Of a stretch of 64,000 nt of DNA, positions 1-64,000 are shown piece after piece. Every line of letters starts with the position of its first letter. Positions within the stretch are counted from its first letter, which is position 1. The notes beneath the pieces were generated by a model that had not been told where the DNA came from, did no database searches, and worked only from the letters and a program-made list of their open reading frames with translations. Both the position numbers and the translations under genes were made by a program. Source of the DNA: an uncultured Holophagales bacterium (GTDB lineage Bacteria; Acidobacteriota; Thermoanaerobaculia; Multivoradales; UBA5704); the NCBI GenBank assembly GCA_963842525.1, contig CAWJGT010000009.1, positions 1,568,001 to 1,632,000 of the forward strand. Reading direction: 5' to 3'.

Positions 1-3000
1 ATGACCCTGCTCGCGGCCTGGAAGGGCCTGCTCCACCGCTACACCGGGCAGCTCGACCTCACGGTGGGCACTCCGATCGCGGGCCGCACCCACCTGCAGG
101 TGGAGGGATTGATCGGCTTCTTCGTCAACACCCTCGTGCTGCGCGCGGACCTGGCGGGGGACCCCGGTTTCCAGGAGCTGCTGGGGCGGGTGCGCCAAAT
201 CGTCCTCGATGCCTACACCCACCAGGATCTGCCGTTCGAGAGGCTGGTGGAGGAGCTGCAGCCCGACCGGAGCCTGAGCCATTCGGCGCTCTTCCAGGTG
301 CTCTTCACCTTGCAGAACACGCCGCAGGAGCGGCTGGAGCTACCTGGGCTGGAGCTGACGGCGCTCCCGGGTTCCAGTGGCGAGGCCAAGTTCGACCTCT
401 CCCTGGCGCTGGGAGAAGAGGGGGGGCGGCTGAGGGCGGTCCTCAGCTATGCCGCGGAGATCTTCGACGCCCCCACGGCCGAGCGGTTGGTGGCTCACTT
501 CACGGAGCTGTTGGCGGCGGTCACCCGGGATCCGGCGGCGCGCCTTTCCGATCTGCCGCTGCTGCGGGAGGCAGAGCGCCACGAGCTTCTGGTCGAGTGG
601 AACGACACGCGCCGTTCCTTAACGGAGGGGGTGTGCGTTCACCAGCTCTTCGAGGCGCAGGTTGAGCGCAGCCCAGAGGCGCTCGCGGTGGTCTGCGCCG
701 GGGAGGCTTTGAGCTTCGGCGAGCTCAACCGGCAGGCCAACCGACTAGCGCACGAGCTGCGCGGGATGGGGGTGGGGCCAGAGTCCAGGGTGGTCCTGTG
801 GGTTCGCAGGTCGCCGGCGATGCTGGTGGGAGTGCTGGGGATCCTCAAGGCTGGAGGGGCCTATGTGCCGATGGAGGCGGAACCGCCGCGGGAGCGGCTG
901 ACCGCCATCCTGGAGGATCTCGCACGGGAAGGAGAGCCGCCGATCGTCGTGGCTCCGGCGGAGCTGGCTGGACGCCTGGCGAAACAGCGCGCCCGGCTGG
1001 TGCCCCTCGAGGGAGCTGGCAGCCGTTCGGGAGAGGAGAATCCGGCCAGCGGTGTTGGGCTCCACCATGCGGTGTACTTGATCTACACCTCGGGATCGAC
1101 GGGCCGGCCGAAGGCGGTGGAGGTGGAGCACGGCCATCTGCTCAACTACCTGCAGGGGATCGAGGACCGCCTGCGCCTGGGGCCGGGTAGCCACTGGGCC
1201 CTGATGCAGCCGCTGAGCGTGGATGCCTGCAAGACGGCGCTGTATCCGCCGCTGATCAGCGGCGGGACGCTGCACGTGGTGCCGGAGGAGAGAATCCTGG
1301 ACGGCCCCTGGCTGGCGGACTACCTGAGCCGGCACGAGATGGACGTGCTGAAGCTCGCGCCGTCCCATCTGATCGCCTTGCAGGATGCGGTGCCGGAGGC
1401 TGATCTGCTGCCGCGTCAGTGGTTGATCCTGGGCGGCGAGGCTTCGCGGCGCGACTGGCTTCTGGGCCTGCGGGCGAAGGGCGGCTGCCGGATCCTCAAC
1501 CAGTACGGTCCCACCGAGACCACGGTGGCGGTGCTGGCCTGCGAGGTCCGGGCGGACTTGGCGGGCGGCCCCTCGCAGACCGTGCCGCTGGGGCGCCCGC
1601 TGGCCAACAGCCGGGTCTACGTGCTGGATGCGGCGCTACGGCCGATGCCCCCGGGGGTGGCCGGCGAACTCTGTATCGCCGGCCATGGGTTGGCGCGCGG
1701 CTACTTCGGTCGGCCCGCGCTCACAGCGGAGAAGTTCATCCCCGACCTCTTCGCCAAGGCCGCAGAGCCGGGCTCCCGGCTCTACCGCAGCGGCGACCTA
1801 GCGCGGTACCTGGCGAACGGCGAGCTGGAGTTCCTGGGGCGGATCGATCACCAGATCAAGATCCGCGGCTTCCGTATCGAGCCGGGGGAGATCGAGGCTG
1901 TCCTGTGCCGCCATCCGGCGGTCGCCGAAGCAGTGGTCACCGGCTGGGAGGAGCGGCCGGGCGCGCTGCGGCTGGCGGCCTATCTGGCAGGCACGCAGCG
2001 GCCTTCCACGGAGGAGCTGCGAGGCTTCCTCGCGGAGCGGCTCCCTGCGGCCATGGTGCCGTCGGCCTTTGTCTTTCTGGACACGCTACCGCGCACCGCC
2101 CACGGCAAGGTGGACCGCCGTTCGCTGCCGCTCCCCGAGGCGCTGCGGGAAGAGTCTGCTCAGGCTCCGCGTACCCCGGTCGAGGAGGTGCTGGCGGCGG
2201 TGTGGGGTGACGTGCTGGGCCTGGCGCGGGTGGGTGTGGAAGACGATTTCTTCGCGCTCGGAGGCCATTCGCTCCTCGCCGTCCGGGTGGTCTCTCGCCT
2301 GCGCGAGGCGCTCGGGGTGGAGCTGCCGCTGCGCGCGCTGTTCGAGTCGCCGACGCTGGAAGGGGTGGCGGCGGCCGTCGAGGAGCTGCGGCGCGGCGGG
2401 GAGCGGCCGGTGTTGCCGCCGATCGTCCGGGTGCCGCGCGAGGGCCCGCTGCCGTTGTCGTTCGCCCAGCAGCGGCTGTGGTTCCTCGACCAGTTGGAGC
2501 CGGGCAGCGCGGCATACAACATCCCGGCGGGCCTGCGGCTGCGCGGCCGGCTGGAGGTGCCGGTGCTGGCGGCGGCATTGCGGGAGATCGCGTGCCGGCA
2601 CGAGGTCTTGCGCACCACCTTCGTGGCCGTCGATGGAGATCCGGTCCAGGCCATCGGCGCCGAGCCGCCGGCGTCATTGCCGGTGATCGACCTGCGCGCG
2701 CTGCCGGAGTCGGCCCGTGCGGAGGAGGTCCGGCACCTGGCACGGCAGGAGGCGCTGGCGCCGTTTGACCTCTCCCGGGGCCCGCTGCTGCGCAGCTCGT
2801 TGCTGGCGCTCGCGGCCGAGGAGCACGTGGCTCTGGTGACGATGCACCACATCGCGAGCGACGGCTGGTCGACGGGCGTGCTGGTACGCGAGATCAAGGC
2901 GCTGTACGAAGCGTTCCTGGAGGGCCGCCCGTCGCCTCTGCCGGAGCTGGCGGTCCAGTACGCCGATTTCGCCGTCTGGCAGCGGGGCTGGCTCACGGGC

Positions 3001-6000
3001 GAGGCGCTCGCCCAGGAGCTGGAATACTGGCGCCGGCAGCTCGCGGGATCACCGGCCGCCACGGCGCTGCCTCTCGACCGGCCGCGGCCGGCGGTGCGGA
3101 GCTGGCGCGGAGGCTGCCGGACCGCCGCGCTGGCGGGGCCCCTGACCACCGCACTCCGTCAGCTCGCGCGCTCGTCGGGGACGACGCTGTTCATGACGCT
3201 GCTCGCGCTGTGGAAGAGCCTGCTCCATCGCTATACCGGTCAGCCCGTCCTCACGGTGGGCATCCCGATGGCGGGCCGCAACCACCTGCACCTGGAAGCG
3301 CTGATCGGCTGCTTCGTGAACACCCTGGCGCTGCGCGCGGATCTCGGCGGCGACCCCGGCTTCCTGGACCTGCTGGGCCGGGTGCGCCAGGTTACTCTGG
3401 ACGCCTACGCGCACCAGAATCTGCCGTTCGAAAAGCTGGTGGAGGAGTTGCAGCCGGACCGCAGCCTGCGTCACACGGCGCTGTTCCAGGTGATGTTCAC
3501 CTTGCAGAACGCCCCCCAGGAGCGATTCGAGCTGCCGGGGCTGGAGCTGACCGCGCTGGAGGGCTCCAACCCCGAGGCCAAGTTCGACCTGGTGCTGGCG
3601 CTGCGGGAGACCGCCGACGGTCTTGCGGCGACGCTGGTGTACGGGGCCGAGCTGTTCGACGGCTCGACGGCCGGGCGGATGCTGGAGCACCTCCAGCAGC
3701 TGGCGGAGAGCGCCGCGGCCGAGCCGGGTACCGCGATCTCGCGGCTGTCGCTGCTGCCCGCGGCGCAACGACACCAGCTGGTCGCGGAGTGGAACGGGCC
3801 GGGGCCCGCGGCCGAGGACGCGCCGATCCACCGGCAGGTCGAACGGCAAGCGGCGGCCGCGCCGGAGAGGATGGCGGTCCGCGATGAGCGGTCTAGTTAT
3901 GCCTATGGCGAGCTGAACGCCCACGCCAACCGGCTGGCCCGTCACCTGCTCGCCATGGGGCTCGCCGCGGAAGACCGGGTCTGCGTGCTCCTGGAGCGGT
4001 CCGCTGACCTGGTGATGGCTCTCCTGGCCGTGCTCAAGGCGGGGGGCGCCTACGTTCCGCTCGACCCTTCCTATCCAGAAGAGCGCCTCGCGTTCCTGAT
4101 CGCCGACTCCCAGGCGGGAGTGGATCGTCCGCTCGTAATCACCCGGGAAGGAGCGCTCGCCGCCTTGCCGGCCGATCGGGTGGGACGTGCCCGGGTGGTG
4201 CGCCTCGACGCCGATGCGGCCGCGTTCGCGGATGAAAGCGGCGAGAACCTGCCGCACGAAGGGCTCCCCGGTCAGCTCGCCTATGTGATTTACACCTCGG
4301 GCTCGACCGGAAGGCCCAAGGGAGTGGCGGTGACCCAGGGCTCCCTGAGCGGCCTCGTTGCCTGGCACGGTGAAGTGTTCGCGGTGGTTCCCGGCGATCG
4401 TGCCAGCCAGATCGCCAGCCCGGCGTTCAACGCCGCCACCTGGGAGATTTGGCCATACCTGGCCCAAGGTGCCTCCCTGGCGATCCCCAAGGCGGAAACC
4501 CGTTCGAGCCCGGATTTGCTGGTCCGATGGCTGGTGGAGCAGGCTGTCAGCCTGTGCTTCCTGCCGACCCCGCTGGCCGAAGCGCTGCTGGCGGAGGAGA
4601 GGCTCGATCGGCTGCCGCTGCGGGCCCTCCTGACCGGAGGCGACCGCCTGCACCTGGGGCCGCCTCCCGGGCTGCCGTTCGCTCTGTACAACCACTACGG
4701 CCCGACAGAGTGCACTGTGGTGGCGACCTGGCAGCGGGTGGAGTCGGGAGCGGAAGGGCCGCCGCCGATCGGGCGGCCGATCGCGGGCACCGAGGCCTAC
4801 ATCGTGGACGCCGCCGGCAACCTGGTGCCTTTGGGAGCCCCCGGGGAGCTGTGGATCGGAGGGGGCAGCCTGGCGCGTGGCTATCTGGGCCGCCCCGGCC
4901 TCACCGCCGAGCGGTTTACTCCGCATCCGTGGGGCGGGCCCGGCCTACGGCTCTACCGGACCGGGGACCTAGTGCGCCGACTGTCGGGTGGAGAGCTGGC
5001 GTTCCTGGGCCGCATCGACCGCCAAGTCAAGGTGCGCGGCTTCCGCATCGAGCTCGGCGAGGTGGAGGCCGCCCTGTACGCGCATCCGGTGGTCCAGAGC
5101 TGTGCCGTGGTGGTGCGGGGCAATCCGGCAGAGGACCTCCATCTCGCCGCCTACGTCGTGGCGGCCGCGATGGGCCCGGCCGGCGGCGCCGAGCTGCGCG
5201 CCTTCCTCCAGGACCGGCTGCCCGGTCCCATGGTTCCGGCCACCTTCACCTTCCTGGCGGAGCTGCCGCTCACTCCCAACGGCAAGATCGATCTGCGCAG
5301 CCTGCCGGATGAAATCCCTGACAAGATCCTGAGCACCGCCCCGCGCACCCCGATCGAGGAGCTGCTGGCCGAGGTCTGGAGCGACGTGCTGGGCCTGCCC
5401 CGGGTGGGGGTGGAGGACGACTTCTTCGCGCTGGGAGGCCATTCACTCCCAGCCGTCCGGGTGGTCTCTCGCCTGCGCGAGGCGCTCGGGGTGGAGCTGC
5501 CGCTGCGGGCGCTGTTCGAGGCGCCGACGTTGGGGGGATTGGCGGCGGCCGTCGAGGAGCTGCGGCGTGGCAGTGAGAGACCGGCATTGCCGCCAATCGT
5601 GCGGGTGGCGCGCGACGGCCCTCTGCCGCTGTCGTTTGCCCAGCAGCGCCTGTGGTTCCTCGCTCAGCTGGAGCCGGGCAGCGCGGCGTACAACATCCCA
5701 GCAGGCCTGCGGCTGCGGGGCCGGCTGGAGGTGCCGGTGCTGGCGGCGGCTCTGGCCGAGATCGCGCGCCGGCACGAGGTCCTGCGCACCACCTTCGGCG
5801 TCGCCGGCGGCGAAGCAGTCCAGGTGATCGCGCCGGAGCCGCTGGGGGGCTTGCCAGTGATCGACCTGCGGAGCCTGCCGGAGGCGGTGCGGGCGGAGGA
5901 GGTTCGGCGCCTGGCGCGGCGGGAGGGGCTGGCGCCGTTCGACCTATCCCGGGACCCGCTGCTACGCAGCTCGTTGCTGGCGCTCGCTGCCGAGGAGCAC

Positions 6001-9000
6001 GTGGCCCTGGTGACGATGCACCACATCGCGAGCGACGGCTGGTCCATGGGCGTGCTGGTGCGGGAGCTCACGGCGCTGTACACGGCCTTCCTGGAGGGGA
6101 GGCCGTCGCCGCTGCCAGAGCTGCCGGTGCAGTACGCCGATTTCGCCGCCTGGCAGCGGGCCTGGCTGACCGGGGAGGTCCTGGATTCCCAACTCGGCTT
6201 CTGGCGCGAGCATCTGGCCGGCGCCTCGCCGGTGCTGGACCTGCCGGCCGACCGGCCGCGCCCGGCGGTCTTCAGCGAGCGCGGCGGGCTGCGCGAGCGG
6301 CGGCAGCCGGCGGAGGTCGCGGCCGCCCTGGCGGCGTGGGGCCGGCGCGCCCACGCCACGCCGTTCATGGCCCTGCTGACGGTCTGGAAGGTGCTGCTCC
6401 ACCGCCTGACGGGCGCCGTCGACCTCCCGGTCGGCACGCCGATCGCCAACCGCGGCCGCCTGGAGCTGGAGGGCCTGATCGGCTTCTTCGTCAACACCTT
6501 GACGCTACGCACGCGCGTCGCGCCGGAGCTGTCCCTGCGCGAGATGACCGCCCGGGTCCGCGAGGGAGCCCTCTCCGCCTATGGGCACCAGGAGATGCCG
6601 TTCGAGCGGCTGGTAGAGGAGCTGACGCCGGAGCGCAGCCTCGCCCAGTCGCCCCTGTTCCAGGTGATGTTCGTGCTGCACAACAACCCCCGCGAGGACC
6701 TGGCGCTGCCGGGGCTCACCCTGGATCGCCTGCCGTCGCGGGCGGTGACCTCCAAGTTCGACCTCACGCTGTTCCTGACGCAGCGGGGCGACGGTCTCGC
6801 GGAGCAGATGGAGTACGCCTCCGACCTCTTCGACGCGGTGACGATCGACCGCTGGCTGGACCATTTCGGAGTCCTGCTGGAGGCGGGCTTGGCGGCGCCG
6901 GACCTGCCGCTCGGCGACCTGCCGCTGCTTTGCGCGGCCGAGCGCCACCAGCTGCGCTGCGAGTGGAACACCGCCGCCGAGGTGGGACCTCTCCTCCCGG
7001 TCCATATCCAAGTGGCGGAGCAGGCGTCGCTGGCACCGGAACGCACCGCCGTGATCGACGGCGCGCGGCATCTCTCCTATGTCGAGGTGGACCGCCTGGC
7101 GGAGGCGCTCGCCTCTCGCCTGGACGCCCGCGGCGTGGCCACCGACGCACCGGTGGGTATCTTCCTAGAGCGGGGCTGGGAGATGGCGGTGAGCCTGCTC
7201 GCGGTGCTCAAGGCGGGCGGCGGTTGTCTACCGCTCGATCCTGGCTATCCGCCCGACCGCCTGGCCTTCATGCTGGCGGACTCCGGAGCCCCTGTGCTGA
7301 TCACCAAGGAGCGCCTGATGTCCCAGCTGCCGGCGTTCGCCGGGCAGGTGGTGCGGGTCGAGGACGCCGAGGAGGAAACGAGCACTGTCTGGGTGGAAGC
7401 GCAGGCCGACGCCGAGTCGTTGGCCTATGTGGTCTACACCTCGGGCTCCACGGGCCGGCCCAAGGGGGTCGAAGTGCCGCACCGTGTGCTGTCGAACCTG
7501 ATCGCCTGGCAGCTCGCGGATGCCCGGGTGCCGCAGGCCCGGACGCTGCAGTTCGCCTCGCCGAGCTTCGACGCCTCCCTCCACGAGGTCTTCGCCACCC
7601 TGGCGGCGGGCGGCACGCTGGTGGTCGCCACCTCCGAGCACCGGCGGGATCCCGACGCGCTGCTGGCCTGGCTGCGGGAAGCGGCGGTGGAGCGCCTGTT
7701 TCTGCCCTATGTCGCCCTGCAGCAGCTCGCCGAAGCCTGGAGCCGGGCGGGCGGTGGGGAGCCGCTCCATCTGCGCGAGGTGATGACGGCCGGCGAGCAG
7801 CTCCGGGTCACCCCGGAGATCACCGCCTTTTTCCGCTCCTTGCCGGGCGCGGTGCTGTACAACGACTACGGGCCTTCCGAAACCCACGTCGTGACCTCGT
7901 GGGCGCTGGCTGGAGACCCTGGCGCGTGGCCGGCCCTGCCGCCGATCGGCCGGCCGCTGGCGAGCACCTCGGTCCACGTGCTTGACCGCCAGTCGCAACC
8001 CGTGCCGCTCGGCGTGCCCGGCGAGCTGTACCTGGGCGGGATCATGGTGGCGCGCGGCTATCTGGGCCGGCCGGACCTCACCGCCGAGCGCTTCCTGCCG
8101 GACCCGTGGAGCGAGCAGCCGGGAGGCCGCCTGTACAAGACCGGCGACCTGGCGCGCTGGCGCCCCGCCGGAGCGGTCGACTTCCTAGGCCGCGTCGACT
8201 TCCAGGTGAAGATCCGCGGCTTCCGGGTGGAGCCGGCGGAGATCGAGGCGGTGCTCCTGGCGCACCCGGCGGTGAGCGAGGCCGCCGTGGTGGTCCGCGG
8301 CGCCGGCGCGCGGCGCCGGCTGGTGGCGTTCGTGCAGCCCGCCGGGGCAGTCGAGGCCGGGGACGGTCTGCACGAGGCGCTGTGGGCCTACCTCCGGGAG
8401 CGCCTGCCGGACTACATGGTGCCGGCGGCGATCGTGGCCCTGGAGGCCTTCCCGCTGACCCCCAGCGGCAAGGTGGACCGCCGGTCGCTGCCGGAGATCG
8501 AGGCGATGGAGGCCGGTGTGCCGGCCGGCCCGCGCACGCCGGTCGAGGAGATGGTGGCGGGGATCTGGTCGGAGCTCCTGAGCGTGGGGGAGGTGGGGCC
8601 GGAGCAGGACTTCTTCGCTCTCGGCGGGCATTCGCTGCTAGCCACGCGGGTGGTGGCCCGGGTGCGCTCCACCTTCGGGGTGGAGCTGCCGGTGCGGGCG
8701 ATCTTCGAAAGCCCGACCCTGGCCGGCTTCGCCGCCGTGGTGGCCGCGGGCCTGCGCTCGGGCACGGGGCTGGTGGCGCCGCCGACGATCGAGCGGGCCG
8801 ACCGGCGGCAGCCGTTGCCGCTCTCCTTTGCCCAGCAGCGCCTCTGGTTCCTCGCCCAGTTGGAGCCGGGCAGCGCGGCGTACAACCTGCCGGCGGGCCT
8901 GCGGCTGACCGGCCGCCTGGTGGTGCCGGCCTTAGCGGCGGCCCTGGCCGAGATCGCGCGCCGGCACGAGGTGCTGCGCACCACCATCGCGACAGTCGGC

Positions 9001-12000
9001 GGCGAGGCGGTGCAGGTGGTCGCGCCGGAGCCACCGGGGAGCCTGCCCTGCGTCGACCTGCGGGGCCTGCCGGCGGCGGCCCGGGAGGAGGAGGTCCGGC
9101 GCCTGGCGCGGCAGGAAGCCCTGGCGCCGTTCGACCTCTCCCGGGGCCCGCTGCTGCGCAACTCGCTGCTGTCGCTAGCGGCCGACGAGCACGTCGTGCT
9201 CGTGACGATGCACCACATCGCGAGCGACGGATGGTCGATGGGCGTGCTGACCCGCGAGCTGAAGGCGCTGTACGAGGCCTTCGTGGGCGGCCAGCCGTCG
9301 CCGTTGCCCGAGCTGTCCGTGCAGTATGCGGACTTCGCCGTCTGGCAGCGCGGCTGGCTCTCGGGCACGGTGCTCGCGGCGGAGCTGGAACACTGGCGCC
9401 GGCAACTCGCAGGGGCTCCGGCGGCCACCGAGCTGCCGCTCGACCGGCCGCGGCCGGCGGTGCGGAGCTGGCGCGGCGGCCTGAGGACATTGGCGCTGCC
9501 GGCCGCGACCTCGGCCGCGCTGGTCTCGCTCGCGCGCTCGTCCGGGGCGACACTGTTCATGACGCTGCTCGCGGCCTGGCAGAGCCTGCTCCACCGCTAC
9601 ACCGGGCAGCTCGACCTCACCGCGGGCACGCCGATCGCGGGCCGTAACCACCTGCAGCTGGAAGGGCTGATCGGCTGTTTCGTCAACACCCTCGTACTGC
9701 GCACAGACCTCGGCGGCGACCCCGGTTTCCTGGAGCTGGTGGGCCGGTTGCGCCAGGTCACCCTGGACGCTTACGCGCACCAGGACCTGCCGTTCGAGAA
9801 GCTGGTGGAGGAGCTGCAGCCGGACCGGAACCTCAGCCACTCGGCACTGTTCCAGGTGATGTTCATCCTGCAGAACACGCCGCAGGAGCGCCTGGAGCTG
9901 CCGGGGCTGGAGATGGCGGCGCTCGGCGGCCAGGGCCTCGAGGCCAAGTTCGACCTCACCGTCGCGGTGACCGAGGAAGGGGGGCGGCTGCGCGCGGCTC
10001 TCGGCTACGCGGCCGAGCTGTTCGACGGCGCCACGGCCGAGCGGCTGCTCGGCCACTTCGCGGAGCTGCTCGGCGCCGCCGTGCTGGAGCCGTCGGCGCG
10101 GCTCTCGGAGCTGCCGCTGCTGCCGGCGGAGCAAAGGTGGCAGCTCCTGGGCGAGTGGAACGACCGGCCGGGCGAGGCGCCGCCGCGGGCCTGCCTGCAC
10201 GAGCTGTTTGCCACCCAGGCGCGGCGGACCCCGAACGCGGTGGCCCTGGTCGACGGCACCCGGCGGGTGAGCTTCGGCGAGCTCGACGAGTGGTCGGACG
10301 CCCTGGCCTCGGCGCTACTGGAGCGCGGGCTCGGCGACGGCGCCCAGGTGGGTTTCTTCGTGGAGCGCGGCGCCGCCATGGTGGCCGCCCTGCTGGGGGT
10401 GCTCAAGGCCGGGAGCGCCTACGTGCCGCTCGACCCCGCCTATCCGCGCGAGCGCCTGTGTCGCATGCTGGAGGGCTCGGGAGTGGCGGCGGTGCTGACC
10501 CAGGAGGCCCTGCGCGAGCTGCTGCCGGCCGGCGCGCCATCCTTGACTCTGGAGGAGCTGGGGGTGGGCGGACGGGGCCGGAAGCGGGGAATCGTGGCGC
10601 CGGAGTCGTTGGCCTACGTCATCTACACCTCGGGCTCGACTGGCCGCCCGAAGGGGGTGGGCATCGAGCACCGCAGCGCGGCCGAGCTGCTGGCCTGGGC
10701 GGCGAGCGCCTACAGCCGGGAGGAGATCGCCGGGGTCCTCGCCGTCACCTCGATCTGCTTCGACCTGTCGGTGTTCGAGCTGTTCGTGCCGCTGTCGCTC
10801 GGCGGCACGGTGATCCTGGCGCGCGACGCCCTGGCGTTGCCCGAGCTGCCGGCCTGGGGCGAGGTGACGCTGATCAACACGGTGCCGTCGGCGATGGCGG
10901 AGCTGGTGCGTCAGGGCGCCGTGCCGTCGTCGGTGAGGACGGTGAACCTGGCGGGCGAGCCGCTGCGCAACGACCTCGCCCAGGCGATCCATGCCGCCGG
11001 CGGCGCGGGCGTGCGGCGGGTGCTCAACCTGTACGGCCCGTCGGAGGACACCACCTACTCCACCGGTGCCGAGGTGGTGCCGGGCAGCCGGCGCGAGCCC
11101 TCGATCGGCCGCCCCTTGCTGCGCACGCAGGCGTACCTGGTGGACCCGTCGGGCGGGGCGGTGCCGCTGGGGGGGGCCGGAGAGCTGTGGCTCGGCAGCG
11201 CCAGCCTGGCCCGGGGCTATCTCGGGCATCCGGAGCTGACCGCGGAGCGGTTCGTGCCCGATCCCTTCGGCGTGCAGCCGGGCAGACGGCTTTATCGCAC
11301 CGGCGACCTCGCCCGCTTCCGCACCGACGGCGAGCTCGAGTACCTGGGCCGGGTGGACCAGCAGGTCAAGGTGCGCGGCTTCCGGATCGAGCTGGGGGAG
11401 GTAGAGGTCGCCCTCGGGCAGCACCCGGACGTGCGCGAGGCCATTGCCGGGATCGTGGAGAGCGCCCCGGGGGAGAAGCGCCTGGTCGCCTGGGTGGCGG
11501 CGGGCGTGCCGGGAGAGCCGCTGGCGCCGCGGCTGCGGAGCCACCTTCGCGCCCTGCTGCCCGAGCCCATGGTGCCCTCGCTCTTCGTCGAGGTGGACGC
11601 CCTGCCGCGGCTACCCAACGGCAAGGTGGACCGGCGCGCGCTGGCCTCTCTGGCAGCGCGGGAGGAGGCGCGGCCGGCCGGCGACGGCCGGGCGCCGCGC
11701 ACCGCCGAGGAAGAGCTGCTCGCCACCCTGTGGGCCGGGGTGCTGGGACGCGAGGCCGTCGGCCTCCACGACAACTTCTTCGACCTCGGCGGGCACTCCT
11801 TGCTGGCGATGCGCATCGTCACCCGGGCGAGCGAGGCGTTCGGGATCGAGGTCCCGCTGCGCTGGCTGTTCGAGCAGCCGACCGTGGCGGATCTCGCGCG
11901 GCGGGTCGCGGCCGCCCGCAGCGAGGAGCGCGGGCTGCTGCTCCCCTGCATCGCGCCGGTGCCGAGGACCGGCCCCCTGCCGCTGTCCTTCGCCCAGGAG

Positions 12001-14400
12001 CGGCTGTGGCTCGTCGATCAGCTCGATCCCGGCAACCCGGCCTACAACATGCCGCTGGCGCTGCGCCTCCAGGGCCACCTGGACGCCGGAGCGCTCGCCG
12101 TGGCGCTCGGCCAGGTGGTGGCCCGGCACGAGGTGCTGCGCACCACCTTCGGGATCGCCGGGGGCCAGCCGGTGCAGGTCGTGCACCCGGTCGGTTCGCC
12201 GCTCGTGCCGGGCGTCGACCTGGGCGCCCTGGAGCCGGGGGAGCGCGAGGAGGAGCTGGCGCGGCTCCTGCGCGAAGGCGCCGCGGCCCCCTTCGACTTG
12301 GCGCGCGGGCCGCTCTGGCGCGTCGTCCTGTTCCGCCTGGCGCCGCGGGAGCACGCCCTGTTCTGCAACCTCCACCACATCGTCCATGACGAATGGTCGA
12401 CGGGGATCCTGGTGCGGGAGCTGGAGGCCCTCTACGCCGCCATCCGGAGCGGCCGGCCCTCGCCCCTGCCGCCGCTGCCGGTGCAGTACGCCGACTTTGC
12501 CGTCTGGCAGCGGCAGTGGCTCACCGACGAGTTGCTGGAGGGCCGGATCGATGAGCAGCGGCGGCGGCTGGGGGGCGGCCTGCCGGTCCTGCGGCTGCCG
12601 ACCGACCGCCCGCGCCCGCGGCGGCCGAGCTTCCGCGGCGGCACGATCCCGTTGCGCGTGCCGGCCAGCCCGGCCAGCGCCCTCGCCCGCCTGGGGCGCG
12701 AGGAGACCGCCAGCCCGTTCATGGTCCTGCTGGCGGCGCTCAAGGCCTTCCTCTACCCGTACAGCGACCGCTCGTCCGTGGCGGTGGGGACCGACTTCGC
12801 GGGGCGGGGGCGGCTTGAGGTCGAAGGCCTGCTCGGCTTCTTCGTCAACGTCCTGCTGCTCCACACCGATCTCGGCGGGGACCCCAGCTTCCGGGAGGTG
12901 GTGCGCCGGGTGCGCTCCTCCACCCTGGAGGCCTACGCGGACCAGGACCTGCCTTTCGAGCGCGTGATCGCGGGCCTCCAGCCGCAGCGGGAGTCGGGGG
13001 TCCCCGGCGTCCAGGTCCTGTTCGTCCTCAGGAGCCCCGAGAGCGCCAGGCTGCGGCTGCCCGAGGTGGACGCCGCCCAGATCCCCCTGCTGCGGGACAC
13101 CTGCAAGTTCGACCTGGTGCTGGTCGTCGACGCCGGCGAGGAGGAGATCACCGGCGCCCTGTCCTACAGCACCGATCTGTTCGACGGCGGCACCGCGGAC
13201 CGTATCGCCCGGCAGCTCGAGGGCTTCCTGGTCGCGGTCGCCGCCGGCCCCGAGATCCGTCTCGGTCCATTGCACGAAAGACAGCAGATCTTCACCCAGG
13301 AAAGGGGGTCCGGCATGTCCGGCGAGATGGAGGAGAGGGACGGCAGCCCGCGTCCCAAGACCACGTTCAAGAGGCGCAGCGGCAGCCGCAGAGGGGGGGT
13401 CGACCTCTCCCGGATGGACCTCGTGCGGCTGGGGGAGATGAGCCCCGGGCAAACCCTGCCTCTCCTCGTCGAGCCTAACGGCCTGGAACTCGACCTCGCC
13501 GAATGGCTGGCGGCCAATCGCGAGCTTCTGGAGAGCCGGCTGGCGTCCCACGGCGCCGTGCTGTTCCGCGGCTTCGGCATCCGCTCCGCCGCGGCCTTCG
13601 AGCGCTGCGCCCAGGTGCTCTGCCCCGAGCTCTACGGCGAATACGGGGACCTCCCCCGCGAGCAGTTCGGCGAGAAGATCTACTCCTCGACGCCCTATCC
13701 GCCGGATCAGCCGATCCTGTTCCACAACGAGAGCTCGCAGATGCACCTCTGGCCGCTGCGGCAGTTCTTCTGCTGCCTGACGGCGGCCCGGGAAGGTGGG
13801 GAGACGCCGCTCGCCGACGGCCGCGAGGTCTACCGCCGGCTGGATCCGGCGCTGGCGCGCCGGTTCGCGGAGAAGGGCCTGCTCTACGTGCGCAACTTCT
13901 CCGACGGCCTCGACATCGACTGGCGGGAGTTCTTCCGCAGCTCCGATCCGGACACGGTTGAGGCGTACTGCCAGAGCGCCTGCATCTCCTGCGAGTGGGG
14001 CGACGGGTTCCTGCGCACCCGCAAGCTCGCCCCCGCCGTGGCGGCCCATCCGAGGACCGGCGAGACGGTGTTCTTCAACCAGATCCTGGCTCACCACATC
14101 TCGTGCCTGCCGCACGAGGTGCAGGAGTCGCTGCGCTCGCTGTTCCGCGAGGACCTCCTGCCGCGCAACGTCTACTACGGCGACGGCTCGCCGATCGAGG
14201 ACGGGGTGGTCGATGAGATCCGCGCCCTCTATGAAGAGGTGGCGGTCCAGTTCCGCTGGCAGGAGGGCGACATGATCGTGGTCGACAACATGCTGACCTC
14301 GCACGGCCGCCGGCCCTTCGCCGGCCCGCGGCAGATCCTGGTGGCGATGGGCGATATGGTGCGGTCCGAGGACGTCTGGCCCGGGCCCGCCAGCGACTGA
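1..14400 (+). CDS. NRPS, 5'-truncated: (C)-A-T-C-A-T-C-A-T-C-A-T-C-TauD, with a C-terminally fused SyrP/TauD-like hydroxylase
   Basis: 4799-aa ORF beginning mid C domain. Hand-read codes: A1 DATKIGQVAK (Asx-like), A2 NAWFLGHVVK (Leu-like), A3 DAHFMADVVK (Pro-clade), A4 DLFNNALTYK (Ala). Last C has HHIVHDEW; TauD part has FHNESS and DNMLTSHGR. Confidence 0.96.
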   Translation: MTLLAAWKGLLHRYTGQLDLTVGTPIAGRTHLQVEGLIGFFVNTLVLRADLAGDPGFQELLGRVRQIVLDAYTHQDLPFERLVEELQPDRSLSHSALFQVLFTLQNTPQERLELPGLELTALPGSSGEAKFDLSLALGEEGGRLRAVLSYAAEIFDAPTAERLVAHFTELLAAVTRDPAARLSDLPLLREAERHELLVEWNDTRRSLTEGVCVHQLFEAQVERSPEALAVVCAGEALSFGELNRQANRLAHELRGMGVGPESRVVLWVRRSPAMLVGVLGILKAGGAYVPMEAEPPRERLTAILEDLAREGEPPIVVAPAELAGRLAKQRARLVPLEGAGSRSGEENPASGVGLHHAVYLIYTSGSTGRPKAVEVEHGHLLNYLQGIEDRLRLGPGSHWALMQPLSVDACKTALYPPLISGGTLHVVPEERILDGPWLADYLSRHEMDVLKLAPSHLIALQDAVPEADLLPRQWLILGGEASRRDWLLGLRAKGGCRILNQYGPTETTVAVLACEVRADLAGGPSQTVPLGRPLANSRVYVLDAALRPMPPGVAGELCIAGHGLARGYFGRPALTAEKFIPDLFAKAAEPGSRLYRSGDLARYLANGELEFLGRIDHQIKIRGFRIEPGEIEAVLCRHPAVAEAVVTGWEERPGALRLAAYLAGTQRPSTEELRGFLAERLPAAMVPSAFVFLDTLPRTAHGKVDRRSLPLPEALREESAQAPRTPVEEVLAAVWGDVLGLARVGVEDDFFALGGHSLLAVRVVSRLREALGVELPLRALFESPTLEGVAAAVEELRRGGERPVLPPIVRVPREGPLPLSFAQQRLWFLDQLEPGSAAYNIPAGLRLRGRLEVPVLAAALREIACRHEVLRTTFVAVDGDPVQAIGAEPPASLPVIDLRALPESARAEEVRHLARQEALAPFDLSRGPLLRSSLLALAAEEHVALVTMHHIASDGWSTGVLVREIKALYEAFLEGRPSPLPELAVQYADFAVWQRGWLTGEALAQELEYWRRQLAGSPAATALPLDRPRPAVRSWRGGCRTAALAGPLTTALRQLARSSGTTLFMTLLALWKSLLHRYTGQPVLTVGIPMAGRNHLHLEALIGCFVNTLALRADLGGDPGFLDLLGRVRQVTLDAYAHQNLPFEKLVEELQPDRSLRHTALFQVMFTLQNAPQERFELPGLELTALEGSNPEAKFDLVLALRETADGLAATLVYGAELFDGSTAGRMLEHLQQLAESAAAEPGTAISRLSLLPAAQRHQLVAEWNGPGPAAEDAPIHRQVERQAAAAPERMAVRDERSSYAYGELNAHANRLARHLLAMGLAAEDRVCVLLERSADLVMALLAVLKAGGAYVPLDPSYPEERLAFLIADSQAGVDRPLVITREGALAALPADRVGRARVVRLDADAAAFADESGENLPHEGLPGQLAYVIYTSGSTGRPKGVAVTQGSLSGLVAWHGEVFAVVPGDRASQIASPAFNAATWEIWPYLAQGASLAIPKAETRSSPDLLVRWLVEQAVSLCFLPTPLAEALLAEERLDRLPLRALLTGGDRLHLGPPPGLPFALYNHYGPTECTVVATWQRVESGAEGPPPIGRPIAGTEAYIVDAAGNLVPLGAPGELWIGGGSLARGYLGRPGLTAERFTPHPWGGPGLRLYRTGDLVRRLSGGELAFLGRIDRQVKVRGFRIELGEVEAALYAHPVVQSCAVVVRGNPAEDLHLAAYVVAAAMGPAGGAELRAFLQDRLPGPMVPATFTFLAELPLTPNGKIDLRSLPDEIPDKILSTAPRTPIEELLAEVWSDVLGLPRVGVEDDFFALGGHSLPAVRVVSRLREALGVELPLRALFEAPTLGGLAAAVEELRRGSERPALPPIVRVARDGPLPLSFAQQRLWFLAQLEPGSAAYNIPAGLRLRGRLEVPVLAAALAEIARRHEVLRTTFGVAGGEAVQVIAPEPLGGLPVIDLRSLPEAVRAEEVRRLARREGLAPFDLSRDPLLRSSLLALAAEEHVALVTMHHIASDGWSMGVLVRELTALYTAFLEGRPSPLPELPVQYADFAAWQRAWLTGEVLDSQLGFWREHLAGASPVLDLPADRPRPAVFSERGGLRERRQPAEVAAALAAWGRRAHATPFMALLTVWKVLLHRLTGAVDLPVGTPIANRGRLELEGLIGFFVNTLTLRTRVAPELSLREMTARVREGALSAYGHQEMPFERLVEELTPERSLAQSPLFQVMFVLHNNPREDLALPGLTLDRLPSRAVTSKFDLTLFLTQRGDGLAEQMEYASDLFDAVTIDRWLDHFGVLLEAGLAAPDLPLGDLPLLCAAERHQLRCEWNTAAEVGPLLPVHIQVAEQASLAPERTAVIDGARHLSYVEVDRLAEALASRLDARGVATDAPVGIFLERGWEMAVSLLAVLKAGGGCLPLDPGYPPDRLAFMLADSGAPVLITKERLMSQLPAFAGQVVRVEDAEEETSTVWVEAQADAESLAYVVYTSGSTGRPKGVEVPHRVLSNLIAWQLADARVPQARTLQFASPSFDASLHEVFATLAAGGTLVVATSEHRRDPDALLAWLREAAVERLFLPYVALQQLAEAWSRAGGGEPLHLREVMTAGEQLRVTPEITAFFRSLPGAVLYNDYGPSETHVVTSWALAGDPGAWPALPPIGRPLASTSVHVLDRQSQPVPLGVPGELYLGGIMVARGYLGRPDLTAERFLPDPWSEQPGGRLYKTGDLARWRPAGAVDFLGRVDFQVKIRGFRVEPAEIEAVLLAHPAVSEAAVVVRGAGARRRLVAFVQPAGAVEAGDGLHEALWAYLRERLPDYMVPAAIVALEAFPLTPSGKVDRRSLPEIEAMEAGVPAGPRTPVEEMVAGIWSELLSVGEVGPEQDFFALGGHSLLATRVVARVRSTFGVELPVRAIFESPTLAGFAAVVAAGLRSGTGLVAPPTIERADRRQPLPLSFAQQRLWFLAQLEPGSAAYNLPAGLRLTGRLVVPALAAALAEIARRHEVLRTTIATVGGEAVQVVAPEPPGSLPCVDLRGLPAAAREEEVRRLARQEALAPFDLSRGPLLRNSLLSLAADEHVVLVTMHHIASDGWSMGVLTRELKALYEAFVGGQPSPLPELSVQYADFAVWQRGWLSGTVLAAELEHWRRQLAGAPAATELPLDRPRPAVRSWRGGLRTLALPAATSAALVSLARSSGATLFMTLLAAWQSLLHRYTGQLDLTAGTPIAGRNHLQLEGLIGCFVNTLVLRTDLGGDPGFLELVGRLRQVTLDAYAHQDLPFEKLVEELQPDRNLSHSALFQVMFILQNTPQERLELPGLEMAALGGQGLEAKFDLTVAVTEEGGRLRAALGYAAELFDGATAERLLGHFAELLGAAVLEPSARLSELPLLPAEQRWQLLGEWNDRPGEAPPRACLHELFATQARRTPNAVALVDGTRRVSFGELDEWSDALASALLERGLGDGAQVGFFVERGAAMVAALLGVLKAGSAYVPLDPAYPRERLCRMLEGSGVAAVLTQEALRELLPAGAPSLTLEELGVGGRGRKRGIVAPESLAYVIYTSGSTGRPKGVGIEHRSAAELLAWAASAYSREEIAGVLAVTSICFDLSVFELFVPLSLGGTVILARDALALPELPAWGEVTLINTVPSAMAELVRQGAVPSSVRTVNLAGEPLRNDLAQAIHAAGGAGVRRVLNLYGPSEDTTYSTGAEVVPGSRREPSIGRPLLRTQAYLVDPSGGAVPLGGAGELWLGSASLARGYLGHPELTAERFVPDPFGVQPGRRLYRTGDLARFRTDGELEYLGRVDQQVKVRGFRIELGEVEVALGQHPDVREAIAGIVESAPGEKRLVAWVAAGVPGEPLAPRLRSHLRALLPEPMVPSLFVEVDALPRLPNGKVDRRALASLAAREEARPAGDGRAPRTAEEELLATLWAGVLGREAVGLHDNFFDLGGHSLLAMRIVTRASEAFGIEVPLRWLFEQPTVADLARRVAAARSEERGLLLPCIAPVPRTGPLPLSFAQERLWLVDQLDPGNPAYNMPLALRLQGHLDAGALAVALGQVVARHEVLRTTFGIAGGQPVQVVHPVGSPLVPGVDLGALEPGEREEELARLLREGAAAPFDLARGPLWRVVLFRLAPREHALFCNLHHIVHDEWSTGILVRELEALYAAIRSGRPSPLPPLPVQYADFAVWQRQWLTDELLEGRIDEQRRRLGGGLPVLRLPTDRPRPRRPSFRGGTIPLRVPASPASALARLGREETASPFMVLLAALKAFLYPYSDRSSVAVGTDFAGRGRLEVEGLLGFFVNVLLLHTDLGGDPSFREVVRRVRSSTLEAYADQDLPFERVIAGLQPQRESGVPGVQVLFVLRSPESARLRLPEVDAAQIPLLRDTCKFDLVLVVDAGEEEITGALSYSTDLFDGGTADRIARQLEGFLVAVAAGPEIRLGPLHERQQIFTQERGSGMSGEMEERDGSPRPKTTFKRRSGSRRGGVDLSRMDLVRLGEMSPGQTLPLLVEPNGLELDLAEWLAANRELLESRLASHGAVLFRGFGIRSAAAFERCAQVLCPELYGEYGDLPREQFGEKIYSSTPYPPDQPILFHNESSQMHLWPLRQFFCCLTAAREGGETPLADGREVYRRLDPALARRFAEKGLLYVRNFSDGLDIDWREFFRSSDPDTVEAYCQSACISCEWGDGFLRTRKLAPAVAAHPRTGETVFFNQILAHHISCLPHEVQESLRSLFREDLLPRNVYYGDGSPIEDGVVDEIRALYEEVAVQFRWQEGDMIVVDNMLTSHGRRPFAGPRQILVAMGDMVRSEDVWPGPASD
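2161..2990 (+). repeat. T-C(N-lobe) coding segment repeated with high nucleotide identity at about 5338-6160; the C portion recurs at about 8815-9360
   Basis: Long near-identical runs, e.g. gtccgggtggtctctcgcctgcgcgaggcgctcggggtggagctgccgctgcg and gacgatgcaccacatcgcgagcgacgg, recur in the successive modules. Confidence 0.85.
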
Positions 14401-14448
14401 AGCAGCTTGCAACGAGATCGGGTAGCAATCGATATCAAGGAGACAGCG

Positions 14449-14694
14449 ATGAATCAAGCACCGGCAGCCGGATTCCCCCTCACCACCGCGCCGCGCCACG
14501 TGTTCGACCGCGCCATACACGAGTCGGGGGCGTGCTCCCCGAGCAGATCGACGAGGCAGGTGATCCAGCCCCTGCTGGGCGAGGGTCCAGAGGCACCGCT
14601 GGCTGACGCCCGACTCCCCGTGAGGATGTGGTCAATGTCGTTCGCAATGGAGTCCAATCCCGGCGGAGAGATCTCCGTCTTGCGAAGACTCTAG
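14449..14694 (+). pseudogene. Relic 5' end of an interface-domain NRPS gene (MNQAPAAGFPLT...)
   Basis: AAGGAG RBS at 14437-14442 and ATG at 14449. The first 12 codons align with the start of the NRPS at 16655 (MDNQPAAGFPLT), after which similarity is lost. Confidence 0.6.
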
Positions 14695-14708
14695 ACAATG
14701 GTTATACT
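14680..14708 (+). promoter_or_regulatory. Candidate sigma70-type promoter upstream of the radical SAM gene
   Basis: TTGCGA (14680-14685), 17-nt spacer, TATACT (14703-14708), in the only long intergenic, AT-richer stretch of the window. Confidence 0.55.
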
Positions 14709-14912
14709 TGCTCGCTTGCTAGTGATTGGAGTTGCCCTCATGTTGTATCTACTGGCTGTCCTCCTCTCTTGTCGAGCTTCTTCGAACGGCGGGGGGATCG
14801 GGCGGCGCTTGGTGGCCTGCATCCTCGCCGGGCGATCCTTCTCGGGTTCCCGGCGGATCCTGGTAGTGATGGGGGACGGTGCGTTCCGAAGATGTTTGGA
14901 ATTCTCGTCCTC

Positions 14913-14928
14913 TTTTGAGTTCTCAAAA
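14913..14928. promoter_or_regulatory. AT-rich palindrome, possible operator
   Basis: TTTTGAG-TT-CTCAAAA: perfect 7-bp inverted arms, 22 nt upstream of the AGGAG RBS at 14951-14955. Confidence 0.4.
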
Positions 14929-14963
14929 CAATTTGACGGCGCAGCCGTTCAGGAGATCCGACT

Positions 14964-16622
14964 GTGAATGATCAGATTTCTCTGGACTGCATGGTCATAG
15001 GCTATAACGAGACCCCCTTCGAGCGATATGAGCAACTGCTGATGCAGTACGGGAGGGATACCGAAGCGTACCGCGACCTGCAACTCAGCTTTGTCGAGGT
15101 AGACGGACGGAAGCTGACTTATGCGGGGCTCCTGAGCTCGCTGTGGCACCAGGCCCGGGGCGCGTCCGACCCATGCCGGCAGGGGCCGTTCAAATCCGGT
15201 GACATTCCCAACCTTGCCGCAGTCTATCTCACTATCTATCTGCGGCGGCAGGGATTCACGGCGGACTACCTCAATCTTTTCCAAGACGAGAAGGATCGTT
15301 TGGCCGATATCCTCGCGCACGGAGTGCGTACAGTAGCGATTACCACAACGTTCTATGTTCTTAACTTCCCCGTGACCGAGATGGTCCAGTTCATCCGCAG
15401 CATCGATAGTGGAGTGAAGATCGTGGTGGGGGGGCCCCTCGTTGCAAACCATCTCCGCAATTACCATAACCAGGGCGATCTGATTACGGCATTGGACGAC
15501 ATCGGTGCTGACATCTATGTCCATGACTCGCAGGGTGAATGGACGCTCTGCCAAGTCCTGGCTGCTTTGAAGGGCAAGGGGGACCTCGGGCAGGTCCCCA
15601 ACCTGATCTACCGAGAAAACGGAACTTATCACCGCACGGCTGCACATGGGGAGAACAACTCGTTGGACGAGAACGCCATTGACTGGCGGATGCTGTCGGA
15701 TCACGACCTCGGGCCAACACTGCAGACCCGGACAGCGCGCAGCTGCGCCTTCTCCTGCTCGTTTTGCAACTACCCAACCCGTGCTGGTCGTCTGACTCTC
15801 GCCGGTCTCGACACATTGGAGCGGGAATTCAATTCGATGCGCGACTTGGGGAATATCGAGAATGTGATCTTCATCGATGATACCTTCAACGTGCCGCTGC
15901 CGCGGTTCAAGGAGATTTGCCGGCTTCTCATCGATCGTCAGTACGGTTTCAACTGGTACTCATATTTCCGGTGCAGTAACGCCGATGAGGAAACCTTCGA
16001 TCTCATGGCCGCGAGCGGATGCAAAGGTGTGTTTTTAGGTATTGAATCGGGCTCGCCGCGCATTCTCAAGAATATGAACAAGGCGGCAACAGTCGAGAAG
16101 TACGCAAATGGAATACGCAACCTCAAAGAGCGTGACATCCTCACCTTCGCATCCTTCATCGTCGGCTTCCCCGGGGAGACGCCGGAGACAGTGGGGGAGA
16201 CGGCCGAGTTCCTCACCAGCCACCGTCCGGACTATTATCGGGTCCAGCTCTGGTACAACGAACCAGGAACTCCGATCCATGACCAGGCCGATACCTACGG
16301 CATCATGGGAGACGGCTTCGTCTGGAATCACAAGACGATGGATAGCATGGAGGCGATGGATCACATCGAGCGACTGTTCCTGACCATCGATGGCCCCATC
16401 TGGTTGCCGCAATGGTCGTTTGATTTCTGGATCATTCCCTATTTTATGGGAATGGGGATCAGCCGCAAACAGTTCGATCATCAAATGCGGCTCGCACAGC
16501 AGCTTCTCAGCCTCGAGATCGCGTCCGTTGGACGGAGTACGCGTGAGAAGTTGCAGAACGAAATTCTGGGCGCCATGAAACGGGACATCGCCGGCTGGAA
16601 CCCCGCAGTCTCCAGCGCGTAA
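14964..16622 (+). CDS. Cobalamin-dependent (class B) radical SAM methyltransferase, PhpK-like family
   Basis: GTG start with AGGAG RBS; CxxxCxxC motif (RSCAFSCSFC); B12-binding-type region (VAITTTFYV...IVVGGP); FIDDTFN, GIESGS and IVGFPGET motifs; N-terminal DCxxIGxN pattern resembling the PhpK family. Confidence 0.88.
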   Translation: MNDQISLDCMVIGYNETPFERYEQLLMQYGRDTEAYRDLQLSFVEVDGRKLTYAGLLSSLWHQARGASDPCRQGPFKSGDIPNLAAVYLTIYLRRQGFTADYLNLFQDEKDRLADILAHGVRTVAITTTFYVLNFPVTEMVQFIRSIDSGVKIVVGGPLVANHLRNYHNQGDLITALDDIGADIYVHDSQGEWTLCQVLAALKGKGDLGQVPNLIYRENGTYHRTAAHGENNSLDENAIDWRMLSDHDLGPTLQTRTARSCAFSCSFCNYPTRAGRLTLAGLDTLEREFNSMRDLGNIENVIFIDDTFNVPLPRFKEICRLLIDRQYGFNWYSYFRCSNADEETFDLMAASGCKGVFLGIESGSPRILKNMNKAATVEKYANGIRNLKERDILTFASFIVGFPGETPETVGETAEFLTSHRPDYYRVQLWYNEPGTPIHDQADTYGIMGDGFVWNHKTMDSMEAMDHIERLFLTIDGPIWLPQWSFDFWIIPYFMGMGISRKQFDHQMRLAQQLLSLEIASVGRSTREKLQNEILGAMKRDIAGWNPAVSSA

Positions 16623-16654
16623 TTGTGCCCTCGGCGAAGACTTAGAGGGTGTTT

Positions 16655-19600
16655 ATGGATAACCAACCGGCAGCGGGTTTCCCGCTCACCGAAAGCCAGC
16701 GGAGGCTCTGGTCCCTACGTCAGCAGGGGCTGGCGCCGCGAATTGCCTGCCTCGTTGATCTGATCGGAGAGTTCGAGCCCCAACTGGTGCGTAGAGCGAT
16801 AGAGCAGGTGGTACTGCGCCACGAGATGCTACGCACTGGTTTTCTGCGCAGGCCTGGGATGAGATTCCCGCTCCAAGTGCCGCGGGAGGCAGTGGCGGCT
16901 GGTTGGCTGGAGGTAGATCTTACAGAGGCGACAACTCCGGCGGCTGGCGACCGCTTCGAGGAACTCTGGCACCGCGAGCTGGTCTATGCGGCGGATCGCG
17001 AGGACGACCTCCTGAGGGCCGTGTTGATCACAAGGACGGGGAGCTGCTCCCTCTTGATCAGTGTGCCTTCCCTCTGCGCCGATGTTTTCTCACTGCGGCG
17101 GATCGTTGAGGAGGTGGCCCAAGTCTGCGCCGGCGGCGTGGAGGGCCTCGAAGACCCCGTGCCCTATCTCGACGTCGTTGAATGGCAGGGGAAACTGCTC
17201 ACTGGGAACGATGAGGAAGCTACCCGTGGGCGCGCCTTCTGGCGTCGGCAGGACCTCGGGGCGCTTCAGGCGCCATCTCTGCCATTCGAGGGCGGCTCCG
17301 GCCCTGCGCTCCGCGAGGACCGTGATGTGGTCCCCGCGCGAGTCAGCGTAGACACCGCATACGAGCTCCGTGCGGAGCTGTATACGGCTGCCGAGCGGCA
17401 TGGCGTCTCCCGCGTGGAGATCTTGCGTCTGGCTTGGCGGGTTCTGCTGGCACGCCTGTCAGGAGAGTCTACGTTCCTCCTCCACGAGCTCTTTGACGGT
17501 CGTAGCGACGAGCAACTCCTGTCCATGGTCGGCCCCTTATCACGCTGGATCCCACAGCGCGTTGAGGAGGTGGAAGACCACACTCTGGAGGAGGCTCTCC
17601 GCCGGGTCGGACGGCTCCATGTCGACTCCGAGGTCTGGCAACACCACCTGGAGTGGCCTGCGGAGGCCAATCCCGCGGTGGATGAGGCCATGGTGGGGTT
17701 CGTGGTTGAGTCCTGGCCCAGGTTCTCCGCCGGTGCGGGCCGGGCTCTCGCGGTGCGCCGTCGGCAGTCGTGGAGTGAGCCCTTTAAGCTCGTGCTCTGT
17801 TGTCTCGAGCTCGGAGAAGATCTGGCGGTCGAGCTGCATTATGACGCGAGTCGCCTGTCCCGGCCGGACGTGGAGCACACGGCGGCGCAGCTCGCCGTGC
17901 TTCTTGCGGGACTGAGCTCCGTCGAGCCTCGCTTGCGGCGGCTCTCTCTCACCGGCGAATCCGAAAGCCGAGTCCTGGCGCAGCTCTGCCGCGGAGAAGC
18001 GCTTCGGATCCCTGGGCAGCCGGTCCATCGTCTGATCGAGGCCCAGGCGGCGCTGATTCCGTTGGCGCCGGCGGTGATCTATGAAGATCTGGTCCTGTCC
18101 TACGGTGACCTTAATACCCGAGCCAACCAGCTCGGTCGTGTCCTTCGGCGCTTGGGCGTTACGCCCGACACTCCGGTGGCACTTTTTGTCGGACGCTCGC
18201 CCGAGCTGATGGTCGGGATGCTTGCGATCCTGAAGGCCGGCGGGGCCTACGTCCCCCTCGACGCTGCGCAGCCGAACCGCCGGCTTTCGATGGAGTTGGA
18301 CGACTTGGGGGTGCGGGTCATTGTTACGGAGAACGGTCTAGCCTCTCGGCTGTCCGATTTCCCCGGCGCGGTGGTCCGCATCGATGGCGACCAGGAGGAG
18401 ATCTCATGCGAGCCGAGGGTGGATCTCGAAAGGGGAAGCCTGCCGGAGAACCTCGCTTACATCATCTTCACCTCGGGGTCGACAGGCCGCTCCAAGGGGG
18501 TGGCCGTGGAGCACCGGCAGCTCCTCAATTACATTGAAGGGATCCGGACCCGGCTCAGCCTGGGGACGGGTTGGAGCTACGCCAACGTGTCCACGTTCGC
18601 GGCGGACCTTGGGAACACCACGGTATTCCCTGCGCTGACGAGCGGTGGCTGCCTGCACCTCGTCGCGCAGGAGAGGACTGCGGACCCCGCAGGCATGGTC
18701 GAGTATTTCGAACGGCACCCGGTGGACTGCCTGAAGATCGTGCCGACCCACCTGGAGGCCCTACACGCGATGGCCGAGCCGGAGCGCCTGCTGCCGCGCC
18801 GTCGCCTGGTACTGGGAGGGGAGGCCTCAAAGGTCCGGCATAGCGAGGAGCTGTCGCGGATTGCGGGGGAATGCCGGGTCTTCAACCACTACGGCCCGTC
18901 GGAAACCACCGTCGGCGTGCTCACGTACCCAGTGCCCACAGCCCTTGACAGCCGCTGCCGAACGCTCCCCATCGGCAGCCCGCTCCCCAACACCAGCGTC
19001 TATCTCCTCGACCGTGAAGGCAAGCGAGTGTCGGTCTGGGAGCCGGGAGAGATCCACATAGGCGGTGCCAGCGTGTCGCGCGGGTACTTCGGGCGTCCGG
19101 AGCTGACCGCCGAGAGCTTCGTGCCAGACCCCTTCGCGACGGAGCTGGGAATGCGGATGTACCGGACGGGGGACCTCGCCCGACTCCTGCCGGAAGGGAG
19201 TATCGAGTTCCTCGGTCGTCGCGACCACCAAGTCAAGTTCCATGGCTTCCGGGTGGAGCTCAACGAGATCCGGACACTGCTGAACACGCACCCGCAAATC
19301 CGCGACAGTGTGGTGCAGGCGATACGCGACCGGAATGGCCGCGACGCCCTGATCGCCTACTACGTCTCCCGCCAAGAGCTGGAGTTCGGCTCGCTGCGCG
19401 CCTGGCTCGCCCAGAGACTCGCCGAGGTGATCCTCCCCAACTTCTTCGTCCATCTGCGCAAGCTCCCTCTCACTCTGAACGGCAAGATCAACTATCAGGC
19501 GCTTCCCGGCATCGAAGAGGCCAAGCAGCAGGCGCGGAGCTCCTTCATCGCGCCGCGCACCGAGACCGAAGAGGAGGTGGCGAGAATCTGGTCCGAGGTT

Positions 19601-20002
19601 CTGGGTATCCATCCTGTAGGTGTAGGGGCCAATTTCTTCGAGCTCGGCGGGCACTCGCTCCTGGCCACCCGCATTATCTCCCGGCTGCGTGAGAGGTATC
19701 AGATCGACCTGCCGCTACGCGCGATCTTCGACACGCCAACCGTGGCGGCCCTTTCACGGTCCGTTGAGGCGCGGGCGGCGTCGGCCGCGGTGCCGCTGGC
19801 CGGCATGGGAGCGGAGCGGAGCATTGAGGACGATCTGGCCGAGTTGGAAGGGATCACGGATGAGCAAGCGCAAATCCTTCTTGAAGGCGCCGCTGATCAC
19901 CCCCAAGCGATCCCCGCGATGAAGGAGGCGATTCATCGACTTGCAGCGCTATCGTCCGGAGAAGCTTGCGCTTCCGCCACCGGAGAGATCCAGGATGAGT
20001 GA
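16655..20002 (+). CDS. Single-module NRPS: degenerate C (interface domain)-A(Asp)-T
   Basis: HHxxxDG is replaced by PSLCADV; code DLTKVGHVGK (Asp); GGHSL carrier; acidic docking-like tail. ATG 16655 preferred over GTG 16649. Confidence 0.92.
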   Translation: MDNQPAAGFPLTESQRRLWSLRQQGLAPRIACLVDLIGEFEPQLVRRAIEQVVLRHEMLRTGFLRRPGMRFPLQVPREAVAAGWLEVDLTEATTPAAGDRFEELWHRELVYAADREDDLLRAVLITRTGSCSLLISVPSLCADVFSLRRIVEEVAQVCAGGVEGLEDPVPYLDVVEWQGKLLTGNDEEATRGRAFWRRQDLGALQAPSLPFEGGSGPALREDRDVVPARVSVDTAYELRAELYTAAERHGVSRVEILRLAWRVLLARLSGESTFLLHELFDGRSDEQLLSMVGPLSRWIPQRVEEVEDHTLEEALRRVGRLHVDSEVWQHHLEWPAEANPAVDEAMVGFVVESWPRFSAGAGRALAVRRRQSWSEPFKLVLCCLELGEDLAVELHYDASRLSRPDVEHTAAQLAVLLAGLSSVEPRLRRLSLTGESESRVLAQLCRGEALRIPGQPVHRLIEAQAALIPLAPAVIYEDLVLSYGDLNTRANQLGRVLRRLGVTPDTPVALFVGRSPELMVGMLAILKAGGAYVPLDAAQPNRRLSMELDDLGVRVIVTENGLASRLSDFPGAVVRIDGDQEEISCEPRVDLERGSLPENLAYIIFTSGSTGRSKGVAVEHRQLLNYIEGIRTRLSLGTGWSYANVSTFAADLGNTTVFPALTSGGCLHLVAQERTADPAGMVEYFERHPVDCLKIVPTHLEALHAMAEPERLLPRRRLVLGGEASKVRHSEELSRIAGECRVFNHYGPSETTVGVLTYPVPTALDSRCRTLPIGSPLPNTSVYLLDREGKRVSVWEPGEIHIGGASVSRGYFGRPELTAESFVPDPFATELGMRMYRTGDLARLLPEGSIEFLGRRDHQVKFHGFRVELNEIRTLLNTHPQIRDSVVQAIRDRNGRDALIAYYVSRQELEFGSLRAWLAQRLAEVILPNFFVHLRKLPLTLNGKINYQALPGIEEAKQQARSSFIAPRTETEEEVARIWSEVLGIHPVGVGANFFELGGHSLLATRIISRLRERYQIDLPLRAIFDTPTVAALSRSVEARAASAAVPLAGMGAERSIEDDLAELEGITDEQAQILLEGAADHPQAIPAMKEAIHRLAALSSGEACASATGEIQDE

Positions 20003-23000
20003 GCTCCAGCGGCGAATTGCAAAGCTTTCCCGAGATAAGAAAGCATTGTTGGTTTTGCGAAACCCGCTGTCATTTGCCCAGCGGCGTCTTTGGTTCCTCG
20101 AGCAGCTCGAGCCTGGCAACGCGTCTTACAACGTGCCGGCCGCGTTGCGCTTTTCGGGTCCGCTGGATGTCGGCGTGCTGCGGCGCAGCATGGCCGCAGT
20201 CGTAGCGCGTCACGCGATCCTTCGCACCTCGTTTCCTTCTTTTGACGGGCAGCCCTTCCAGATGGTCTCTCCTCCGTCGGAGATCCTTCTGCCGCTCGTG
20301 AGCCTGGAGATGCTTCCACCCGACTTGCAGGAGAGCGAAGCCCGGTGCATCGCTGAGCGGGAGGCCAGGCGCACCTTCGATCTCTCCGAAGGACCTCTGC
20401 TGCGAGCTAGCCTACTTCGTTTGGCAACAGAAGAGCACATCTTCCTTCTCAACCTGCACCACATCATCTGCGACGGCTGGTCGCGGGAGGTCCTGGTGCG
20501 GGAGGTGGCGGAGCTGTACGACGCTTCGTCGGCCGGGCGGCAACCGCACCTGCCTGAAGTGCCGATCCAGTATGTAGACTACGCCCGCTGGCAATATTCA
20601 TGGCTCAAGGGTGAGCAGGCGCGGATTCAACTCGCCTACTGGCGTCATCGCCTTGAGGGCTGCCCACCGCTGCTTGACTTGCCGACGAACCGCCCGCGGA
20701 AAGCCACGCCAAGCCATCAAGGGCGCGAGACGCACCGCCGGTTGCCTGAGTGCATTAGGGATGACCTCGACCGTTTGAAGAGAGAAGAACGAGCGACCAT
20801 CTTCATAGCCTGCCTGGCGGTCTTCAAGATATTGCTCTACCGGCTCTCTGGACAGCGTGATATAGCGGTAGGCACCCCAGTGACCAATCGTACCTGGTTG
20901 GAGACTGAGGGGCTGGTCGGCCTCTTCCTCAACATGCTGGTGCTGAGAACCGAAATACAGACTTCCTGCACGTTCCGACAGCTGCTTGCGCGAGTCCGGG
21001 AAGAGACCCTAGAGGCTTATGATCACCAGGACCTGCCATTCGAGTTGCTCGTGGACGAGCTACGACCGGAACGGAACTTGGGGGCTCACCCGTTGTTCCA
21101 GGTGATGTTCACCGAGGTGGAATTCCGGCCTGCACAGGCTTCACGGATAGGACTTCGAATCGAGCCCCTGGTCTTGGAGCGGCGGGCAGCCAAGTACGAC
21201 CTGAGCCTCGGCATCGGTGTCTGGAGCGACGGTATAGGTATCAATGCGGAGTGGCGGACTGAGCTGTTCGATGTGGCGACTGTGATACGGCTGCTAGGCC
21301 ACTTCGAAACATTGCTGACCTCGGCGGTGGCAAACCCCGATCGCCTCGTCAATGAGCTGCCGATCTTGACTGAGGGAGAGCGCTGGCACCTCATAGGAGA
21401 GTGGAACGATACGATTATCGATCAACCCTCCAAATGTATTCACCATCTGTTCGAGCAGAGTGCAGCCGAGGCCGGTGACCGCATTGCGCTCCTGTTCGAA
21501 AATCACTGCCTTACCTTCTCCCAGCTCGATTGCCTGGCGAACTGCGTCGCCGCACGGCTATTGGAGCTCGGACTAGGGACCGAAGCACCGGTGGGACTCT
21601 ATCTGGAGCGATCGCCGGAAATGGTGATCGGCATGCTCGGTGTCCTCAAGGCCGGAGGCTCCTATGTACCGCTCGATCCAAGTTTTCCGGAGGATCGGCT
21701 TGCCTTCATGGCCCAAGACGCCGGAGTCGAGATTCTGATGACGGGGCCTGAGCCTCCTGGAGGCCTCAAGCAGTGGGCAGTGCATACGATACACATCTGT
21801 GCCGAGGAGATATTGACGGCGCAAGCCCCCTTTCGTGCACGGGCCGAGCGGGTTCTGCCAGAGAACGTGGCTTACGTCCTCTACACCTCCGGCTCGACAG
21901 GACGTCCGAAGGGAGTGCGGATCACCCATCGCGCGGTCGTGAATTTCCTGTCTGCGATGGCGCGGCGCCCCGGATTAACGGAGCGGGACGTCCTCCTCGG
22001 CGTCACTACCCTGTCCTTCGACATCGCTGTCTTGGAGATCTTCCTGCCTCTTGTCATCGGAGCGCGACTGGTGCTCACCGGCCGCCGTACCTTGGCTGAC
22101 GGTCCGGCCCTGCTGCGCGCTCTTGAACGCTCGCAGGCGACGGTGATGCAGGGTACGCCCGCCACTTGGCGCCTGCTCCTCGCATCCGGCTGGCAGGGCG
22201 ATGGGCGGTTGAAGGTTTTGTGTGGAGGTGAAGCGCTGTCGCCGGATCTGGCGGATGCGCTGTTGCACGCCGGCGGCTCGCTGTGGAATCTTTATGGCCC
22301 CACTGAAACCACCGTGTGGTCGGTCACCGGAGAAGTGACGGCGGCAGGCGCGCCAATACCGATTGGTCGCCCGATCGCCAACACCAAGATCTATGTCCTT
22401 GCAAGCAGGCTCGCGCCGGCAGCGTTGGGCGCAGCGGGTGATCTTTATATCGGCGGCGACGGCCTGGCTCGGGACTACATCGGGCGCGCCGACCTCACCG
22501 CGGACAGCCTGATCCCCGATCCCTGGAGTGCCTCGCCAGGTGCTCGCCTCTACCGAACCGGTGATCGCGTGCGCTACTTCTCCGATGGTCGCCTTGAGTT
22601 TCTCGGCCGCAACGACCAGCAGATCAAGCTGCGGGGTCATCGCATCGAGTTAGGAGAAGTGGAGACCATTCTGGCACGCCATCCAGCCGTAGCGCAGACA
22701 GCGGTGGCGTTGCGCAGGGATGCTTCCGGGGAGAGCTGCCTCGTGGCCTATGTAGTGGCCTCTGGAGGTGACTCACCGGCGGCAGGTGAGCTGCAGCGAT
22801 TTCTGAGAGCGAAGCTGCCGCTCTATATGGTTCCAGCCGTCTTCATGATTCTAGATCGCCTTCCGTTGACACCCAATGGCAAGGTGAACCGCCGTGCTCT
22901 GCCCGACCCTGATGAACTGCGCAAAGCGGGCAGGCAGTTCGCTCCGGCGCAGACCCTGGTCCAGCAGAAAATCGTCGACGTCTGGGAGGAGGTGCTCAAG

Positions 23001-26000
23001 CTGCCGGGGATCGGCATTGCGGACAACTTCTTTGAGCTGGGGGGGCACTCCATACTTGCCACGCAGGTCATGGCCCGCCTGCGCAGCTCATTCGGGATTG
23101 AGGTACCCCTGCGAGATCTGTTCGAAGCTCCGACAGTAGCCGAAGTGAGCGAGCGGATCGAGGCCGCGCTGCGAGGGAGGATCGGTCTCCAGGTCCCCAC
23201 CATCGTAAAGCTTCCCAACCGAGATCGCATACCTCTATCGTTCGCGCAGCAACGGCTCTGGTTCCTAGATCAATTGGAGCCCGGAAGTTCCGTCTACAAT
23301 ATGTCCGTGGCTGTTCAGCTCCAGGGGAGTCTCGATGTCAGCGTCTTGGAGCGTACACTGGCCGAGATCATGCGGCGCCATGAGACGCTGCGGACCACCT
23401 TCTCTCTCGCGGGACAGGAACCGGTGCAGGTGATTGCTCTACAGGCTAGGCCAGCCGTGTCAGTGATCGACCTGCGCAACCTTGAGAGCGCGCGGTGCCA
23501 GGCTTTGACACAGCGGATCGTGCGTAGCTCGGCGACCGCGCCGTTCGACCTTTCGCGCCTGCCGCTGCTGCGGGTTTCGCTCCTCCTGCTGGCCGAGCAC
23601 GATCACATTATCCTCCTCACGCTGCACCATATCATCAGCGACGGCTGGTCGCTCGGCCTATTGATCCGCGAAATGGCAGCGATCTATGGAGCCTTTTCGC
23701 GACAGGCCCCCTCGCCGCTCCCCGAGCTGCCTGTGCAGTATGCCGATTACACTTTCTGGCAACGGGGTTGGTTGCAGGGTGAAACACTCGAGGTGCTTCT
23801 CAACTACTGGCGCAACCAGCTCAGTACAGGCATCTCGCCGATCGAGCTTCCGACCGATCGGCCTCGGCCACAGATCCAGAGCTACCGGGGTGCGCGGCGG
23901 TCCTTCAACATTGCGGTCCCCCAATCCCTCAGGAGCCTGATCCGCAAGAGCGAGGTAACCCTTTTCGCTCTGCTGATGGCGGTCTTGCATGTGCTCCTGC
24001 GCCGCTACTGCGGTCGCACTACCGTGACCGTCGGTTTCCCGGTCGCGAATCGCTCGCATGTAGAGATCGAGAAGCTGATCGGGTTCTTCGCCAACACCCT
24101 CGCGCTCCGCACGGAAATCACAGATCATCTGAAGTTTTCTGAGTTCCTGCAGCGGGTTAGCGAGACGGTTCTGGGAGCACTCGCCCATCAAGATATGCCG
24201 TTCGAGAAGCTGGTCGATGCCCTGGGGCCCGAGCGGGCGCTGGATCAGAACCCGATCTTCCAGGTCATGCTTGCACTCCAGAACGTCCCGTTGCCGACTC
24301 TTGAAATTTCGAAGCTGAGCGTGAGGCCTGTGGGCCTGGAGAGCGGAGTGTCCCGGTTTGATTGGCTTCTCTTCATGGAAGAGAGGGAGGGAAGCCTGCT
24401 CGGCAGCTTCGAATATTGCACTGACCTCTTCGATGCGGTGACGATCGCGCGGACTGTCGGCCACATCGAGTCGTTGCTGGGGAGGGTCGCCGTCGATCCA
24501 GAACAGCGGATCGACGACATCCCTATGCTGACCAGGAACGAATCGCACCAGACCCTGCTCGAGTGGAATGACCCGGGGTTCTCGAGATCTCCTTGGCAGG
24601 ACATCCCACAGCTCTTCGAGAGCCAGACCGAGATGAGCCCCGACACGGTTGCTGTCCGGTGGGAGGGCGACACTCTGACTTATCGGGAGCTGAATGCCCG
24701 GTCAAATGCCCTGGCCCGGCGCCTGCGGGCGCTGGGTGTCGGCCCGGATGTATTGGTCGCGGTCCACCTGGAGAGTTGTCTCGCACTATCCGTTGCGCTC
24801 CTGGCCATTTTGAAAGCGGGAGGTGCCTATCTTCCTCTCGACCCCTCTCATCCCAAGCAGCGGTTGGCCTTCTTGCTGGAGGACGCCGGCGTAGGGCTGA
24901 TCATCGCTGCAAGGGGGCCGGCCGAGGAGCCCAGGGTCCAGGGTATACCGGCCCTGTACATGGCGGAGAATGGGCAGGACGGCTGGGAAAGTGAACGCAA
25001 TCTCACACCCGTAGCGGAAAGTCAAAATCTGGCTTACGTGATCTATACGTCAGGATCGACGGGGAGGCCCAAGGGGGTGGCCATGACTCGCGGGGCTCTG
25101 GGCAACCTGCTGTCCTGGCAGCTCCGACAGTCCCGGCCGGCACCTGGAGCCGGCACCTTGCAGTTCGCTGCAACGACGTTCGACGTCTCCGCCCAGGAGA
25201 TCTTCTCGACCTGGTGTGCGGGCGGCACGCTGGTCCTGATTCCGGAGGCTCTGCGCCGGGACAGCTCCGCCCTCCTCGGTTTCCTCGCAGAATTACGGAT
25301 TGCGCGATTGTTCCTGCCCGTCGTGGCGCTCCAGCAACTTGCCGAGACCGCGCTCCGGGAAGAGCGCCGGCTCTTGCATCTGCGTGAGGTGGCTGTGGCG
25401 GGCGAGCAACTGCGGATCAGCGCGGAAATCCGTGACTTCTTCGAGCAGATCCCCAACTGTCAACTGCAGAACCATTATGGCCCGACCGAGAGCCATGTGG
25501 CAAGCGCCTTTACGCTCCTGGGTCCGCCTGCGACCTGGAGCACACTGCCGTACATCGGAAGACCGATCACCGGCGCAGCGATACACCTGCTGAGCCCATG
25601 TCTGCAGGCAGTACCCGCCGGAGTGGCAGGGGAGTTGTACATCGGCGGCGCAGGCTTGGCCCGGGGTTATATCAGCCGCGTCCAGCTGACGGCGGAGAGG
25701 TTTATCCCCGATGCCTTCAGCGGCGAGCCAGGATCACGCCTATACAGGACCGGAGACCTCGCTCGTCATCTGCCGGACGGCAACATCGAATTTCTCGGAC
25801 GCATGGATGACCAGATCAAGGTGAGAGGCTTCCGCGTCGAGCCGGGTGAGATCGAAGCTGTGCTCTGCCGCCACCCAGACGTCCGGCAGGCCGTGTCCAT
25901 GGCGCGGCAGAGGGCGCGCTACGGGACGGCGATCGTGGCCTACGTGGTCGCTGCCGAAGGGCGCAGCCCCACCGGACACGAGCTGCGACGTTGGCTGAAA

Positions 26001-27848
26001 GAGGAATTGCCGGAGCCGATGATCCCTGCAGCCTTCGTGGTTGTGGAGAGTCTCCCGCTGACGCGCAGCGGCAAGATCGATCGCCGGGCGCTGCCAGCAC
26101 CCTCTTGGGATCGATCCGGTATTGGAGAGGAGCTCACAGCGCCTCTCACCCCCGCAGAGGAGATCATCACCGGCATCTGGAGCGAGGTCCTGGGGATCGA
26201 GCGGCTGGGTGTCAACGACAACTTCTTTGACCTCGGAGGGCATTCCCTGCTGGCAACGAGGGTGATCTCCAGAATCCAGGATGTCTTTGGCGTCCCAGTG
26301 CCGCTGCGACTGCTTTTCGAGCGTCCAACGATCGCGGGGCTCGCGGTGGGAGTAGAAGCGGCGAAGCTGGCCGGCCTGGGATTGCAGGGTTCCCGGATCG
26401 AGCGCGCTCCCCGCACGGGTGCTCTGCCTCTCTCGTTCGCCCAGCAACGGCTTTGGTTCATAGATCAACTGGATCCCGGCAGCACTGCCTACAACCTCGC
26501 TGCGGCCGTGCGGCTGACCGGCATTCTTTCCCACCCAGCGCTGGAGAGAAGCTTCAAGGAGGTCCTGCGCCGGCACGAGGCCCTGCGGACGACTTTCGCG
26601 GAGAAGGAGGGCCGTCCGGTGCAGGTCATCGCGCCGCCTTCCCCGCGGACCCTGTCGGTCGTCGATCTGGAGAGCCTCTCTGGGATACAGCGAGATAGGG
26701 AGGTCCTTCGGATCGCCGAGGAAGCAGCCCGAGCGCCGTTCAACTTGAGCCGCGGTCCGCTCTTGAGGATCCTGCTGGTGAGGTCGACTGCACAGACGCA
26801 CGTCCTGACGCTGATTCTGCATCACATCGTCGCCGACGCCTGGTCGATGGGCATCCTCGTGCGCGAGATCGACACTCTTTATAGGGCCTTCCTCCACGGC
26901 CGCCCATCACCCTTGAACGAGCTCCCGATCCAGTACGCAGACTTTTCCTGCTGGCAAAGGGACTGGCTCCAGGGAGAGGTCCTGGAGACACATCTCGCGT
27001 ACTGGCGGCTGCGGCTAACCGGTGCGCCGTTGCTTCTGCTACCGACGGACCGTCCACGGCCGGCTGCCGACCCGCAGAAGGGGGGGCGCCGTTCTTTCTT
27101 TATGGAAGCGGAGCTGACCAGGTCCCTCAAACAGATCAGTCGCGCCGAAGGCGTAACGTTGTTCATGACCTTGCTTGCAGCATTCCAAAGCCTGCTCTGC
27201 TTCGCCGCAGGACAGGATGACGTGGTCGTTGGAGCAGACATCGCGAACCGCAACCGCCGTGAGACGGAAGGCCTGATCGGGTTTTTCGTCAACATGTTGG
27301 TGATGCGGGCCGATCTCGCGGGGAACCCCACTTTTCGCCAGCTGCTGCGGCGAGTGCGAGAGACGGCGCTTGGCGCTTTTGCGCACCAGGATCTACCGTT
27401 TGAGCGGGTGGTCGAGGAGCTGCGGCGAGAACGAACAGCACCGCAGCCATTTCAAGTTGTATTCAACTTCGACAACACCGCCGCGATCGCGGCGGCGGAC
27501 GATCGGCCCGTGGGTGATCTATCGATAGAGACGATAGACCTGGGAGGGACAGCCGTCAGGTTCGAGCTGGCTTTGGCGATGAGAGAGCACGCCAGCGGCC
27601 TGCGGGCCAGCTGGCTGTACAGTACAGATCTATTCGACGAGCTGACCGTCGACCGGATGCAGGCGCGGTTCGAGTCGATGCTCCGCTGCGTCGTCGCCAA
27701 TCCGGAAGTGCGCCTCAAGCAGCTCGAGCTGTCGAGCAGGTTGGAGCACGACGGCCGGGACCTGCAAGGTCGCGAGCGTGAGGAGCGTAAAAAAATGTTG
27801 CGGAGCGTAAAACCGAGAGCGATGCAGGTTGGACTCGATCTGGCATGA
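19995..27848 (+). CDS. NRPS C-A(Gly)-T-C-A(Pro)-T-C
   Basis: ATG at 19995 overlaps the upstream stop (ATGAGTGA); N-terminal docking-like helix MSELQRRIAKLSRDKKALL; codes DILQLGLVWK (Gly) and DVQFAAHVAK (Pro); terminal C has HHIVADAW. Confidence 0.94.
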   Translation: MSELQRRIAKLSRDKKALLVLRNPLSFAQRRLWFLEQLEPGNASYNVPAALRFSGPLDVGVLRRSMAAVVARHAILRTSFPSFDGQPFQMVSPPSEILLPLVSLEMLPPDLQESEARCIAEREARRTFDLSEGPLLRASLLRLATEEHIFLLNLHHIICDGWSREVLVREVAELYDASSAGRQPHLPEVPIQYVDYARWQYSWLKGEQARIQLAYWRHRLEGCPPLLDLPTNRPRKATPSHQGRETHRRLPECIRDDLDRLKREERATIFIACLAVFKILLYRLSGQRDIAVGTPVTNRTWLETEGLVGLFLNMLVLRTEIQTSCTFRQLLARVREETLEAYDHQDLPFELLVDELRPERNLGAHPLFQVMFTEVEFRPAQASRIGLRIEPLVLERRAAKYDLSLGIGVWSDGIGINAEWRTELFDVATVIRLLGHFETLLTSAVANPDRLVNELPILTEGERWHLIGEWNDTIIDQPSKCIHHLFEQSAAEAGDRIALLFENHCLTFSQLDCLANCVAARLLELGLGTEAPVGLYLERSPEMVIGMLGVLKAGGSYVPLDPSFPEDRLAFMAQDAGVEILMTGPEPPGGLKQWAVHTIHICAEEILTAQAPFRARAERVLPENVAYVLYTSGSTGRPKGVRITHRAVVNFLSAMARRPGLTERDVLLGVTTLSFDIAVLEIFLPLVIGARLVLTGRRTLADGPALLRALERSQATVMQGTPATWRLLLASGWQGDGRLKVLCGGEALSPDLADALLHAGGSLWNLYGPTETTVWSVTGEVTAAGAPIPIGRPIANTKIYVLASRLAPAALGAAGDLYIGGDGLARDYIGRADLTADSLIPDPWSASPGARLYRTGDRVRYFSDGRLEFLGRNDQQIKLRGHRIELGEVETILARHPAVAQTAVALRRDASGESCLVAYVVASGGDSPAAGELQRFLRAKLPLYMVPAVFMILDRLPLTPNGKVNRRALPDPDELRKAGRQFAPAQTLVQQKIVDVWEEVLKLPGIGIADNFFELGGHSILATQVMARLRSSFGIEVPLRDLFEAPTVAEVSERIEAALRGRIGLQVPTIVKLPNRDRIPLSFAQQRLWFLDQLEPGSSVYNMSVAVQLQGSLDVSVLERTLAEIMRRHETLRTTFSLAGQEPVQVIALQARPAVSVIDLRNLESARCQALTQRIVRSSATAPFDLSRLPLLRVSLLLLAEHDHIILLTLHHIISDGWSLGLLIREMAAIYGAFSRQAPSPLPELPVQYADYTFWQRGWLQGETLEVLLNYWRNQLSTGISPIELPTDRPRPQIQSYRGARRSFNIAVPQSLRSLIRKSEVTLFALLMAVLHVLLRRYCGRTTVTVGFPVANRSHVEIEKLIGFFANTLALRTEITDHLKFSEFLQRVSETVLGALAHQDMPFEKLVDALGPERALDQNPIFQVMLALQNVPLPTLEISKLSVRPVGLESGVSRFDWLLFMEEREGSLLGSFEYCTDLFDAVTIARTVGHIESLLGRVAVDPEQRIDDIPMLTRNESHQTLLEWNDPGFSRSPWQDIPQLFESQTEMSPDTVAVRWEGDTLTYRELNARSNALARRLRALGVGPDVLVAVHLESCLALSVALLAILKAGGAYLPLDPSHPKQRLAFLLEDAGVGLIIAARGPAEEPRVQGIPALYMAENGQDGWESERNLTPVAESQNLAYVIYTSGSTGRPKGVAMTRGALGNLLSWQLRQSRPAPGAGTLQFAATTFDVSAQEIFSTWCAGGTLVLIPEALRRDSSALLGFLAELRIARLFLPVVALQQLAETALREERRLLHLREVAVAGEQLRISAEIRDFFEQIPNCQLQNHYGPTESHVASAFTLLGPPATWSTLPYIGRPITGAAIHLLSPCLQAVPAGVAGELYIGGAGLARGYISRVQLTAERFIPDAFSGEPGSRLYRTGDLARHLPDGNIEFLGRMDDQIKVRGFRVEPGEIEAVLCRHPDVRQAVSMARQRARYGTAIVAYVVAAEGRSPTGHELRRWLKEELPEPMIPAAFVVVESLPLTRSGKIDRRALPAPSWDRSGIGEELTAPLTPAEEIITGIWSEVLGIERLGVNDNFFDLGGHSLLATRVISRIQDVFGVPVPLRLLFERPTIAGLAVGVEAAKLAGLGLQGSRIERAPRTGALPLSFAQQRLWFIDQLDPGSTAYNLAAAVRLTGILSHPALERSFKEVLRRHEALRTTFAEKEGRPVQVIAPPSPRTLSVVDLESLSGIQRDREVLRIAEEAARAPFNLSRGPLLRILLVRSTAQTHVLTLILHHIVADAWSMGILVREIDTLYRAFLHGRPSPLNELPIQYADFSCWQRDWLQGEVLETHLAYWRLRLTGAPLLLLPTDRPRPAADPQKGGRRSFFMEAELTRSLKQISRAEGVTLFMTLLAAFQSLLCFAAGQDDVVVGADIANRNRRETEGLIGFFVNMLVMRADLAGNPTFRQLLRRVRETALGAFAHQDLPFERVVEELRRERTAPQPFQVVFNFDNTAAIAAADDRPVGDLSIETIDLGGTAVRFELALAMREHASGLRASWLYSTDLFDELTVDRMQARFESMLRCVVANPEVRLKQLELSSRLEHDGRDLQGREREERKKMLRSVKPRAMQVGLDLA

Positions 27849-27863
27849 CCGAGGCTACTCAAA

Positions 27864-28889
27864 ATGTCTGAAAAATTGAGCGACAGATTCAATCGGACCA
27901 TTGGTGCTAAACCCAAGTCCCTGTGGCTTTCCAGTGAGGACCCCGTACGATTCGAGCGACTCCTGCCGGAGCGCGATTTGCCTTTGCTGGCCAAGCCCAA
28001 CATGAGTGACATCGATCTGGCCGCCTGGGCAGCGGCCAGCCGCGGACCCGTCGCCGAGCGGCTCACGCGGGCGGGTGGCATCCTATTTCGTGGTTTCAGT
28101 ATCCGCTCTGTCGAAGAATTCGAGCGGTTGTGCAGGGCCGTGTCCCCCGTGCTAATGGACTATAGCGAGAGATCGACGCCGCGCAGTGAGGTCAGCGGCA
28201 AGATCTATACCTCGACCGAGTACCCGGCCGACCAGAACATCCCATTTCACAACGAGCTCTCCTATGCGCAGCGCTGGCCCTTGAAGATCTGGTTTTTCTC
28301 GCTCAAGCCCGCCGCTCAGGGAGGCGAGACCCCGATCGCTGACAGCCGCGCCGTCTTTCGCCGGATTCCCCCCGCGATCAGGGATCGGTTTATCGAGAAA
28401 AATGTGATGTATGTGCGCAACTTTGGCTCGGGACTGGGCTTGAGCTGGCGAGAGGTTTTCCAAACCGAGGAGAAAGCCGTGGTGGAAGATCATTGCCGGA
28501 GAGCTGACATCGAGTTCGAATGGGGGCCAGGAGAGCGGTTGCGAACGAAGGCGATCCGGCCGGCCGTCGCCCAGCATCCTCAGACGGGAGACATCGTGTG
28601 GTTCAACCAGGCGCATTTGCATCATATATCGAGCCTGCCTGCTGCAGAGCGTACCTCCTTGTTGGAGGTCATTTCGCAAGATGAGCTTCCCTTCAATACC
28701 TTTTATGGCGACGGTACGGAGATCGCAGACGAAGACCTGGACGAGATCCGGCAAGCCTACCAGGAGGCCGCGGTGTATTTCCCCTGGGAGGAGGGTGACG
28801 TCTTGATGTTGGACAACATGCTCGTGGCCCACGGCCGGACCTCCTATACGGGACCACGCAAGATCGTGGTGGCGATGGCGGAGGCCTGA
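27864..28889 (+). CDS. Stand-alone SyrP/TauD-family Fe(II)/2-oxoglutarate dioxygenase (aminoacyl-carrier beta-hydroxylase)
   Basis: GGILFRGF, YTSTEYP, FHNELSY, GGETP, WFNQAHL and DNMLVAHGR motifs. Confidence 0.93.
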   Translation: MSEKLSDRFNRTIGAKPKSLWLSSEDPVRFERLLPERDLPLLAKPNMSDIDLAAWAAASRGPVAERLTRAGGILFRGFSIRSVEEFERLCRAVSPVLMDYSERSTPRSEVSGKIYTSTEYPADQNIPFHNELSYAQRWPLKIWFFSLKPAAQGGETPIADSRAVFRRIPPAIRDRFIEKNVMYVRNFGSGLGLSWREVFQTEEKAVVEDHCRRADIEFEWGPGERLRTKAIRPAVAQHPQTGDIVWFNQAHLHHISSLPAAERTSLLEVISQDELPFNTFYGDGTEIADEDLDEIRQAYQEAAVYFPWEEGDVLMLDNMLVAHGRTSYTGPRKIVVAMAEA

Positions 28890-28920
28890 GGAAAAGGTTC
28901 CTGTTCGGAGGCCCCAGCAG

Positions 28921-31900
28921 ATGGAACTACCGCGTCAGCCTCTCGAAGGATTCCGGCTGTCACCGCACCAGAGAGATCTTTGGCTGTGGCAGAGCAGCAG
29001 CCCTGCTACCTTCCGTTCCCAGTGCGCCATCCTGATCGAGGGTGCCGTCGACGTTGTCCGCTTGCGGGCGGCCCTGGGGCAGATCCTGGAGCGGCACGAA
29101 GCCTTACACACCACCTTTCAGCAACCCGTCTGGATGAAAGTTCCGGTACAGGTGATCAACAGAGCTGCGTCGCTCCGACCGGATCTTCAGTGGGGCAATG
29201 GGTCTCTCGACGAAGTGCAGGAGCTTCTCGCTGCGCAACGACGGATCACTTTCGACCTTGCCAGCGGCCCTCTGGTCCGTGTCTCGCTCGTGAGGCTTGG
29301 CAGCCTCGATCACCTGCTGATCCTCTCTCTGCCTTCCCTGTGCGCGGACTCCTGGTCGCTTGCGATCCTGGCCGATGGGATCGTCGACGCCTACCTCGGG
29401 CTGGAAAGGAGCACGGAAGATCCGATCCAGTACCTTCAGTACTCGGAATGGCAGAACAATCTGCTGGAGGAGAATGACAAAGAGTATGAGGAGGGGCGGG
29501 AGTTCTGGCGCCGGAAGATGGCACTGCCGGCTCTGGATCTACCGCTTGAACGAGTGGCGGTATCCGAGCACTGCCCATTGTCGTTGCGCAGGGTCACCGC
29601 GAGGGTGGAGCCGATTCTGACCGAAGCTCTCGCCGGGCTCTGCCGCCGCTCTGACATCACGTTTTCCGAATGTCTGCTCGCCTGCTGGGAGCTGCTGCTG
29701 TTCCGGCTCACCGGACAGTCCAGCATCGTTGTACGTTGCCGGTTCGACGGTAGAGACCTGGAGGAGCTGCACAAGACGGTCGGCCTCTTCTCCAAGTACC
29801 TCCCCGTAGCGGTCGACATCGGTGCCGAGTTTACGCTGCCGGAGCTGTGGCAAGACGTCAAGAGCGCAGTATCGGAGGCCCGGGACCGCCAGGAGTACTT
29901 CACGGAAGGTGGGGCGGAAGAGGAGGGTGATGCCCAGGTCTGGCCCAGCCATCCGATCCTCTTCGAATACGAGAGACGAGAACCGCCCCGAAGGATCGGC
30001 GATTTGCGGCTGTCGGTTTACGAACGATACGACTGCACTTTGCCGTTCCAGTTGAAGCTTGCGGCAATCCACTACGGTGACTGGATTGACCTGGAGTTCC
30101 ATTTTGATTCAGCAGTGTTTGCGCAGGCCACGGTCCAGCGTCTTGCTGCCTCGTTTAGAGCTGCTCTTGATGGTGTGGTCCGCGCTCCCGATCAGCTCGT
30201 CCACGACATCGAGATCCTGAGCGAGGCGGAGCGGCATCTGGTACTCTGCGAGTGGAGCCAGACGGTGAGTGCGTGTTCCCAGGGCTTCTTCCATCATTGC
30301 TTTGAAACACGCGTGCGACAGCACCCGGAAAGGTTCGCCGTCGTATCTGAAACCGCGCAACTCACCTATCGCCAGCTCGATCGACGTGCGAACCAACTCG
30401 CTCAGCATCTGCTGGCGCTCGGAAGCTCGGCCGGACCGACCGGTGGCGCTCTGCCTCGAACGCTCGGTCGAGTTGCTCGTCGCCATCCTGGGCATTCTCA
30501 AGGCTGGTGGGGCATATGTCCCATTGGATCCGTTGCAGCCGGAACGGCGCCTGCGCCTGGTCGTGGAGGATGCGCGCGCGCCGATAGTCGTGACCCAGGA
30601 GAAGCTGCGCGGAAAGTTTGCTGCAATGGACGTGGTCGCTGTTTGCTTGGACACCGACTGGCCGCAGATCGCCACCCGTAGCGCCGAGAAAGCCGAGATC
30701 GAGCTCTTCCCTGAGAACCTCGCCTATATTATTTACACCTCCGGGTCCACGGGAAGGCCGAAGGGAGTCATGATCCGTCACGAGTCCTTGTCGAGCCTGG
30801 GAGAAGCGCTAGAGCAGGCATTGGGCTGCGGGACGGAGTTGCGGCGAGTTGGGGTCAACGCCCCCGTCGTCTTTGATGCGTCGGTCAAGCAACTCCTTCA
30901 GCTCTCGCGAGGCCATACGCTCCATATCGTCCCGGACCAGGTGCGCGGGGACGGTCAGGAGCTGCGGTCCTATCTCGGCGAGCACCGGCTGGATCTCTTC
31001 GACTGCACGCCGTCGCAGCTCCGGCTCATCCTGGACTCCGCCAGCGACCTGGCCGATCTCGCACAGACTTTGTTCCTGATTGGTGGAGAACCGGTCGACA
31101 AATCCCTCTGGAACCGGCTTTCGATCCCGGGCTCTCCCCCAGCGTTCAACGTCTATGGTCCCACGGAGTGCACGGTCGATGTCACCGTGTGCCGTATTCA
31201 GCCGGAGCTGATGGAGCCTGCGATCGGTCGGCCACTCGCGAATGTCGAAGTCTATGTCCTCGATGAGAATCTGAGGCCCGTACCCATCGGAATCCCGGGC
31301 CAGCTCGCCGTCGGTGGGCGAGGCTTGGCACGCGGTTACCTCAGCAGCCCGGAGCTGACGGCCGAGAGGTTTCTACCGCATCCGTTCAGTCCAGGTGTGG
31401 GAGAGCGGCTCTATAAAACCGGCGATCTGGTCCGTCACCTTTCGCACGGGGGAATCGAATTCCTGGGGCGCATCGATCAACAGGTCAAGGTGCGCGGCTA
31501 CCGGGTCGAGCTTGGGGAGATCGAGTCTGTCTTAACCAATCATCCCGGAGTCCAGATGGGGGCGGTGCTTCTGGCGCAGCTTGCCCCGGAAGATCGACGC
31601 CTCGTGGCATATTGGGTTGCTGTGCGCGGCCAAGCCCCTGCTCCCGATGAGCTGCGGGAGCATATGCGCCGGCAGTTGCCCGAGTACATGGTACCGGGCT
31701 TGTTCGTCCAGTTGCCGGGACTGCCCCTGACCCGCAACGGCAAGGTCGACCGGCATGCGCTACCCGCTCCGGTCCTCCAGCAGCAGGAGCGCCACTTTGT
31801 CGCACCCCGGACTCAGACGGAGCAAATGCTGGCGGAGATCTGGGGCGAGGTCCTGAAGCTCGAGCGGGTTGGGGTCGAGGATGATTTCTTCGACCTCGGC

Positions 31901-34900
31901 GGACACTCGCTGCTGGCTACGCAACTGATATCGCGGGTGCGCAAGGTCTTCCGCATAGATCTCCCTCTGCGCGCTCTGTTCGAGGCGCCTCAACTGGACC
32001 ATCTCGCTGGGCGGATTGAGGAGTCGATACGCAGTGGTGCCACGTTGCAGGCACCGCCCATCGAGCCGATCGCGCGCGACGGGGAGCTGCCCCTGTCTTT
32101 CGCCCAACAGCGACTATGGTTTCTGGATCAGCTCCAGCCGGGCAATCCATTCTACAACGTGCCTTTCGTCGTCCGTTTGGCCGGACGGTTGGAGGTGCGC
32201 GCTCTGGAGAGGACGTTGAGTGAGGTCGTGCGCCGGCACGAGGTGCTGCGGACCTGCTTCCCCAGCCAAGGAGGCGAGCCGGTGCAGCGGATTCAAGCTG
32301 CGGAGGCCTGGCGGATCCCGCTGATTGATCTCTCGGGCCTGCCCGCTGCGGTACGGAAAGCCGAAGAGAGGCTCCATGCGTCGGCCGAAGCCAAACGGGC
32401 GTTCGATCTAGCGCGGGGCCCTTTGCTGCGGATGAATCTGCTGCGGTTGGGGGAGGAAGATCATACCGCGATCTTCCTTCAGCACCATATTGTTAGCGAC
32501 GCCTGGTCGACAGGCCTGTTGCTCCGCGAGGTGACGAGCCTCTACGGAGCCTTCAAGGGAGGCTCGATGTCTCCCCTCCCCGAGCTGGACGTTCAATACG
32601 CCGATTTCGCTCGCTGGCAGAGGCAGTGGTTACAGGGGGAGACCATCGCGGAGCAGCTCGCCTACTGGACGAGGCAGTTGGCCGACGCTCCTCCGCGGCT
32701 CGAGCTTCCTACCGATTTCCCGCGGCCTGCCATGCCGAGCTTTCGAGGTGCTACGGAGCGCTTCGAGCTGGCAGAGGATCTGACTGTCGCTCTCCGGCGG
32801 CTCAGCCGCGGCGAAGGAGCGACCTTGTTCATGACGCTGCTGGCGGCTTTCCAGATTTTGCTCTCTCGCTATGCGGGACAGCAAGACGTCAGCGTGGGTA
32901 CTCCGATCGCCGGCCGCAACCGGCTAGAAACGGAGAACCTGATTGGATTCTTCGTCAATACGCTGGTGCTGCGGAGCAATCTTGCGGGCGATCCCGCCTT
33001 CCGCGACTTCCTGGTCCGTGTGAGAGAGGTGGCTCTGGAGGCGCACGCGCATCAAGACCTTCCTTTCGAGAGGCTGGTCGAGGAGCTGCAGCCGGAGCGC
33101 AGCCTGAGCCACATGCCATTGTTCCAGGTGTCGTTCACGCTCCTCAACGCACGTCGGGAAACCTTCAGGCTTGAGGGGCTGGAGATCCTCGGAGAGGAGA
33201 CTGGAAGCGAGACCGCGAAATTCGACCTCAATCTTTCCATGGCCGAGAGCGAGGAAAGGCTGTACGGGCGCTTCGAGTACAGTACCGACCTGTTCAGAGG
33301 CTCCTCGATCCGGCTCATGATCGAGCACCTCCAGAAACTGCTCGGCTCCATCACCGTGGAGCCTGGAGCGCGCATCGGCAGCCTCTCCCTCCTGACCGAG
33401 TCCGAGCGGAGGCAACTCCTCGTCGAACGCAATGCGACTCGCGCCGAGTACCCGAGGGATCGGTGCGTCCATCAGCTCTTCGAGGCCAGGGTGGACATGT
33501 GTGGAGAGGCTACAGCGGTCAGCGCCGGAGACCGGCATCTCAGCTATCTCGAGCTCGACCGTCGAGCCAATCGATTGACGAGCTTCCTACGTGCCAGGGG
33601 AACGCGGCCGGGGATCCGGGTCGGCCTCTACCTCGGGAACTCTCTCGAGACGATCGTCGCCATACTCGGGGTCCTGAAAGCGGGAGCGGCATACGTACCG
33701 CTCGATCCGGCTCATCCGGTCCAACAGACGGGTTTCATGCTGCGAGACTCCGAAGTGCTCCTCCTGCTCACCCAGCAGCGCTGGCTGGACAGGCTCGCGG
33801 CGAGCGGAATCGAGAGCTTCTGCCTGGATACGGAGTGGGAACGGATCGAGCAGGAGAGCCCCGAGAAGCTTACGGTCGACGTCCAGCCCGAATCGCCGGC
33901 TTACGTGATCTACACGTCAGGTTCTACCGGGCAGCCGAAAGGGGTGGAGATCCCGCACCGCGCCTTGACAAATTACGCGTGGTGGGCGAGCGAGGTCTAT
34001 GTTCGGGGCGAGGAGGTAGCTTTTCCCCTCTACTCTTCGCTGTCCTTCGACCTTACTGTCACCTCGGTTTACGCGCCGTTGATCACCGGCAACCGTATCG
34101 TCGTCTGCGGCGGCACGTCTTATGAATCCACAGTCCGCGAGATTCTGCGCGACGGCCAAGTGGATGTGCTCAAGCTGACCCCAAGCCACCTGGCGCTGAT
34201 CAAGGACTTGGACAACCGCGGATCGAGGGTCCGGCGTCTCATCGTAGGTGGGGAAGCGCTGACGACGGAGCTGGCGCGGCGTATCCTGGAGAGCTTCGGA
34301 GGAGAAGTCGAGATCCTGAACGAGTACGGTCCCACCGAGGCGACGGTAGGCTGCATGCTGCACCGCTTCGATCTTCTACGGGACCGGAGGAGCTCGGTGC
34401 CGATCGGCGGACCGGGCGCAAATGTCTACGTCTACATCCTGGATGAGTCACTGTGTCCGGTTGCCGGGAACGTGACAGGCGAGCTGTACATCGCGGGCGA
34501 CGGCCTGGCGCACCGATACTTGAACCGCGAGGAGCTGACGGCGGAGAGGTTCGTCGACAATCCCTTCATCATCGGTGAGAAGATGTACCGCAGCGGCGAT
34601 CTGGCCCGCTGGTTGCCAGAGGGAGGGATCGAGTTCGTCGGCCGCCGTGATCAACAGGTCAAGTTCCATGGCTACCGGATAGAGCTCGACGGCATACGCT
34701 GCGCGCTGAACGAGCATCCTCTGGTCCGGGACAGCGTGGTGACGATCCGGCGTGACGAGGCCGGCCAGGAGTTGCTGGTGGCCTTCTATGTTGCGCGGCA
34801 AGCATTGCGTGCGGAGGAGCTGCGCAGCTTTCTCGCCGAACACCTCATCGCGGAGACGGTGCCCAATCTCTTCGTCTATCTGCGTCGGCTGCCACTCACT

Positions 34901-37900
34901 CTCAACGGCAAGGTCAACTATGCCGCTCTGCCCTCGATCCAGGAGGCGCGCAGTCATCTGGAGCGAACCTTCATCATGCCGAGTACGCCAAGCGAAGAGG
35001 TCCTGGCGGGGATCTGGGCTAGGGTGCTCGGGCTCGAGAAGATCGGAAGCACGGAGAATTTTTTCGGCTTGGGGGGGCACTCTCTGCTGGCGACCCAAAT
35101 CGCTTCCCGTGCGCAGGAAGCTTTTGGCATTGAGCTGCCGCTACGTAGCATCTTCGAGGAACCGACCATTGCCGGTCTGGCGAGGAAGATCGAATCACTG
35201 ATGCGGCAAGGGAGGGCGCGGGAGACACCGCGGATCGAACCTGTGCCTCGTGGTCTCCCGCTTTCCCTCTCCTTCGCTCAGCAGCGGCTTTGGTTCCTCC
35301 AGCAGTTCGAGCCAGGTTCCGCGAGCTATAACCTGCGGATCGGAGTGAGGCTTCAAGGGAAGTTGGATGTCAGGGCTCTGGGATCGAGCTTCAACGAGAT
35401 CGTTCGCCGCCATGAGGTCCTGCGCACGACCTTCCCGACGGTCGACGGCGAGCCGCGGCAAGTCATCGCGCCCGCAGCACCGCTTGCCGTACCACTGATC
35501 GATCTGACACAGTCAGGAGGGGCCGAAGCGGAGGCCCGGAGAATCGCAGGGTTGGAAGGGCAGCGTCCCTTTGAGCTGAGCCGCAGTCCTGCCTTGCGGT
35601 GTCAGCTATTGCGTCTGACCTCCGAGGACCACGTCGTACTCGTTACCATGCACCACATAGTGAGTGATGCAGGGTCGATGGGGATCATGGTACGGGAGCT
35701 GATGACCCTGTATGAGGCGTTTCGCACGGGGGCCCAGTCACCTCTTCCTGAGCCACTGGTGCAGTATGCGGACTTCGCCGTCTGGCAGCGGCATTGGCTT
35801 GTCAGAGAGACTCTGGAGGGAGAGCTGGAATACTGGCGCGATCGGCTCCGTGGCCTGCCTCCGCTGCTACAACTGCCGATCGACCGTCCGCGCCCCGCAG
35901 TCCAGACGACCACGGGGGCTGTCCACGCCTTCTTGTTGCCCAAAGACCTTACCGAAAGCTTGCGAAGGCTGGCCCTGCAAGAGGGAGCGACGCTTTTCAT
36001 GGCATCGGCCGCCCTCTTCCAGGCCCTGCTGGGACGTATGGCGGGCCGGGAGGATATCTGTGTCGGCGTCCCTGTCAGCGGACGTGACCGGCTAGAAGTC
36101 GAAGGGCTGATCGGATTCTTCGTCAACGTTCTGGTCCTGCGGGGAGACCTCGCGGGCGATCCGAGCTTTCCGGAGTGGCTGAAGCGGGTCCGTACGGACA
36201 TACTGGAGGTTTACAGCCACCGCAACTTGCCCTTCGAAAAGCTGGTCGAGGAGTTAGTGCCGGAACGCAATCTGGCCTACTCGCCCCTATTCCAGGTGAT
36301 GCTCACTTTCCAGAACAACCCGATCGAAGGGGTGGAAGCTTTCAGGCTGCCAGATCTTGCGGTGACGCCGTTCGGGGTGGCGAGGAGCACGGCCAAGTTC
36401 GATCTCACACTGTCGCTGGTCTTGACCGCCGGTGGTTTGTCTGGAGTGTGGGAGTACAACAGGGACCTGTTCGATGCTGCGACCATCATCCGGACCGCCG
36501 GGCACTTTCAGACCCTTGCCGCGGAAGCCGTCGCCAGCCCAACCAAGAGCCTGTCGCAACTCGCAATCCTAACGCGGGCGGAGCGCCATCAGGTCTATAT
36601 GGAATGGAGCGGCGGCTGCGATGAATGGCCGCGGGTTCGAACCGACGAGCTGTTCGAGGCGCAGGTCCGCCGCAGGCCGGCAGCAGCGGCGGTGGTCTGG
36701 GAACAGGAGTCGTGGAGTTACCGTGAGCTCGATACCCGGGCAGAGAAGTGGGCCCGTTTCCTCCGGGGAGTCGGCGTCGGTCCGGAGGTGCGGGTCGGCC
36801 TTTGCACCCAGAGATCGCCCTGCCTGATCACGGGTATGCTGGGGATCTTGAAAGCCGGCGGTGCATTCGTGCCGCTGGATCCGGCTCATCCGCGCGAGCG
36901 GCTGGAAATGCTTCTGAAGGACTCGGGAGCGGCGATGGTGCTGACGCAAAGGCACTTGGCCGGAGCCTTCTCCGCGGCGGATCTTCCGATCCACCTTCTT
37001 GATGTGGACCCAGAGGTGCCGGATGGCGCCATCCTCGCCCCGGGCGCGCCCGTCGATTCTCTAGCCTATGTGATCTATACCTCGGGCTCGACGGGAAAGC
37101 CGAAAGGGGTGATGGTCTCCCATGCGAGCCTCTCCCCGATGCTTCTATGGAGCCGCGGGTATCTCGGTCTGAGCGAGCGGACTCGGGTCTTGCAAAACCT
37201 CTCTTTCGGCTTCGATTTCGGTATCTTCGAGCTCCTCACCACCCTCGTCTCCGGGGCGACGCTGTACATTCCAGGAGAGGATGACCGGGGAGATCCAGCG
37301 CGCTGGGCCGCCTTGGTACGGGAACATGGCATCAACACGGTTCATACGACTCCATCGTTCTTTCGTGAAGTGATGAAGACGGGAATCCGGCTCGAGGAAT
37401 TGGAGGTCCTCCACCTTGGAGGTGAAACGCTCTATCGAGGTGACGTGAAGTCGTTGACAGAGGTGACGGGAGAGGCGTGTGCTCTCTACAACGGCTACGG
37501 ACCGACCGAGGCGACGATCAACAGTCTCATTTTCAAAATCGACAAAGAGGGGACCGAAGGTCTGAGCGTACCGATCGGCCGTCCGTCGGCGAACAACTTG
37601 GCCTATGTACTGGACCGAGAGGGGGAGCCCGCGCCGATCGGAATTCCAGGTGAGCTGTACGTGGGAGGGGGAGGGGTGGCGCGCGGTTATCTCGAGCGAC
37701 CCCGGCTGACCGCCGAGAGGTTCATCCCCGATCGGTGGGGAGCCGAGGCCGGCGGGCGTCTCTATCGGACCGGTGATCTGGTTCGCTGGCTGCCCGGTGG
37801 CAACATCGAGTTCCTGGGGCGGACGGACGACCAGGTCAAGGTGCGCGGAGTGCGCATCGAACCGGGTGAGATCGAAGCCGTGCTCACGGCTCATTCTCAG

Positions 37901-40900
37901 GTACGGCAGGCGTTGGTGACCGTGCGTGAGGACGCCGTCAAGGGGAGTCAGCTCGTCGCCTACGTGGTCGTGACGGAGGGCCAGGACATGTCGGGTCGCC
38001 TGCGGGAATGGCTGCGTCAGCAGCTCCCGTACTACATGGTGCCCGCGGCCTTCGTCATATTGTCGGAGCTGAAGCTCACGGCAAGTGGCAAGATCGACCG
38101 CCGGGCTCTGCCGGAGCCTGTACAGGACGCAGCGGAGGGAGGCTCATCGCCACGCAACGCGATCGAGGAGGCTGTGGTATCGATCTGGGACGAAGTCCTG
38201 CACCGCGATCAGATCGGGATCCGCGACAATTTCTTCGCGCTGGGCGGGCACTCCCTACTCGCCACCAGGGTCATGTCCAGGGTGCGGCACACCTTCGGGA
38301 TCGAGCTGCCATTGCGCAACCTGTTCGAGGCTCCAACCGTGGTGGAGCTCGCGCAGCGAATCCGGCACGAGATGGGGCGTACGCCCAGACTGCAAGCTCC
38401 CTCTCTGGTTCCCGGCGCATTGGCGGAAAGGACTGGGCCGGCGCCGCTGTCGTTCTCTCAGCAGCGCCTCTGGTTCCTGCACCAGCTCGATCCCAGGTCT
38501 ACGGCCGAGAACCTGGTGCTGGCGGTGCGCCTCGCGGGCCGTCTGGATGCTGCGGCTCTCGACGGAGCGATGAGCGAGATGGTCTGCCGCCACGAGTCGC
38601 TCCGTACCGTGTTCTGGGTCGCGGACGGCGAGCCCGTCCAAGTCGTACAACCCGCGCAGGACTTCGTGTTCCCGTCCGTCGACCTCAGCGGCTTGGGGGG
38701 GCTCGCCGAACCGACGGCCCGGCGGCTCGCCTTGGAGCAGGCTGGGCAGCCATTCGACCTCGCCCGTGGGCCTCTCTTCCGGCCCTTGCTGCTGCGGCTG
38801 CGTGCCGAAGACCACCTGGTGCTGATGATGATGCACCACATCATCTGCGACGGCTGGTCGATGGGGATCCTGGCCCGGGAGTTGGGCGCGCTCTACAGAG
38901 CCTTCCATGAAGGCCAGCCTCCGGCTCTCCCCGCATTGGCCGTGCAGTATCCGGATTACGCCCGCTGGCAACGCCAGTGGTTGACCGGAGACGCCTTGGA
39001 GAGTGCTCTGGCGTATTGGCGCGGGCAGCTCGAAGGCGTGCCGGCGCTGCTCCAACTGCCGACCGATCGGCCGCGGCCGGAGATCCAGTCGTTCCGAGGA
39101 GATGCCCGGGTATTCGTCCTGGAGGAAGACCTGACAGAAGGGCTCCGCACGCTCGCACAGGAGGAGAGAGCAACTCTCTTCATGGTGCTGCTGGCGGGAT
39201 TCCAGGTATTGCTCGCCCGTCTTTCGGGACAGGAAGACCTGGCGGTCGGGACACCGATCGCGGGCCGCGATCACCTGGAGATCGAAGGCTTGATCGGCTT
39301 CTTCGTCAATACCCTGGTGCTACGCGCGGAGTTGTCGGCCGATCCCAGCTATGTAGATTTCCTGAGCCGGACGCGGAGCCGGGCCTTGGACGCCTACGCT
39401 CAGCAGGAGCTACCTTTCGAGAAGTTGGTCGAGGAGCTCGCGGTTGAACGCAGTCTCATGCATAGCCCGCTCTTCCAGGCGATGTTCGTACTTCAGAACA
39501 CGCCGGCAAGCTCCCTTGATCTACCAGGATTGAGCTGGACGTCGATCCCGACCGAAGAGACGACGGCGAGGTTCGATCTCGTCCTCTCGCTGAGCCAACA
39601 GGCGAATCGACTCAACGGAGCCCTTAGATATAACACCGACATCTTTGATGCAACCACCGCGCAGCGGATGGTGGAGCATTTCCAGGCTCTGCTCGGCGCG
39701 GTGATGGCTGATCGGCGGCAGCCTGTCTGGGCGCTGCCTCTCCTCACCTCCGAGCAGAGACACCAATTGCTCCTCGAATGGAACGACACCCGAGCTCGTG
39801 ATCGCGACATCCCGCTCCTCCGCCTCCTCGAAGCTCCTCTTGAGGAGCGCCCTGGTTCACTCGCCGTGGTCTGTGGAGAGGAGGAGCTGACCTATGCGGA
39901 TCTCCATCGTCGTGCCGGCAGGCTCGCGCGCCGCCTGTGCCGGCTCGGGGCGGGGCCGGATGTCGTGGTGGGGCTTCACCTCGACCGCTCTCCCGGAATG
40001 GTCGTCGCGATCCTTGCTGTCCTGAAAGCGGGAGGAGCTTACTTGCCTCTCGATCCCCTTCAGCCCGCGCAGCGGCTGACCTCCATTCTTGCGGAGGCAG
40101 GGGTACAGGTGCTGCTGACGCAGCGGGGCTTGGCCGCCGGATTGCCGTCGTTCAAAGGCGAAGTGGTGCTGCTCGATGACAAGGAGCTCGATGACAAGGA
40201 GAAAGATGAGATCAATCCCGCGGCCGGGCAGGATCGCGATCGGACCGGCACCGCGCTGCCTGAAAACCTGGCGTATCTGATCTATACCTCAGGTTCGACA
40301 GGAGGAGCGAAAGGGGTTGCCGTGACCCGGCGCGGCCTCGTCAACCTGATCCAAGCGAGTGCCGCGTGCCATGGGCAGGTCGGTTCCCTGTTGCTGCTGT
40401 CGTCATTTTCGTTCGACATGTCGGTGGTGAGTCTCTTCTGGACCCTCGGTCAGGGCGGGACGCTCGTGCTGCCGGTACCATCGCCGGTCGTAGACCTGCC
40501 CATGATTCATAGGTTGATAGTCGAGCGGCAGGTGTCGCACCTGATCTGTATTCCGTCGCTTTACTCCATCTTGATCGAGATGTCGGCACCCGGGGCCCTG
40601 GCATCCCTGCACAGCGTCAGGGTGGCCGGAGAGATCTGTCCTACCGGACTGGTCGCGAGTCATCGGAGAGCGCTCCCTCACGCCGATCTGTTCAACGAGT
40701 ACGGCCCTACGGAAGGCACGGTGTGGAGCAGCGTCCATCGGGCCGACGTCGCGCAGCCGGAGCTCCAGATCCCCATTGGACGCCCGATCGCCAACACCCG
40801 GATTTACCTTCTCGACCGTCGCCTCCGGCCTGTGCCATTGGGCAGCTCGGGAGAGATGTTCCTCGGCGGCATGGGCTTGGTGCGCGGCTATCACCGGCGG

Positions 40901-41707
40901 CCCGGTCTTACTGCGGAGACGTTCATTCCGAATCCGTGGGCCGAAGAGCCCGGGGAGCGGCTGTACCGGACAGGAGATGTCGCCCGCTTCCGAGCCGATG
41001 GAGAAATTGACTTCCTGGGACGAGTCGACCAGCAGTTGAAGATCCGCGGATTCCGCGTCGAGCCCGGTGAGATCGAGACTGCCTTGCTGACCCACCCCTC
41101 CGTAAGGAACGCCGCGGTGATCGCCTATCACAACGGCCGAGGCGGCTTGGCCCTGGCGGCCTATCTGGAGCTCAAGGCGAGCCACGAGGTGGCGATCGAC
41201 GAGTTGCGGGGATTTCTCCGTGCAAGCCTCCCGGAGCCGATGATTCCGCCGAGCTTCCGGATCTTGGATTCGCTGCCTTTGACCACCGCTGGCAAAATCG
41301 ATCGACGAACCCTCGCCAAGATTTCGAAGGCTCAAGAAGAGACGGAGTATGCGGCTCCGAGCACGGATCTGGAACAGGAGATCGCCGCGATCTGGAAAGA
41401 GATGCTCGGGGTCGCGAGGGTCGGTACAAATGACAACTTTTTCGACCTGGGCGGGCACTCACTGCTCCTGGTGCGCTTGCAGCGAAGATTACTCGATCGC
41501 TTCGGCCGGGAGATCTCGATGATCGATCTGTTCCGATTCCCCACCGTCGCCTCCTTGGCGCGACGTCTCGTCAGCGGTGGACAGGCGGAGACTTCGTTCC
41601 AGGATGAAGGGGAGCGTAGTGCTGCCCGGAGATCGGCGGTCCGCAGGAGTGGACAACGCCGCCAGGAGGCGCGCGCTGCCGAGGAGCGTCTAGAGGAGCG
41701 CACATGA
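28921..41707 (+). CDS. NRPS: interface-A(Glu)-T-C-A(Asn)-T-C-A(unknown)-T-C-A(His-like)-T; one frameshift near 30423
   Basis: ORFs 28921..30681 and 30269..41707 join as LAQHLLALG-ARPDRPVAL if one A of ggaagct is removed. First C has PSLCADS. Codes DAKDLGVVDK (Glu), DLTKIGEVGK (Asn), DFFHHGGINK, DMVIRAEVWK. Confidence 0.92.
40171..40200 (+). repeat. Perfect 15-bp tandem duplication inside an A-domain loop
   Basis: gctcgatgacaagga x2, encoding LDDKELDDKE. Confidence 0.9.
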
Positions 41708-44700
41708 GCGGAGTCGACGAGCTCACATGCGCCGAAGGGATCGCCGTCATCGGCATGGCCGGCCGTTTTCCGAAGGCGAGGAATTTTGAGGAGCTCTGGG
41801 ACCTGCTTGCGGCCGGCGAGGAAGCCATTTCATTATTCTCGGCGGAAGAGCTGATGGCTGCCGGTATCGATCCCGCTCTCGTGGCGAACCCGAACTACGT
41901 CAGGGCGGGAGGCGTTCTCGCAGACATCGACCGGTTTGATGCAGAGTTTTTCGGCTTCACGCCGCGTGAGGCTGAGATCACCGATCCACAGGTGCGGGTG
42001 TTCCTGGAATGCGCCTGGGAGGCTCTGGAAAGTGCCGGATATGACAGCGATCGCTACTCTGGATCGGTGGGTGTTTTCGCGGGTAGCAGCTTGAGCCGCT
42101 ATCTCTCGATGCTCCTCGCCAACCCCGAAGTCATGGATCTGGTGGGGAGCTTCCGGGTGCAGATGGGCAATGATAAGGACTTCCTGCCCACCTGGGTCTC
42201 GTATAAGTTGAATCTGCGCGGGCCGAGCTTCGGTATCCAGACCGCCTGTTCAACCTCGCTGGTGGCCGTGCACGTAGCTTGCCAGAGTCTCCTCAATTAC
42301 GAGTGCGACATGGCCTTGGCCGGCGGTGTTTCGATCCGGTTTCTTCGCAAATCGGGTTACCTGTATAAGGAAGGCGGGATCAACTCGTCCGATGGCCACT
42401 GCCGGGCTTTCGACGCTGCGGCGAGCGGCACGGTCAGCGGGGATGGGGCCGGTGTGGTCGTCCTGAAGCGCCTCGGCGACGCCCTGGCGGACCGTGATTC
42501 CATTCACGCCGTCATCCGCGGATCCGCCGTCAACAACGACGGCGGCTTGAAATCCGGTTTTACAGCGCCCAGTGTGGACGGCCAGGCCCGCGTCATCGCG
42601 GAGGCCCTCGCCCTGGCCGGAATCGCGCCCGAAGAGATCCGCTATGTCGAGGCGCACGGCACCGGCACCAGCCTTGGCGATCCCATCGAAGTTGCAGCGT
42701 TGTCGAAGGCTTTCAGGTCCGCAGGACGGGGCTATTGTGCCATCGGTTCCTTAAAAGCGAATATCGGGCATCTGGATACCGCTGCGGGTATCGCGGGCCT
42801 TCTCAAGGCAATCGGGATCCTGAAGCGCCGACAGCTCCCTCCCAGCCTGCATTTCCAGCGCCCGAACCCGGCAATCGATTTCTCCAACAGCCCATTTTAT
42901 GTCAACACACAGCTCGCCGACTGTGAGCTGGAAGGACCGCCCCTGTACGTTGGGGTCAGCTCCTTTGGGATCGGTGGTACGAACGCCCACGTCGTGCTGT
43001 CCGAGGGCCCAACGGCTCCCGCGTCCGAAGATGGGGAGGGCTGGTGCCTCTTGCCCCTGTCAGCCAGGACCACGGAGGCGCTCGACACCGCCACGGCGGA
43101 TCTGGCCTGCCATCTACGTCAGCACCCCGCGCTCGACCTTCGGGACGTGGCCTACACGCTGCAGGTCGGTCGGCGAGCTTTTCGGCATCGGCGTACCCTC
43201 GTCTGCCGATCCGTTCGCGAGGCCTGGCAAGCGTTGGAGGGCCGCGATGTCCAGACGGCGGAGGGGGAAATGCGGGAGCGTCCGATCGTCTTCCTGTTCT
43301 CGGGCCAGGGCGCGCAGCATGTCGGTATGGCAGGCGATCTCTATGCCACGCAACCAGGTTTCCGTGAACAGGTCGACCTCTGCGCGGAGCTTTTCCGGCC
43401 CCATCTTGGCCTCGACTTGCGCGAGATCCTGTACCCGAAGGCGGCGGAGCGCGAGCAGGCAAAGCGGCTCATCGATCGCACCTCTCTCACCCAGCCGACG
43501 CTATTCACGATCGAGTACGCTCTCGCGCGCCTATGGATGCAGTGGGGGCTCGCACCTGGGACGATGCTCGGCCACAGTATCGGCGAATATGTCGCCGCCT
43601 GTCTCGCGGGTGTGTTTTCGCTCGCGGACGCAGCGGCTCTGGTGGCGGTGCGCGGCCGCCTCATGGAAGGGACCCCCGCGGGCGCTATGCTATCGATACC
43701 CCTGCCGCCGGAGGAGATCGAGCCGCTGCTCTTGCAGGACCTCTGGCTGGCCGCGATCAATGGTCCGTCCCTGACAGTGGTTTCGGGTACCACGGAGGCG
43801 ATCGCTGCGCTCGAAGGGGAGCTGAGCGGCCGGGGGCTCCGATGCCGGAGACTGAAGACGTCCAATGCCTTCCACTCCGGCCTTATGGAGGCAGTGCGAG
43901 AACCTTTTCTCGCACTGCTGAAGACGGTGGAGCTGCAACCGCCCGCGATCCGGTTCGTGTCGAATCTAACGGGAACCTGGATCACGCCGCAGGATGCAAT
44001 GCGGCCGGGCTACTGGGTCGAGCACCTGCGCCGTCCAGTCCTCTTCGCACAGGGTCTGCAGACGATTTTGGGGGACTCCGGGGGGATCCTCCTCGAAGTC
44101 GGCCCCGGCTCGACGTTGGTGACCCTGGCGCAGCGACACCCCGATTGTGCTGCGGATCGAGTGATTCTGCCGTCTCTCCCTCACCCGCGAGACGAGGTAT
44201 CGGAGACCGGCTTTCTCCTCGGTACCTTGGGAAGGCTCTGGCTAGCGGGCAGGTCGATCGACTGGCCGGTGATCCATCGCGGGCAGCGACGGCGTCTGCC
44301 TCTGCCGACCTACCCCTTCCAGCGGAAGCGCTACTGGGTGGAGAGCGTGCCGCGAGGCCGGTCCACCTCCACCTCGGCTGCCGAGGTGCGGCAACGCAGG
44401 AAGGAGGTGGCCGAATGGCTCTACCGGCCGTCCTGGAATAGATCCGTGTCTCCGGCCCGCCTCAAGGCCGCGGACGGCATAGGCGCAGAGCGCTGGCTGC
44501 TCCTGCTCGACGAGACGGGCCTCGGGGCAAGGCTGGCCGGGCGCCTCGAAGCCTTGCGGCAAGAGGTGGTGACCATCGTCCTGGGGGATCGCTTCGCGCA
44601 GATCGGTGAAAGCTCCTACGTTCTGGATCGCTCCCAAAGCGCGGCCTACGAGGCCTTGCTGCGCGACCTGCACGCCACGGGCCGGAGCCCGCAAGCGATC

Positions 44701-47611
44701 GTCCACCTGGCAAGCCTTTCCCCTGCAGGCGAGCTCCTGACGAGCGCTGAGGCCTTTTCGCAGCGCCAGGAGTCCGGCTTCTTCAGCCTGCTGTGGCTTG
44801 TACAAGCTTTGGAGTCGCTGAACCACGCCGATCCCCTGCGAATCATTGTGGTGTCGAACGGTCTTCACCACGTGATCGGCCAGGAGTGCCTGTGCCCTGA
44901 AAAAGCGACCCTGCTTGGGCCCTGCCGGGTGATCCCGCAGGAATATCCCTACCTCTCGTGCCGGAATGTCGACCTCATCGTTCCCGAGCCCGGCAGTCCG
45001 CAAGAAGAGGAGCTCCTCGATCGCTTGATCGGGGAGTGTGGACGGGGTGCGGTGGAGCCCACAGTTGCCTATCGCGGTCGTTATCGCTGGGTCGAGGAAT
45101 GGGTACCCTGGCGCGGCTCCCGGGGGTCTGCACGCCTCCGGGAAAAAGGTGTTTATCTGATCACGGGTGGCCTCGGAGAGGTCGGACTGGTGATCGCGGA
45201 GCATCTGGCCCGCACCGTGCAAGCGCGGCTCGTCCTCACCCGTTTATCCGCCTTCCCGCCTCGTGATCGATGGGACGCCTGGCTCGCAGAATACGGGGAG
45301 GGAGACTTGGTGAGCCGAAAGATTCGCAAGCTGCGGGCGATCGAGCAGTTGGGGGCGGAGGTAGAGGTCGCCAGCCTGGACGTGGCTGATCTCCCCGCGA
45401 TGCGCGGTCTGCTGACAAGGATCGAGACGCGCTTCGGCACGCTGCACGGAGTTGTGCATGCCGCAGGCACCGTCGGGGGCCGGGTCTTTCGATCGATCGC
45501 AGAGACCGGGCAGGAGCAGGCGGACCTGCAGTTTCGTGCCAAGGTGCGGGGAGTGTATGTCCTTGAGGAGGTGCTGCGCGACCGATCGCTTGATTTTTGT
45601 CTGCTGATGTCCTCTCTGTCCTCTGTTCTCGGTGGCCTGGGCTTCGCCGCTTACGCAGGCGCGAACCTGTTCATGGACGCTTTCGCTGAGCTCCAGCAGC
45701 AGAAGGGAGTAGGGAGCTGGATCAGCGTGAACTGGGATGGTTGGCAGGTGAGCGAACGCCGAGAAGCGGAAGCTGAGGAACCGACCTACTCCGCCATCCG
45801 GCCGGCCGAGGGGCGGGAAGCCCTCGATCTGATCTTGGGGCTGGAGGACCTGGCCCGGGTCGCTGTCTCGACGACGGATCTCGAGGCCAGGAGCGCGCGG
45901 TGGGCCCGTCGCGAGCCGCAGGACGAGACCGGCGGCTCCCGGGAACCGGTCCCTGAGAGAGCTCCCCACCGCGGCGTTGCGGATACCATTCGAGGGATTT
46001 GGCAGGACCTGCTCGGTCTCGATCAGGTTGAGCTCGAAGACAACTTCTTCAAGCTCGGCGGAGACTCCTTGCTAGCGACCCAGTTGATCGCCAAGCTGCG
46101 ACAGGCGACCGGAGTCGCCATCCGTCTGCGGATGGTCTTCGAGACGCCGACGCTGGCCGCCCTCGCCGCGGTGATCGCCGCAGCCAGGACAGACCAGACG
46201 CTGGAGCGGCCCCCCATCAAGCCCGCGCCGCACGACCGCGAGCGTCCCCTCTCTTTCTCGCAGCAGCGTCTCTGGTTCCTGGAGCAGCTGGAGTTCGAAG
46301 TGCCTCCCTACAATACGTTTTCCGCCTTCCGACTGGCGGGTCAGCTCGACTTCGGCGCGCTCGCGGGCAGCCTCACCGAGATCGTGCGGCGGCACAGTGC
46401 CCTTCGCACCGTCTTCCTCGCTGCGGAGGGCCGGCCGTTCCAGGTCGTCGCTCCGGCCGAGGAGGTCAACCTGCCTCAGGTGGATCTGCAGGGCCTGCCC
46501 CGGGCCGAGCGTGAAGGCGAAGCCGAACGGCTGGCCGCCGCCGCCGCTGTCCAGCGTTTTGATCTCGTCAACGGACCGCTGCTCAAGGCCACGCTGCTGC
46601 GGCTGGAAGGAGCGGAATCCGTGATCCTGCTGGCGGTTCACCACATCGTCTGTGATGGCTGGTCCGTGGGGATCTTCACCCGCGAGCCTCCAGGTCCTCT
46701 ACGAAGCTCTCTCGCAAGGTCGCCTCTCCCCCTTGCCTGAGCTGCCGGTGCAATACGTGGACTACGCCGCCTGGCAGCGCGAGTGGTTGCAGGGCGAGGT
46801 GCTCGATCGACAGCTCGCTTACTGGCGGCGCCAACTAGCCAGTCTGGCCGATCTCGAGCTGCCGCTCGACCACCCTCGCCCGCGGCGCCAGACCTTCCGT
46901 GGCGCGCTGGAATTCCTGCGCCTGAGCGAATCGCTGAGCCGGGCGTTGAACGAACTGAGCCAACGGCTGGAGGTGACGCTCTTCATGGTCCTCCTCGCAG
47001 CGTTCAAGGTCCTTCTCTATCGTTACACCGGGCAGGAAGACATCGCAGTCGGTACCAATGTGGCAAACCGCAGCTGCGCTGAAATTGAAGGGCTGATCGG
47101 ATTCTTCGTCAACAACCTCGTGCTGAGGACGGATCTGTCGGGTGCCCCGTCCTTTGTGGAGGTCGTCCACCGGGTCGCCAAGACTTCTCTCGCCGCTTAC
47201 GAGCACCAGGATCTCCCTTTCGAGAGGGTCGTTGAGGAGCTGCGGCCGGAGCGGAACCCCGGCCGGCCACCCCTGTGTCAGATCCTGTTCGTTCTCCAGG
47301 TCGCCGCACAGCAGGAGCTGCGCCTGCCTGGACTGTCCATCGCGCCTTTCAGGACCCCAAGGAGGAGCGCGGCTTTCGATCTGCTGCTGAACATGAGAGA
47401 GGACGAGCAGTCCTTGAGTGGCACTCTGGAATACAACGTCGATCTTTTTGAACCTTCGACGATACAGGAGATGTTGCGTCGTTTCACCAAGCTCCTGGAA
47501 AGCGTGGTTGCCGATCCGTGGCAGCGGATCTCCTCTCTGGCGCTGCTGGAGTCTGGGGAGGAAGCCGTCCTGACCAACGGTTTTGCCGACGATCTCTGCG
47601 AGATGATGTAG
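41704..47611 (+). CDS. Type I PKS/NRPS hybrid KS-AT-KR-ACP-C; one frameshift near 46687
   Basis: KS TACSTS, EAHGTGT, NIGHL; AT GHSIGE and NAFH; KR ITGGLGEVG and AAYAGAN; ACP GGDSL; C HHIVCDG continuing in ORF 46652..47611 once an extra C is removed (IFTRE-LQVLYEAL). ATGA overlap with the upstream gene. Confidence 0.93.
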
Positions 47612-47640
47612 CGGCGTCTAGAAGGAAGGAAGCCCGATCC

Positions 47641-49508
47641 ATGTGCGGTATTACTGGCCTTTTCGATCTGCGTCAACAGTCCAGGATCGATCAAGGCACT
47701 CTTGGCAGAATGGCGCGGAGTATCGTCCACCGGGGGCCGGACTCGGAGGGATATTTCGTCGAAGGCAATGTGGCGCTCGCCTCGCAGCGGCTCAGCATTA
47801 TCGATCTTGAAGGCGGCCATCAGCCCTTATACAACGAGGACAGTTCCCTGGTCCTGGTCTGCAACGCCGAGATCTTCAACTATCGCGAGCTGCGACAGGA
47901 CCTCATCCGGCGCGGTCACAGCTTTCGCACCCGTTGTGACATAGAAGTCTTGCTGCACCTCTACGAGGAGGAGGGGAGCGGTTTCCTCGCCGGCCTCAAC
48001 GCCCAGTTCGCTTTCGCGCTCTACGACCGGAACCAAAGGACGCTCTTGCTCGCTCGCGACCACTTTGGGATCAACCCGCTTTACTTCGGAGTGTTCGATG
48101 GATTCTTCATCTTCGGTTCGGAGATCAAGGCGATCCTGCAGCATCCGGCGGCGCGCAGAGAGGTCGATCTCACCGGGCTCGATCAGATCTTTTCCTTTCC
48201 CGGTCTGGTGAGCCCGCGGACGATGTTCAAAGGGATCTCCAGCCTCAAGAGCGGTCACTACATGATCGTCAAGGACGGCTGTGTGACAGTACGGGAGTAC
48301 TGGGATCTCGAATATCCGAAGGTCGGTGAGGAGCCGGAGGAGCGCACGGAGGAATACTATGTGGAACGACTGCGGGAGTTGTTTTTCGATTCCGTGCTCC
48401 GGCGCCTCCAGGCTGATGTACCGGTCGGCTTTTATCTGAGTGGCGGCCTGGACTCGTCGCTGATCGCCGCCGCCATCGGCTCTGTATGCCCCGGGAGCGC
48501 CCGGCGTTCCTTTTCGATCGACTTCGCCGATCGCAATATGTCTGAGGCACAGAGCCAGGACCTGATGGCCATGCACGTCGGGTCGGTGCATGAACGGATC
48601 GTGTTTGACTGGCGCGCGACCAGTGAACGGCTGCCGCGGATGATCTACCACAGTGAGTGTCCGGTCAAGGAGACCTATAACACCTGTACCCTGGCGCTCT
48701 CGGAGGCAGCGCGGCGGGCCGGCGTCCCGGTCGTGCTGACGGGGGAAGGAGCGGATGAGCTCTTCGCCGGCTATGTCGGCTATCGCTTCGATTCCTTTCG
48801 GCAGCACAAGGAGAAGCGGTACGACCTTGAGACCATCTTGGAGGATGAGATCCGGGAGCGGATCTGGGGCAGCAAAGAGATCTTCTACGAGATCGATCAC
48901 CACGCTTTCTGCGAGACCAAGGGAGCGCTTTACAGTTGTGGTGTCAACGAGACCTTTCCGGAGTTCGACTGCCTGCGCCACGAGCTGGTCGACAAGGAGC
49001 GGCTGCGAGACCGGCACCCCATCAACAGGCGTTCGTATCTGGACTTCCACCTGCGGCTTGCGGACCATCTGCTCGCCGATCATGGTGACCGGATGGCACT
49101 CGCGCACTCTGTTGAGGGACGCCATCCCTTCCTCGACCTGCAGCTCGTCGAGTTCTGCCGGGAGCTCCTCCCCATTTCAAGATCAATAACATGCAGGAGA
49201 AATATATTCTCCGTAAGGTCGCGGCGGGGCTCATACCGGAACAGATCGCCAGCCGTGAGAAGTTCGGCTGGTTCTCCTCGGGCAGTTGCGATCTTCTGCA
49301 GGAGAACGATGCGTGGGCTCTGGACATGCTCTCTTATGAGCGCATCCGACGCCAGGGCTATTTCAACCCTGACACTGTGGAGAGGCTCAAGCGGCAGTAT
49401 GCGCGGCGGGGCTTCAAGCTCAACTTCCCGTTCGAGAGCGACCTGCTGATGATTGTCCTGACCTTCGGTTTGTTGCTCGATCTCTTCGAGTTGCCCGCTT
49501 TTGGCTAA
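47641..49508 (+). CDS. Asparagine synthetase (glutamine-hydrolysing)-like amidotransferase; one frameshift near 49168
   Basis: N-terminal MCGITG (Ntn Cys), HRGPD, RLSIID, LARDHFG, LSGGLDSS, TGEGADELF and VEGRHPFLD. The C-terminus (EKYILRK...) lies in ORF 49191..49508 and is restored by adding one C. Confidence 0.9.
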
Positions 49509-49528
49509 GAGCGATCAGGAGGCCTGCA

Positions 49529-50518
49529 ATGAAAGAGTACGTCTTCGATCCGGAACAGGGCCTGCCCCTGATCATCGAGGCCGCGGTTTCAGCCAGCGGC
49601 CCGCCGAGCCTCGACCTCCTCTCCACCCGGGTACAGCAGAACGCAGAGCGTGTCGAGACGATGCTTCTGCACCATGGCGCCTTGCTCTGGCGCGGCTTCG
49701 GAGTCAAGACTCCGGCAGGCTTCCGGCGGTTCGTCCGCTCCGTTGCCGGAGATCTCCTTGACTATGTGGACGGCAATTCGCCGCGGACCAAGCTGGCAAG
49801 CGGTGTCTATACGTCGACGGAGTACCCCCCGGAGTACTTCATCTCGCTGCACAATGAGCTGTCCTATTCTCACCGCTGGCCGGGGAGGCTCTTCTTCTGC
49901 TGCATCACGGCACCAGAGGCCCAGGGAGAGACGGTGATCGCCGACAGCCGCGCCATCCTCGCAGCGCTCAGCCCGGATCTGGTTGAGGAGTTCAAGCGGA
50001 AAAAGGTCAAGTACATCCGCAACCTGCATGGCGGGGAGGGGTTCGGGCCCTCGTGGCAAGAGACTTTCGAGACCCGCGACCGCGCGACGGTGGAGAGTTA
50101 CTGCCAGGAGGCAGGGATGAGCTACGAGTGGAAAGAGGGCGGTGTGCTCAAGGTCAGTCACACGCGCCCTGCGGTCGCGCAGCATCCCAAGACCGGCGAG
50201 TGGGTCTGGTTCAATCAGGCGGACCAGTTCCATCCTTCGACCCATCCCCAAGGGATCTATGAGGCTCTCATGTCGCTGTACCGGAATCGCGAGGAGAACC
50301 TGCCGCAGAACGTCTGCTTTGGAGACGACACGCAGATCGATATCGCGATGCTGGAGGAGGTCCGCGCCGTGACCCGTCGCCTTGCCGTGTATTTTCCTTG
50401 GTGCGAAGGGGACGTCCTGATGCTGGACAACATGCTCGTCTGCCACGGCAGGGCGCCGTTCTCGGGCCCGCGCAAGATTCTTGTCTCCATGGCGGACGTC
50501 CAAGGCGGTGAGAGTTGA
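49529..50518 (+). CDS. Stand-alone SyrP/TauD-family dioxygenase
   Basis: AGGAGG RBS; HGALLWRGF, YTSTEYP, LHNELSY, WFNQA and DNMLVCHGR motifs. Confidence 0.93.
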   Translation: MKEYVFDPEQGLPLIIEAAVSASGPPSLDLLSTRVQQNAERVETMLLHHGALLWRGFGVKTPAGFRRFVRSVAGDLLDYVDGNSPRTKLASGVYTSTEYPPEYFISLHNELSYSHRWPGRLFFCCITAPEAQGETVIADSRAILAALSPDLVEEFKRKKVKYIRNLHGGEGFGPSWQETFETRDRATVESYCQEAGMSYEWKEGGVLKVSHTRPAVAQHPKTGEWVWFNQADQFHPSTHPQGIYEALMSLYRNREENLPQNVCFGDDTQIDIAMLEEVRAVTRRLAVYFPWCEGDVLMLDNMLVCHGRAPFSGPRKILVSMADVQGGES

Positions 50519-50533
50519 ATAGCAGGAGGAGCC

Positions 50534-53500
50534 ATGAGCTTTGAGAGCATCCAGGATCTCTTTTCTCGTGCTGCCGAGAGGAACCTCGATCGGATCGCGA
50601 TCGATCAGGATGGCAACCCCTTCACCTATCGCGAGCTCGAGGCGAAGTCGAACCGGCTGGGCAACCTCCTGATCGGGCGCGGTGCGGCGCGAGGCAGTGT
50701 CGTCGGTCTGCTCGCGGACCAGCGTTCTACCGTCATCATCGGAACCTTGGGTATTCTGAAAGCGGGATGCACTTTCGTGCCGCTCGACCCCAGCGTACCC
50801 AAGGCTCGCCTCAGGCAGATGGTCACGGAGGCTGCGCCGGACTGGTTCGTGTGCGAAACGGAGGAGCTTCTCCTGCTGGCGCAGATCGCACCTGCCGGAG
50901 TGCCTGCGATCTGTTTGGACAGCACGGGGGAAGAGGACGGAGCGGGCGGCGCACACCTCGGCGCCGACACCGCCAGACCCGCCGTGGCCTCCGATCCCGA
51001 CGACATGGCCTACATCTATTTCACCTCCGGCTCGACCGGCCGGCCGAAAGGGATCGCGGGACGGCTCAAGGCGATCGATCATTTCATCCGTTGGGAGATC
51101 GAGACGCTCGGCCTCCAGCCCGGATGCCGGGTGAGCCAGCTCACCACGCCAGCCTTCGACGCCTTCCTGCGCGACGTCTTCGTCCCGCTCTGCGCCGGTG
51201 GCGCCGTTTGCGTCCCCGAGAGCCGCGGCATTGTGCTGGACGCACAGCGGCTCGTGGACTGGATCGACCTTGCAGAGATTGAGCTGATCCATTGTGTACC
51301 TTCGCTCTTCCGGTCGATCCTCAACGCGGACCTGAATCCCGATTACTTCGCGGCCTTGCGGTACATCCTGCTGGCGGGTGAGCCCCTGCTGCCGGCCGAT
51401 GTCGCCCGATGGATGAAGGTCTTCGGCGAGCGCGTCCAGTTGGTGAACCTGTACGGACCGACTGAGACCACAATGACGAAGCTCTTCCATTTCGTCACGG
51501 CTGCTGACTGCGAGCACAAGTCGGTTCCCATCGGCAAGCCCATGCCCGGCGCGCGAGCCCAGGTCATCGGCCCGGATGGCAAGGCCTGTGCGCCGGGTAC
51601 CGTGGGTGAGATCTATATCCGGACCCCTTTCCGCTCACTGGGTTATTATCGCCAGCCGGAGATGACCGCGGAGGTCTTTGTCAAGAATCCCTTCACCCAG
51701 GATCCCTCCGACCTTCTGTACCGTACGGGAGACCTTGGACGGGTCCTGCCGGACGGGAGCTTCGAATTCCTCGGGCGCAAGGACAACCAGGTGAAGATCC
51801 GCGGCGTTCGGGTGGAGCTGGGTGAGATCGAGAACCTCTTGCGCACGCATGAGATGGTCGAGGACGTCGCAGTTGTGGACCGTGAAGACAACAACGGGAT
51901 GAAGTCGCTCTGCGCATACCTGGTTCTGAAGCACCCGATCGAACCCGGCGCTCTGCGAGAGCTCCTGCTCGCTTCCTTGCCGGACGTGCTCGTGCCTTCC
52001 CGTTTCGTTGTCTTGGAGGAGCTGCCGCGCACGCTCACGGGCAAGGTGGACCGCAAGGCCCTGCCTGCGCCGGAGTCTCAGCTCTCCAACTCGGCGGGCT
52101 TCGTAGAACCTCGCTCGCTCGCCGAGCAGCTGCTGGCCGGGATCTGGTGTGATCTGCTCGGAATCCAGAGGGTCGGGATCCACCACAGCTTTTTCGAGGT
52201 CGGAGGCCACTCGCTGCTGGCCACCCAGCTCCTCTCGCGGATCCGCTCTACCTTTGAGGTCGAGCTGCCGCTGGGCCAGATGTTTGAGGCCCCTACCATC
52301 GCCGGGCTGGCAGCGAGCATCGAGGCGGCCCGCCAGAAAGTGGGGGCGGTGCAGGCACCGCCGCTGCGGCCCGTGCCGCGCGACAGGAGATTGCCTCTGT
52401 CCTTCGCCCAACAGCGGCTCTGGTTTCTCGACCGGCTGGAGCCGGCAAACCCAGCCTACAACATCCCGCACGCCGTGCTGCTCGTCGGGCCCCTGGACCT
52501 TGCCGCGATGCAGCGGGGGCTCGAGGCGATCTTCCGGTGCCACGAAGCCCTCCGTACGATCTTTCCTCTGACAGACGGGGAGCCAGCCCAGGTCGTCTGT
52601 GCTGCCGGAGCCGTGCCGCTGCCGGTTGTGGATCTCCGCGGATTGTCCGGGGTGCCGCTCGCGGCCGAGCGAGCGCGCCTGACTGCGGAGGAGGCCGTCC
52701 GCCCGTTTCTTCTCTCCCGCGACCGGATGTTACGTGCCCTGTTGCTGCGCACAGGTGAGGCGGAGCACGTGCTGCTGTTGACCATGCACCATATCGCTTC
52801 CGACGCATGGTCGATGTCCCTGCTGGTCCGGGAGTGGATGAGCTTCTATCTGGCATTCGCAGCCGGACTCTCCCCATCCTTGAGCCCTCTCCTGATCCAG
52901 TACGCGGATTTCTCCTGCTGGCAACGTGAGTGGCTGCAGGGAGAGACCAAGGAGGCGCTGGTCCACTACTGGAAACGTCAACTGGCCGGCTGCCCGCCTT
53001 TCCTGGATCTGCCGACGGATCGTCCCCGGCCCGCCGTCCAGAGCTTCCCGCGGGTCGTTCGTGGGATTCCGCCTGAGCCGCCGCCTGCGAGAGGACCTCG
53101 AAAGGTTGAGCCGCAGCAAGAATACAACCCTGTTCATGACGTTGCTGGCGTCTTTCCAGATCCTGCTGTCCCGCTGTACGGGGCGGGAAGACATCGTCGT
53201 CGGGACCCCGACCGCCGGGCGCAACCGGGCAGAGCTCGAGCAGATCATCGGTTTCTTCATCAATCCGGTCGTGCTGCGGCTCGATCTCGGCGGGAGACCG
53301 ACTTTGACCGAGCTCCTCGGCCGGACGCGCCGTGTGGTCCTCGGTGCCTTGGCTCATCAGGATCTTCCTTTCGAGATCCTGGTCGAGGAGCTGCGGCCGT
53401 TGCGGGACCGCAGCCGCGCACCGGTCTACCAGGTGGCGTTCGGCCTCCAGAACGTCCCTGCGGCCCAGGTGAGCATGCGCGACGTCGACCTGCGGAGCCT

Positions 53501-56500
53501 CGGGCAGACGACGACGACGGCGAAGCTCGATCTCGATCTGAACATGGGCGACGCGGAGGACGGGCTCGGCGGATCCCTGGAATACAACACGGACCTGTTC
53601 GACCGCACCACGGCCCAGCGCTTCCTCCAGCATTTCTCCCGCCTGCTCGAAGACATCGTCGGCGACCCGGACCAGAGGATCTCGGACCTGCGGCTGTTGG
53701 GTGATCCCGAGGTCCAGCAGCTGCTGGTCGAGTGGAACGACACGGCTGCCAGGGGAGGGGAGGGTGGGATCCACGAGATCATCGCGGCACAGGCCGAGCG
53801 CCAGCCGAATGCGCTCGTCGTCGTCTTCGGCGAGGAGCGCCTGACGTACCTTGATCTGGATCGCCGCGCCAATCAGGTGGCCCGGTATCTCTCTTCTCTC
53901 GGAGTCGGGCCTGAGGTCCTGGTCGGGCTCTGCCTGGAGCGCTCTCTCGACATGGTGGTAGGGCTGCTGGGGGTCATGAAGGCCGGCGCCGCCTATCTCC
54001 CGTTGGATCCTTCCTACCCGGCCGGAAGGCTGGCGTTCATGTTGGAGGATGCTCAGCCCTCGGTGTTGCTGACGAACGAGCAAGCCGCCCAACGCCTGCC
54101 GGTCTACTGGGGGCTCACCGTGAGCCTGGATGGGGAACGTGCAGCGATCGCCGCGGCGGGCGAAGGGCGGCTGGACGGCGGCGCAGGACCGGAGAACACC
54201 GTTTACGTGATCTACACTTCCGGCTCGACGGGCTCGCCGAAGGGGGTGGCGGTGTCGCACCGCGGGTTGCACAACCTGGCCGAGGCGCAGATGCGAGGTT
54301 TCGGCTTGACCAGGGAGAGCCGGGTCCTCCAATTCGCCTCGTTGAGCTTCGATGCTTCGATCTCGGAGATCGCGATGACCTTGTGCGCCGGGGCGGCTTT
54401 GCATCTGGCGCCACGCGAGGTCCTGATGTCGGCGCAGAGCCTTGCCCGGCTTATCGAGGACAGCGGGATCACGCATGTCACTCTCCCCGCTTCGCTGCTG
54501 TCGTCGCTCGATCCTGGCGATCTCCCTTCCGCGATCACGGTCATCGCCGCGGGTGAAGCCTGTCCTGCTGAGCTGGTGGAGCGTTGGACGTCGAGGCACC
54601 GGCTCTTCAATGCCTACGGGCCCACCGAGAGCACCGTATGCGCCAGCTTCGACCGTTGTGCGGAAGGCGACCAGCCATCGATCGGCCGCCCGATCGACAA
54701 CCTCCAGACCTATCTTCTCGATGATTGCTCCCGGCCCGTGCCGGTCGGGGTGGTGGGTGAGCTCCACATCGGGGGACTGGGGCTGGCGCAAGGTTACCTG
54801 CGCCGGCCTGACCTGACGGCGGAGAGGTTCATCCCCGGGCCGCTCGGGCAGCCAGGGGCGCGGCTGTACCGGACGGGCGACCTGGCCCGCTATCGCGCCG
54901 ACGGCCGCCTCGACTTCGTCGGCCGCCGCGATCAGCAGGTCAAGGTCAGGGGCTTTCGGATCGAGCTCGGCGAGGTCGAGGCAGCGCTGCTGCAATATCC
55001 TGGGGTGCGGGAAGCCGCGGCTCTCGCGCGCGGCAAATCCTTGGCGGAGCGCCGCCTCGTGGCCTATCTGAGCTGCCGCCAGCCGGAGAGGCCCGCAGCG
55101 CTGGAGGTGCGCCGCTTCCTCCAGGGCCGCCTGCCCGACTACATGATCCCTTCGGTGTTCGTATTCCTGGATGCGCTGCCGCTGCGCCCGAACGGCAAGA
55201 TCGACCGCGACGCCCTCCCTGAGCCTGGGATCCAGGTGGCCCAGGAGAACAATGGTCACGCGGTGCCTCGCAACCCGGTCGAGGAGACGCTCGCCGACAT
55301 CTGGGCGGAGGTGCTCGGGATCGACCGGGTGGGGATTCACGAGAGCTTCTTCGATCTCGGCGGCTACTCGCTGTCCGCGACCCAGGTGCTGGCCAGGGTG
55401 CGCGAGTCCTTCGGGGTGGAATTGAGCCTCGGTCGCTTTTTCGAACGGCCGACGATCGCGGCGTTCGGGGCGGACGTGGAGCAGGCGATCCGCTCCGGGA
55501 ACGTTCAGATCCCGCGACGGCCGGCCTCCCGCACCGGCGACCTGCCGCTCTCCTTCGCTCAGGAGGTGGTCTGGCTCGCCGAGCAACGGGAGCCCGGTCG
55601 GTATGCGGCCCACGTCCCCTTCGCCTTCCGCTTGAGCGGGGACCTCGACGTGGCGGCTCTCGAAGCGAGCCTCAACGAGATCGTGCGGCGCCATGAGGTT
55701 TTGCGCACGACGTTCCCTGTCGCCGCTGGCGTGCCGTGCCAGAGAGTCCACCCGTTCCAACGCCTGCCGCTGCGCACGATCGACTTCGAGGCTGTGCCGC
55801 AGAGCGGGCAACTGGCTGCGGTGACCGATCTGGCACGGCAGGAGGCGAGGCGGCTTTTCGACCTGGAGCGGGGCCCTCTCACCCGCTGGCTGCTCTTTCG
55901 TCTGGATTCTCGGGAGCATGTGCTCCTGCTGGTGTGCCACCACATCGTCATCGATCAATGGTCCGGCGGCATCTTCTCCCAGGAGATCAAGGAGCTTTAT
56001 CAAGCCTTCCTGGAAGGCCAGGCCGTACCCCTGGCGGAGCTGCCCGTCCAGTATGCGGACTTCGCCTCCTGGCAGAGACAGTGGTTGCAGGGAGAGGTCC
56101 TCGAGGCCCAACTGGCCTACTGGCGCCACCGACTGGCGGGCGCCGCGGCGCTCGCGCTGCCCACGGACGCTCCGCGGTCAGCAGCCCTCTCTGCCCACAG
56201 CGCCGACGTTTCCGTGCTCCTCTCGCCGACGGTCACTGCGGCCCTCCATGCGCTGAGCCGGCGGCAGGGCGCCACCTTGTTCATGACCTTGCTGGCGGCT
56301 TACAAGCTCCTGCTCCATCATTTCACGGGTCAGAGCGACATCGTCGTCAGCTCTCCGATCGCCAACCGCAGATGGCGCGAGATCGAACCTCTGATCGGCT
56401 TCTTCCCGAACATGCTGCTCCTCCGCACCGATGTCGGACGGGCTGCCAGCTACCTGGACCTGCTGCGCAGGGTGAGAGAGGTTACGCTCGAGGCCTACAC

Positions 56501-56930
56501 CCACCAGGACCTCTCCTTCGAAGTCCTGGCGGAGAAGATCGGCGAGGTCGCGTCGCGAGAATTCCTGCGCGTTTCTTGCAATTTCTATAATGCGCCCGCG
56601 CCGCCGCTGCAGCTCAAGGGGCTCAGCCTGACGCGTGTCGACGTGGGACTGGAGTTGACGGAGACCGACCTGGTGCTCCTCCTTCAGGAGTCTCCGCTAG
56701 GCCTCCGGTGCGGATTCTTCTATCGGCGAGACCTCTTTAAGCCGGGGACGATGGTCCGGTTGAAGGAACGGTTTCAGGCACTGCTGGAAAGCGTCGCCGC
56801 CGATCCCGAGCAGACGCTTGCGGATCTGATGCAGGAGATGGACAAGGTCGGAGGCGAGGTCGGCGCGGTGGGCGCGAGGTTCTTCCCCCTGACGCAACCT
56901 GGATCGCGAGAGCAGTGGGACCTGTGGTGA
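50534..56930 (+). CDS. NRPS A(iso-Asp-like)-T-C-A(Tyr)-T-C, no thioesterase; one frameshift near 53047
   Basis: ORFs 50534..53704 and 52926..56930 join as QSF-RGSFVGFRL on removing one C. Codes DARHLALMTK and DASTIAAVCK (Tyr); last carrier GGYSL; terminal C HHIVIDQW. Confidence 0.92.
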
Positions 56931-57003
56931 TGAGGGTGTGCCGTCGGCAAGTGATCTGATAATGGGAGCAGGAGGGCATGAGTCAACAAGCCGGAGGGGT
57001 ACG

Positions 57004-59415
57004 ATGAAAGACATGCTGTGGCAGAGCCTGCGCTATTCCGCCCGCACGCTGATCAAGAGTCCCTCGTTCAGCGTTGTCGCCATCCTGGCGCTCGCCCTTG
57101 GGATCAGCGGCAATACGGTGATCTTCAGTGCCCTGAGCGCCATCCTCATGCGGCCTCTCCCCTATGAGGACGCAGATCGACTGGTCTTGATCTGGGAGAC
57201 GGACGCCGGGCAGGCGATGACGGATAGCGTGGTCCCTGAGAACTTCTTCACCTGGCGCCAGGAGAGCCGTTCCTTCGAGCAGATGGCCGGCTACTTCCCC
57301 TTCTTCCGCTTGACCCTCCTCGGAACGGACCGGCCTGAAGAGGCGATGGGGGCCAGCGTGACGGGCAACTTCTTCAGCACTTTAGGTGCTCAGGCCGCCT
57401 TCGGCAGGACGTTCTCCACGGCGGCCGGCCCGGATCCCGGCGTCGTCCTCAGCGACGGGCTCTGGCATCGGCTGTTCGCCGCGGACCCGAAGGTCATCGG
57501 CAAGGCGCTTCATCTGAGCGGTGAAGTCTACCAGGTCCTCGGTGTGATGCCGAAGGGGTTCCAGTTCCCCGAAGGTGCCGAGTTGTGGGTACGGGCGCCG
57601 GAGGACCTCCCTCGACTGCCCATGGAGATCGACCCGGGAGAGTTGAGGCAGATCCGCTACATGCGGGTCCTCGCACGCATGCGGCAGGGGACGACCGTGC
57701 CGCAGGCGAGGGAAGAGCTCGCCGCCATCCACTCCCGGCTGGACCGCGGCCGTAGCGTCAATCTGGTGCCGCTGCGAAACCATTTGCTGGGCAACGTCCG
57801 CCCCGTCCTCATGGTCCTGATGGGGGCCGTCGCGCTGGTGCTGCTCATCGCCTGCATCAATGTCGCCAATCTGCTCTCCGCCCGGGCCACCGGGCGGCAC
57901 CGGGAGATGGCCGTCCGATTGTCCCTGGGTGCCGGCCGGAACCATCTGGTCAGGCAATTGCTGGCCGAAAGCGTTCTGCTCGCTCTGGTGGCAGGGGCCC
58001 TCGGATTGCTCCTGGCTCGTTGGGAGCTGAGTCTCCTCCTGAAGTTCATTCCCGTGGACGTCCCTCGCCTCGACGAGATCGGTCTCAACGGTTGGGTGCT
58101 GGTTTTTACCGCGGGGATCTCGGTGCTCACCGGAATCCTCTTCGGTCTGTTGCCGGCCCTGCAGAGCTCGAGCCCCGATCTCGTCGAATCCTTGAAGGAC
58201 GGGGCAAAGGGAAGCAAGGGACCGCGCCGTCAGCGGACCCAGACTTCCCTTCTGGTCTGGGAAGTCGCGATGACCCTGGTGCTGCTGATCGGAACGGCTC
58301 TGCTTTTACAAAGCTTCTTGGGGCTTCAGCGGGTCGATCCTGGTTTCAACAGCTCGCGGCTCCTTACCTTCAAGGTTACCCTGCCGGCTTCCAAGTATTC
58401 TGAGCCGGCTCAGATGGCGAGCTTTTTCGATCGCCTTCTCGGTCGCCTGGAGGCCATGCCGGACCTGGAGGCCGCTGTTGCCTCGCTGACTCCCCCTCCT
58501 GTCAGTAACGACATCAAGAGCGCCTTCCTGATCGAGGGCAGGCCGGCTCCGCCTCCCGACCAGGAGCGCGCGGAAGGGACGGAGTTCGTCAGCCCGCACT
58601 ACTTCCGAGCCCTCGGCATCCCGCTGCTCAAAGGACGCGAGTTCACGCCGCAAGACACTGCCGAGGCGCCGGGGGTCGCTGTCGTCAGCGCTGCGATCGC
58701 ACAGCAGTATTGGGGAGAACAGGACCCGATCGGGCAGCGGATCACCTATGACAACCCAGCCGATCCGGAGGCGAGGTGGTTCACGATCGTCGGAGTTGTC
58801 GGGGACGTGCGGGCGGTGGGATTCCAGCAGGCCGTCCGCCCCATGGTCTACAGGCCCTACAAGCAGCAGCCCTGGCCCTTCATGACCTTGATGCTGCGGA
58901 CCCGGAGCAACCCCGAGGATGCGGTGCCCCTGGTACGGCGGGCTGTGGCGGAGATCGATCCGGAGCAACCGATCGCAAACGTCAGTCCCATGGATCAAAC
59001 CATCGCGCAAGCCGTGGCCCAGCCTCGGTTTACCTTGCTGGTCGTCGCTGTCTTCGCCGTCATGGCCACCCTGCTCGCGGCGTTAGGAATCTACGGCGTC
59101 GCCGCCTATTCTGTGACCCAACGCCAGCACGAGATCGGGCTGCGGATAGCGCTCGGAGCTGAGCGGAGGGCTATCATGGGGCAGTTCCTCCGGCAAGGGC
59201 TCTGGTGGACCTTGCTCGGCATTCTCCTCGGCCTGGGCGGAGCGCTGGCTCTCACTCGGGTTCTGCGCAGCCTGCTCTTCGGGGTCAGCGCCATGGACGT
59301 GGGAACCTACGCCGGGGTATCCGTGCTGTTCATCATCATTTCACTCCTAGCGAACCTGATCCCAGCCTATCGCGCTTCCAGGGTAGAGCCTGGGGTCACC
59401 TTAAAAGCGGAGTAG
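57004..59415 (+). CDS. ABC transporter permease, duplicated MacB/FtsX type (ADOP-like)
   Basis: ATG 57004 with GGAGGGG RBS; LRYSARTLIKSPSFSVVAILALALGI N-terminus; LLIACINVANLL, REMAVRLSLGAGR, HEIGLRIALGA and IPAYRASRVEP motifs; two periplasmic/TM repeats. Confidence 0.92.
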   Translation: MKDMLWQSLRYSARTLIKSPSFSVVAILALALGISGNTVIFSALSAILMRPLPYEDADRLVLIWETDAGQAMTDSVVPENFFTWRQESRSFEQMAGYFPFFRLTLLGTDRPEEAMGASVTGNFFSTLGAQAAFGRTFSTAAGPDPGVVLSDGLWHRLFAADPKVIGKALHLSGEVYQVLGVMPKGFQFPEGAELWVRAPEDLPRLPMEIDPGELRQIRYMRVLARMRQGTTVPQAREELAAIHSRLDRGRSVNLVPLRNHLLGNVRPVLMVLMGAVALVLLIACINVANLLSARATGRHREMAVRLSLGAGRNHLVRQLLAESVLLALVAGALGLLLARWELSLLLKFIPVDVPRLDEIGLNGWVLVFTAGISVLTGILFGLLPALQSSSPDLVESLKDGAKGSKGPRRQRTQTSLLVWEVAMTLVLLIGTALLLQSFLGLQRVDPGFNSSRLLTFKVTLPASKYSEPAQMASFFDRLLGRLEAMPDLEAAVASLTPPPVSNDIKSAFLIEGRPAPPPDQERAEGTEFVSPHYFRALGIPLLKGREFTPQDTAEAPGVAVVSAAIAQQYWGEQDPIGQRITYDNPADPEARWFTIVGVVGDVRAVGFQQAVRPMVYRPYKQQPWPFMTLMLRTRSNPEDAVPLVRRAVAEIDPEQPIANVSPMDQTIAQAVAQPRFTLLVVAVFAVMATLLAALGIYGVAAYSVTQRQHEIGLRIALGAERRAIMGQFLRQGLWWTLLGILLGLGGALALTRVLRSLLFGVSAMDVGTYAGVSVLFIIISLLANLIPAYRASRVEPGVTLKAE

Positions 59416-59439
59416 GGCCGACAGTCAGGGAGAGACCCC

Positions 59440-61446
59440 ATGCTGATACTCGGTATTCATGGCGGCCACAAGCGCGATTTCGAGGACAACGGCGCGGGTT
59501 ACGGTCTGCACGACGGCGCAGCCGTCCTGCTCAGAGACTCCGAGGTGGTGGCGGGAATCGAGGAGGAGCGCCTGAACCGGATCAAGCACTCCAACTTTTT
59601 TCCTTACGAGTCTCTCAAGTTCTGCCTCGGACAAGCCCGCGTCGAGCTGGAGGAAGTGGATCGGATCGCCCTCAACCACAACCAGCAGACTTTTGACATG
59701 ATCGCCCGCAACCGGTTGCTGGTGGACCTCAACGAGTCATTTCTGGATGGCCGCTCCATGATGGGAGCCATGTTCCGAGACGCTTTCGGCGTCGACATCG
59801 CGAGCAAGATTCGCTTCTGTCATCACCACATCGCTCATGCTGCGAGCGCCTTCTTCGCCTCCGGCTTTCAAGACTCACTGATCGTGACGCTGGACGGCGA
59901 CGGAGACGGCCTCTGTGGCCTGGTTCTGGTCAACGAGGGTGGTAGCTTCCGGCCCTTGCGCGAGTACCCCATGAAGCATTCGCTGGGGGATTGGTATTCG
60001 CTCGTGATCAAGATCCTCGGCTACGACCGCTTCGACGAATATAAGGTCATGGGGCTTGCCCCACACGGCGATCCGGAGGTTTATCGCGGTCTGTTCCGGC
60101 AGCTTTACCGGCTGATGCCGCAGGGCGTGTATGAGCTTGCGACGCGCGAGCAGCACCTGGGACTTTTCCTGCAGGCAGGACTCCTACAGAAGATTCGCCG
60201 CAAGGGGGAACCCTTCTCGCAGGTGCACAAGGACTTCGCGGCCGCTCTCCAGGCCTCGCTCGAAGAGATCGTGCTTCACATTGTAAGTCATTACCAGAGA
60301 GAAACCCGGCAGAAGAGGCTTTGCCTCGCCGGCGGGGTGGTCCACAACTGCAGCATGAACGGCCGTATTCTGGAGACCGGGCTCTTCGAGGAGGTGTTCG
60401 CTCAGCCGGCGGCCCACGACGCCGGCACGGCTCTGGGCGCGGCTTGGACAGTGCTGTACGAAGAGACCGGAGTCCGGTGCTCGCCGATGACTCACGTCTT
60501 CTGGGGGAGCGATGTCGGGGAGGCGGAGGCCATCCGGCGCGAGTTGGAGGTGTGGAGCGACTTCCTCGAGGTCGAGCAGGTGGACGACATCATGGCGCGT
60601 GCAGCCCAATTGATCGCGGAAGGGGCCGTGCTCGGGTGGGTCCAAGGCCGCTCTGAGTTTGGTCCTCGCGCGCTAGGCAACCGCAGCATCCTGGCCGACC
60701 CTCGGCCGGCGCGGAACAAGGACCGTGTCAATCAGATGGTGAAGAAGAGGGAGGGTTATCGGCCTTTTGCACCTTCGGTGCGGGAGGAAGACGCGGCCGA
60801 CTTCTTCGAGCTGCCAGCGGGAGGCACGCAATACCAGTTCATGATCTTTGTGGTCAAGGTCAAGGAGGAGATGAGGGAGAGGCTTGCGGCCATCACCCAC
60901 GTCGATGGTACCGCGCGCATCCAGACCGTTTCACGGCATACCAACCCGCGCTTCTGGCAGCTTCTGGGCGAATTCAAGAAGCTGACAGGGATCCCGATTC
61001 TTCTCAACACCTCGTTTAACAACAATGCAGAGCCGATTGTAGATTCGGTCGACGATGCCGTGGCCTGCTTCCTGACCACTGGCCTCGACTACCTTGTGGT
61101 GGGAGACTACCTGGCCAGCAAGAGGGAGAAGGAGCTGCCGGTTCCGCTCTGCCTGGGTCTGGTGCCGACCTTGCGGCCTAGCCGCAAACTGGTCAAGAGG
61201 CTTGGGCAGCGCGGTGGGGGCGAGAAATACTTCATCGAGAGCACTGCGAGTCGATATTTCGGTGAGGACCGGATCGAAGTTTCGCTATCGCTGTTCCAAG
61301 CCTTGACCAATGTCGATGGGAGGCGGTCGCTGCTGGAGCTGCTGCGGGAGCAGGGCGTCGCAGATGACTCGATCCAAAGCGCTGGTCACGAGGCCGTGGA
61401 CCTGTGGATGCGGCGTGTTCTCGTGCTACGCCCCGCCGCGCCCTGA
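59440..61446 (+). CDS. Carbamoyltransferase, NodU/CmcH family
   Basis: HDGAA, EEERLNRIKH, HHIAHAASAF, EYKVMGLAP, GRSEFGPRALGNRSILADP, RPFAP, HVDGTARIQTV and LLNTSFN motifs. Confidence 0.95.
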   Translation: MLILGIHGGHKRDFEDNGAGYGLHDGAAVLLRDSEVVAGIEEERLNRIKHSNFFPYESLKFCLGQARVELEEVDRIALNHNQQTFDMIARNRLLVDLNESFLDGRSMMGAMFRDAFGVDIASKIRFCHHHIAHAASAFFASGFQDSLIVTLDGDGDGLCGLVLVNEGGSFRPLREYPMKHSLGDWYSLVIKILGYDRFDEYKVMGLAPHGDPEVYRGLFRQLYRLMPQGVYELATREQHLGLFLQAGLLQKIRRKGEPFSQVHKDFAAALQASLEEIVLHIVSHYQRETRQKRLCLAGGVVHNCSMNGRILETGLFEEVFAQPAAHDAGTALGAAWTVLYEETGVRCSPMTHVFWGSDVGEAEAIRRELEVWSDFLEVEQVDDIMARAAQLIAEGAVLGWVQGRSEFGPRALGNRSILADPRPARNKDRVNQMVKKREGYRPFAPSVREEDAADFFELPAGGTQYQFMIFVVKVKEEMRERLAAITHVDGTARIQTVSRHTNPRFWQLLGEFKKLTGIPILLNTSFNNNAEPIVDSVDDAVACFLTTGLDYLVVGDYLASKREKELPVPLCLGLVPTLRPSRKLVKRLGQRGGGEKYFIESTASRYFGEDRIEVSLSLFQALTNVDGRRSLLELLREQGVADDSIQSAGHEAVDLWMRRVLVLRPAAP

Positions 61447-61467
61447 GCACCCAACGAGAGGTGGCGC

Positions 61468-62571
61468 GTGCTCCTACGGAAACCGACCCTCGCACTACGC
61501 TATCTGCGCCTCAAGGTGAACCAGAAACTCGTCCGTATGAAGGGCCCGGCGGGCGTCATCCCCCTCGAACAGGCGAAGGAGCACGCCGCGCGTTGCGTGC
61601 GGGCCTACGAGCGCGAGCCCGACGCGATCCGCAAGCAGCTGAGCGTGCTGGAGTCGCTGTGCGAGGTCGGCGTCACCCGTCCGAGCGACATGTCGCGGCA
61701 GTGCAACTTCTACGACCCCTCGGTCCTCGCCATTCTCAAGCCGTTGCCGCTGTTCCGCTCCGGCGACGAGCTGATCGATAGCGCGACGAGCAGGGTGTAC
61801 GACGAGCTCTCCGAATCTATGCAGGGGGAGCAGTGGTTCGTCTTCATGAATCACGGCTACCTGCCGGCTTCCGGAGCCGTCCCGCCGCTCGAGAGGGACG
61901 ACGACCGATGGAGGCACCAAGTCCTCCTGTACAAGTACCTGCTGGACACCGCGGAGGGGCTCGGGCTGTCCCGCCCGCTGAGCGAGTCGAGCCTGCTGGA
62001 CGTCGGCTGCGGACGCGGGGGCGGGCTCTCCGCGATGGAGCGGCTCTTCGGGCTGAAGCGCGCCGTCGGGCTCGACCAGAGCGAGAGGCAGATCGAGTTC
62101 TGCCGGGAGCGACACGGCCGCCTCGGGATCGAGTTCCATCAGGGCAGCGCGTTGGCTTTGCCGTTCGCAGATCAGACCTTCGATCTCGTCTCCAACGTCG
62201 AGTCGTCGCACCTCTATCCCAACGTGGAGAAGTTCCTCTCCGAGGTCCGTCGCGTCCTGAAGGACTCCGGAATGCTTCTCTTCACGGACGCGCGCGACGC
62301 CTGGTTCGGAACGCACCTCCTCGAAAGGCAGATGCGCGATTCGGGCCTCACCATCCTTCGCAGGGAGGACATCACCGACCGGGTGCTGGCCGCTTGCCGC
62401 GAGGACGCGACCCGCTTCGAGACGGTGTTTCGTGACGTCGCGGCGGCCGACAAATGGAAGCACCCCCAAGCCGTCGCGCGCTCGAAGGCGCGCCAGTATC
62501 GCCTCGGTGTGTCTCGCTACGAGGTGTACATCTTGAGGAAGGACGCCCGCCCCACCGGCCACATAGTATAG
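61468..62571 (+). CDS. Class I SAM-dependent methyltransferase, probably O-methyltransferase
   Basis: FMNHGY, LLDVGCGRGGG, FDLVSNVESSHLYP and EVRRVLK motifs, resembling phthiotriol/fatty-acid O-methyltransferase-type enzymes. GTG start is uncertain. Confidence 0.85.
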   Translation: MLLRKPTLALRYLRLKVNQKLVRMKGPAGVIPLEQAKEHAARCVRAYEREPDAIRKQLSVLESLCEVGVTRPSDMSRQCNFYDPSVLAILKPLPLFRSGDELIDSATSRVYDELSESMQGEQWFVFMNHGYLPASGAVPPLERDDDRWRHQVLLYKYLLDTAEGLGLSRPLSESSLLDVGCGRGGGLSAMERLFGLKRAVGLDQSERQIEFCRERHGRLGIEFHQGSALALPFADQTFDLVSNVESSHLYPNVEKFLSEVRRVLKDSGMLLFTDARDAWFGTHLLERQMRDSGLTILRREDITDRVLAACREDATRFETVFRDVAAADKWKHPQAVARSKARQYRLGVSRYEVYILRKDARPTGHIV

Positions 62572-62614
62572 TACAGCGCCAATTCCGGGGCTCCATCGGG
62601 AGCAGAGACAGGTC

Positions 62615-64000
62615 ATGACCGCCGAGAAGCTCTACCTCAAGCCGAATGTCGTCGCCGAGCCTCTGGTCGATCACTGGTACGCGTGGTCGCACCTGATTCC
62701 TCCCGCGACGGCCGCCATGAACATCGTGGGCCGTCACCTCAAGATCATGGAGTCCTACGTCAAGGCGCCGCAGGTCCACAGTGCCGCGGTGAAAAACCCG
62801 GCCATGCTTGGCGGCCCCTTTATCGATTACAAGGTGCCGCGGGTTGCCGAGATCCAGGCCCTGATCGACAGGACGAAGCGGGAACGGGCCCACCTCATCG
62901 AGCTCGCCAGGGCCATCCAGCAACTCGACGACCTGCTCCGGCAGGAGGCCAGAGGCCACTCGCTGGAGCCGCTATACGCCCGCGTCCCGGAACCGCTACG
63001 CGGTTACGTGGAGCTCGTCTACGATCTCAATAACCAGCCCTCGTTCCGTCTCATCGAGCCGCTCCTCTACCGGAGCCCCTACTATGTGCCCTCGGCGCAG
63101 AGCCTGGTGCTGGCGCTGATCAACCAGGACGACCGGCCGTTCGTGCTCAGCACGCCGCGGCTGCCGAACGCGGGGGACGTGCACCTGCGGCGTCCGTTCC
63201 GTCATCCCGGCATCGACGAGCTCTTCAAGATGAAGGCCGTGCCGCAGACCTTCGCCTACATCAAGGAAGCGCTGGAGTTGGAGGATGAGCACGATGAGGC
63301 GTTCGCCCGCTTCCTGACCCCCGAGCCGCAGCCCGCCTATGAGCCCTACCGGGGGAGCAGCGTGCGGTGGCGCTACTTCGGCCACGCCTGCATCCTGGTA
63401 GAGACGGCGGAGGTGCGCATCCTGCTCGATCCGGTGCTGAGCTACACCTACGAGAGCGACATCTCCCGGTATACGTACAAGGATCTGCCCGACTGGATCG
63501 ACTTCGCCCTGATCACCCACAACCACCAGGATCACATCCTGTTCGAGACGATGCTCCAGCTCCGCCACAAGATCGGCAGCGTGGTGGTTCCACGCAGCGG
63601 CAGCGGGGAGTTGCAGGATCCCTCCCTCAAGCTGCTGCTCCGGCAGATCGGCTTCACGAACGTCTACGAGATGGACGAGATGGAGACTCTCGAGCTGGGG
63701 GGAGCGAAGATCACCGGGCTCCCGTTCCTGGGTGAGCACGCCGATCTCGACATCCGGAGCAAGCTCGCCTATCACTGCCGGCTCGGCCAGCGCTCCATGC
63801 TCTTCGCGGCGGACTCCTGCAACATCGAGCCGCGGCTCTATGAGCGCCTGCAGGAGGCCGTGGGCAACATCGATGTCGCCTTCATCGGGATGGAGTGCGA
63901 TGGCGCGCCGCTGTCGTGGGTTTATGGACCTCTGCTGACGCGGCCGCTCGACCGCAAGATGGACCAGGGCCGCCGGCTGGCGGGCTCGAACTACGAGCGG
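62615..64000 (+). CDS. CmlA-like metallo-beta-lactamase-fold diiron beta-hydroxylase, 3'-truncated (absent from the ORF track)
   Basis: Hand translation from ATG 62615: MTAEKLYLKPNVVAEPLVDHWYAWSHLIPPATAAMN...NPAMLGGPFIDY...RYFGHACILVE...LITHNHQDHI...PFLGEHADLD; open to the window end. Confidence 0.9.
   Translation, partial: MTAEKLYLKPNVVAEPLVDHWYAWSHLIPPATAAMNIVGRHLKIMESYVKAPQVHSAAVKNPAMLGGPFIDYKVPRVAEIQALIDRTKRERAHLIELARAIQQLDDLLRQEARGHSLEPLYARVPEPLRGYVELVYDLNNQPSFRLIEPLLYRSPYYVPSAQSLVLALINQDDRPFVLSTPRLPNAGDVHLRRPFRHPGIDELFKMKAVPQTFAYIKEALELEDEHDEAFARFLTPEPQPAYEPYRGSSVRWRYFGHACILVETAEVRILLDPVLSYTYESDISRYTYKDLPDWIDFALITHNHQDHILFETMLQLRHKIGSVVVPRSGSGELQDPSLKLLLRQIGFTNVYEMDEMETLELGGAKITGLPFLGEHADLDIRSKLAYHCRLGQRSMLFAADSCNIEPRLYERLQEAVGNIDVAFIGMECDGAPLSWVYGPLLTRPLDRKMDQGRRLAGSNYER

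Follow-up and report, generated by a model that had tools for sequence, protein, structure and literature searches.

Three modules of the NRPS-PKS cluster in the 64-kb window (the whole stretch of DNA analysed, 64,000 nucleotides) are interrupted between the C and the A domain, and tailoring genes lie in the breaks. The locus raises the question of whether these breaks follow one repeated plug-in design in which the position of a tailoring gene marks the residue that is modified, as the initial annotation had proposed. The explanation that we regard as probable is an NRPS-PKS line with three C/A-split modules and tailoring genes in the breaks, in which cases 1 and 2 follow a known design and case 3 is a separate cassette.

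Domain layout

The layout was established on the + strand from Pfam matches and a domain scan of our own; together with a motif check, these located the following features.

Case 1
1..14400, + strand, 3' part of an NRPS ORF of 10,975 aa: (C)-A-T, three further C-A-T modules, then C-TauD; stop at 14400
11956..13263, + strand, terminal C domain, HHIVHD, HHxxxD intact
13396..14379, + strand, TauD1, hydroxylase domain fused behind C; Pfam TauD, His-x-Glu...His positions aligned
14401..14963, no strand, spacer of 563 nt; GC3 falls from ~0.9 to ~0.7, possible recombination joint
14964..16622, + strand, B12-binding radical SAM enzyme of the PhpK family; CxxxCxxC
16649..20002, + strand, I-A-T protein: I 16655-17998 (PSLCADV replaces HHxxxDG), A 18074-19579 (DLTKVGHVGK), T 19553-19774

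Case 2
19941..27848, + strand, C-A-T-C-A-T-C protein; terminal C 26400-27719, HHIVAD intact
27864..28889, + strand, TauD2, free-standing TauD-family hydroxylase; Pfam TauD
28921..41707, + strand, I-A-T and three C-A-T modules: I 28930-30267 (PSLCADS), A 30422-31828 (DAKDLGVVDK), T 31805-32026; frameshift at 30423

Case 3
41704..47611, + strand, KS-AT-KR-ACP-C protein (PKS-NRPS); terminal C 46222-47533, HHIVCD; frameshift near 46686
47641..49508, + strand, AsnB-like glutamine-hydrolysing amidotransferase; start MCGI (N-terminal Met-Cys); frameshift near 49170 in a C run
49529..50518, + strand, TauD3, free-standing, of a clade without I-domain association (Pfam TauD, tree)
50534..56930, + strand, A-T-C-A-T-C protein without an N-terminal C-like domain: A 50615-52129 (DARHLALMTK), T 52109-52333; second module with A code DASTIAAVCK and terminal C 55521-56822; frameshift near 53050

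Cluster tail
56938..64000, + strand, ADOP/MacB-type permease 56938-59415, carbamoyltransferase 59440-61446, SAM methyltransferase 61468-62571 and CmlA-like di-iron beta-hydroxylase from 62615

The three breaks described by the initial annotation were thus found, and the C domains that precede them are all motif-intact (motif scan). The next protein resumes with A-T as stated there; in cases 2 and 3 this A-T is the first module of a longer protein, extending to 41707 and 56930, respectively. The pattern is not due to chance, as all three arrangements are also present in many other genomes. The A-domain codes extracted for cases 1 and 2 appear to match Asp and Glu, respectively, in published code tables, and the substrates previously assigned to these two modules fit.

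Hydroxylases and interface domains

The A-T proteins of cases 1 and 2 are each headed by a C-like domain that lies after a TauD behind a terminal C domain, with the radical SAM gene intervening in case 1. Both domains match nearly the whole Pfam Condensation profile (104 bits for the protein at 16649-20002 and 194 bits for the ORF at 28921-30681) and have lost the catalytic HHxxxDG, the aligned motif columns reading PSLCADV and PSLCADS; no HHxxxD was found by motif scan in the N-terminal C-like region of either protein. TauD1, TauD2 and TauD3 match Pfam TauD with 168.5, 171.9 and 136.8 bits (cut-off 27), and HNE and the later H(G)R, presumably the Fe ligand positions, align in all three.

Related loci were surveyed with HMMs built from this window's own domains; the surveys comprised the best 80 loci of each scan, many of them close kin. 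The neighbourhood survey that the initial annotation had suggested showed the order C / tailoring / (I)-A-T to be conserved across related loci. The best 80 of 303 loci contained 99 I domains, 87 of them with enough upstream DNA to be assessed, and a TauD gene or domain lay directly upstream in 68 of these 87 (27 fused C-TauD, 38 C followed by a separate TauD, one TauD followed by TauD, and two with the DNA before the TauD out of view). At three further I domains a gene separated the TauD from the I domain, namely a SAM methyltransferase at two loci and MacB-type permease genes at one. The A domains that follow I domains in these 80 loci have Asp/Asn-, His-, Glu- or Gln-like codes. In a FastTree tree of 185 TauD sequences the clades track the code of the A domain directly downstream: the tree requires 10 code-class changes and the lowest value listed for 200 label shuffles is 51, a contrast that is overstated because related loci share labels. 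The closest relatives of TauD1 in this tree are fused TauDs that are followed by a radical SAM gene and an I domain.

Cases 1 and 2 are the published design of a beta-hydroxylase paired with an I domain. Reitz et al. are said to have described in 2019 the I domain with integrated or stand-alone beta-hydroxylases in siderophore NRPSs. The cyanochelin protein CcsJK has a C-TauD terminus and acts together with CcsL, and antiSMASH 8 has profiles for such hydroxylases and interface domains. In the myxoglucamide system, MxgA ends ...ACP-C-Ox, MxgB begins I-A(Glu)-PCP and on-carrier Glu hydroxylation is coupled to the trans condensation (Angew Chem 2026, PMC13638107). The I domain was dispensable in vitro in this, the one reconstituted system (PMC13638107), and an adaptor role of the I domain is therefore only putative.

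The AsnB-TauD3 cassette

The AsnB-like protein matches the asparagine synthase model TIGR01536 with 422.8 bits (cut-off 267.1) and has the Cys nucleophile position after Met. The start of its gene was corrected to 47641 and the end to 49508. It is not one intact frame: a shift occurs near 49170, and the rest of the protein is encoded in a different frame up to 49508, which is probably an assembly error. In the best 80 loci of the scan an AsnB gene adjoins a TauD gene at 18, and the A domain that follows the pair, in either gene order, has a DARH code in 14 of 14; two loci (L092 and L104) correspond gene for gene to 41-59 kb of the window. AsnB, TauD and A-T form a conserved cassette whose A domain has a DARH-type code. 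It differs in kind from cases 1 and 2, with no I domain and with a TauD from a different major clade.

A domains with D[AP]RH codes begin their own protein in 31 of 32 instances, with or without a tailoring gene in front, and some clusters have three D[AP]RH modules and a single TauD/AsnB pair, so gene position is not a unique mark of the target in the TauD3 clade. Relatives in the TauD3 clade are found behind a TE domain, in between T and C domains or at a distance from any NRPS domain, and TauD3-type genes frequently do not adjoin their likely module. The proposed positional rule is strong for the I-type hydroxylases and weak for the TauD3 type. The idea of a repeated plug-in design is supported in part: the order is conserved, its first two instances are not new, and the third belongs to another type.

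The radical SAM gene and the site of action

The radical SAM protein passes the PhpK family model TIGR04479 (637.2 bits, cut-off 600), has Pfam B12-binding and Radical_SAM matches, and its C261, C265 and C268 (CxxxCxxC) are invariant. A PhpK-family B12 radical SAM gene occupies the C/A slot in most of 81 related loci. The protein that follows opens with an I domain in 19 of the 81 and with half a C domain in 27, placing a pseudo-C domain directly after the radical SAM gene in 46; the order C-TauD / radical SAM / I was counted 10 times and C / radical SAM / half-C 21 times. All 16 A domains that follow an I domain have the code DLTK.GHVGK, 14 of the 17 that follow a half-C have DLTK.GEVG(K), and the A domain downstream of the radical SAM gene is Asp- or Asn-like in 30 of 33. 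As had been supposed, this slot repeatedly holds radical SAM and AsnB-like enzymes, whether a TauD is present or not. No published description was found of a radical SAM enzyme in this slot or of the AsnB, TauD and A-T cassette; both enzymes appear to be undescribed there. No phosphonate-pathway gene is present among the annotated genes of the window, and the NRPS context argues for a radical SAM substrate other than phosphinate.

The radical SAM and AsnB-like enzymes could instead act off-line and provide a methylated precursor or asparagine as a free building block, so that adjacency would reflect co-inheritance only. Members of the radical SAM family do occur in amino-acid-metabolism-type operons without NRPS genes, with a GHMP kinase, a PLP enzyme, an ATP-grasp ligase and a lyase fusion (L004, L006), and others in the 81 loci are found behind TE domains or at a distance from NRPS starts. 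The class B radical SAM enzyme Orf29, also encoded in an NRPS cluster, has free SAM and not a carrier-bound residue as its methylation substrate and acts before the building block forms, and the AsnB-like gene passes a model for ordinary asparagine synthases. However, relatives with 39-41% identity are part of NRPS proteins, joined in-line to the modules that flank the slot (rSAM-halfC-A-T-C, ...T-C-rSAM and rSAM-C-A-T-TE), and an AMP-binding (adenylation-type) domain lies within the same protein in three of the 120 listed AsnB relatives of greater length. The frequent pseudo-C domain directly after the radical SAM gene, and A domains that retain ordinary Asp/Asn-like codes instead of codes for a modified substrate, also argue against off-line supply, which we judge unlikely.

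The composition break in case 1

GC3 is 0.87-0.95 in TauD1 and 0.71 in the radical SAM gene; it is 0.89-0.94 in the three upstream genes and 0.71-0.83 from the radical SAM gene to the last NRPS gene. In the genome, as sampled by 493 ORFs of 400 aa or more from three contigs, the median GC3 is 0.87 and the 5th percentile 0.74. The spacer of 563 nt compares with 12-126 nt in 12 other loci with a TauD followed by a radical SAM gene, the parts of which agree in GC3 within about 0.1. Because of the GC3 break and the long spacer, the upstream C-TauD and the downstream genes may not have co-evolved, and the junction may be a recombination joint.

Case 1 would not be a working unit if a native high-GC3 cluster ending in C-TauD merely abutted a foreign, lower-GC3 cluster starting with radical SAM and I-A-T, or if the junction were a misassembly. 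Clusters that open in this way after a permease gene are known (L178, L179, L185, L193), five genomes of the same genus yielded no close orthologue (best identities 43% for the radical SAM protein and 53% for C-TauD), and the contigs of the independent run X1, 36 of whose 38 placed pieces are at least 99% alike, leave 14335-15001 uncovered. Yet a C-TauD end needs an I-A-T partner, and the motif scan detected no upstream gene that begins in this order; TauD1 clusters with fused TauDs preceding radical SAM and I; both sides lie on the same strand in the expected order; and cassette exchange by recombination would leave a break exactly at this intergenic slot. Simple abutment or misassembly is on this evidence quite improbable, and a working case 1 is preferred.

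Reading frames

The assembly contains four frameshifts, at 30423 and at about 46686, 49170 and 53050, which affect the leading A domain of the gene at 28921-41707, a C domain of the PKS-NRPS gene, AsnB and a C domain of the last NRPS gene; none lies at a C/A break. The extra base at 30423 is absent from a run X1 contig (depth 3.4, one contig), and the gene at 28921 is a single 4261-aa ORF once it is removed. By reading of the frames, a single surplus C within a short C run would account for each of the shifts near 46686 and 53050, and the shift near 49170 is located at a C run, a pattern typical of assembly error. Similar frame breaks occur at other NRPS loci in the same genome. That the downstream half is a decaying, non-functional cluster, its arrangement without present function because of four frameshifts in about 25 kb where the 33-kb upstream ORF has none, is very improbable in view of the intact frame in run X1, the C runs and the comparable breaks elsewhere in the genome.

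Proposed mechanism

The domain order, the lost motifs, the recurrence of all three arrangements, the correspondence of enzyme clades with A-domain codes and the fused forms are observed. From them we infer a single NRPS-PKS assembly line of very large size, perhaps a natural hybrid of two, in which the enzymes encoded in the breaks would modify the amino acid while it is carrier-bound. The A domain would charge its own T domain with Asp in case 1 and with Glu in case 2, and the TauD-family Fe/2-oxoglutarate hydroxylase, fused behind the upstream C domain in case 1 and free in case 2, would convert it into the beta-hydroxy residue. The intact upstream C domain would condense in trans after hydroxylation, with the catalytically dead I domain at the head of the A-T protein as a putative adaptor on which the enzymes may dock. 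In case 1 the most likely role of the PhpK-family cobalamin radical SAM enzyme is C-methylation of this same Asp on its carrier. In case 3 the DARHLALMTK A domain probably loads an acidic residue, which would then be hydroxylated and amidated. All of these chemical steps are predictions from sequence, and so is the notion that the radical SAM and AsnB-like enzymes act on carrier-bound residues.

A broader proposal is put forward tentatively, with rather more doubt than confidence: the C/A break may be a general docking slot for on-line tailoring that is not confined to beta-hydroxylases, and PhpK-family enzymes an undescribed class of NRPS tailoring enzymes that C-methylate carrier-bound Asp or Asn and are recruited by a dead C-like adaptor, either a complete I domain or a C domain reduced to its C-terminal half. 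If so, the radical SAM enzyme and the fused TauD would build a hydroxylated, methylated aspartate, which is not known from peptides, and the slot would also be a seam for the exchange of whole cassettes and even assembly-line halves, the composition break at 14.4 kb being one such event.

Comparison with known systems

The siderophore I-domain NRPSs (e.g. cyanochelin CcsJK with CcsL) share with cases 1 and 2 an upstream protein that ends in C or C-TauD, a next protein with a C-like domain without HHxxxDG followed by A(Asp)-T, and repetition of the design within one cluster. They differ in that here TauD and I are separated by a radical SAM gene, a permease is present and siderophore-type genes are absent from the window, and the I-linked A domains of relatives also have Glu- and Gln-like codes. 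The I domains of the window were assigned by superfamily match, motif loss and position.

Myxoglucamide MxgA/MxgB has the same split design for a Glu module and is the best functional model for case 2; the hydroxylase is fused there and a separate gene here, and the window gives no hint of the subsequent steps of the myxoglucamide pathway.

TauD3 resembles the SyrP-type stand-alone hydroxylases in being free-standing, in having a partner module without an I domain and in the varied cluster positions of its relatives, whereas its subgroup is tied to AsnB and to D[AP]RH A domains that start their own protein. TauD3 is ruled out as a SyrP orthologue because the published SyrP clade lies within the I-linked Asp group (eLife 2026).

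In relation to the class B (cobalamin) radical SAM methylases (PhpK/BcpD, CysS, Orf29/Swb7), the window enzyme passes the PhpK family model TIGR04479. PhpK methylates the phosphorus of a phosphinate peptide, unlike the present setting, in which no phosphonate genes are seen. To our knowledge, none of these methylases has been reported with a pseudo-C partner or at a C/A break. CysS (cystobactamid), itself only distantly similar to the window enzyme (33.5 bits), binds a pantetheine-linked NRPS building block and is therefore a precedent for thioester-tethered substrates.

Domain order in the window

The window spans 1568001-1632000 of contig C9 in a genome of 9.95 Mb and 34 contigs, and its + strand carries every relevant gene. 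Domain order was assigned with Pfam, a motif scan and HMMs built on the window's own domains; below, hyphens join domains of one protein and slashes separate genes.

Gene and domain order in the window
First half, + strand: (C)-A-T, three C-A-T modules, C-TauD / radical SAM gene (14964-16622) / I-A-T / C-A-T-C-A-T-C / TauD (Pfam, motif scan, HMMs)
Second half, + strand: I-A-T, three C-A-T modules / KS-AT-KR-ACP-C / AsnB / TauD / A-T-C-A-T-C (Pfam, motif scan, HMMs)
Tail after the last NRPS gene, + strand: permease / carbamoyltransferase / methyltransferase / CmlA-like hydroxylase

The initial annotation had described three breaks at which a protein ends in C, tailoring genes follow and the next protein resumes with A-T. 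Its coordinates and domain calls were right, and Pfam, the motif scan and the HMMs confirmed that tailoring genes occupy all three C/A breaks: C-TauD1 / rSAM / I-A-T (case 1), C / TauD2 / I-A-T (case 2) and C / AsnB / TauD3 / A-T (case 3), where I is a C-like interface domain without HHxxxDG and rSAM is the B12-dependent radical SAM gene. HHxxxD is kept in all three terminal C domains preceding the breaks (motif scan), and the motif columns of the two C-like domains after the breaks in cases 1 and 2 read PSLCADV and PSLCADS. The AsnB gene starts at 47641 (Met-Cys) and ends at 49508. Alignment of all 13 A domains gave the specificity codes DLTKVGHVGK (case 1), DAKDLGVVDK (case 2) and DARHLALMTK (case 3), the first two of which we take, by the published code tables, to be putative Asp and Glu codes. 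A literature search on six ten-letter specificity codes returned no match.

The first NRPS protein represents the 3' part of a 10,975-aa ORF, upstream of which lie two more large ORFs with NRPS motifs. In the second complete A domain (3883-5364, code NAWFLGHVVK) Asn replaces the otherwise invariant Asp235, which hints at a substrate without the normal alpha-amino group. The assembly line closes with a C domain from 55521, followed directly by the permease (region through 59415), and no thioesterase was found within the window. The permease is of the ADOP/MacB type and duplicated (TIGR03434, 908 bits). Two related loci, L092 and L104, reproduce the window from 41 to 59 kb and have the same assembly-line end, a C domain and permease. 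The last-module A domain (53820-55292, code DASTIAAVCK) is presumably Tyr-like by the published code tables. A CmlA-like di-iron beta-hydroxylase is encoded near this module at 62615-64000, with the carbamoyltransferase and methyltransferase genes in between, and a fourth on-carrier hydroxylation, different in kind, is likely.

Frameshifts and read comparison

Frame changes break the NRPS and AsnB genes at four sites, 30423, about 46686, about 49170 and about 53050, none of which coincides with a C/A break. The base at 30423 is absent from one contig of sequencing run X1 (soil metagenome; depth 3.4), a run in which 36 of 38 pieces are at least 99% alike to the window; once this extra base is removed, 28921-41707 forms a single ORF of 4261 aa. 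By frame reading, a single surplus C in a short C run would account for each of the shifts near 46686 and 53050, and the shift near 49170 sits at a C run. All four are probable assembly errors, the comparison with reads covering 30423 alone. Runs X2, X3 and X4 yielded only small pieces, 95-99% alike to the window, which probably derive from relatives; the four short pieces from X4, an RNA run, are not evidence of expression.

Neighbourhoods of interface domains

Homologous neighbourhoods were surveyed by a search seeded with five I domains, as the initial annotation had proposed as a check on the positional link. The best 80 of 303 stretches, many of them from cyanobacterial kin, contained 99 I domains, 87 with at least 1.5 kb of upstream DNA. 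TauD stands directly upstream of I in 68 of these 87 assessable cases: it is fused to C in 27, free after a C-ending protein in 38 and present as two genes in one, the upstream DNA being unseen in two. TauD and I are separated by a SAM methyltransferase gene in two cases and by MacB-type permease genes in one (of 87), and 16 of the 87 I domains in these 80 stretches have no TauD. The A codes after I are DLTK-type in 49 instances, DSALIAEVWK or a near variant in 29, Glu-like in six, DAWQ-type in three and others in three.

The two separating methyltransferase genes lie in cyanobacterial loci (L036:8922-10010 and L056:8926-10013), where each encodes 255 aa between a free TauD and I-A(His-like)-T; this methyltransferase is another extra enzyme in the same C/A slot. 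The genome holding the window has such arrangements again on contig C3 (C-TauD / I-A) and on contig C23 (TauD / TauD / I-A(Glu-like)-MT-T). The latter (L009, G000:C23:108001-127900) lies on the minus strand, its tandem TauD genes preceding the I-A(Glu-like)-methyltransferase-T protein.

A FastTree phylogeny of 185 TauD sequences required 10 changes of downstream A-code class, against a minimum of 51 among the values listed for 200 label shuffles; when unlabelled rows were treated as a seventh class it required 36, the mean over shuffles being 97 (0 of 200 shuffles as low). These figures overstate independence because kin share labels. TauD1 falls in a set of 40 rows (support 99), 36 of which adjoin DLTK-type (Asp/Asn-like) codes, and the rows nearest to it are fused TauDs followed by rSAM / I. 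The rows nearest to TauD2 are Glu-coded, with strong support absent. TauD3 belongs to the other main division of the tree, a set of 79 of the 185 rows (support 100), and an I domain follows none of its members.

The radical SAM gene in the case-1 slot

The rSAM product passes NCBIfam TIGR04479 (PhpK family) with 637 bits against a cut-off of 600, and contains B12-binding and radical SAM domains with all three cluster cysteines present. Its survey (best 80 of 101) gave 81 related loci, mostly from Acidobacteriota, the others including Phaeobacter (one locus), Dyella (one) and myxobacteria (three). In 19 of the 81 loci the protein after rSAM is headed by an I domain; in 27 it opens with no more than the C-terminal half of a C domain, matching profile positions about 190-439. 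The order C-TauD / rSAM / I occurs in 10 loci, or 11 with Phaeobacter, where the window-built I profile fails, and C / rSAM / half-C in 21 of the 81. After rSAM / I, 16 of 16 A domains carry the code DLTK.GHVGK; after rSAM / half-C, 14 of 17 carry DLTK.GEVG(K). Relatives with 39-41% identity are fused as rSAM-halfC-A-T-C, as ...A-T-C-rSAM and as rSAM-C-A-T-TE (two proteins). A second example in the same genome, C / rSAM / half-C-A-T, lies on C3 at about 504-507 kb. Half-C starts after rSAM were noted in L184, L191, L194, L197, L199, L200, L203, L219, L227, L233, L236 and others, the protein upstream of these slots already ending in a full C.

Slot position, Asp/Asn-like codes and fused relatives together argue that rSAM acts at the following module and that its target is Asp or Asn. 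The enzyme would share TauD's C/A slot, with the dead C-like domain as its partner, and family membership alone points to C-methylation as its putative reaction. Three observations count against this reading: the enzyme family also occurs in operons without NRPS genes (L004, L006), some members sit after TE domains, and Orf29, another class B radical SAM enzyme encoded in an NRPS cluster, has free SAM as its methylation substrate. In the two operons (L004:1365-8877 and L006:10001-17563) a member of the rSAM family is accompanied by genes for a GHMP kinase, a PLP enzyme, an ATP-grasp amino-acid ligase and a lyase/beta-eliminating-lyase fusion. The literature search returned no report of Asp bound to an NRPS as the substrate of a radical SAM enzyme, nor of PhpK with NRPS.

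GC3 is 0.87-0.98 over the final 5.4 kb coding for the first protein, TauD domain included, and 0.71 in rSAM and 0.72-0.83 in the genes after it. The sharp fall, from about 0.9 down to about 0.7, coincides exactly with the case-1 slot (14401-14963); the genome median is 0.87 and the 5th percentile 0.74 (ORFs of at least 400 aa). The spacer measures 563 nt; in 12 other TauD / rSAM loci, the parts of which agree in GC3 to within about 0.1, it is 12-126 nt long. The search of same-genus genomes found no close orthologue of rSAM or C-TauD. The slot may mark where recombination linked an acquired assembly line to a native one, or else the boundary between two clusters or a mis-join; the X1 contigs leave 14335-15001, which spans this junction, uncovered.

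The AsnB-TauD cassette

Among the 80 loci surveyed for TauD3 (best 80 of 459), AsnB adjoins TauD in 18, and the orders C / AsnB / TauD / A and C / TauD / A occur in seven and six. Other TauD3 relatives follow a TE domain, stand between a T and a C domain, or lie more than 1.5 kb from any NRPS domain. All 14 A domains that follow AsnB / TauD or TauD / AsnB carry a DARH-type code. D[AP]RH codes were found in 32 of the 165 A domains in TauD3 loci, and 31 of these 32 stand at the head of a protein; TauD or AsnB genes come before 21 of the 32, and a C-ending protein comes immediately before nine. In Chitinophaga clusters, three D[AP]RH modules occur with a single TauD/AsnB pair. From these protein starts and the Chitinophaga clusters, the C/A break therefore belongs to the module type, and position marks no single module. 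In L149, L151 and L171 (Chitinophaga) three consecutive A-T-C proteins begin with a DARH-coded A domain, and TauD / AsnB precedes only the third.

Because Arg and His occupy two pocket positions, the code suggests an acidic residue as the substrate of DARH-type A domains. We take the signature to resemble that of modules for the iso-linked acidic residues of microcystin. Comparison with the chitinopeptin paper gave no assignment of the code to a residue. An AMP-binding domain was present in the same protein in three of the 120 longer AsnB relatives listed. The literature search returned no report of AsnB-like amidation on carriers, the top match concerning a different, NAD-binding domain.

Significance

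The interpretation put forward in the initial annotation, a repeated cassette in which gene position marks the target residue, holds in outline, but two of its cases had been described before and the rule on position holds less well for case 3. What merits follow-up is that a radical SAM gene and an amidotransferase gene both use the C/A break, partnered by dead or half C domains. If slot genes act on the following module, structure prediction from sequence would become more exact and the modified residue (hydroxylated, methylated or amidated) could be named from sequence. Cassettes of enzyme, adaptor domain and A-T would then be candidate portable units for engineering, and D[AP]RH-coded A domains mark a widespread module type. 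For rSAM, the NRPS toolbox would gain C-methylation at an unactivated carbon of a carrier-bound residue, and dead C-like domains a testable role.

Relation to known systems

Cases 1 and 2 belong to an already known design, that of interface-domain hydroxylases, whose founding paper is reportedly that of Reitz in 2019. In the myxoglucamide paper (PMC13638107), MxgA ends in ACP-C-Ox and MxgB begins with an interface domain lacking HHxxxDG, followed by A(Glu)-PCP; on-carrier Glu hydroxylation completes only with trans condensation, and the MxgB I domain is dispensable in vitro. According to the cyanochelin C preprint, a protein ending in C-TauD together with the next NRPS protein yields beta-hydroxy-Asp. 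Profiles for interface domains and their hydroxylases are included in antiSMASH 8, and the subtypes IBH_Asp, IBH_His and TBH_Asp are listed in an eLife 2026 paper.

Follow-up and report, generated by a model that had tools for sequence, protein, structure and literature searches.

What would an enzyme of a family named for P-methylation do inside an aspartate module of an NRPS assembly line? The question is raised by a gene for a cobalamin-dependent radical-SAM (rSAM) protein in a 64,000-nt stretch of DNA, here called the window, from an uncultured Holophagales bacterium (Acidobacteriota; GenBank assembly GCA_963842525.1, contig CAWJGT010000009.1, positions 1,568,001 to 1,632,000). Judging from sequence context, the enzyme most likely acts in trans to tailor the Asx residue handled by the split module next to it rather than a phosphonate, and the most likely activity predicted by analogy is that of a beta-C-methylase. 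Our working answer, held tentatively and at somewhat less than an even chance, is a stand-alone cobalamin rSAM enzyme that tailors an Asp module split around it, with C-TauD upstream and interface-A(Asp)-T downstream.

The rSAM gene begins with GTG, about 9 nt downstream of an AGGAG-type ribosome-binding site, and its product carries Pfam B12-binding (PF02310, aa 79-164, E 1.2e-10) and Radical_SAM (PF04055, aa 258-417, E 1.4e-23) domains; no extra auxiliary-cluster domain was detected with Pfam. The initial annotation, made from the sequence alone, had called the protein PhpK-like, and an HMM check bears this out: NCBIfam TIGR04479, "PhpK family radical SAM P-methyltransferase", matches at 637.2 bits (E 1.5e-191, profile positions 2-502 of 504) against a curated cut-off of 600 bits. 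The cysteines of the CxxxCxxC motif at aa 261 are invariant in 23/23 aligned members, and the window protein retains all columns that are invariant in these 23 family members and in the 18 class-1 members.

An AlphaFold model (pLDDT 85.9, pTM 0.87) has the class B layout: a Rossmann-like cobalamin domain, an rSAM domain forming a partial TIM barrel, and a C-terminal domain. The best folds found by Foldseek in the PDB are TsrM (E 2.9e-20, TM 0.55), AprD4, MgmA, CysS, OxsB and TokK, with three CysS entries matching at E 4.5e-15 to 6.6e-15. By sequence, the PDB holds only remote relatives (AprD4 54.6 bits, TsrM 52.2, CysS 33.5) and no PhpK-family structure. Since the fold neighbours include the non-methylases AprD4, a diol dehydratase, and OxsB, which catalyzes a ring contraction, the fold alone cannot decide for methyl transfer. 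CysS and TokK are represented by structures with pantetheinylated substrates.

Table 1. Features of the split Asp module and of the spacer upstream of the rSAM gene (window coordinates).
Feature	Position	Strand	Basis
Final C domain encoded by the upstream NRPS gene	11971..13320	+	Motif HHIVHDE; directly 5' of TauD; Pfam
TauD-type Fe/2OG dioxygenase domain, C-terminus of the upstream NRPS	13321..14400 (including stop)	+	Pfam aa 4493-4782, E 3.7e-49
81-aa ORF, first 19 residues resembling the start of the interface-domain gene	14449..14694	+	BLASTP
Remnant (3' end) of another TauD domain of lower GC, frameshifted	14833..14899	+	blastx, blastn
Cobalamin-dependent radical-SAM protein, PhpK family	14964..16622	+	Intact, 552 aa; TIGR04479; AlphaFold model
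Interface-type (C-like, non-catalytic) domain	16649..18013	+	Condensation aa 11-442, 104-108 bits
Adenylation domain, Asp-type code DLTKVGHVG?	18014..19528	+	Motif-anchored code extraction
Carrier (T) domain and C-terminal tail	19529..20002	+	Pfam PP-binding aa 976-1037; LGGHSL at aa 999

The features around the gene are collected in Table 1. The upstream NRPS ORF (1-14400), truncated by the 5' end of the window, contains five Condensation stretches by Pfam and ends in the TauD domain. The downstream ORF (16649-20002) starts 27 nt past the rSAM stop and combines a weak Condensation match with AMP-binding and PP-binding domains. Its first domain lacks the HHxxxDG motif and is 27-34% identical to its counterparts in 17 related loci; interface domains of this kind were reportedly defined by Reitz et al. 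in 2019. Pfam assignment, code extraction and motif check thus agree with the earlier placement of the rSAM gene within a TauD/interface-type Asp module. It had further been placed directly between C-TauD and interface-A(Asp)-T: the gene order is as described, while on the upstream side a 563-nt spacer (14401-14963) follows TauD, so that the interface-domain gene is separated from the TauD-ending gene by this spacer and the 1659-nt rSAM gene. The code of the A domain is listed for Asp in PMC10391617 Table 1, where L-erythro-OH-Asp is the residue characterised; PMC12283262 also served to interpret it. The T domain is the presumed tether of the substrate. A second TauD-interface module in the window (27864-31768), one without an rSAM gene, has the code DAKDLGVVDK.

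Relatives of the gene are very numerous overall, with 463 representatives of 50% clusters at E <= 1e-30 and 70% identity in the closest (P0002). We compared the surroundings of 80 relatives, nearly all from Acidobacteriota MAGs. NRPS domains (C, A or T) lie within 10 kb of the rSAM gene in 73/80 loci. Among the 70 informative loci, defined by at least 2.1 kb of sequence 3' of the rSAM gene, the next A domain has an Asp code in 17, an Asn code in 18, another code in 6 and no readable code in 4; in the remaining 25 no A domain comes next, which shows that Asx modules are not the family's sole context. Across all 80 loci, 43 A domains are located directly 3' of the rSAM gene, 17 with Asp and 19 with Asn codes. 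Asx codes therefore make up 36/43 rSAM-adjacent A domains versus 19/116 non-adjacent ones (159 in total; Fisher p 4e-15). Dereplication at 80% identity leaves 53 rSAM clusters, 14 with Asp-linked and 15 with Asn-linked members, which means that the link to Asx survives this step. In class-1 loci, the A domains 3' of the rSAM gene share 52-60% identity with the Asp-coded one of the window, and the 17 Asp-linked cases may be descendants of one cassette rather than independent events. The initial annotation had suggested Asx residues as the target of the enzyme, and comparison supports this strongly, through the enrichment next to the gene and the NRPS fusions of distant members described below.

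The position of the gene is also recurrent. In 35/70 informative loci it occupies a C|A split, and the downstream proteins of the Asn class begin with a condensation domain reduced to its C-terminal lobe (10/10 tested). The order TauD-rSAM-I-A was found in 14 loci, and also in L006 up to I, where the contig ends. TauD-interface modules without an rSAM gene in the related loci have non-Asp codes, which indicates that the rSAM gene goes with Asx and not with TauD. Val-like codes adjoin the enzyme in L022, L023 and P0123 and would fit beta-methylation to tert-leucine, by analogy with known C-methylases. A homolog of glutamate mutase E is encoded together with AsnB near the rSAM gene in seven related loci. 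Glutamate mutase is the classical route to 3-methylaspartate, and its presence counts against a simple supply of beta-methyl-Asp by the rSAM enzyme; in these seven loci, 3-methyl-Asp may come from the mutase with the rSAM enzyme doing something else. Separate clades of Asp-linked and Asn-linked enzymes were considered and rejected, since the two are intermixed on a 77-row quick tree, with 12 and 14 changes. Such intermixing fits a site of action shared by both, whichever site that may be. The window enzyme has a long branch on this tree (0.74), and its placement is unsure.

NRPS-linked relatives score 639-670 bits on TIGR04479. Representatives of 84 more distant 50% clusters range from 428 to 640 bits, with 10/84 reaching 600, and a search among these 84 for bona fide PhpK or BcpD returned none scoring above the NRPS-linked clade. 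The initial annotation had presented C-methylation as a different chemistry for this family. We retain C-methylation as the predicted activity, and it is the wording that does not hold, since, among the proteins scored, it is the NRPS-linked clade that fits the PhpK model best; PhpK itself, by these scores, may be the exception in its family rather than the rule. Several members are covalently joined to NRPS parts. Distant members of about 40% identity have the architectures A-T-C-rSAM (P0121), rSAM-C-lobe-A-T-C (P0122), rSAM-C-A-T-TE with a Val-like code (P0123) and rSAM-C-T-TE (P0124); a member of 57% identity is an rSAM-T fusion (P0127), and rSAM-C-lobe fusions were found in P0139, P0141, P0158 and P0161. 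Apparent rSAM-NRPS fusions within the loci, read from stop-free stretches 5' of the downstream ORFs, were rejected because the frames differ.

Gene order and fusions suggest that the stand-alone enzyme could dock on the interface domain or on the C-lobe. A complex prediction for rSAM (aa 1-530) with the interface domain, based on 18-row alignments, gave a score of 0.00 in two runs, which speaks neither for nor against binding. In the reaction that we propose by analogy with characterised enzymes, the A domain would load L-Asp onto the T domain and the fused TauD would hydroxylate C-beta, as in known beta-hydroxy-Asp siderophore modules. A 5'-deoxyadenosyl radical formed on the rSAM enzyme would take the C-beta hydrogen, methylcobalamin would donate the methyl group, and the upstream C domain would condense the modified residue afterwards. 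It is this analogy that predicts methyl transfer, C-beta as its site, a carrier-bound residue as substrate and the timing with respect to TauD. The product would be 3-methyl-Asp or, with TauD, 3-hydroxy-3-methyl-Asp; we know of no natural product containing the latter. A wider extension, which we regard as doubtful and yet worth stating, is that the "PhpK family" is very large and consists mainly of NRPS-embedded beta-carbon methylases, plentiful among uncultured Acidobacteriota, that would be recruited to split modules via a degenerate C domain or C-lobe to act on carrier-bound Asp, Asn and sometimes Val, giving 3-hydroxy-3-methyl-aspartate with TauD here, and that PhpK would be an offshoot that moved from carbon to phosphorus.

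Other explanations of the gene have to be set against this proposal. A true P-methyltransferase like PhpK would require the "Asp" A domain to load a phosphinate counterpart of Asp, supplied by genes beyond the window. In its favour are the name of the family and a TIGR04479 score above cut-off; the pathway of PhpK also runs through and ends in an NRPS, and of the 1.98-Mb contig our phosphonate search covered the 64,000 nt of the window. Pfam assignment found no phosphonate genes among the long + strand ORFs of the window, which encode NRPS/PKS, TauD, AsnB, MacB/FtsX, carbamoyltransferase, methyltransferase and CmlA-like proteins. The motif EDKx5NS, which we take to be the PEP-mutase motif, is absent in six frames from the window and the 80 related loci (1.36 Mb in all), and no PEP_mutase occurs among 75 neighbour proteins (Pfam). 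The ORF assignments and the motif scan both confirm the earlier statement that no phosphonate gene is in view. Moreover, the codes read from the A domains are those usual for Asp and Asn, Asn-type pockets would be unsuited to a phosphinate, and TauD/interface modules are known beta-OH-Asp modules (PMC7100376), all of which leaves P-methylation extremely improbable. A cobalamin rSAM enzyme that acts on Asx without methylating it, by rearrangement, dehydrogenation, cross-linking or epimerisation at C-beta or C-alpha, would be in keeping with AprD4 and OxsB among the solved fold neighbours and with the mutase homologs, which could supply 3-methyl-Asp and make a methylase less needed in those loci. 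We consider it quite unlikely, given that PhpK, the one characterised protein that PMC8950095 and PMC7277169 name for this family, is a methylase, that Val-like modules beside family members fit tert-leucine formation and that Pfam gives no extra auxiliary-cluster domain. Unlikely, in our estimate, is a late-stage C-methylase acting on the finished, released peptide, at Asx or elsewhere, with the adjacency to Asx modules being that of a co-inherited module-plus-tailoring cassette. A precedent is DscE, a cobalamin rSAM methylase from an NRPS cluster, which accepted isolated discodermin D as a substrate for methylation in vitro (PMC12858407); the window enzyme is a separate protein, and the sole complex prediction returned no verdict. 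Module-linked action is instead favoured by the recurrent position at the C|A split, a downstream protein that begins with a dedicated C-lobe or interface domain, and family members that form part of NRPS proteins or are joined to a T domain; for CysS, a carrier-bound intermediate is described as possible in the review PMC8950095, and CysS and TokK have structures with pantetheinylated substrates.

It could also be that the gene is intact and idle in a decaying cluster, since the rSAM locus is a mosaic. GC content is 72.5% and GC3 91.4% in ORF 1-14400, which sets it apart from the genes after it, and GC3 falls to 71% in the rSAM gene. The spacer between them holds two gene relics. The relic at 14833-14899 ends about 65 nt 5' of the rSAM start and matches the C-terminus of the fused TauD over 10/15 aa plus 7/7 aa in a second frame (blastx), as well as positions 14329-14379 over 40/51 nt (blastn). 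The ORF at 14449-14694 is identical to the N-terminus of the ORF starting at 16649 in 10/19 residues (pairwise E 6e-5, BLASTP) and, as a lead from this short match, may be what is left of a gene that was the partner of the high-GC TauD gene. A promoter and terminator scan of 14200-16800 gave nothing above shuffled expectation. For the GC jump, we consider real recombination likelier than an assembly chimera: the upstream ORF has its own stop, and the junction consists of two different short relics with no shared repeat. Three apparent frameshifts interrupt downstream NRPS/PKS genes (between 30400 and 30681, at ~46686 and at ~53040), and with these and the recombination scar the cluster as sequenced may be non-functional. 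We nevertheless hold a decaying mosaic without a working pathway to be very unlikely, because the rSAM protein keeps every invariant column, the I-A-T gene next to it is intact, and the frameshifts are possibly long-read sequencing errors; this reading also concerns activity, not the function for which the rSAM gene evolved.

Thousands of proteins are automatically annotated as "P-methyltransferase", a name that is probably wrong for the NRPS-linked majority examined here. Our full-text literature search found no paper on a PhpK-type rSAM enzyme in an Asx module. If carrier-bound Asx is methylated, this tailoring step would be one that tools for predicting non-ribosomal peptide structures leave unmodelled, and it would be relevant to the very large, product-less NRPS clusters of soil Acidobacteriota. 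The rSAM and I-A-T proteins would then be a tractable pair for studying how cobalamin rSAM enzymes are recruited to an assembly line, and a possible route to beta-branched acidic residues.

Recruitment by a degenerate condensation domain has a counterpart in glycopeptide NRPSs, where the C-like X-domain is a landing pad for trans-acting P450s that modify carrier-bound substrates. Both the class of enzyme and its place along the assembly line are different there, and for the rSAM enzyme docking is a suggestion from gene order and fusions. PhpK and BcpD, the P-methyltransferases of phosphinothricin-tripeptide biosynthesis, share HMM family TIGR04479 and the B12-binding plus radical-SAM architecture with the window enzyme; in this comparison, made via the family HMM, they differ from it in that its neighbours are Asp/Asn modules, with no phosphonate genes in the window or the 80 loci. 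CysS from the cystobactamid pathway is a class B rSAM enzyme of an NRPS cluster that, according to PMC8950095, may work in trans with a carrier-bound intermediate as substrate. It is a remote sequence relative (33.5 bits) from a different family and methylates a methoxy group on an aminobenzoate instead of an Asx side chain. DscE, grouped with the PoyC-type peptide C-methylases, is a cobalamin rSAM enzyme for aliphatic side chains of a non-ribosomal peptide, discodermin, and C-methylates Ala and Val, converting Val to tert-Leu (PMC12858407). The Val-coded modules that adjoin PhpK-family members are a point of likeness; unlike the proposed action here, DscE acted on the released peptide, and the available description gives it no fixed split-module position or C-lobe partner. 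The window also matches, in module anatomy, the siderophore Asp modules of the cupriachelin, potashchelin and tistrellabactin type, in which, as in the window, C-TauD ends one protein and C-like-A(Asp)-T follows (PMC7100376). The tistrellabactin code DLTKVGHVGK, which gives OH-Asp (PMC10391617), matches DLTKVGHVG? in the window. The cited descriptions mention no gene like the B12 rSAM gene that lies between TauD and the interface-domain gene in the window.

The rSAM ORF is real and intact. Its product carries B12-binding and Radical_SAM domains (Pfam), has a CxxxCxxC motif at aa 261, scores 637.2 bits against the NCBIfam model TIGR04479 "PhpK family" (cut-off 600) and keeps all columns that are invariant across 23 aligned family members. 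Both score and architecture bear out the PhpK-like assignment of the initial annotation. The AlphaFold model (pLDDT 85.9, pTM 0.87) resembles the solved cobalamin radical-SAM enzymes TsrM, AprD4, MgmA, CysS, OxsB and TokK, while a sequence search of the PDB found no close solved relative.

The gene is part of a single large plus-strand NRPS/PKS cluster that fills the window. The C-like domain behind it (16649-18013) has a weak full-length Pfam Condensation match (104-108 bits) and lacks the HHxxxDG motif, as would be expected for the interface (I) domain of a TauD-served module, a domain type reportedly defined by Reitz et al. in 2019. Specificity codes were read with a motif-anchored script, and the A domain after the rSAM gene gave DLTKVGHVG?. 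DLTKVGHVGK is listed for Asp in tistrellabactin, with L-erythro-OH-Asp as the characterised residue (PMC10391617 Table 1), and passages of a signature-sequence survey give it as an Asp/Asn code with Asp mostly favoured (PMC12283262). Potashchelin, in the passage of PMC7100376 that treats it, has a C-TauD followed by C-A(Asp)-PCP. Since the C-like domain, the Asp code and the C-TauD order all fit, the initial annotation described the surroundings of the gene correctly; its placement directly between C-TauD and interface-A(Asp)-T needs amending, as a relic-bearing spacer separates TauD from the rSAM gene. Another split module of the window (46246-52327) carries the unusual code DARHLALMTK. The related locus L044 has an A domain of this kind (DARHLSLMTK) behind its AsnB, Asp/Glu racemase and rSAM genes, and the code DPRHLALLAK ("AMA moiety"), printed in a part of PMC12283262, is also similar.

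Coordinates of features in the window and in related loci (L numbers)
Sequence	Position	Strand	Feature
Window	1-14400	+	NRPS ORF; begins inside a C domain (cut by window edge), C-TauD at end
Window	14401-14963		Spacer, 563 nt
Window	14964-16622	+	rSAM ORF
Window	16649-20002	+	Gene of C-like, A and T domains; start 27 nt past rSAM stop
Window	3' of 20002		In order: C-A-T-C-A-T-C; TauD; second C-like-A... gene; PKS module; AsnB; third TauD; A-T-C-A-T-C
Window	27864-31768		Second TauD (stand-alone), then C-like domain without HHxxxDG and A domain, Glu-like code DAKDLGVVDK
Window	46246-52327		Split module: C / AsnB / TauD / A-T
Window	56938-64000	+	Cluster 3' end: MacB/FtsX exporter, carbamoyltransferase, class I methyltransferase, CmlA-like di-iron beta-hydroxylase (cut by window end)
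L021	5968-7968		Glutamate (methylaspartate) mutase E-chain homologue, about 650 aa, adjoins AsnB and rSAM
L029	13727-16384		Same
L034	3895-5868		Same
L035	6005-7954		Same
L051	1755-3707		Same
L056	11666-13582		Same
L071	11675-13591		Same
L010	11698-15155		Hydroxyacyl set 3' of rSAM: 3-hydroxyacyl-CoA dehydrogenase, acyl-CoA dehydrogenase, HAD-like
L018	11947-15373		Same set
L055	7485-10885		Same set
L007	904-3078, 3127-5304, 7061-9214		Examples of 700-800-aa paralogues
L031	18890-21653		B12-binding/radical-SAM protein N-terminally fused to NRPS condensation domain
L035	19112-21611		Same
L057	876-10218		rSAM enzyme in non-NRPS set: GHMP-type kinase, PLP enzyme, ATP-grasp amino-acid ligase, fused lyase/beta-eliminating lyase, M20 peptidase
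L078	9503-18923		Same set

Base composition changes at the spacer, GC3 falling from 91% to 71% between the first NRPS ORF and the sequence from the rSAM gene onward. The former has 72.5% GC and 91.4% GC3, the rSAM gene 56% and 71%, and the genes after it 59-67% and 72-83%; in the last two genes of the window GC3 is back up to 88-89%. The spacer holds two relics. An 81-aa ORF from 14449, just past the stop of the high-GC gene, resembles in its residues 1-19 the start of an interface-domain gene (10/19 identical), and at 14833-14899, some 65 nt ahead of the rSAM gene, is a frameshifted TauD 3' end (40/51 nt). Different origins seem likely for the upstream NRPS gene and the cassette of rSAM and I-A-T, with the spacer as a recombination scar. 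Our reading is that an older TauD / rSAM / I-A-T cassette, as in acidobacterial loci, may have recombined with a foreign ..C-TauD / I.. gene. Three apparent single-base frameshifts, between 30400 and 30681 (A domain), at about 46686 (C domain, just after HHIVCDG) and at about 53040 (another C domain), each cut a gene into overlapping ORFs with otherwise conserved domains; they may be sequencing errors or signs of decay and pseudogenisation.

More than 3350 relatives of the rSAM protein were found at E <= 1e-20 among 8000 scored candidates, the best 120 of them 61-70% identical to it, and a 50%-identity library held 463 representatives at E <= 1e-30. A scan of species-representative genomes yielded 80 related loci. 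Acidobacteriota MAGs (Pyrinomonadaceae, Blastocatellia, Thermoanaerobaculia, Bryobacteraceae) account for nearly all of them; the others are a Dyella MAG and an unclassified record. Their enzymes share at most 65% identity with that of the window, so the window's own genome lies outside this set. Homologues of the MacB, carbamoyltransferase and CmlA genes at the cluster's 3' end recur among the loci.

A tblastn search with the window's domains found at least one C, A or T domain inside 10 kb in 73 of the 80 loci. Class 1, the order of the window (..T-C-TauD / rSAM / I-A-T-C), is plain in 12 loci and is also seen in L064 (I match in two pieces), L015 (code extraction mis-anchored) and L006 (up to I, where the contig ends). 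Four more loci with MacB / rSAM / I-A-T were grouped with it, and all 17 readable codes of this class are DLTK[VI]GHVG(K). Class 2 reads ..A-T-C / rSAM / about 270 aa plus A-T-C; in 10/10 regions tested, the 270-aa piece matched the Pfam condensation profile over its C-terminal lobe (about 165/190-456). In nineteen class 2 loci the code is DLTK[IV]GEVG(K) or closely similar, and we take it to be of Asn type. This code type is treated in the Asp/Asn section of PMC12283262.

The loci hold 159 A domains that are 1200 nt or longer. An Asx code was found in 36 of the 43 directly downstream of the rSAM gene (other or none in 7) and in 19 of the 116 elsewhere (97 other or none), an enrichment with a Fisher's exact p = 4e-15 that overstates independence because the loci are kin. 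At 80% identity the enzymes form 53 clusters, with Asp-linked members in 14 and Asn-linked members in 15. TauD-interface modules without an rSAM gene carry codes such as DSKDLGVVDK, DAWQFGLIDK and DARGVSQMTK. The window has its own internal control in the Glu-like module at 27864-31768: there is no rSAM gene between its TauD and C-like-A, so the rSAM gene tracks Asp and not TauD. Judging from these codes, the rSAM enzyme goes with Asx rather than with TauD.

Other neighbours were also seen. The dehydrogenase and HAD-like set of three loci resembles hydroxymalonyl/methoxymalonyl-ACP formation, with the rSAM gene at the place expected of an O-methyltransferase. Fourteen paralogous 700-800-aa proteins, two to three per locus and with an adjoining carbamoyltransferase, flank the rSAM gene in L007, L016, L017, L026, L036, L055 and L066; none of six scanned, the cluster representative included, had a Pfam match. 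The condensation-fused B12/radical-SAM proteins of L031 and L035 are distinct, and a search with the window's enzyme did not hit them at E 1e-30. The conserved non-NRPS set of L057 and L078 (two of the five loci without a tblastn match to window domains) is also found in L011, a locus whose rSAM gene is preceded by NRPS domains.

The initial annotation had seen no phosphonate genes, and this holds more widely. Every long plus-strand ORF of the window was assigned to something else, the motif EDKx5NS, which we take to mark PEP mutases, did not occur in any of the six reading frames of the window or the 80 loci (1.36 Mb total), and Pfam found no PEP_mutase family member among 44 + 31 neighbour proteins. 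Within the window, the rSAM protein lacks the sole contextual feature that would mark a P-methylase.

Family members of about 40% identity are built into NRPS proteins: P0121 (A-T-C-rSAM; TIGR04479 646 bits), P0122 (rSAM-C-lobe-A-T-C; 621 bits), P0123 (rSAM-C-A-T-TE with a Val-like code; 584 bits) and P0124 (rSAM-C-T-TE; 585.5 bits), found by a search among longer proteins. In P0127, the closest representative in the 50% library (57% identical), a carrier domain follows the rSAM part. Mainly from these fusions we consider the family to act on-line and to be tied to the C-like lobe. Among the 150 best representatives of this library, about 28 are 740-815 aa long, and in four of these long forms the C-terminal extension matches our own HMM of the class 2 lobe. 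Among 16 long forms, Pfam gave a partial Condensation match in two, PP-binding in one and rSAM parts alone in most others. P0137 (1133 aa) and P0121 (2558 aa) have two B12/radical-SAM units each, and the N-terminus of P0121 is a condensation C-lobe.

Class B radical-SAM enzymes methylate unactivated carbons, and C-beta is the sole sp3 carbon of the Asx side chain. The member that gives the family its name, PhpK, is described as a methylase in PMC8950095 and PMC7277169, and a part of PMC12858407 has DscE forming tert-leucine on a non-ribosomal peptide; by analogy, the Val-coded modules beside family members would yield tert-leucine. Because of these points we propose that the rSAM enzyme would methylate C-beta of T-bound Asp and, with the fused TauD, could give 3-hydroxy-3-methyl-Asp. 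The tree shows Asp-linked enzymes interspersed with Asn-linked ones, which fits a modification site common to both residues.

Several observations speak against beta-C-methylation of Asx. Other neighbours occur in a third of the informative loci. Of the 70 in which the sequence runs on for 2.1 kb or more downstream, 25 lack an A domain beside the rSAM gene, six have another code, including the Val-like DAFELGGTFK (L022, L023), and four have an unreadable one. A glutamate mutase E homologue (PF06368, 403 bits in L029) and AsnB, sometimes with an Asp/Glu racemase, lie beside the rSAM gene in seven loci; these clusters thereby encode another, classical B12 route to 3-methyl-Asp, which there could come from the mutase. 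The predicted fold has non-methylases among its neighbours, and the cluster is a mosaic with possible defects. We rank the Asx link as the strongest step, on-line timing as the second and the exact chemistry as the weakest. The whole chain from Asx link to on-line beta-C-methylation, the outcome put forward by the initial annotation, we hold tentatively, as slightly short of an even chance.

Full-text literature searches, with most subscription journals outside their reach, found no description of an NRPS Asx module with an enzyme of the PhpK family and no radical-SAM-made methyl-Asx in a non-ribosomal peptide. Cobalamin rSAM methylases of NRPS pathways are already known in CysS and DscE, so the window's enzyme is not a new category. 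Its module is of the same kind as the TauD/interface beta-OH-Asp modules, to which it adds an rSAM enzyme not described there. It belongs with the PhpK family by TIGR04479 score and by architecture, but no phosphonate genes were found in the window or the 80 loci. The reaction of DscE has been shown on a non-ribosomal peptide, and Val-coded modules are likewise found beside members of this rSAM family.

Follow-up and report, generated by a model that had tools for sequence, protein, structure and literature searches.

A trans-acting tailoring enzyme has to single out its proper carrier from about a dozen modules that look nearly the same. Known routes are X domains (used by P450s), interface domains (used by TauD hydroxylases) and recognition of the T domain itself. 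Interface (I) domains of NRPSs with stand-alone TauD-type beta-hydroxylases were reportedly described by Reitz and colleagues in 2019, and Arg1 of the argyrins is said to be a cobalamin radical SAM enzyme in a peptide pathway. PMC13638107 treats C-like domains that lack HHxxxDG as interface domains, which are essential for glidomide and can be dispensed with for myxoglucamide. In the bacillamide system BmdB-BmdC, the FMN oxidase BmdC docks on the NRPS A domain with a Kd of about 75 nM and the interface is solved; among the known recruitment routes this is the one solved case in which an oxidase binds an A domain, and the binding is dispensable for product formation (PMC8795117). CysS of the cystobactamids is a cobalamin radical SAM methylase of an NRPS pathway (PMC12846815). 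In our literature search we found no report of docking on an A domain C-terminal subdomain (A-sub) for cobalamin radical SAM enzymes such as CysS and Arg1.

Here we analyse a 64,000-nucleotide stretch of DNA from an uncultured Holophagales bacterium (the window), in which a B12-binding radical SAM gene (rSAM) precedes a stand-alone module coded for Asp. As in the interface-domain systems, a trans enzyme would act on a carrier-bound amino acid, TauD genes are adjacent and the module starts with a C-like domain (C*), a Condensation fold (104 bits, residues 11-442) with VPSLCAD in place of HHxxxDG; related loci carry (S/A)LCAD at this position. Unlike those systems, the window has the A-sub as candidate contact and a B12 radical SAM as the enzyme, and its C* is likened to interface domains by motif loss. 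The likeness to BmdB-BmdC (PMC8795117) is that of a trans-acting tailoring enzyme on an A domain, whereas the window case is known from a model and its site would be the A10 face of the A-sub. The rSAM shares with the PhpK/BcpD family the B12-binding domain, the CxxxCxxC motif (within CAFSCSFC) and a score of 637.2 bits against NCBIfam TIGR04479 (cutoff 600; profile positions 2-502 of 504, ending at residue 513), which bears out the earlier naming of the neighbouring enzyme as a PhpK-family B12 radical SAM. Unlike PhpK/BcpD, named for phosphinate P-methylation, its subfamily belongs to NRPS clusters, where it adjoins Asx modules, and has a conserved LEIASVP helix that lies past the end of the TIGR04479 profile. 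Like CysS, the window rSAM is a B12 radical SAM enzyme and putative methylase encoded in an NRPS pathway; the sequence likeness of the two is weak (9n1b, E 1.2e-07), as are all PDB matches of the rSAM. Among the window ORFs scanned with Pfam, none matched a phosphonate-pathway family.

The variant A-sub and its gene neighbourhood

We compared the A8 motifs of all 13 NRPS A domains in the window. An A-sub of the form KFHG...PLTLNGK(I/V)NY occurs in two of them, those of the Asp and Asn modules, and in none of the other 11 (Table 1), so that the Asx-only variant reported by the sequence-only reading is real. The translation of the Asp module reads GRRDHQVKFHGFRVELNEIRTLLNTHPQIRDSVV...YYVSRQ...LPNFFVHLRKLPLTLNGKINYQALP and that of the Asn module GRRDQQVKFHGYRIELDGIR...RDSVV...FYVARQ...VPNLFVYLRRLPLTLNGKVNY. 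The same reading had assigned KxRG and GK(V/I)D to the other 11 A domains; the first is present in 11/11 and the second in 10/11, A6 (22605) having GKVN instead. It had placed the Asp variant at 19225-19540, which is the right region with an out-of-frame start. Identity between these two A-subs is 59%; with the remaining 11 they share 36-48%, and their A-cores are only 36% identical.

Both modules carry the A8 hinge motif GRRDHQVKFHGFRVE and PLTLNGK, as expected of the C-terminal subdomain of an NRPS A domain (ANL superfamily). Pfam AMP-binding_C matches the variant A-sub at 28.6 bits (cutoff 24.5), and its best PDB matches are the A-subs of LgrA (E 3e-46). The motif-anchored specificity codes, DLTKVGHVGK for the Asp module and DLTKIGEVGK for the Asn module, agree with what we take to be the code-position-to-motif mapping and the reference codes (Lys278 and His322 for Asp, Glu322 for Asn). 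In the A-sub numbering used below, Leu88, Lys91 and Asn93 are L943, K946 and N948 of the Asp module. The letters of the signature are singly not unique: ELDEIR occurs in LgrA module 2 and KMHG at A8 of DltA (7r27), which likewise has His for the usual Arg (QIKMHGYRIELEEV). Unlike the variant A-sub, DltA is stand-alone, serves teichoic acid alanylation, is not Asx-specific, has no radical SAM link and lacks the rest of the signature. The A8/A10 variant might already show in the supplementary motif logos by subtype of PMC10212144.

Table 1. Coordinates of the variant A-subs and of neighbouring tailoring genes (window positions)
Feature	Coordinates	Strand	Remarks
TauD-type dioxygenase domain	13477..14346	+	fused after last C domain of first NRPS (ORF 1-14400)
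PhpK-family B12-binding radical SAM (rSAM), 552 aa	14964..16622	+	Pfam Radical_SAM and B12-binding
Stand-alone C*-A(Asp)-T module (Asp-module ORF)	16649..20002	+	Pfam Condensation, AMP-binding, AMP-binding_C, PP-binding
Variant A-sub, Asp module	19214..19528	+	ORF residues 856-960; profile score +51.7
Asp-module A-sub motifs	A8 start 19214; KFHG 19235-19246; A10 loop PLTLNGKINY 19466-19495	+	
Stand-alone TauD dioxygenase	27864..28889	+	Pfam
Variant A-sub, in-line Asn module	34640..34954	+	profile score +47.8; preceded by ordinary C domain with HHIVSDA
Asn-module A-sub motifs	KFHG 34661-34672; PLTLNGKVNY 34892-34921	+	
Asparagine synthase (glutamine-hydrolysing) homologue, within cluster	47518..49449	+	Pfam; TIGR01536 424 bits
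Second stand-alone TauD dioxygenase	49529..50518	+	Pfam
CmlA-like diiron beta-hydroxylase, running off window	62615..64000	+	Pfam CmlA_N 331 bits

The rSAM and the Asp module are closely preceded by a TauD domain fused to the first NRPS (on window 11950-14400 Pfam places Condensation at 10-437 and TauD at 510-799). After the first stand-alone TauD come a second C-like domain that lacks HHxxxDG, at 28921, and a module with an ordinary A-sub, and the second stand-alone TauD lies directly upstream of the A-start module A12 (code DARHLALMTK), whose A-sub is ordinary with PRTLTGK. The modules of both stand-alone TauDs thus have ordinary A-subs, in keeping with the earlier statement that the variant does not simply track TauD hydroxylation. 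Relatives of the CmlA-like hydroxylase of the window take the position of the rSAM in rSAM-less cassettes elsewhere (L164-L166). The genome of the window has a second cluster in which an rSAM is followed by an Asn module with KFLG, EIR and GKLNH.

Lineage of the variant A-sub

We scored 300 A-subs by the difference between a variant and an ordinary A-sub profile. The score is bimodal (84 above +30, 8 between 0 and 30, and 208 below 0), which places the variant beyond chance. The cores of all 49 scorable K[FY/L/I]HG A-subs (loci L001-L053, four of the 53 being too short to count) have the code DLTKVGHVGK, DLTKIGEVGK or a near variant of these. A tree of A-cores (170 rows, A-sub columns left out) gathers the Asx cores in one clade with support 94. 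Its Asp clade (support 100) has 24 variant and three ordinary A-subs, and its variant Asn clade (n = 29, support 97) is sister to 10 ordinary Asn cores (97). A tree of the A-subs has one clade (support 96) of 50 variant Asx A-subs and one other, in which Asp and Asn are intermixed. Residues H10, R20, D31, R53 and L86 of the A-sub are conserved whatever the rSAM-status group. The signature as a whole follows the A-core phylogeny of the Asx lineage, which argues against the claim that the whole signature is an rSAM motif. The KFHG...NGK(I/V)NY A-sub is probably an inherited mark of one Asp/Asn A-domain lineage, not specific to the rSAM; this lineage occurs mostly in Acidobacteriota NRPS clusters.

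Three observations stand against a reading by lineage alone: the likeness of the Asp and Asn A-subs, variant-like A-subs on a non-Asx core and the three ordinary A-subs nested in the Asp clade. Between Asp and Asn variants (696 pairs) identity is 38.7% in the core and 55.4% in the A-sub, whereas for ordinary pairs whose cores are 35-40% identical the A-sub figure is 45.4 +/- 6.1%; A-subs more alike than their cores predict point either to extra constraint or to A-sub exchange. A variant-like A-sub (profile score +22.9) occurs on a non-Asx core coded DSALVAEVWK directly upstream of the rSAM in two loci (L052 at 4117 and L143 at 7872). Recent local gene conversion was rejected as its source in L052, where it is only 45% identical to the A-sub of its neighbour. 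KxHG was also found on 12 non-Asx cores from other phyla, and KFHG on an interrupted A domain of non-Asx type (L163). We also rejected a special T domain as the true mark: the T domains behind the variant are barely distinct (47.6% versus 43.7%).

Distribution of the variant and of the radical SAM gene

The variant A-sub lineage appears to be used above all in stand-alone carrier modules beside trans-acting tailoring genes. Two types of module are involved: C*-A-T, whose C-like domain is catalytically dead, and dC-A-T, which has the C-terminal lobe of a C domain only. As candidate partners they have a PhpK-family B12 radical SAM, one or more TauD dioxygenases, or a CmlA-like hydroxylase. Co-occurrence of the KFHG A-sub with PhpK-like rSAM genes, which the sequence-only reading had predicted, is strong at the genome level: among 301 genomes of the family sample, 19 have both, one the rSAM only and nine the motif only, so that the motif is present in 19/20 rSAM genomes. 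The co-occurrence is confounded by the shared descent of one cluster family. In 35 cassettes (the window and 34 further loci) a variant Asx module comes immediately after an rSAM; 15 of them are from the rSAM-ascertained set. Among the 53 loci ascertained by their A-sub, 23 have an rSAM within the examined flanks, and an rSAM was found elsewhere in the genome in nine of 12 further genomes searched.

Counted from the rSAM, the link is looser. In 47 rSAM-ascertained metagenome loci with enough flank (33 others were too short), the first A domain downstream belongs to the KxHG-Asx type in 15 and lacks KxHG in 14, and in the other 18 no A domain lies within 3.6 kb. The profile marks twelve of the 14 as ordinary and one (L112, KFLG) as variant, the last (L152) being truncated. 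Of the 29 directly downstream modules, 14 thus lack KxHG. The genome table indicates that these locus-level counts understate co-occurrence, and the taxon-sampled genomes soften the metagenome scan as a refutation of the link. Modules directly downstream of the rSAM start with C* or dC in 24/29 cases whatever their A-sub type, and four rSAM-adjacent modules begin directly with the A domain.

The signature does not depend on the rSAM. Genomes G595, G680 and G707, in which an rSAM ortholog is absent, have in order a TauD, a CmlA-like gene in the place of the rSAM, C* (PALCAD) and an Asp A domain with VKFHG (profile score +51 to +59). An rSAM ortholog was not found in the genomes of L049, L050, L056 (titled complete genome), L073 and L080 either. 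Cassettes with a variant Asp module are thus of three types, TauD-rSAM-C*-A, TauD-C*-A and TauD-CmlA-like-C*-A, and a TauD-C*-A(Asp) cassette with an ordinary A-sub also exists (L036 at 11121). Many of the variant Asn modules stand in-line behind an ordinary C domain and lack any tailoring gene within 10 kb.

On the rSAM tree the neighbour types are interleaved, and a separate rSAM subfamily for the neighbours of the variant was rejected. The rSAM interface residues show no covariation with the A-sub type of the neighbour, being identical in every neighbour class; the sister rSAMs of L112 and L150 share them and have different neighbour A-subs. LEIASVP is missing from paralogous rSAMs (41-42% identical), which neighbour a module with an ordinary A-sub. 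In L091 (3513-5930, Radical_SAM and Condensation 186-445), and likewise in L047, such a paralog is fused to half a C domain, and the dC of L090 spans Condensation profile positions 188-452.

A modelled contact on the A10 face and its alternatives

A complex model of the rSAM with the Asp-module A-sub scored ipSAE 0.69 in three runs (37-39 contacts, partner pLDDT 79-80), and the best of three controls, a set without an ordinary A-sub, scored 0.00. The model thereby passed; in the benchmark of the modelling tool the passing mark was reached by 58/80 solved complexes and 2/110 mismatched pairs, counts that hold roughly here because we supplied our own alignments. The modelled interface comprises A-sub residues 30-31, 51, 53, 82-90, 93 and 96, that is, the RD of RDSVV, the V and R of YYVSRQ, RKLPLTLNG and the N of KINY, facing the conserved C-terminal helices of the rSAM, DSMEAMDHIERLFLT (residues 460-474) and SLEIASVG (residues 516-523). 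The claim that this A-sub is a docking surface is in accord with the model as regards the A10 loop and at odds with it as regards KFHG, which lies outside the interface, as does EIR. False docking may arise because the isolated A-sub bares a face normally packed on the A-core, and we put a real contact with the A10 face at somewhat less than even odds.

The A10 loop, chiefly Leu88, is the one part of the signature that tracks the rSAM. Position 88 (PLT-L-NGK) is L or I in 47/48 copies with an rSAM in the locus, in 9/13 with an rSAM elsewhere in the genome and in one of seven unique copies from rSAM-less genomes; Leu is found there in 9/174 ordinary A-subs. An independent-pairs test of Leu88 against rSAM status, powerless with its two supported pairs, gave p = 0.5. 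KFHG, EIR, RDSVV and YYVSRQ are unchanged with or without the rSAM.

In our main reading of the window, the stand-alone module is expected from its specificity code to load Asp on its T domain, and from gene order the aminoacyl thioester on T would be modified by the fused TauD, the rSAM or both. The C-terminal LEIASVP helices of the rSAM may grip the exposed A10 face once the A-sub rotates out of the adenylation position. The boldest reading, to which we give a probability of about 0.35, is that the DHIERLFL and LEIASVP helices of the NRPS-associated PhpK branch land on the A10 face (RKLPLT-L-NGK-x-N together with the RD and V-R patches), which would be free only when the A-sub swings out, and that the rSAM would be held there during C-methylation of carrier-bound Asp or Asn.

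A serious alternative, which we hold tentatively, is that no contact exists: the A-sub would be a purely phylogenetic mark and the model a false positive, and the rSAM would find its substrate through the T domain or the N-terminal C*/dC, much as interface domains serve TauD hydroxylases. The prevalence of C*/dC starts beside the rSAM whatever the A-sub, the matching extent of dC and of the half C domain naturally fused to paralogous rSAMs, the lack of covariation and the 12 ordinary A-subs adjoining orthologous rSAMs all favour it, as does the description of C-like domains without HHxxxDG as interface domains in PMC13638107. It is opposed by the score of the complex model with all three controls at 0.00, by Leu88, which tracks rSAM presence, and by the distinctness of the A-sub and not of the T domains. 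C*/dC is moreover not universal, given the four modules with an A start and the 18 loci without a nearby A domain, and in the window C* may serve the TauD rather than the rSAM because a TauD domain is fused just upstream.

The sequence-only reading in full, in which the whole KFHG...NGK(I/V)NY variant evolved as the rSAM docking surface for C3-methylation of Asp and Asn, is unlikely. The 35 cassettes, the second rSAM-Asn module cluster in the same genome, the counts from A-sub-ascertained loci and rSAM genomes and the ipSAE of 0.69 speak for it. Against it, KFHG and EIR are not in the modelled interface, the signature is kept without an rSAM beside a CmlA-like gene, KxHG occurs in DltA and on non-Asx cores, including the interrupted domain of L163, ordinary A-subs stand next to orthologous rSAMs and the co-occurrence is confounded by descent; the family name PhpK, moreover, denotes a P-methyltransferase only, with C-methylation of Asx putative. 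A general platform or conformational adaptation for any trans-acting Asx modifier (TauD, CmlA-like or rSAM) would suit the three cassette types, the fused TauD and rSAM before the Asp module and the signature core conserved across all cassettes, yet it is improbable given the ordinary A-subs in L036 and in both stand-alone TauD modules of the window and the many in-line variant Asn modules without a tailoring gene.

If the A10 loop is the landing site of the rSAM, as the boldest reading has it, a new solution would be added to the known recruitment routes, and, as far as our literature search found, recruitment by an adenylation subdomain would be seen for the first time in a radical SAM enzyme. 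PLTLNGK next to an rSAM would then be a short mark predicting a modified (methylated) Asx in clusters of uncultured Acidobacteriota, and engineers would learn which subdomain must travel with a moved module. Even without a contact, the analysis delimits a clean A-sub family, a set of mobile tailoring cassettes in which an rSAM, TauD or CmlA-like gene precedes C*/dC-A(Asx)-T, and a branch of the PhpK family whose substrate is probably carbon rather than phosphorus.

The variant A-subdomain of the Asp and Asn modules

Two of the 13 A domains in the high-GC NRPS/PKS cluster of the window carry the variant C-terminal subdomain (A-sub). The remaining 11 all carry KxRG; their A10 motif is GK(I/V)D in 10 and GKVN in one (22605-22900, code DILQLGLVWK), whose A-sub is otherwise ordinary, so the description of all 11 as canonical was right for KxRG and failed once at A10. 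The two variant A-subs share 59% of their residues, against 36-48% with the remaining window A-subs, while the two A-cores share only 36%. Their motif-anchored specificity codes are DLTKVGHVGK (Asp module) and DLTKIGEVGK (Asn module), read with what we take to be the correct mapping of code positions onto A-domain motifs. Because motif listing, A-sub identities and codes agree, the restriction of the variant to these two modules is confirmed; the start given in the sequence-only reading, 19225, is out of frame.

The radical SAM protein (rSAM) scores 637 bits against NCBIfam TIGR04479, above the curated cut-off of 600 bits, in agreement with its proposed membership of the PhpK family. Upstream of it, a TauD domain is fused to the terminal C domain of the first NRPS. 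The Asp module's C-like domain (C*) has VPSLCAD where HHxxxDG is expected, and passages of PMC13638107 give the absence of HHxxxDG from a C-like domain as the mark of interface-type domains, which serve TauD hydroxylases. Three NRPS/PKS frames stop mid-domain and continue in another frame as overlapping ORFs, so that an A domain and two C domains are split, through either frameshifts in the assembly or gene decay.

Features in the window and in loci of relatives (L numbers)
Feature	Position	Detail
B12-binding radical SAM (rSAM)	14964-16622	directly upstream of Asp module; domain profiles
Stand-alone C-like-A-T module (Asp)	16649-20002	translation and domain profiles
Asp module A8 motif	start 19214	GRRDHQVKFHGFRVELNEIR; A10 loop PLTLNGKINY
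Asn module, second of ORF 30269-41707	A8 start 34640	GRRDQQVKFHGYRIELDGIR...PLTLNGKVNY
Two stand-alone TauD, asparagine synthase, carbamoyltransferase, methyltransferase, CmlA-like hydroxylase		Pfam-type domain matches
Broken frames	28921-30681/30269-41707; 41704-46740/46652-47611; 50534-53704/52926-56930	
Second rSAM ortholog, then NRPS	L161 9109-19899	window's own genome, contig C3
Asparagine-synthase homologue and rSAM in a single frame	L168 (G501:C90) about 5546-8997 (minus)	1439 aa
Paralogous B12 radical SAM-C-terminal C lobe fusion	L091 3513-5930; L047 about 569-2450	
TauD/CmlA-like diiron hydroxylase/C*(PALCAD)/A(Asp, VKFHG) cassettes	L164 4710-9941; L165 1866-7571 (minus); L166 1474-6712 (minus)	rSAM-less genomes

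Lineage of the variant

Both window A-subs were searched against one genome per species, and among the best 80 of 281 relatives the K[FY]HG type comprises L001-L053, with record labels nearly all Acidobacteriota plus single records labelled Myxococcus, Chloroflexia, Heliobacteriaceae and Dyella. Asp- or Asn-coded cores lie under 49/49 scorable copies (4 were too short to score). Ordinary A-subs are found on 12 Asx-coded domains in the same loci and on one in the window (A1, DATKIGQVAK). On its own, KxHG is also seen on 12 non-Asx cores from other phyla, as well as in the DltA structure 7r27, and ELDEIR is present in LgrA. A profile score (variant minus ordinary) splits 300 A-subs cleanly into 84 variant, 8 between and 208 ordinary.

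In an A-core tree (FastTree, 170 rows, A-sub columns excluded) all Asx cores form a single clade (support 94), which contains an Asp clade of 24 variant and 3 ordinary cores (support 100) and 29 variant Asn cores (97) whose sister group is 10 ordinary Asn cores (97). The variant is therefore passed down with the core lineage, and this alone suffices to account for its restriction to the Asp and Asn modules. The A-sub tree groups 50 variant Asx A-subs as a single clade (support 96), in which those of Asp and Asn modules are intermixed, and disperses the ordinary Asx A-subs among the remaining A-subs. Asp-variant versus Asn-variant pairs share 38.7% of core and 55.4% of A-sub residues, as compared to an A-sub identity of 45.4 +/- 6.1% for ordinary pairs at comparable core identity. 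The T domains downstream are hardly distinct, and the A-sub is therefore the distinctive piece; it is either under extra constraint or has been swapped between the Asp and Asn lineages.

Two kinds of atypical A-sub were observed in other loci. In L163 (9973), the A8 motif of an A domain with a non-Asx code (DAFTIALIWK) contains KFHG, and the sequence past A8 is unlike an A-sub; the domain resembles an A domain interrupted by an inserted domain. In L052 (4117) and L143 (7872), the module ending just upstream of rSAM combines a non-Asx core (DSALVAEVWK) with a variant-like A-sub (KLNG, EIR, IRDSVV, AYYVSR, PLTLTGKLNV; profile score +22.9) that is only 45% identical to the A-sub of the adjacent Asn module.

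Co-occurrence with the radical SAM gene

An rSAM ortholog (59-65% identity) lies within the flanks of 23 of the 53 A-sub-ascertained loci, frequently as [TauD]-rSAM-C*-A(Asp)-T or as rSAM-dC-A(Asn)-T, where dC is the C-terminal lobe only of a C domain. For 12 of the 30 loci without a flanking rSAM, whole-genome searches found an ortholog elsewhere in 9, only a 42% paralog for L047, and no ortholog for L049 and L050; none was found for three more distant KxHG-Asx loci (L056, L073, L080). Among 301 genomes from the taxonomic family of one variant-bearing MAG, rSAM is present in 20, K[FY]HG, sought as a DNA pattern, in 28, and both in 19 (reversed control pattern, zero matches). The sole rSAM-only genome has its rSAM gene truncated at a contig end. 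The window's own genome holds a second ortholog (about 60% identity) and a 43% paralog (contig C34, L162); in the NRPS behind the second ortholog, the first A domain has an Asn code and KFLG/EIR/GKLNH. In L168 a homologue of the window's asparagine synthase (65% identity) shares its frame with rSAM ahead of a dC-A(Asn, variant) module and may be a natural AsnB-rSAM fusion.

The 9 pattern-only genomes comprise 4 with K[IV]HG, 1 in which KFHG belongs to an interrupted A domain of non-Asx type, and 4 that lack an rSAM ortholog and carry genuine Asx A-subs of the variant type. Three of these last 4 have Asp cassettes in which a CmlA-like gene occupies the place that rSAM has in other cassettes (L164-L166); here position 88 of the A-sub, the Leu of PLT-L-NGK in the Asp module, is A, P or T. 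A metagenome scan with rSAM as query, which is unbiased by A-sub type, yielded 80 loci, 33 of them too short downstream to enter the neighbour count. In the 47 with at least 3.6 kb, the first downstream A domain is KxHG-Asx in 15 and not KxHG in 14, and 18 have none within 3.6 kb. By profile score 12 of the 14 are ordinary, one is variant (KFLG) and one is cut off; their codes include the non-Asx DAWQFGLI-K, DAFGLGGTFK, DIFQFGLIIK and DARHLSLMTK, and neighbour types are interleaved on the rSAM tree. Given these neighbours and the rSAM-less variant cassettes, the signature taken in its entirety is not specific to rSAM.

Among ordinary A-subs, those in A-start modules with the codes DARHL(A/S)LMTK or DGRHLALMAK lean most towards the variant, scoring -12 to -16 on the profile with L or M at position 88. 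These modules follow TauD2 in the window (51773, A12) and rSAM directly in L107, L108, L111 and L154.

The modelled contact and its alternatives

A complex prediction for rSAM (alignment of 13) and the Asp A-sub (alignment of 20) passed with an ipSAE of 0.69 in each of three runs, as compared to 0.00 for the best of three controls, none an ordinary A-sub, and gave 37-39 contacts and a partner pLDDT of 79-80. The pass mark was reached by 58/80 solved complexes and 2/110 mismatched pairs, counts that are approximate for custom alignments. The model, in which the isolated A-sub exposes a face packed on the A-core during adenylation, lends support to a possible binding between rSAM and the A-sub. 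The predicted interface comprises R30 D31, V51 R53, 82-90 (RKLPLTLNG), N93 and A96 of the A-sub and ORF residues 460-474 and 516-523 of rSAM, the latter stretch (consensus LEIASVP) lying beyond the PhpK profile end.

Position 88 is among the modelled contacts with least expected error. It is L or I in 47/48 variant copies with rSAM in the locus, in 9/13 whose genome has rSAM outside the locus, and in 1/7 unique variant copies from rSAM-less genomes; L occurs in 9/174 ordinary A-subs. H10, R20, D31, R53 and L86 are independent of rSAM status. The tracking of rSAM by position 88 is suggestive, because the phylogenetically independent test had only 2 supported pairs (p 0.5). Within the signature, only the A10 loop tracks rSAM; that it makes contact is credible, at somewhat under even odds. 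For BmdB-BmdC, passages of PMC8795117 report a solved and measured case of docking between an A domain and a trans-acting oxidase.

Alternatively, and quite possibly, there is no contact and rSAM is recruited through the C*/dC or T domain. The rSAM interface shows the same degree of conservation with every type of neighbour, and it is identical between the rSAMs of L112 and L150, which are sisters with differing neighbours, so this conservation gives the modelled contact no support. Two paralogous rSAMs (L091, L047; 41-42% identity) are naturally fused to a half C domain, which favors a C-like partner. These paralogs lack LEIASVP and precede a module with an ordinary A-sub, which weakly favors the contact. 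That module is dC-A-T-C (code DASTVAAVCK); in L091 the paralog cassette is in tandem with an orthologous one. Interface domains reportedly serve TauD hydroxylases (in the account of Reitz et al., 2019).

It is unlikely that the whole signature is an rSAM docking surface on Asx modules, as originally proposed: its RDSVV, YYVSRQ and LNGKINY parts lie in the modelled interface, but KFHG falls outside. It is likewise improbable that the variant is a platform shared by all trans-acting enzymes that tailor Asx.

Among the titles and abstract openings listed by full-text searches, none describes a radical SAM enzyme recruited by an A-sub or this KFHG-type family, and passages of PMC10212144 do not mention the family. 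We conclude, with a probability of roughly 0.65, that the variant is a mark inherited along one lineage of Asx A domains, which is employed in tailoring cassettes. Solely by gene order and family, rSAM would act in C-methylation of carrier-bound Asp or Asn.
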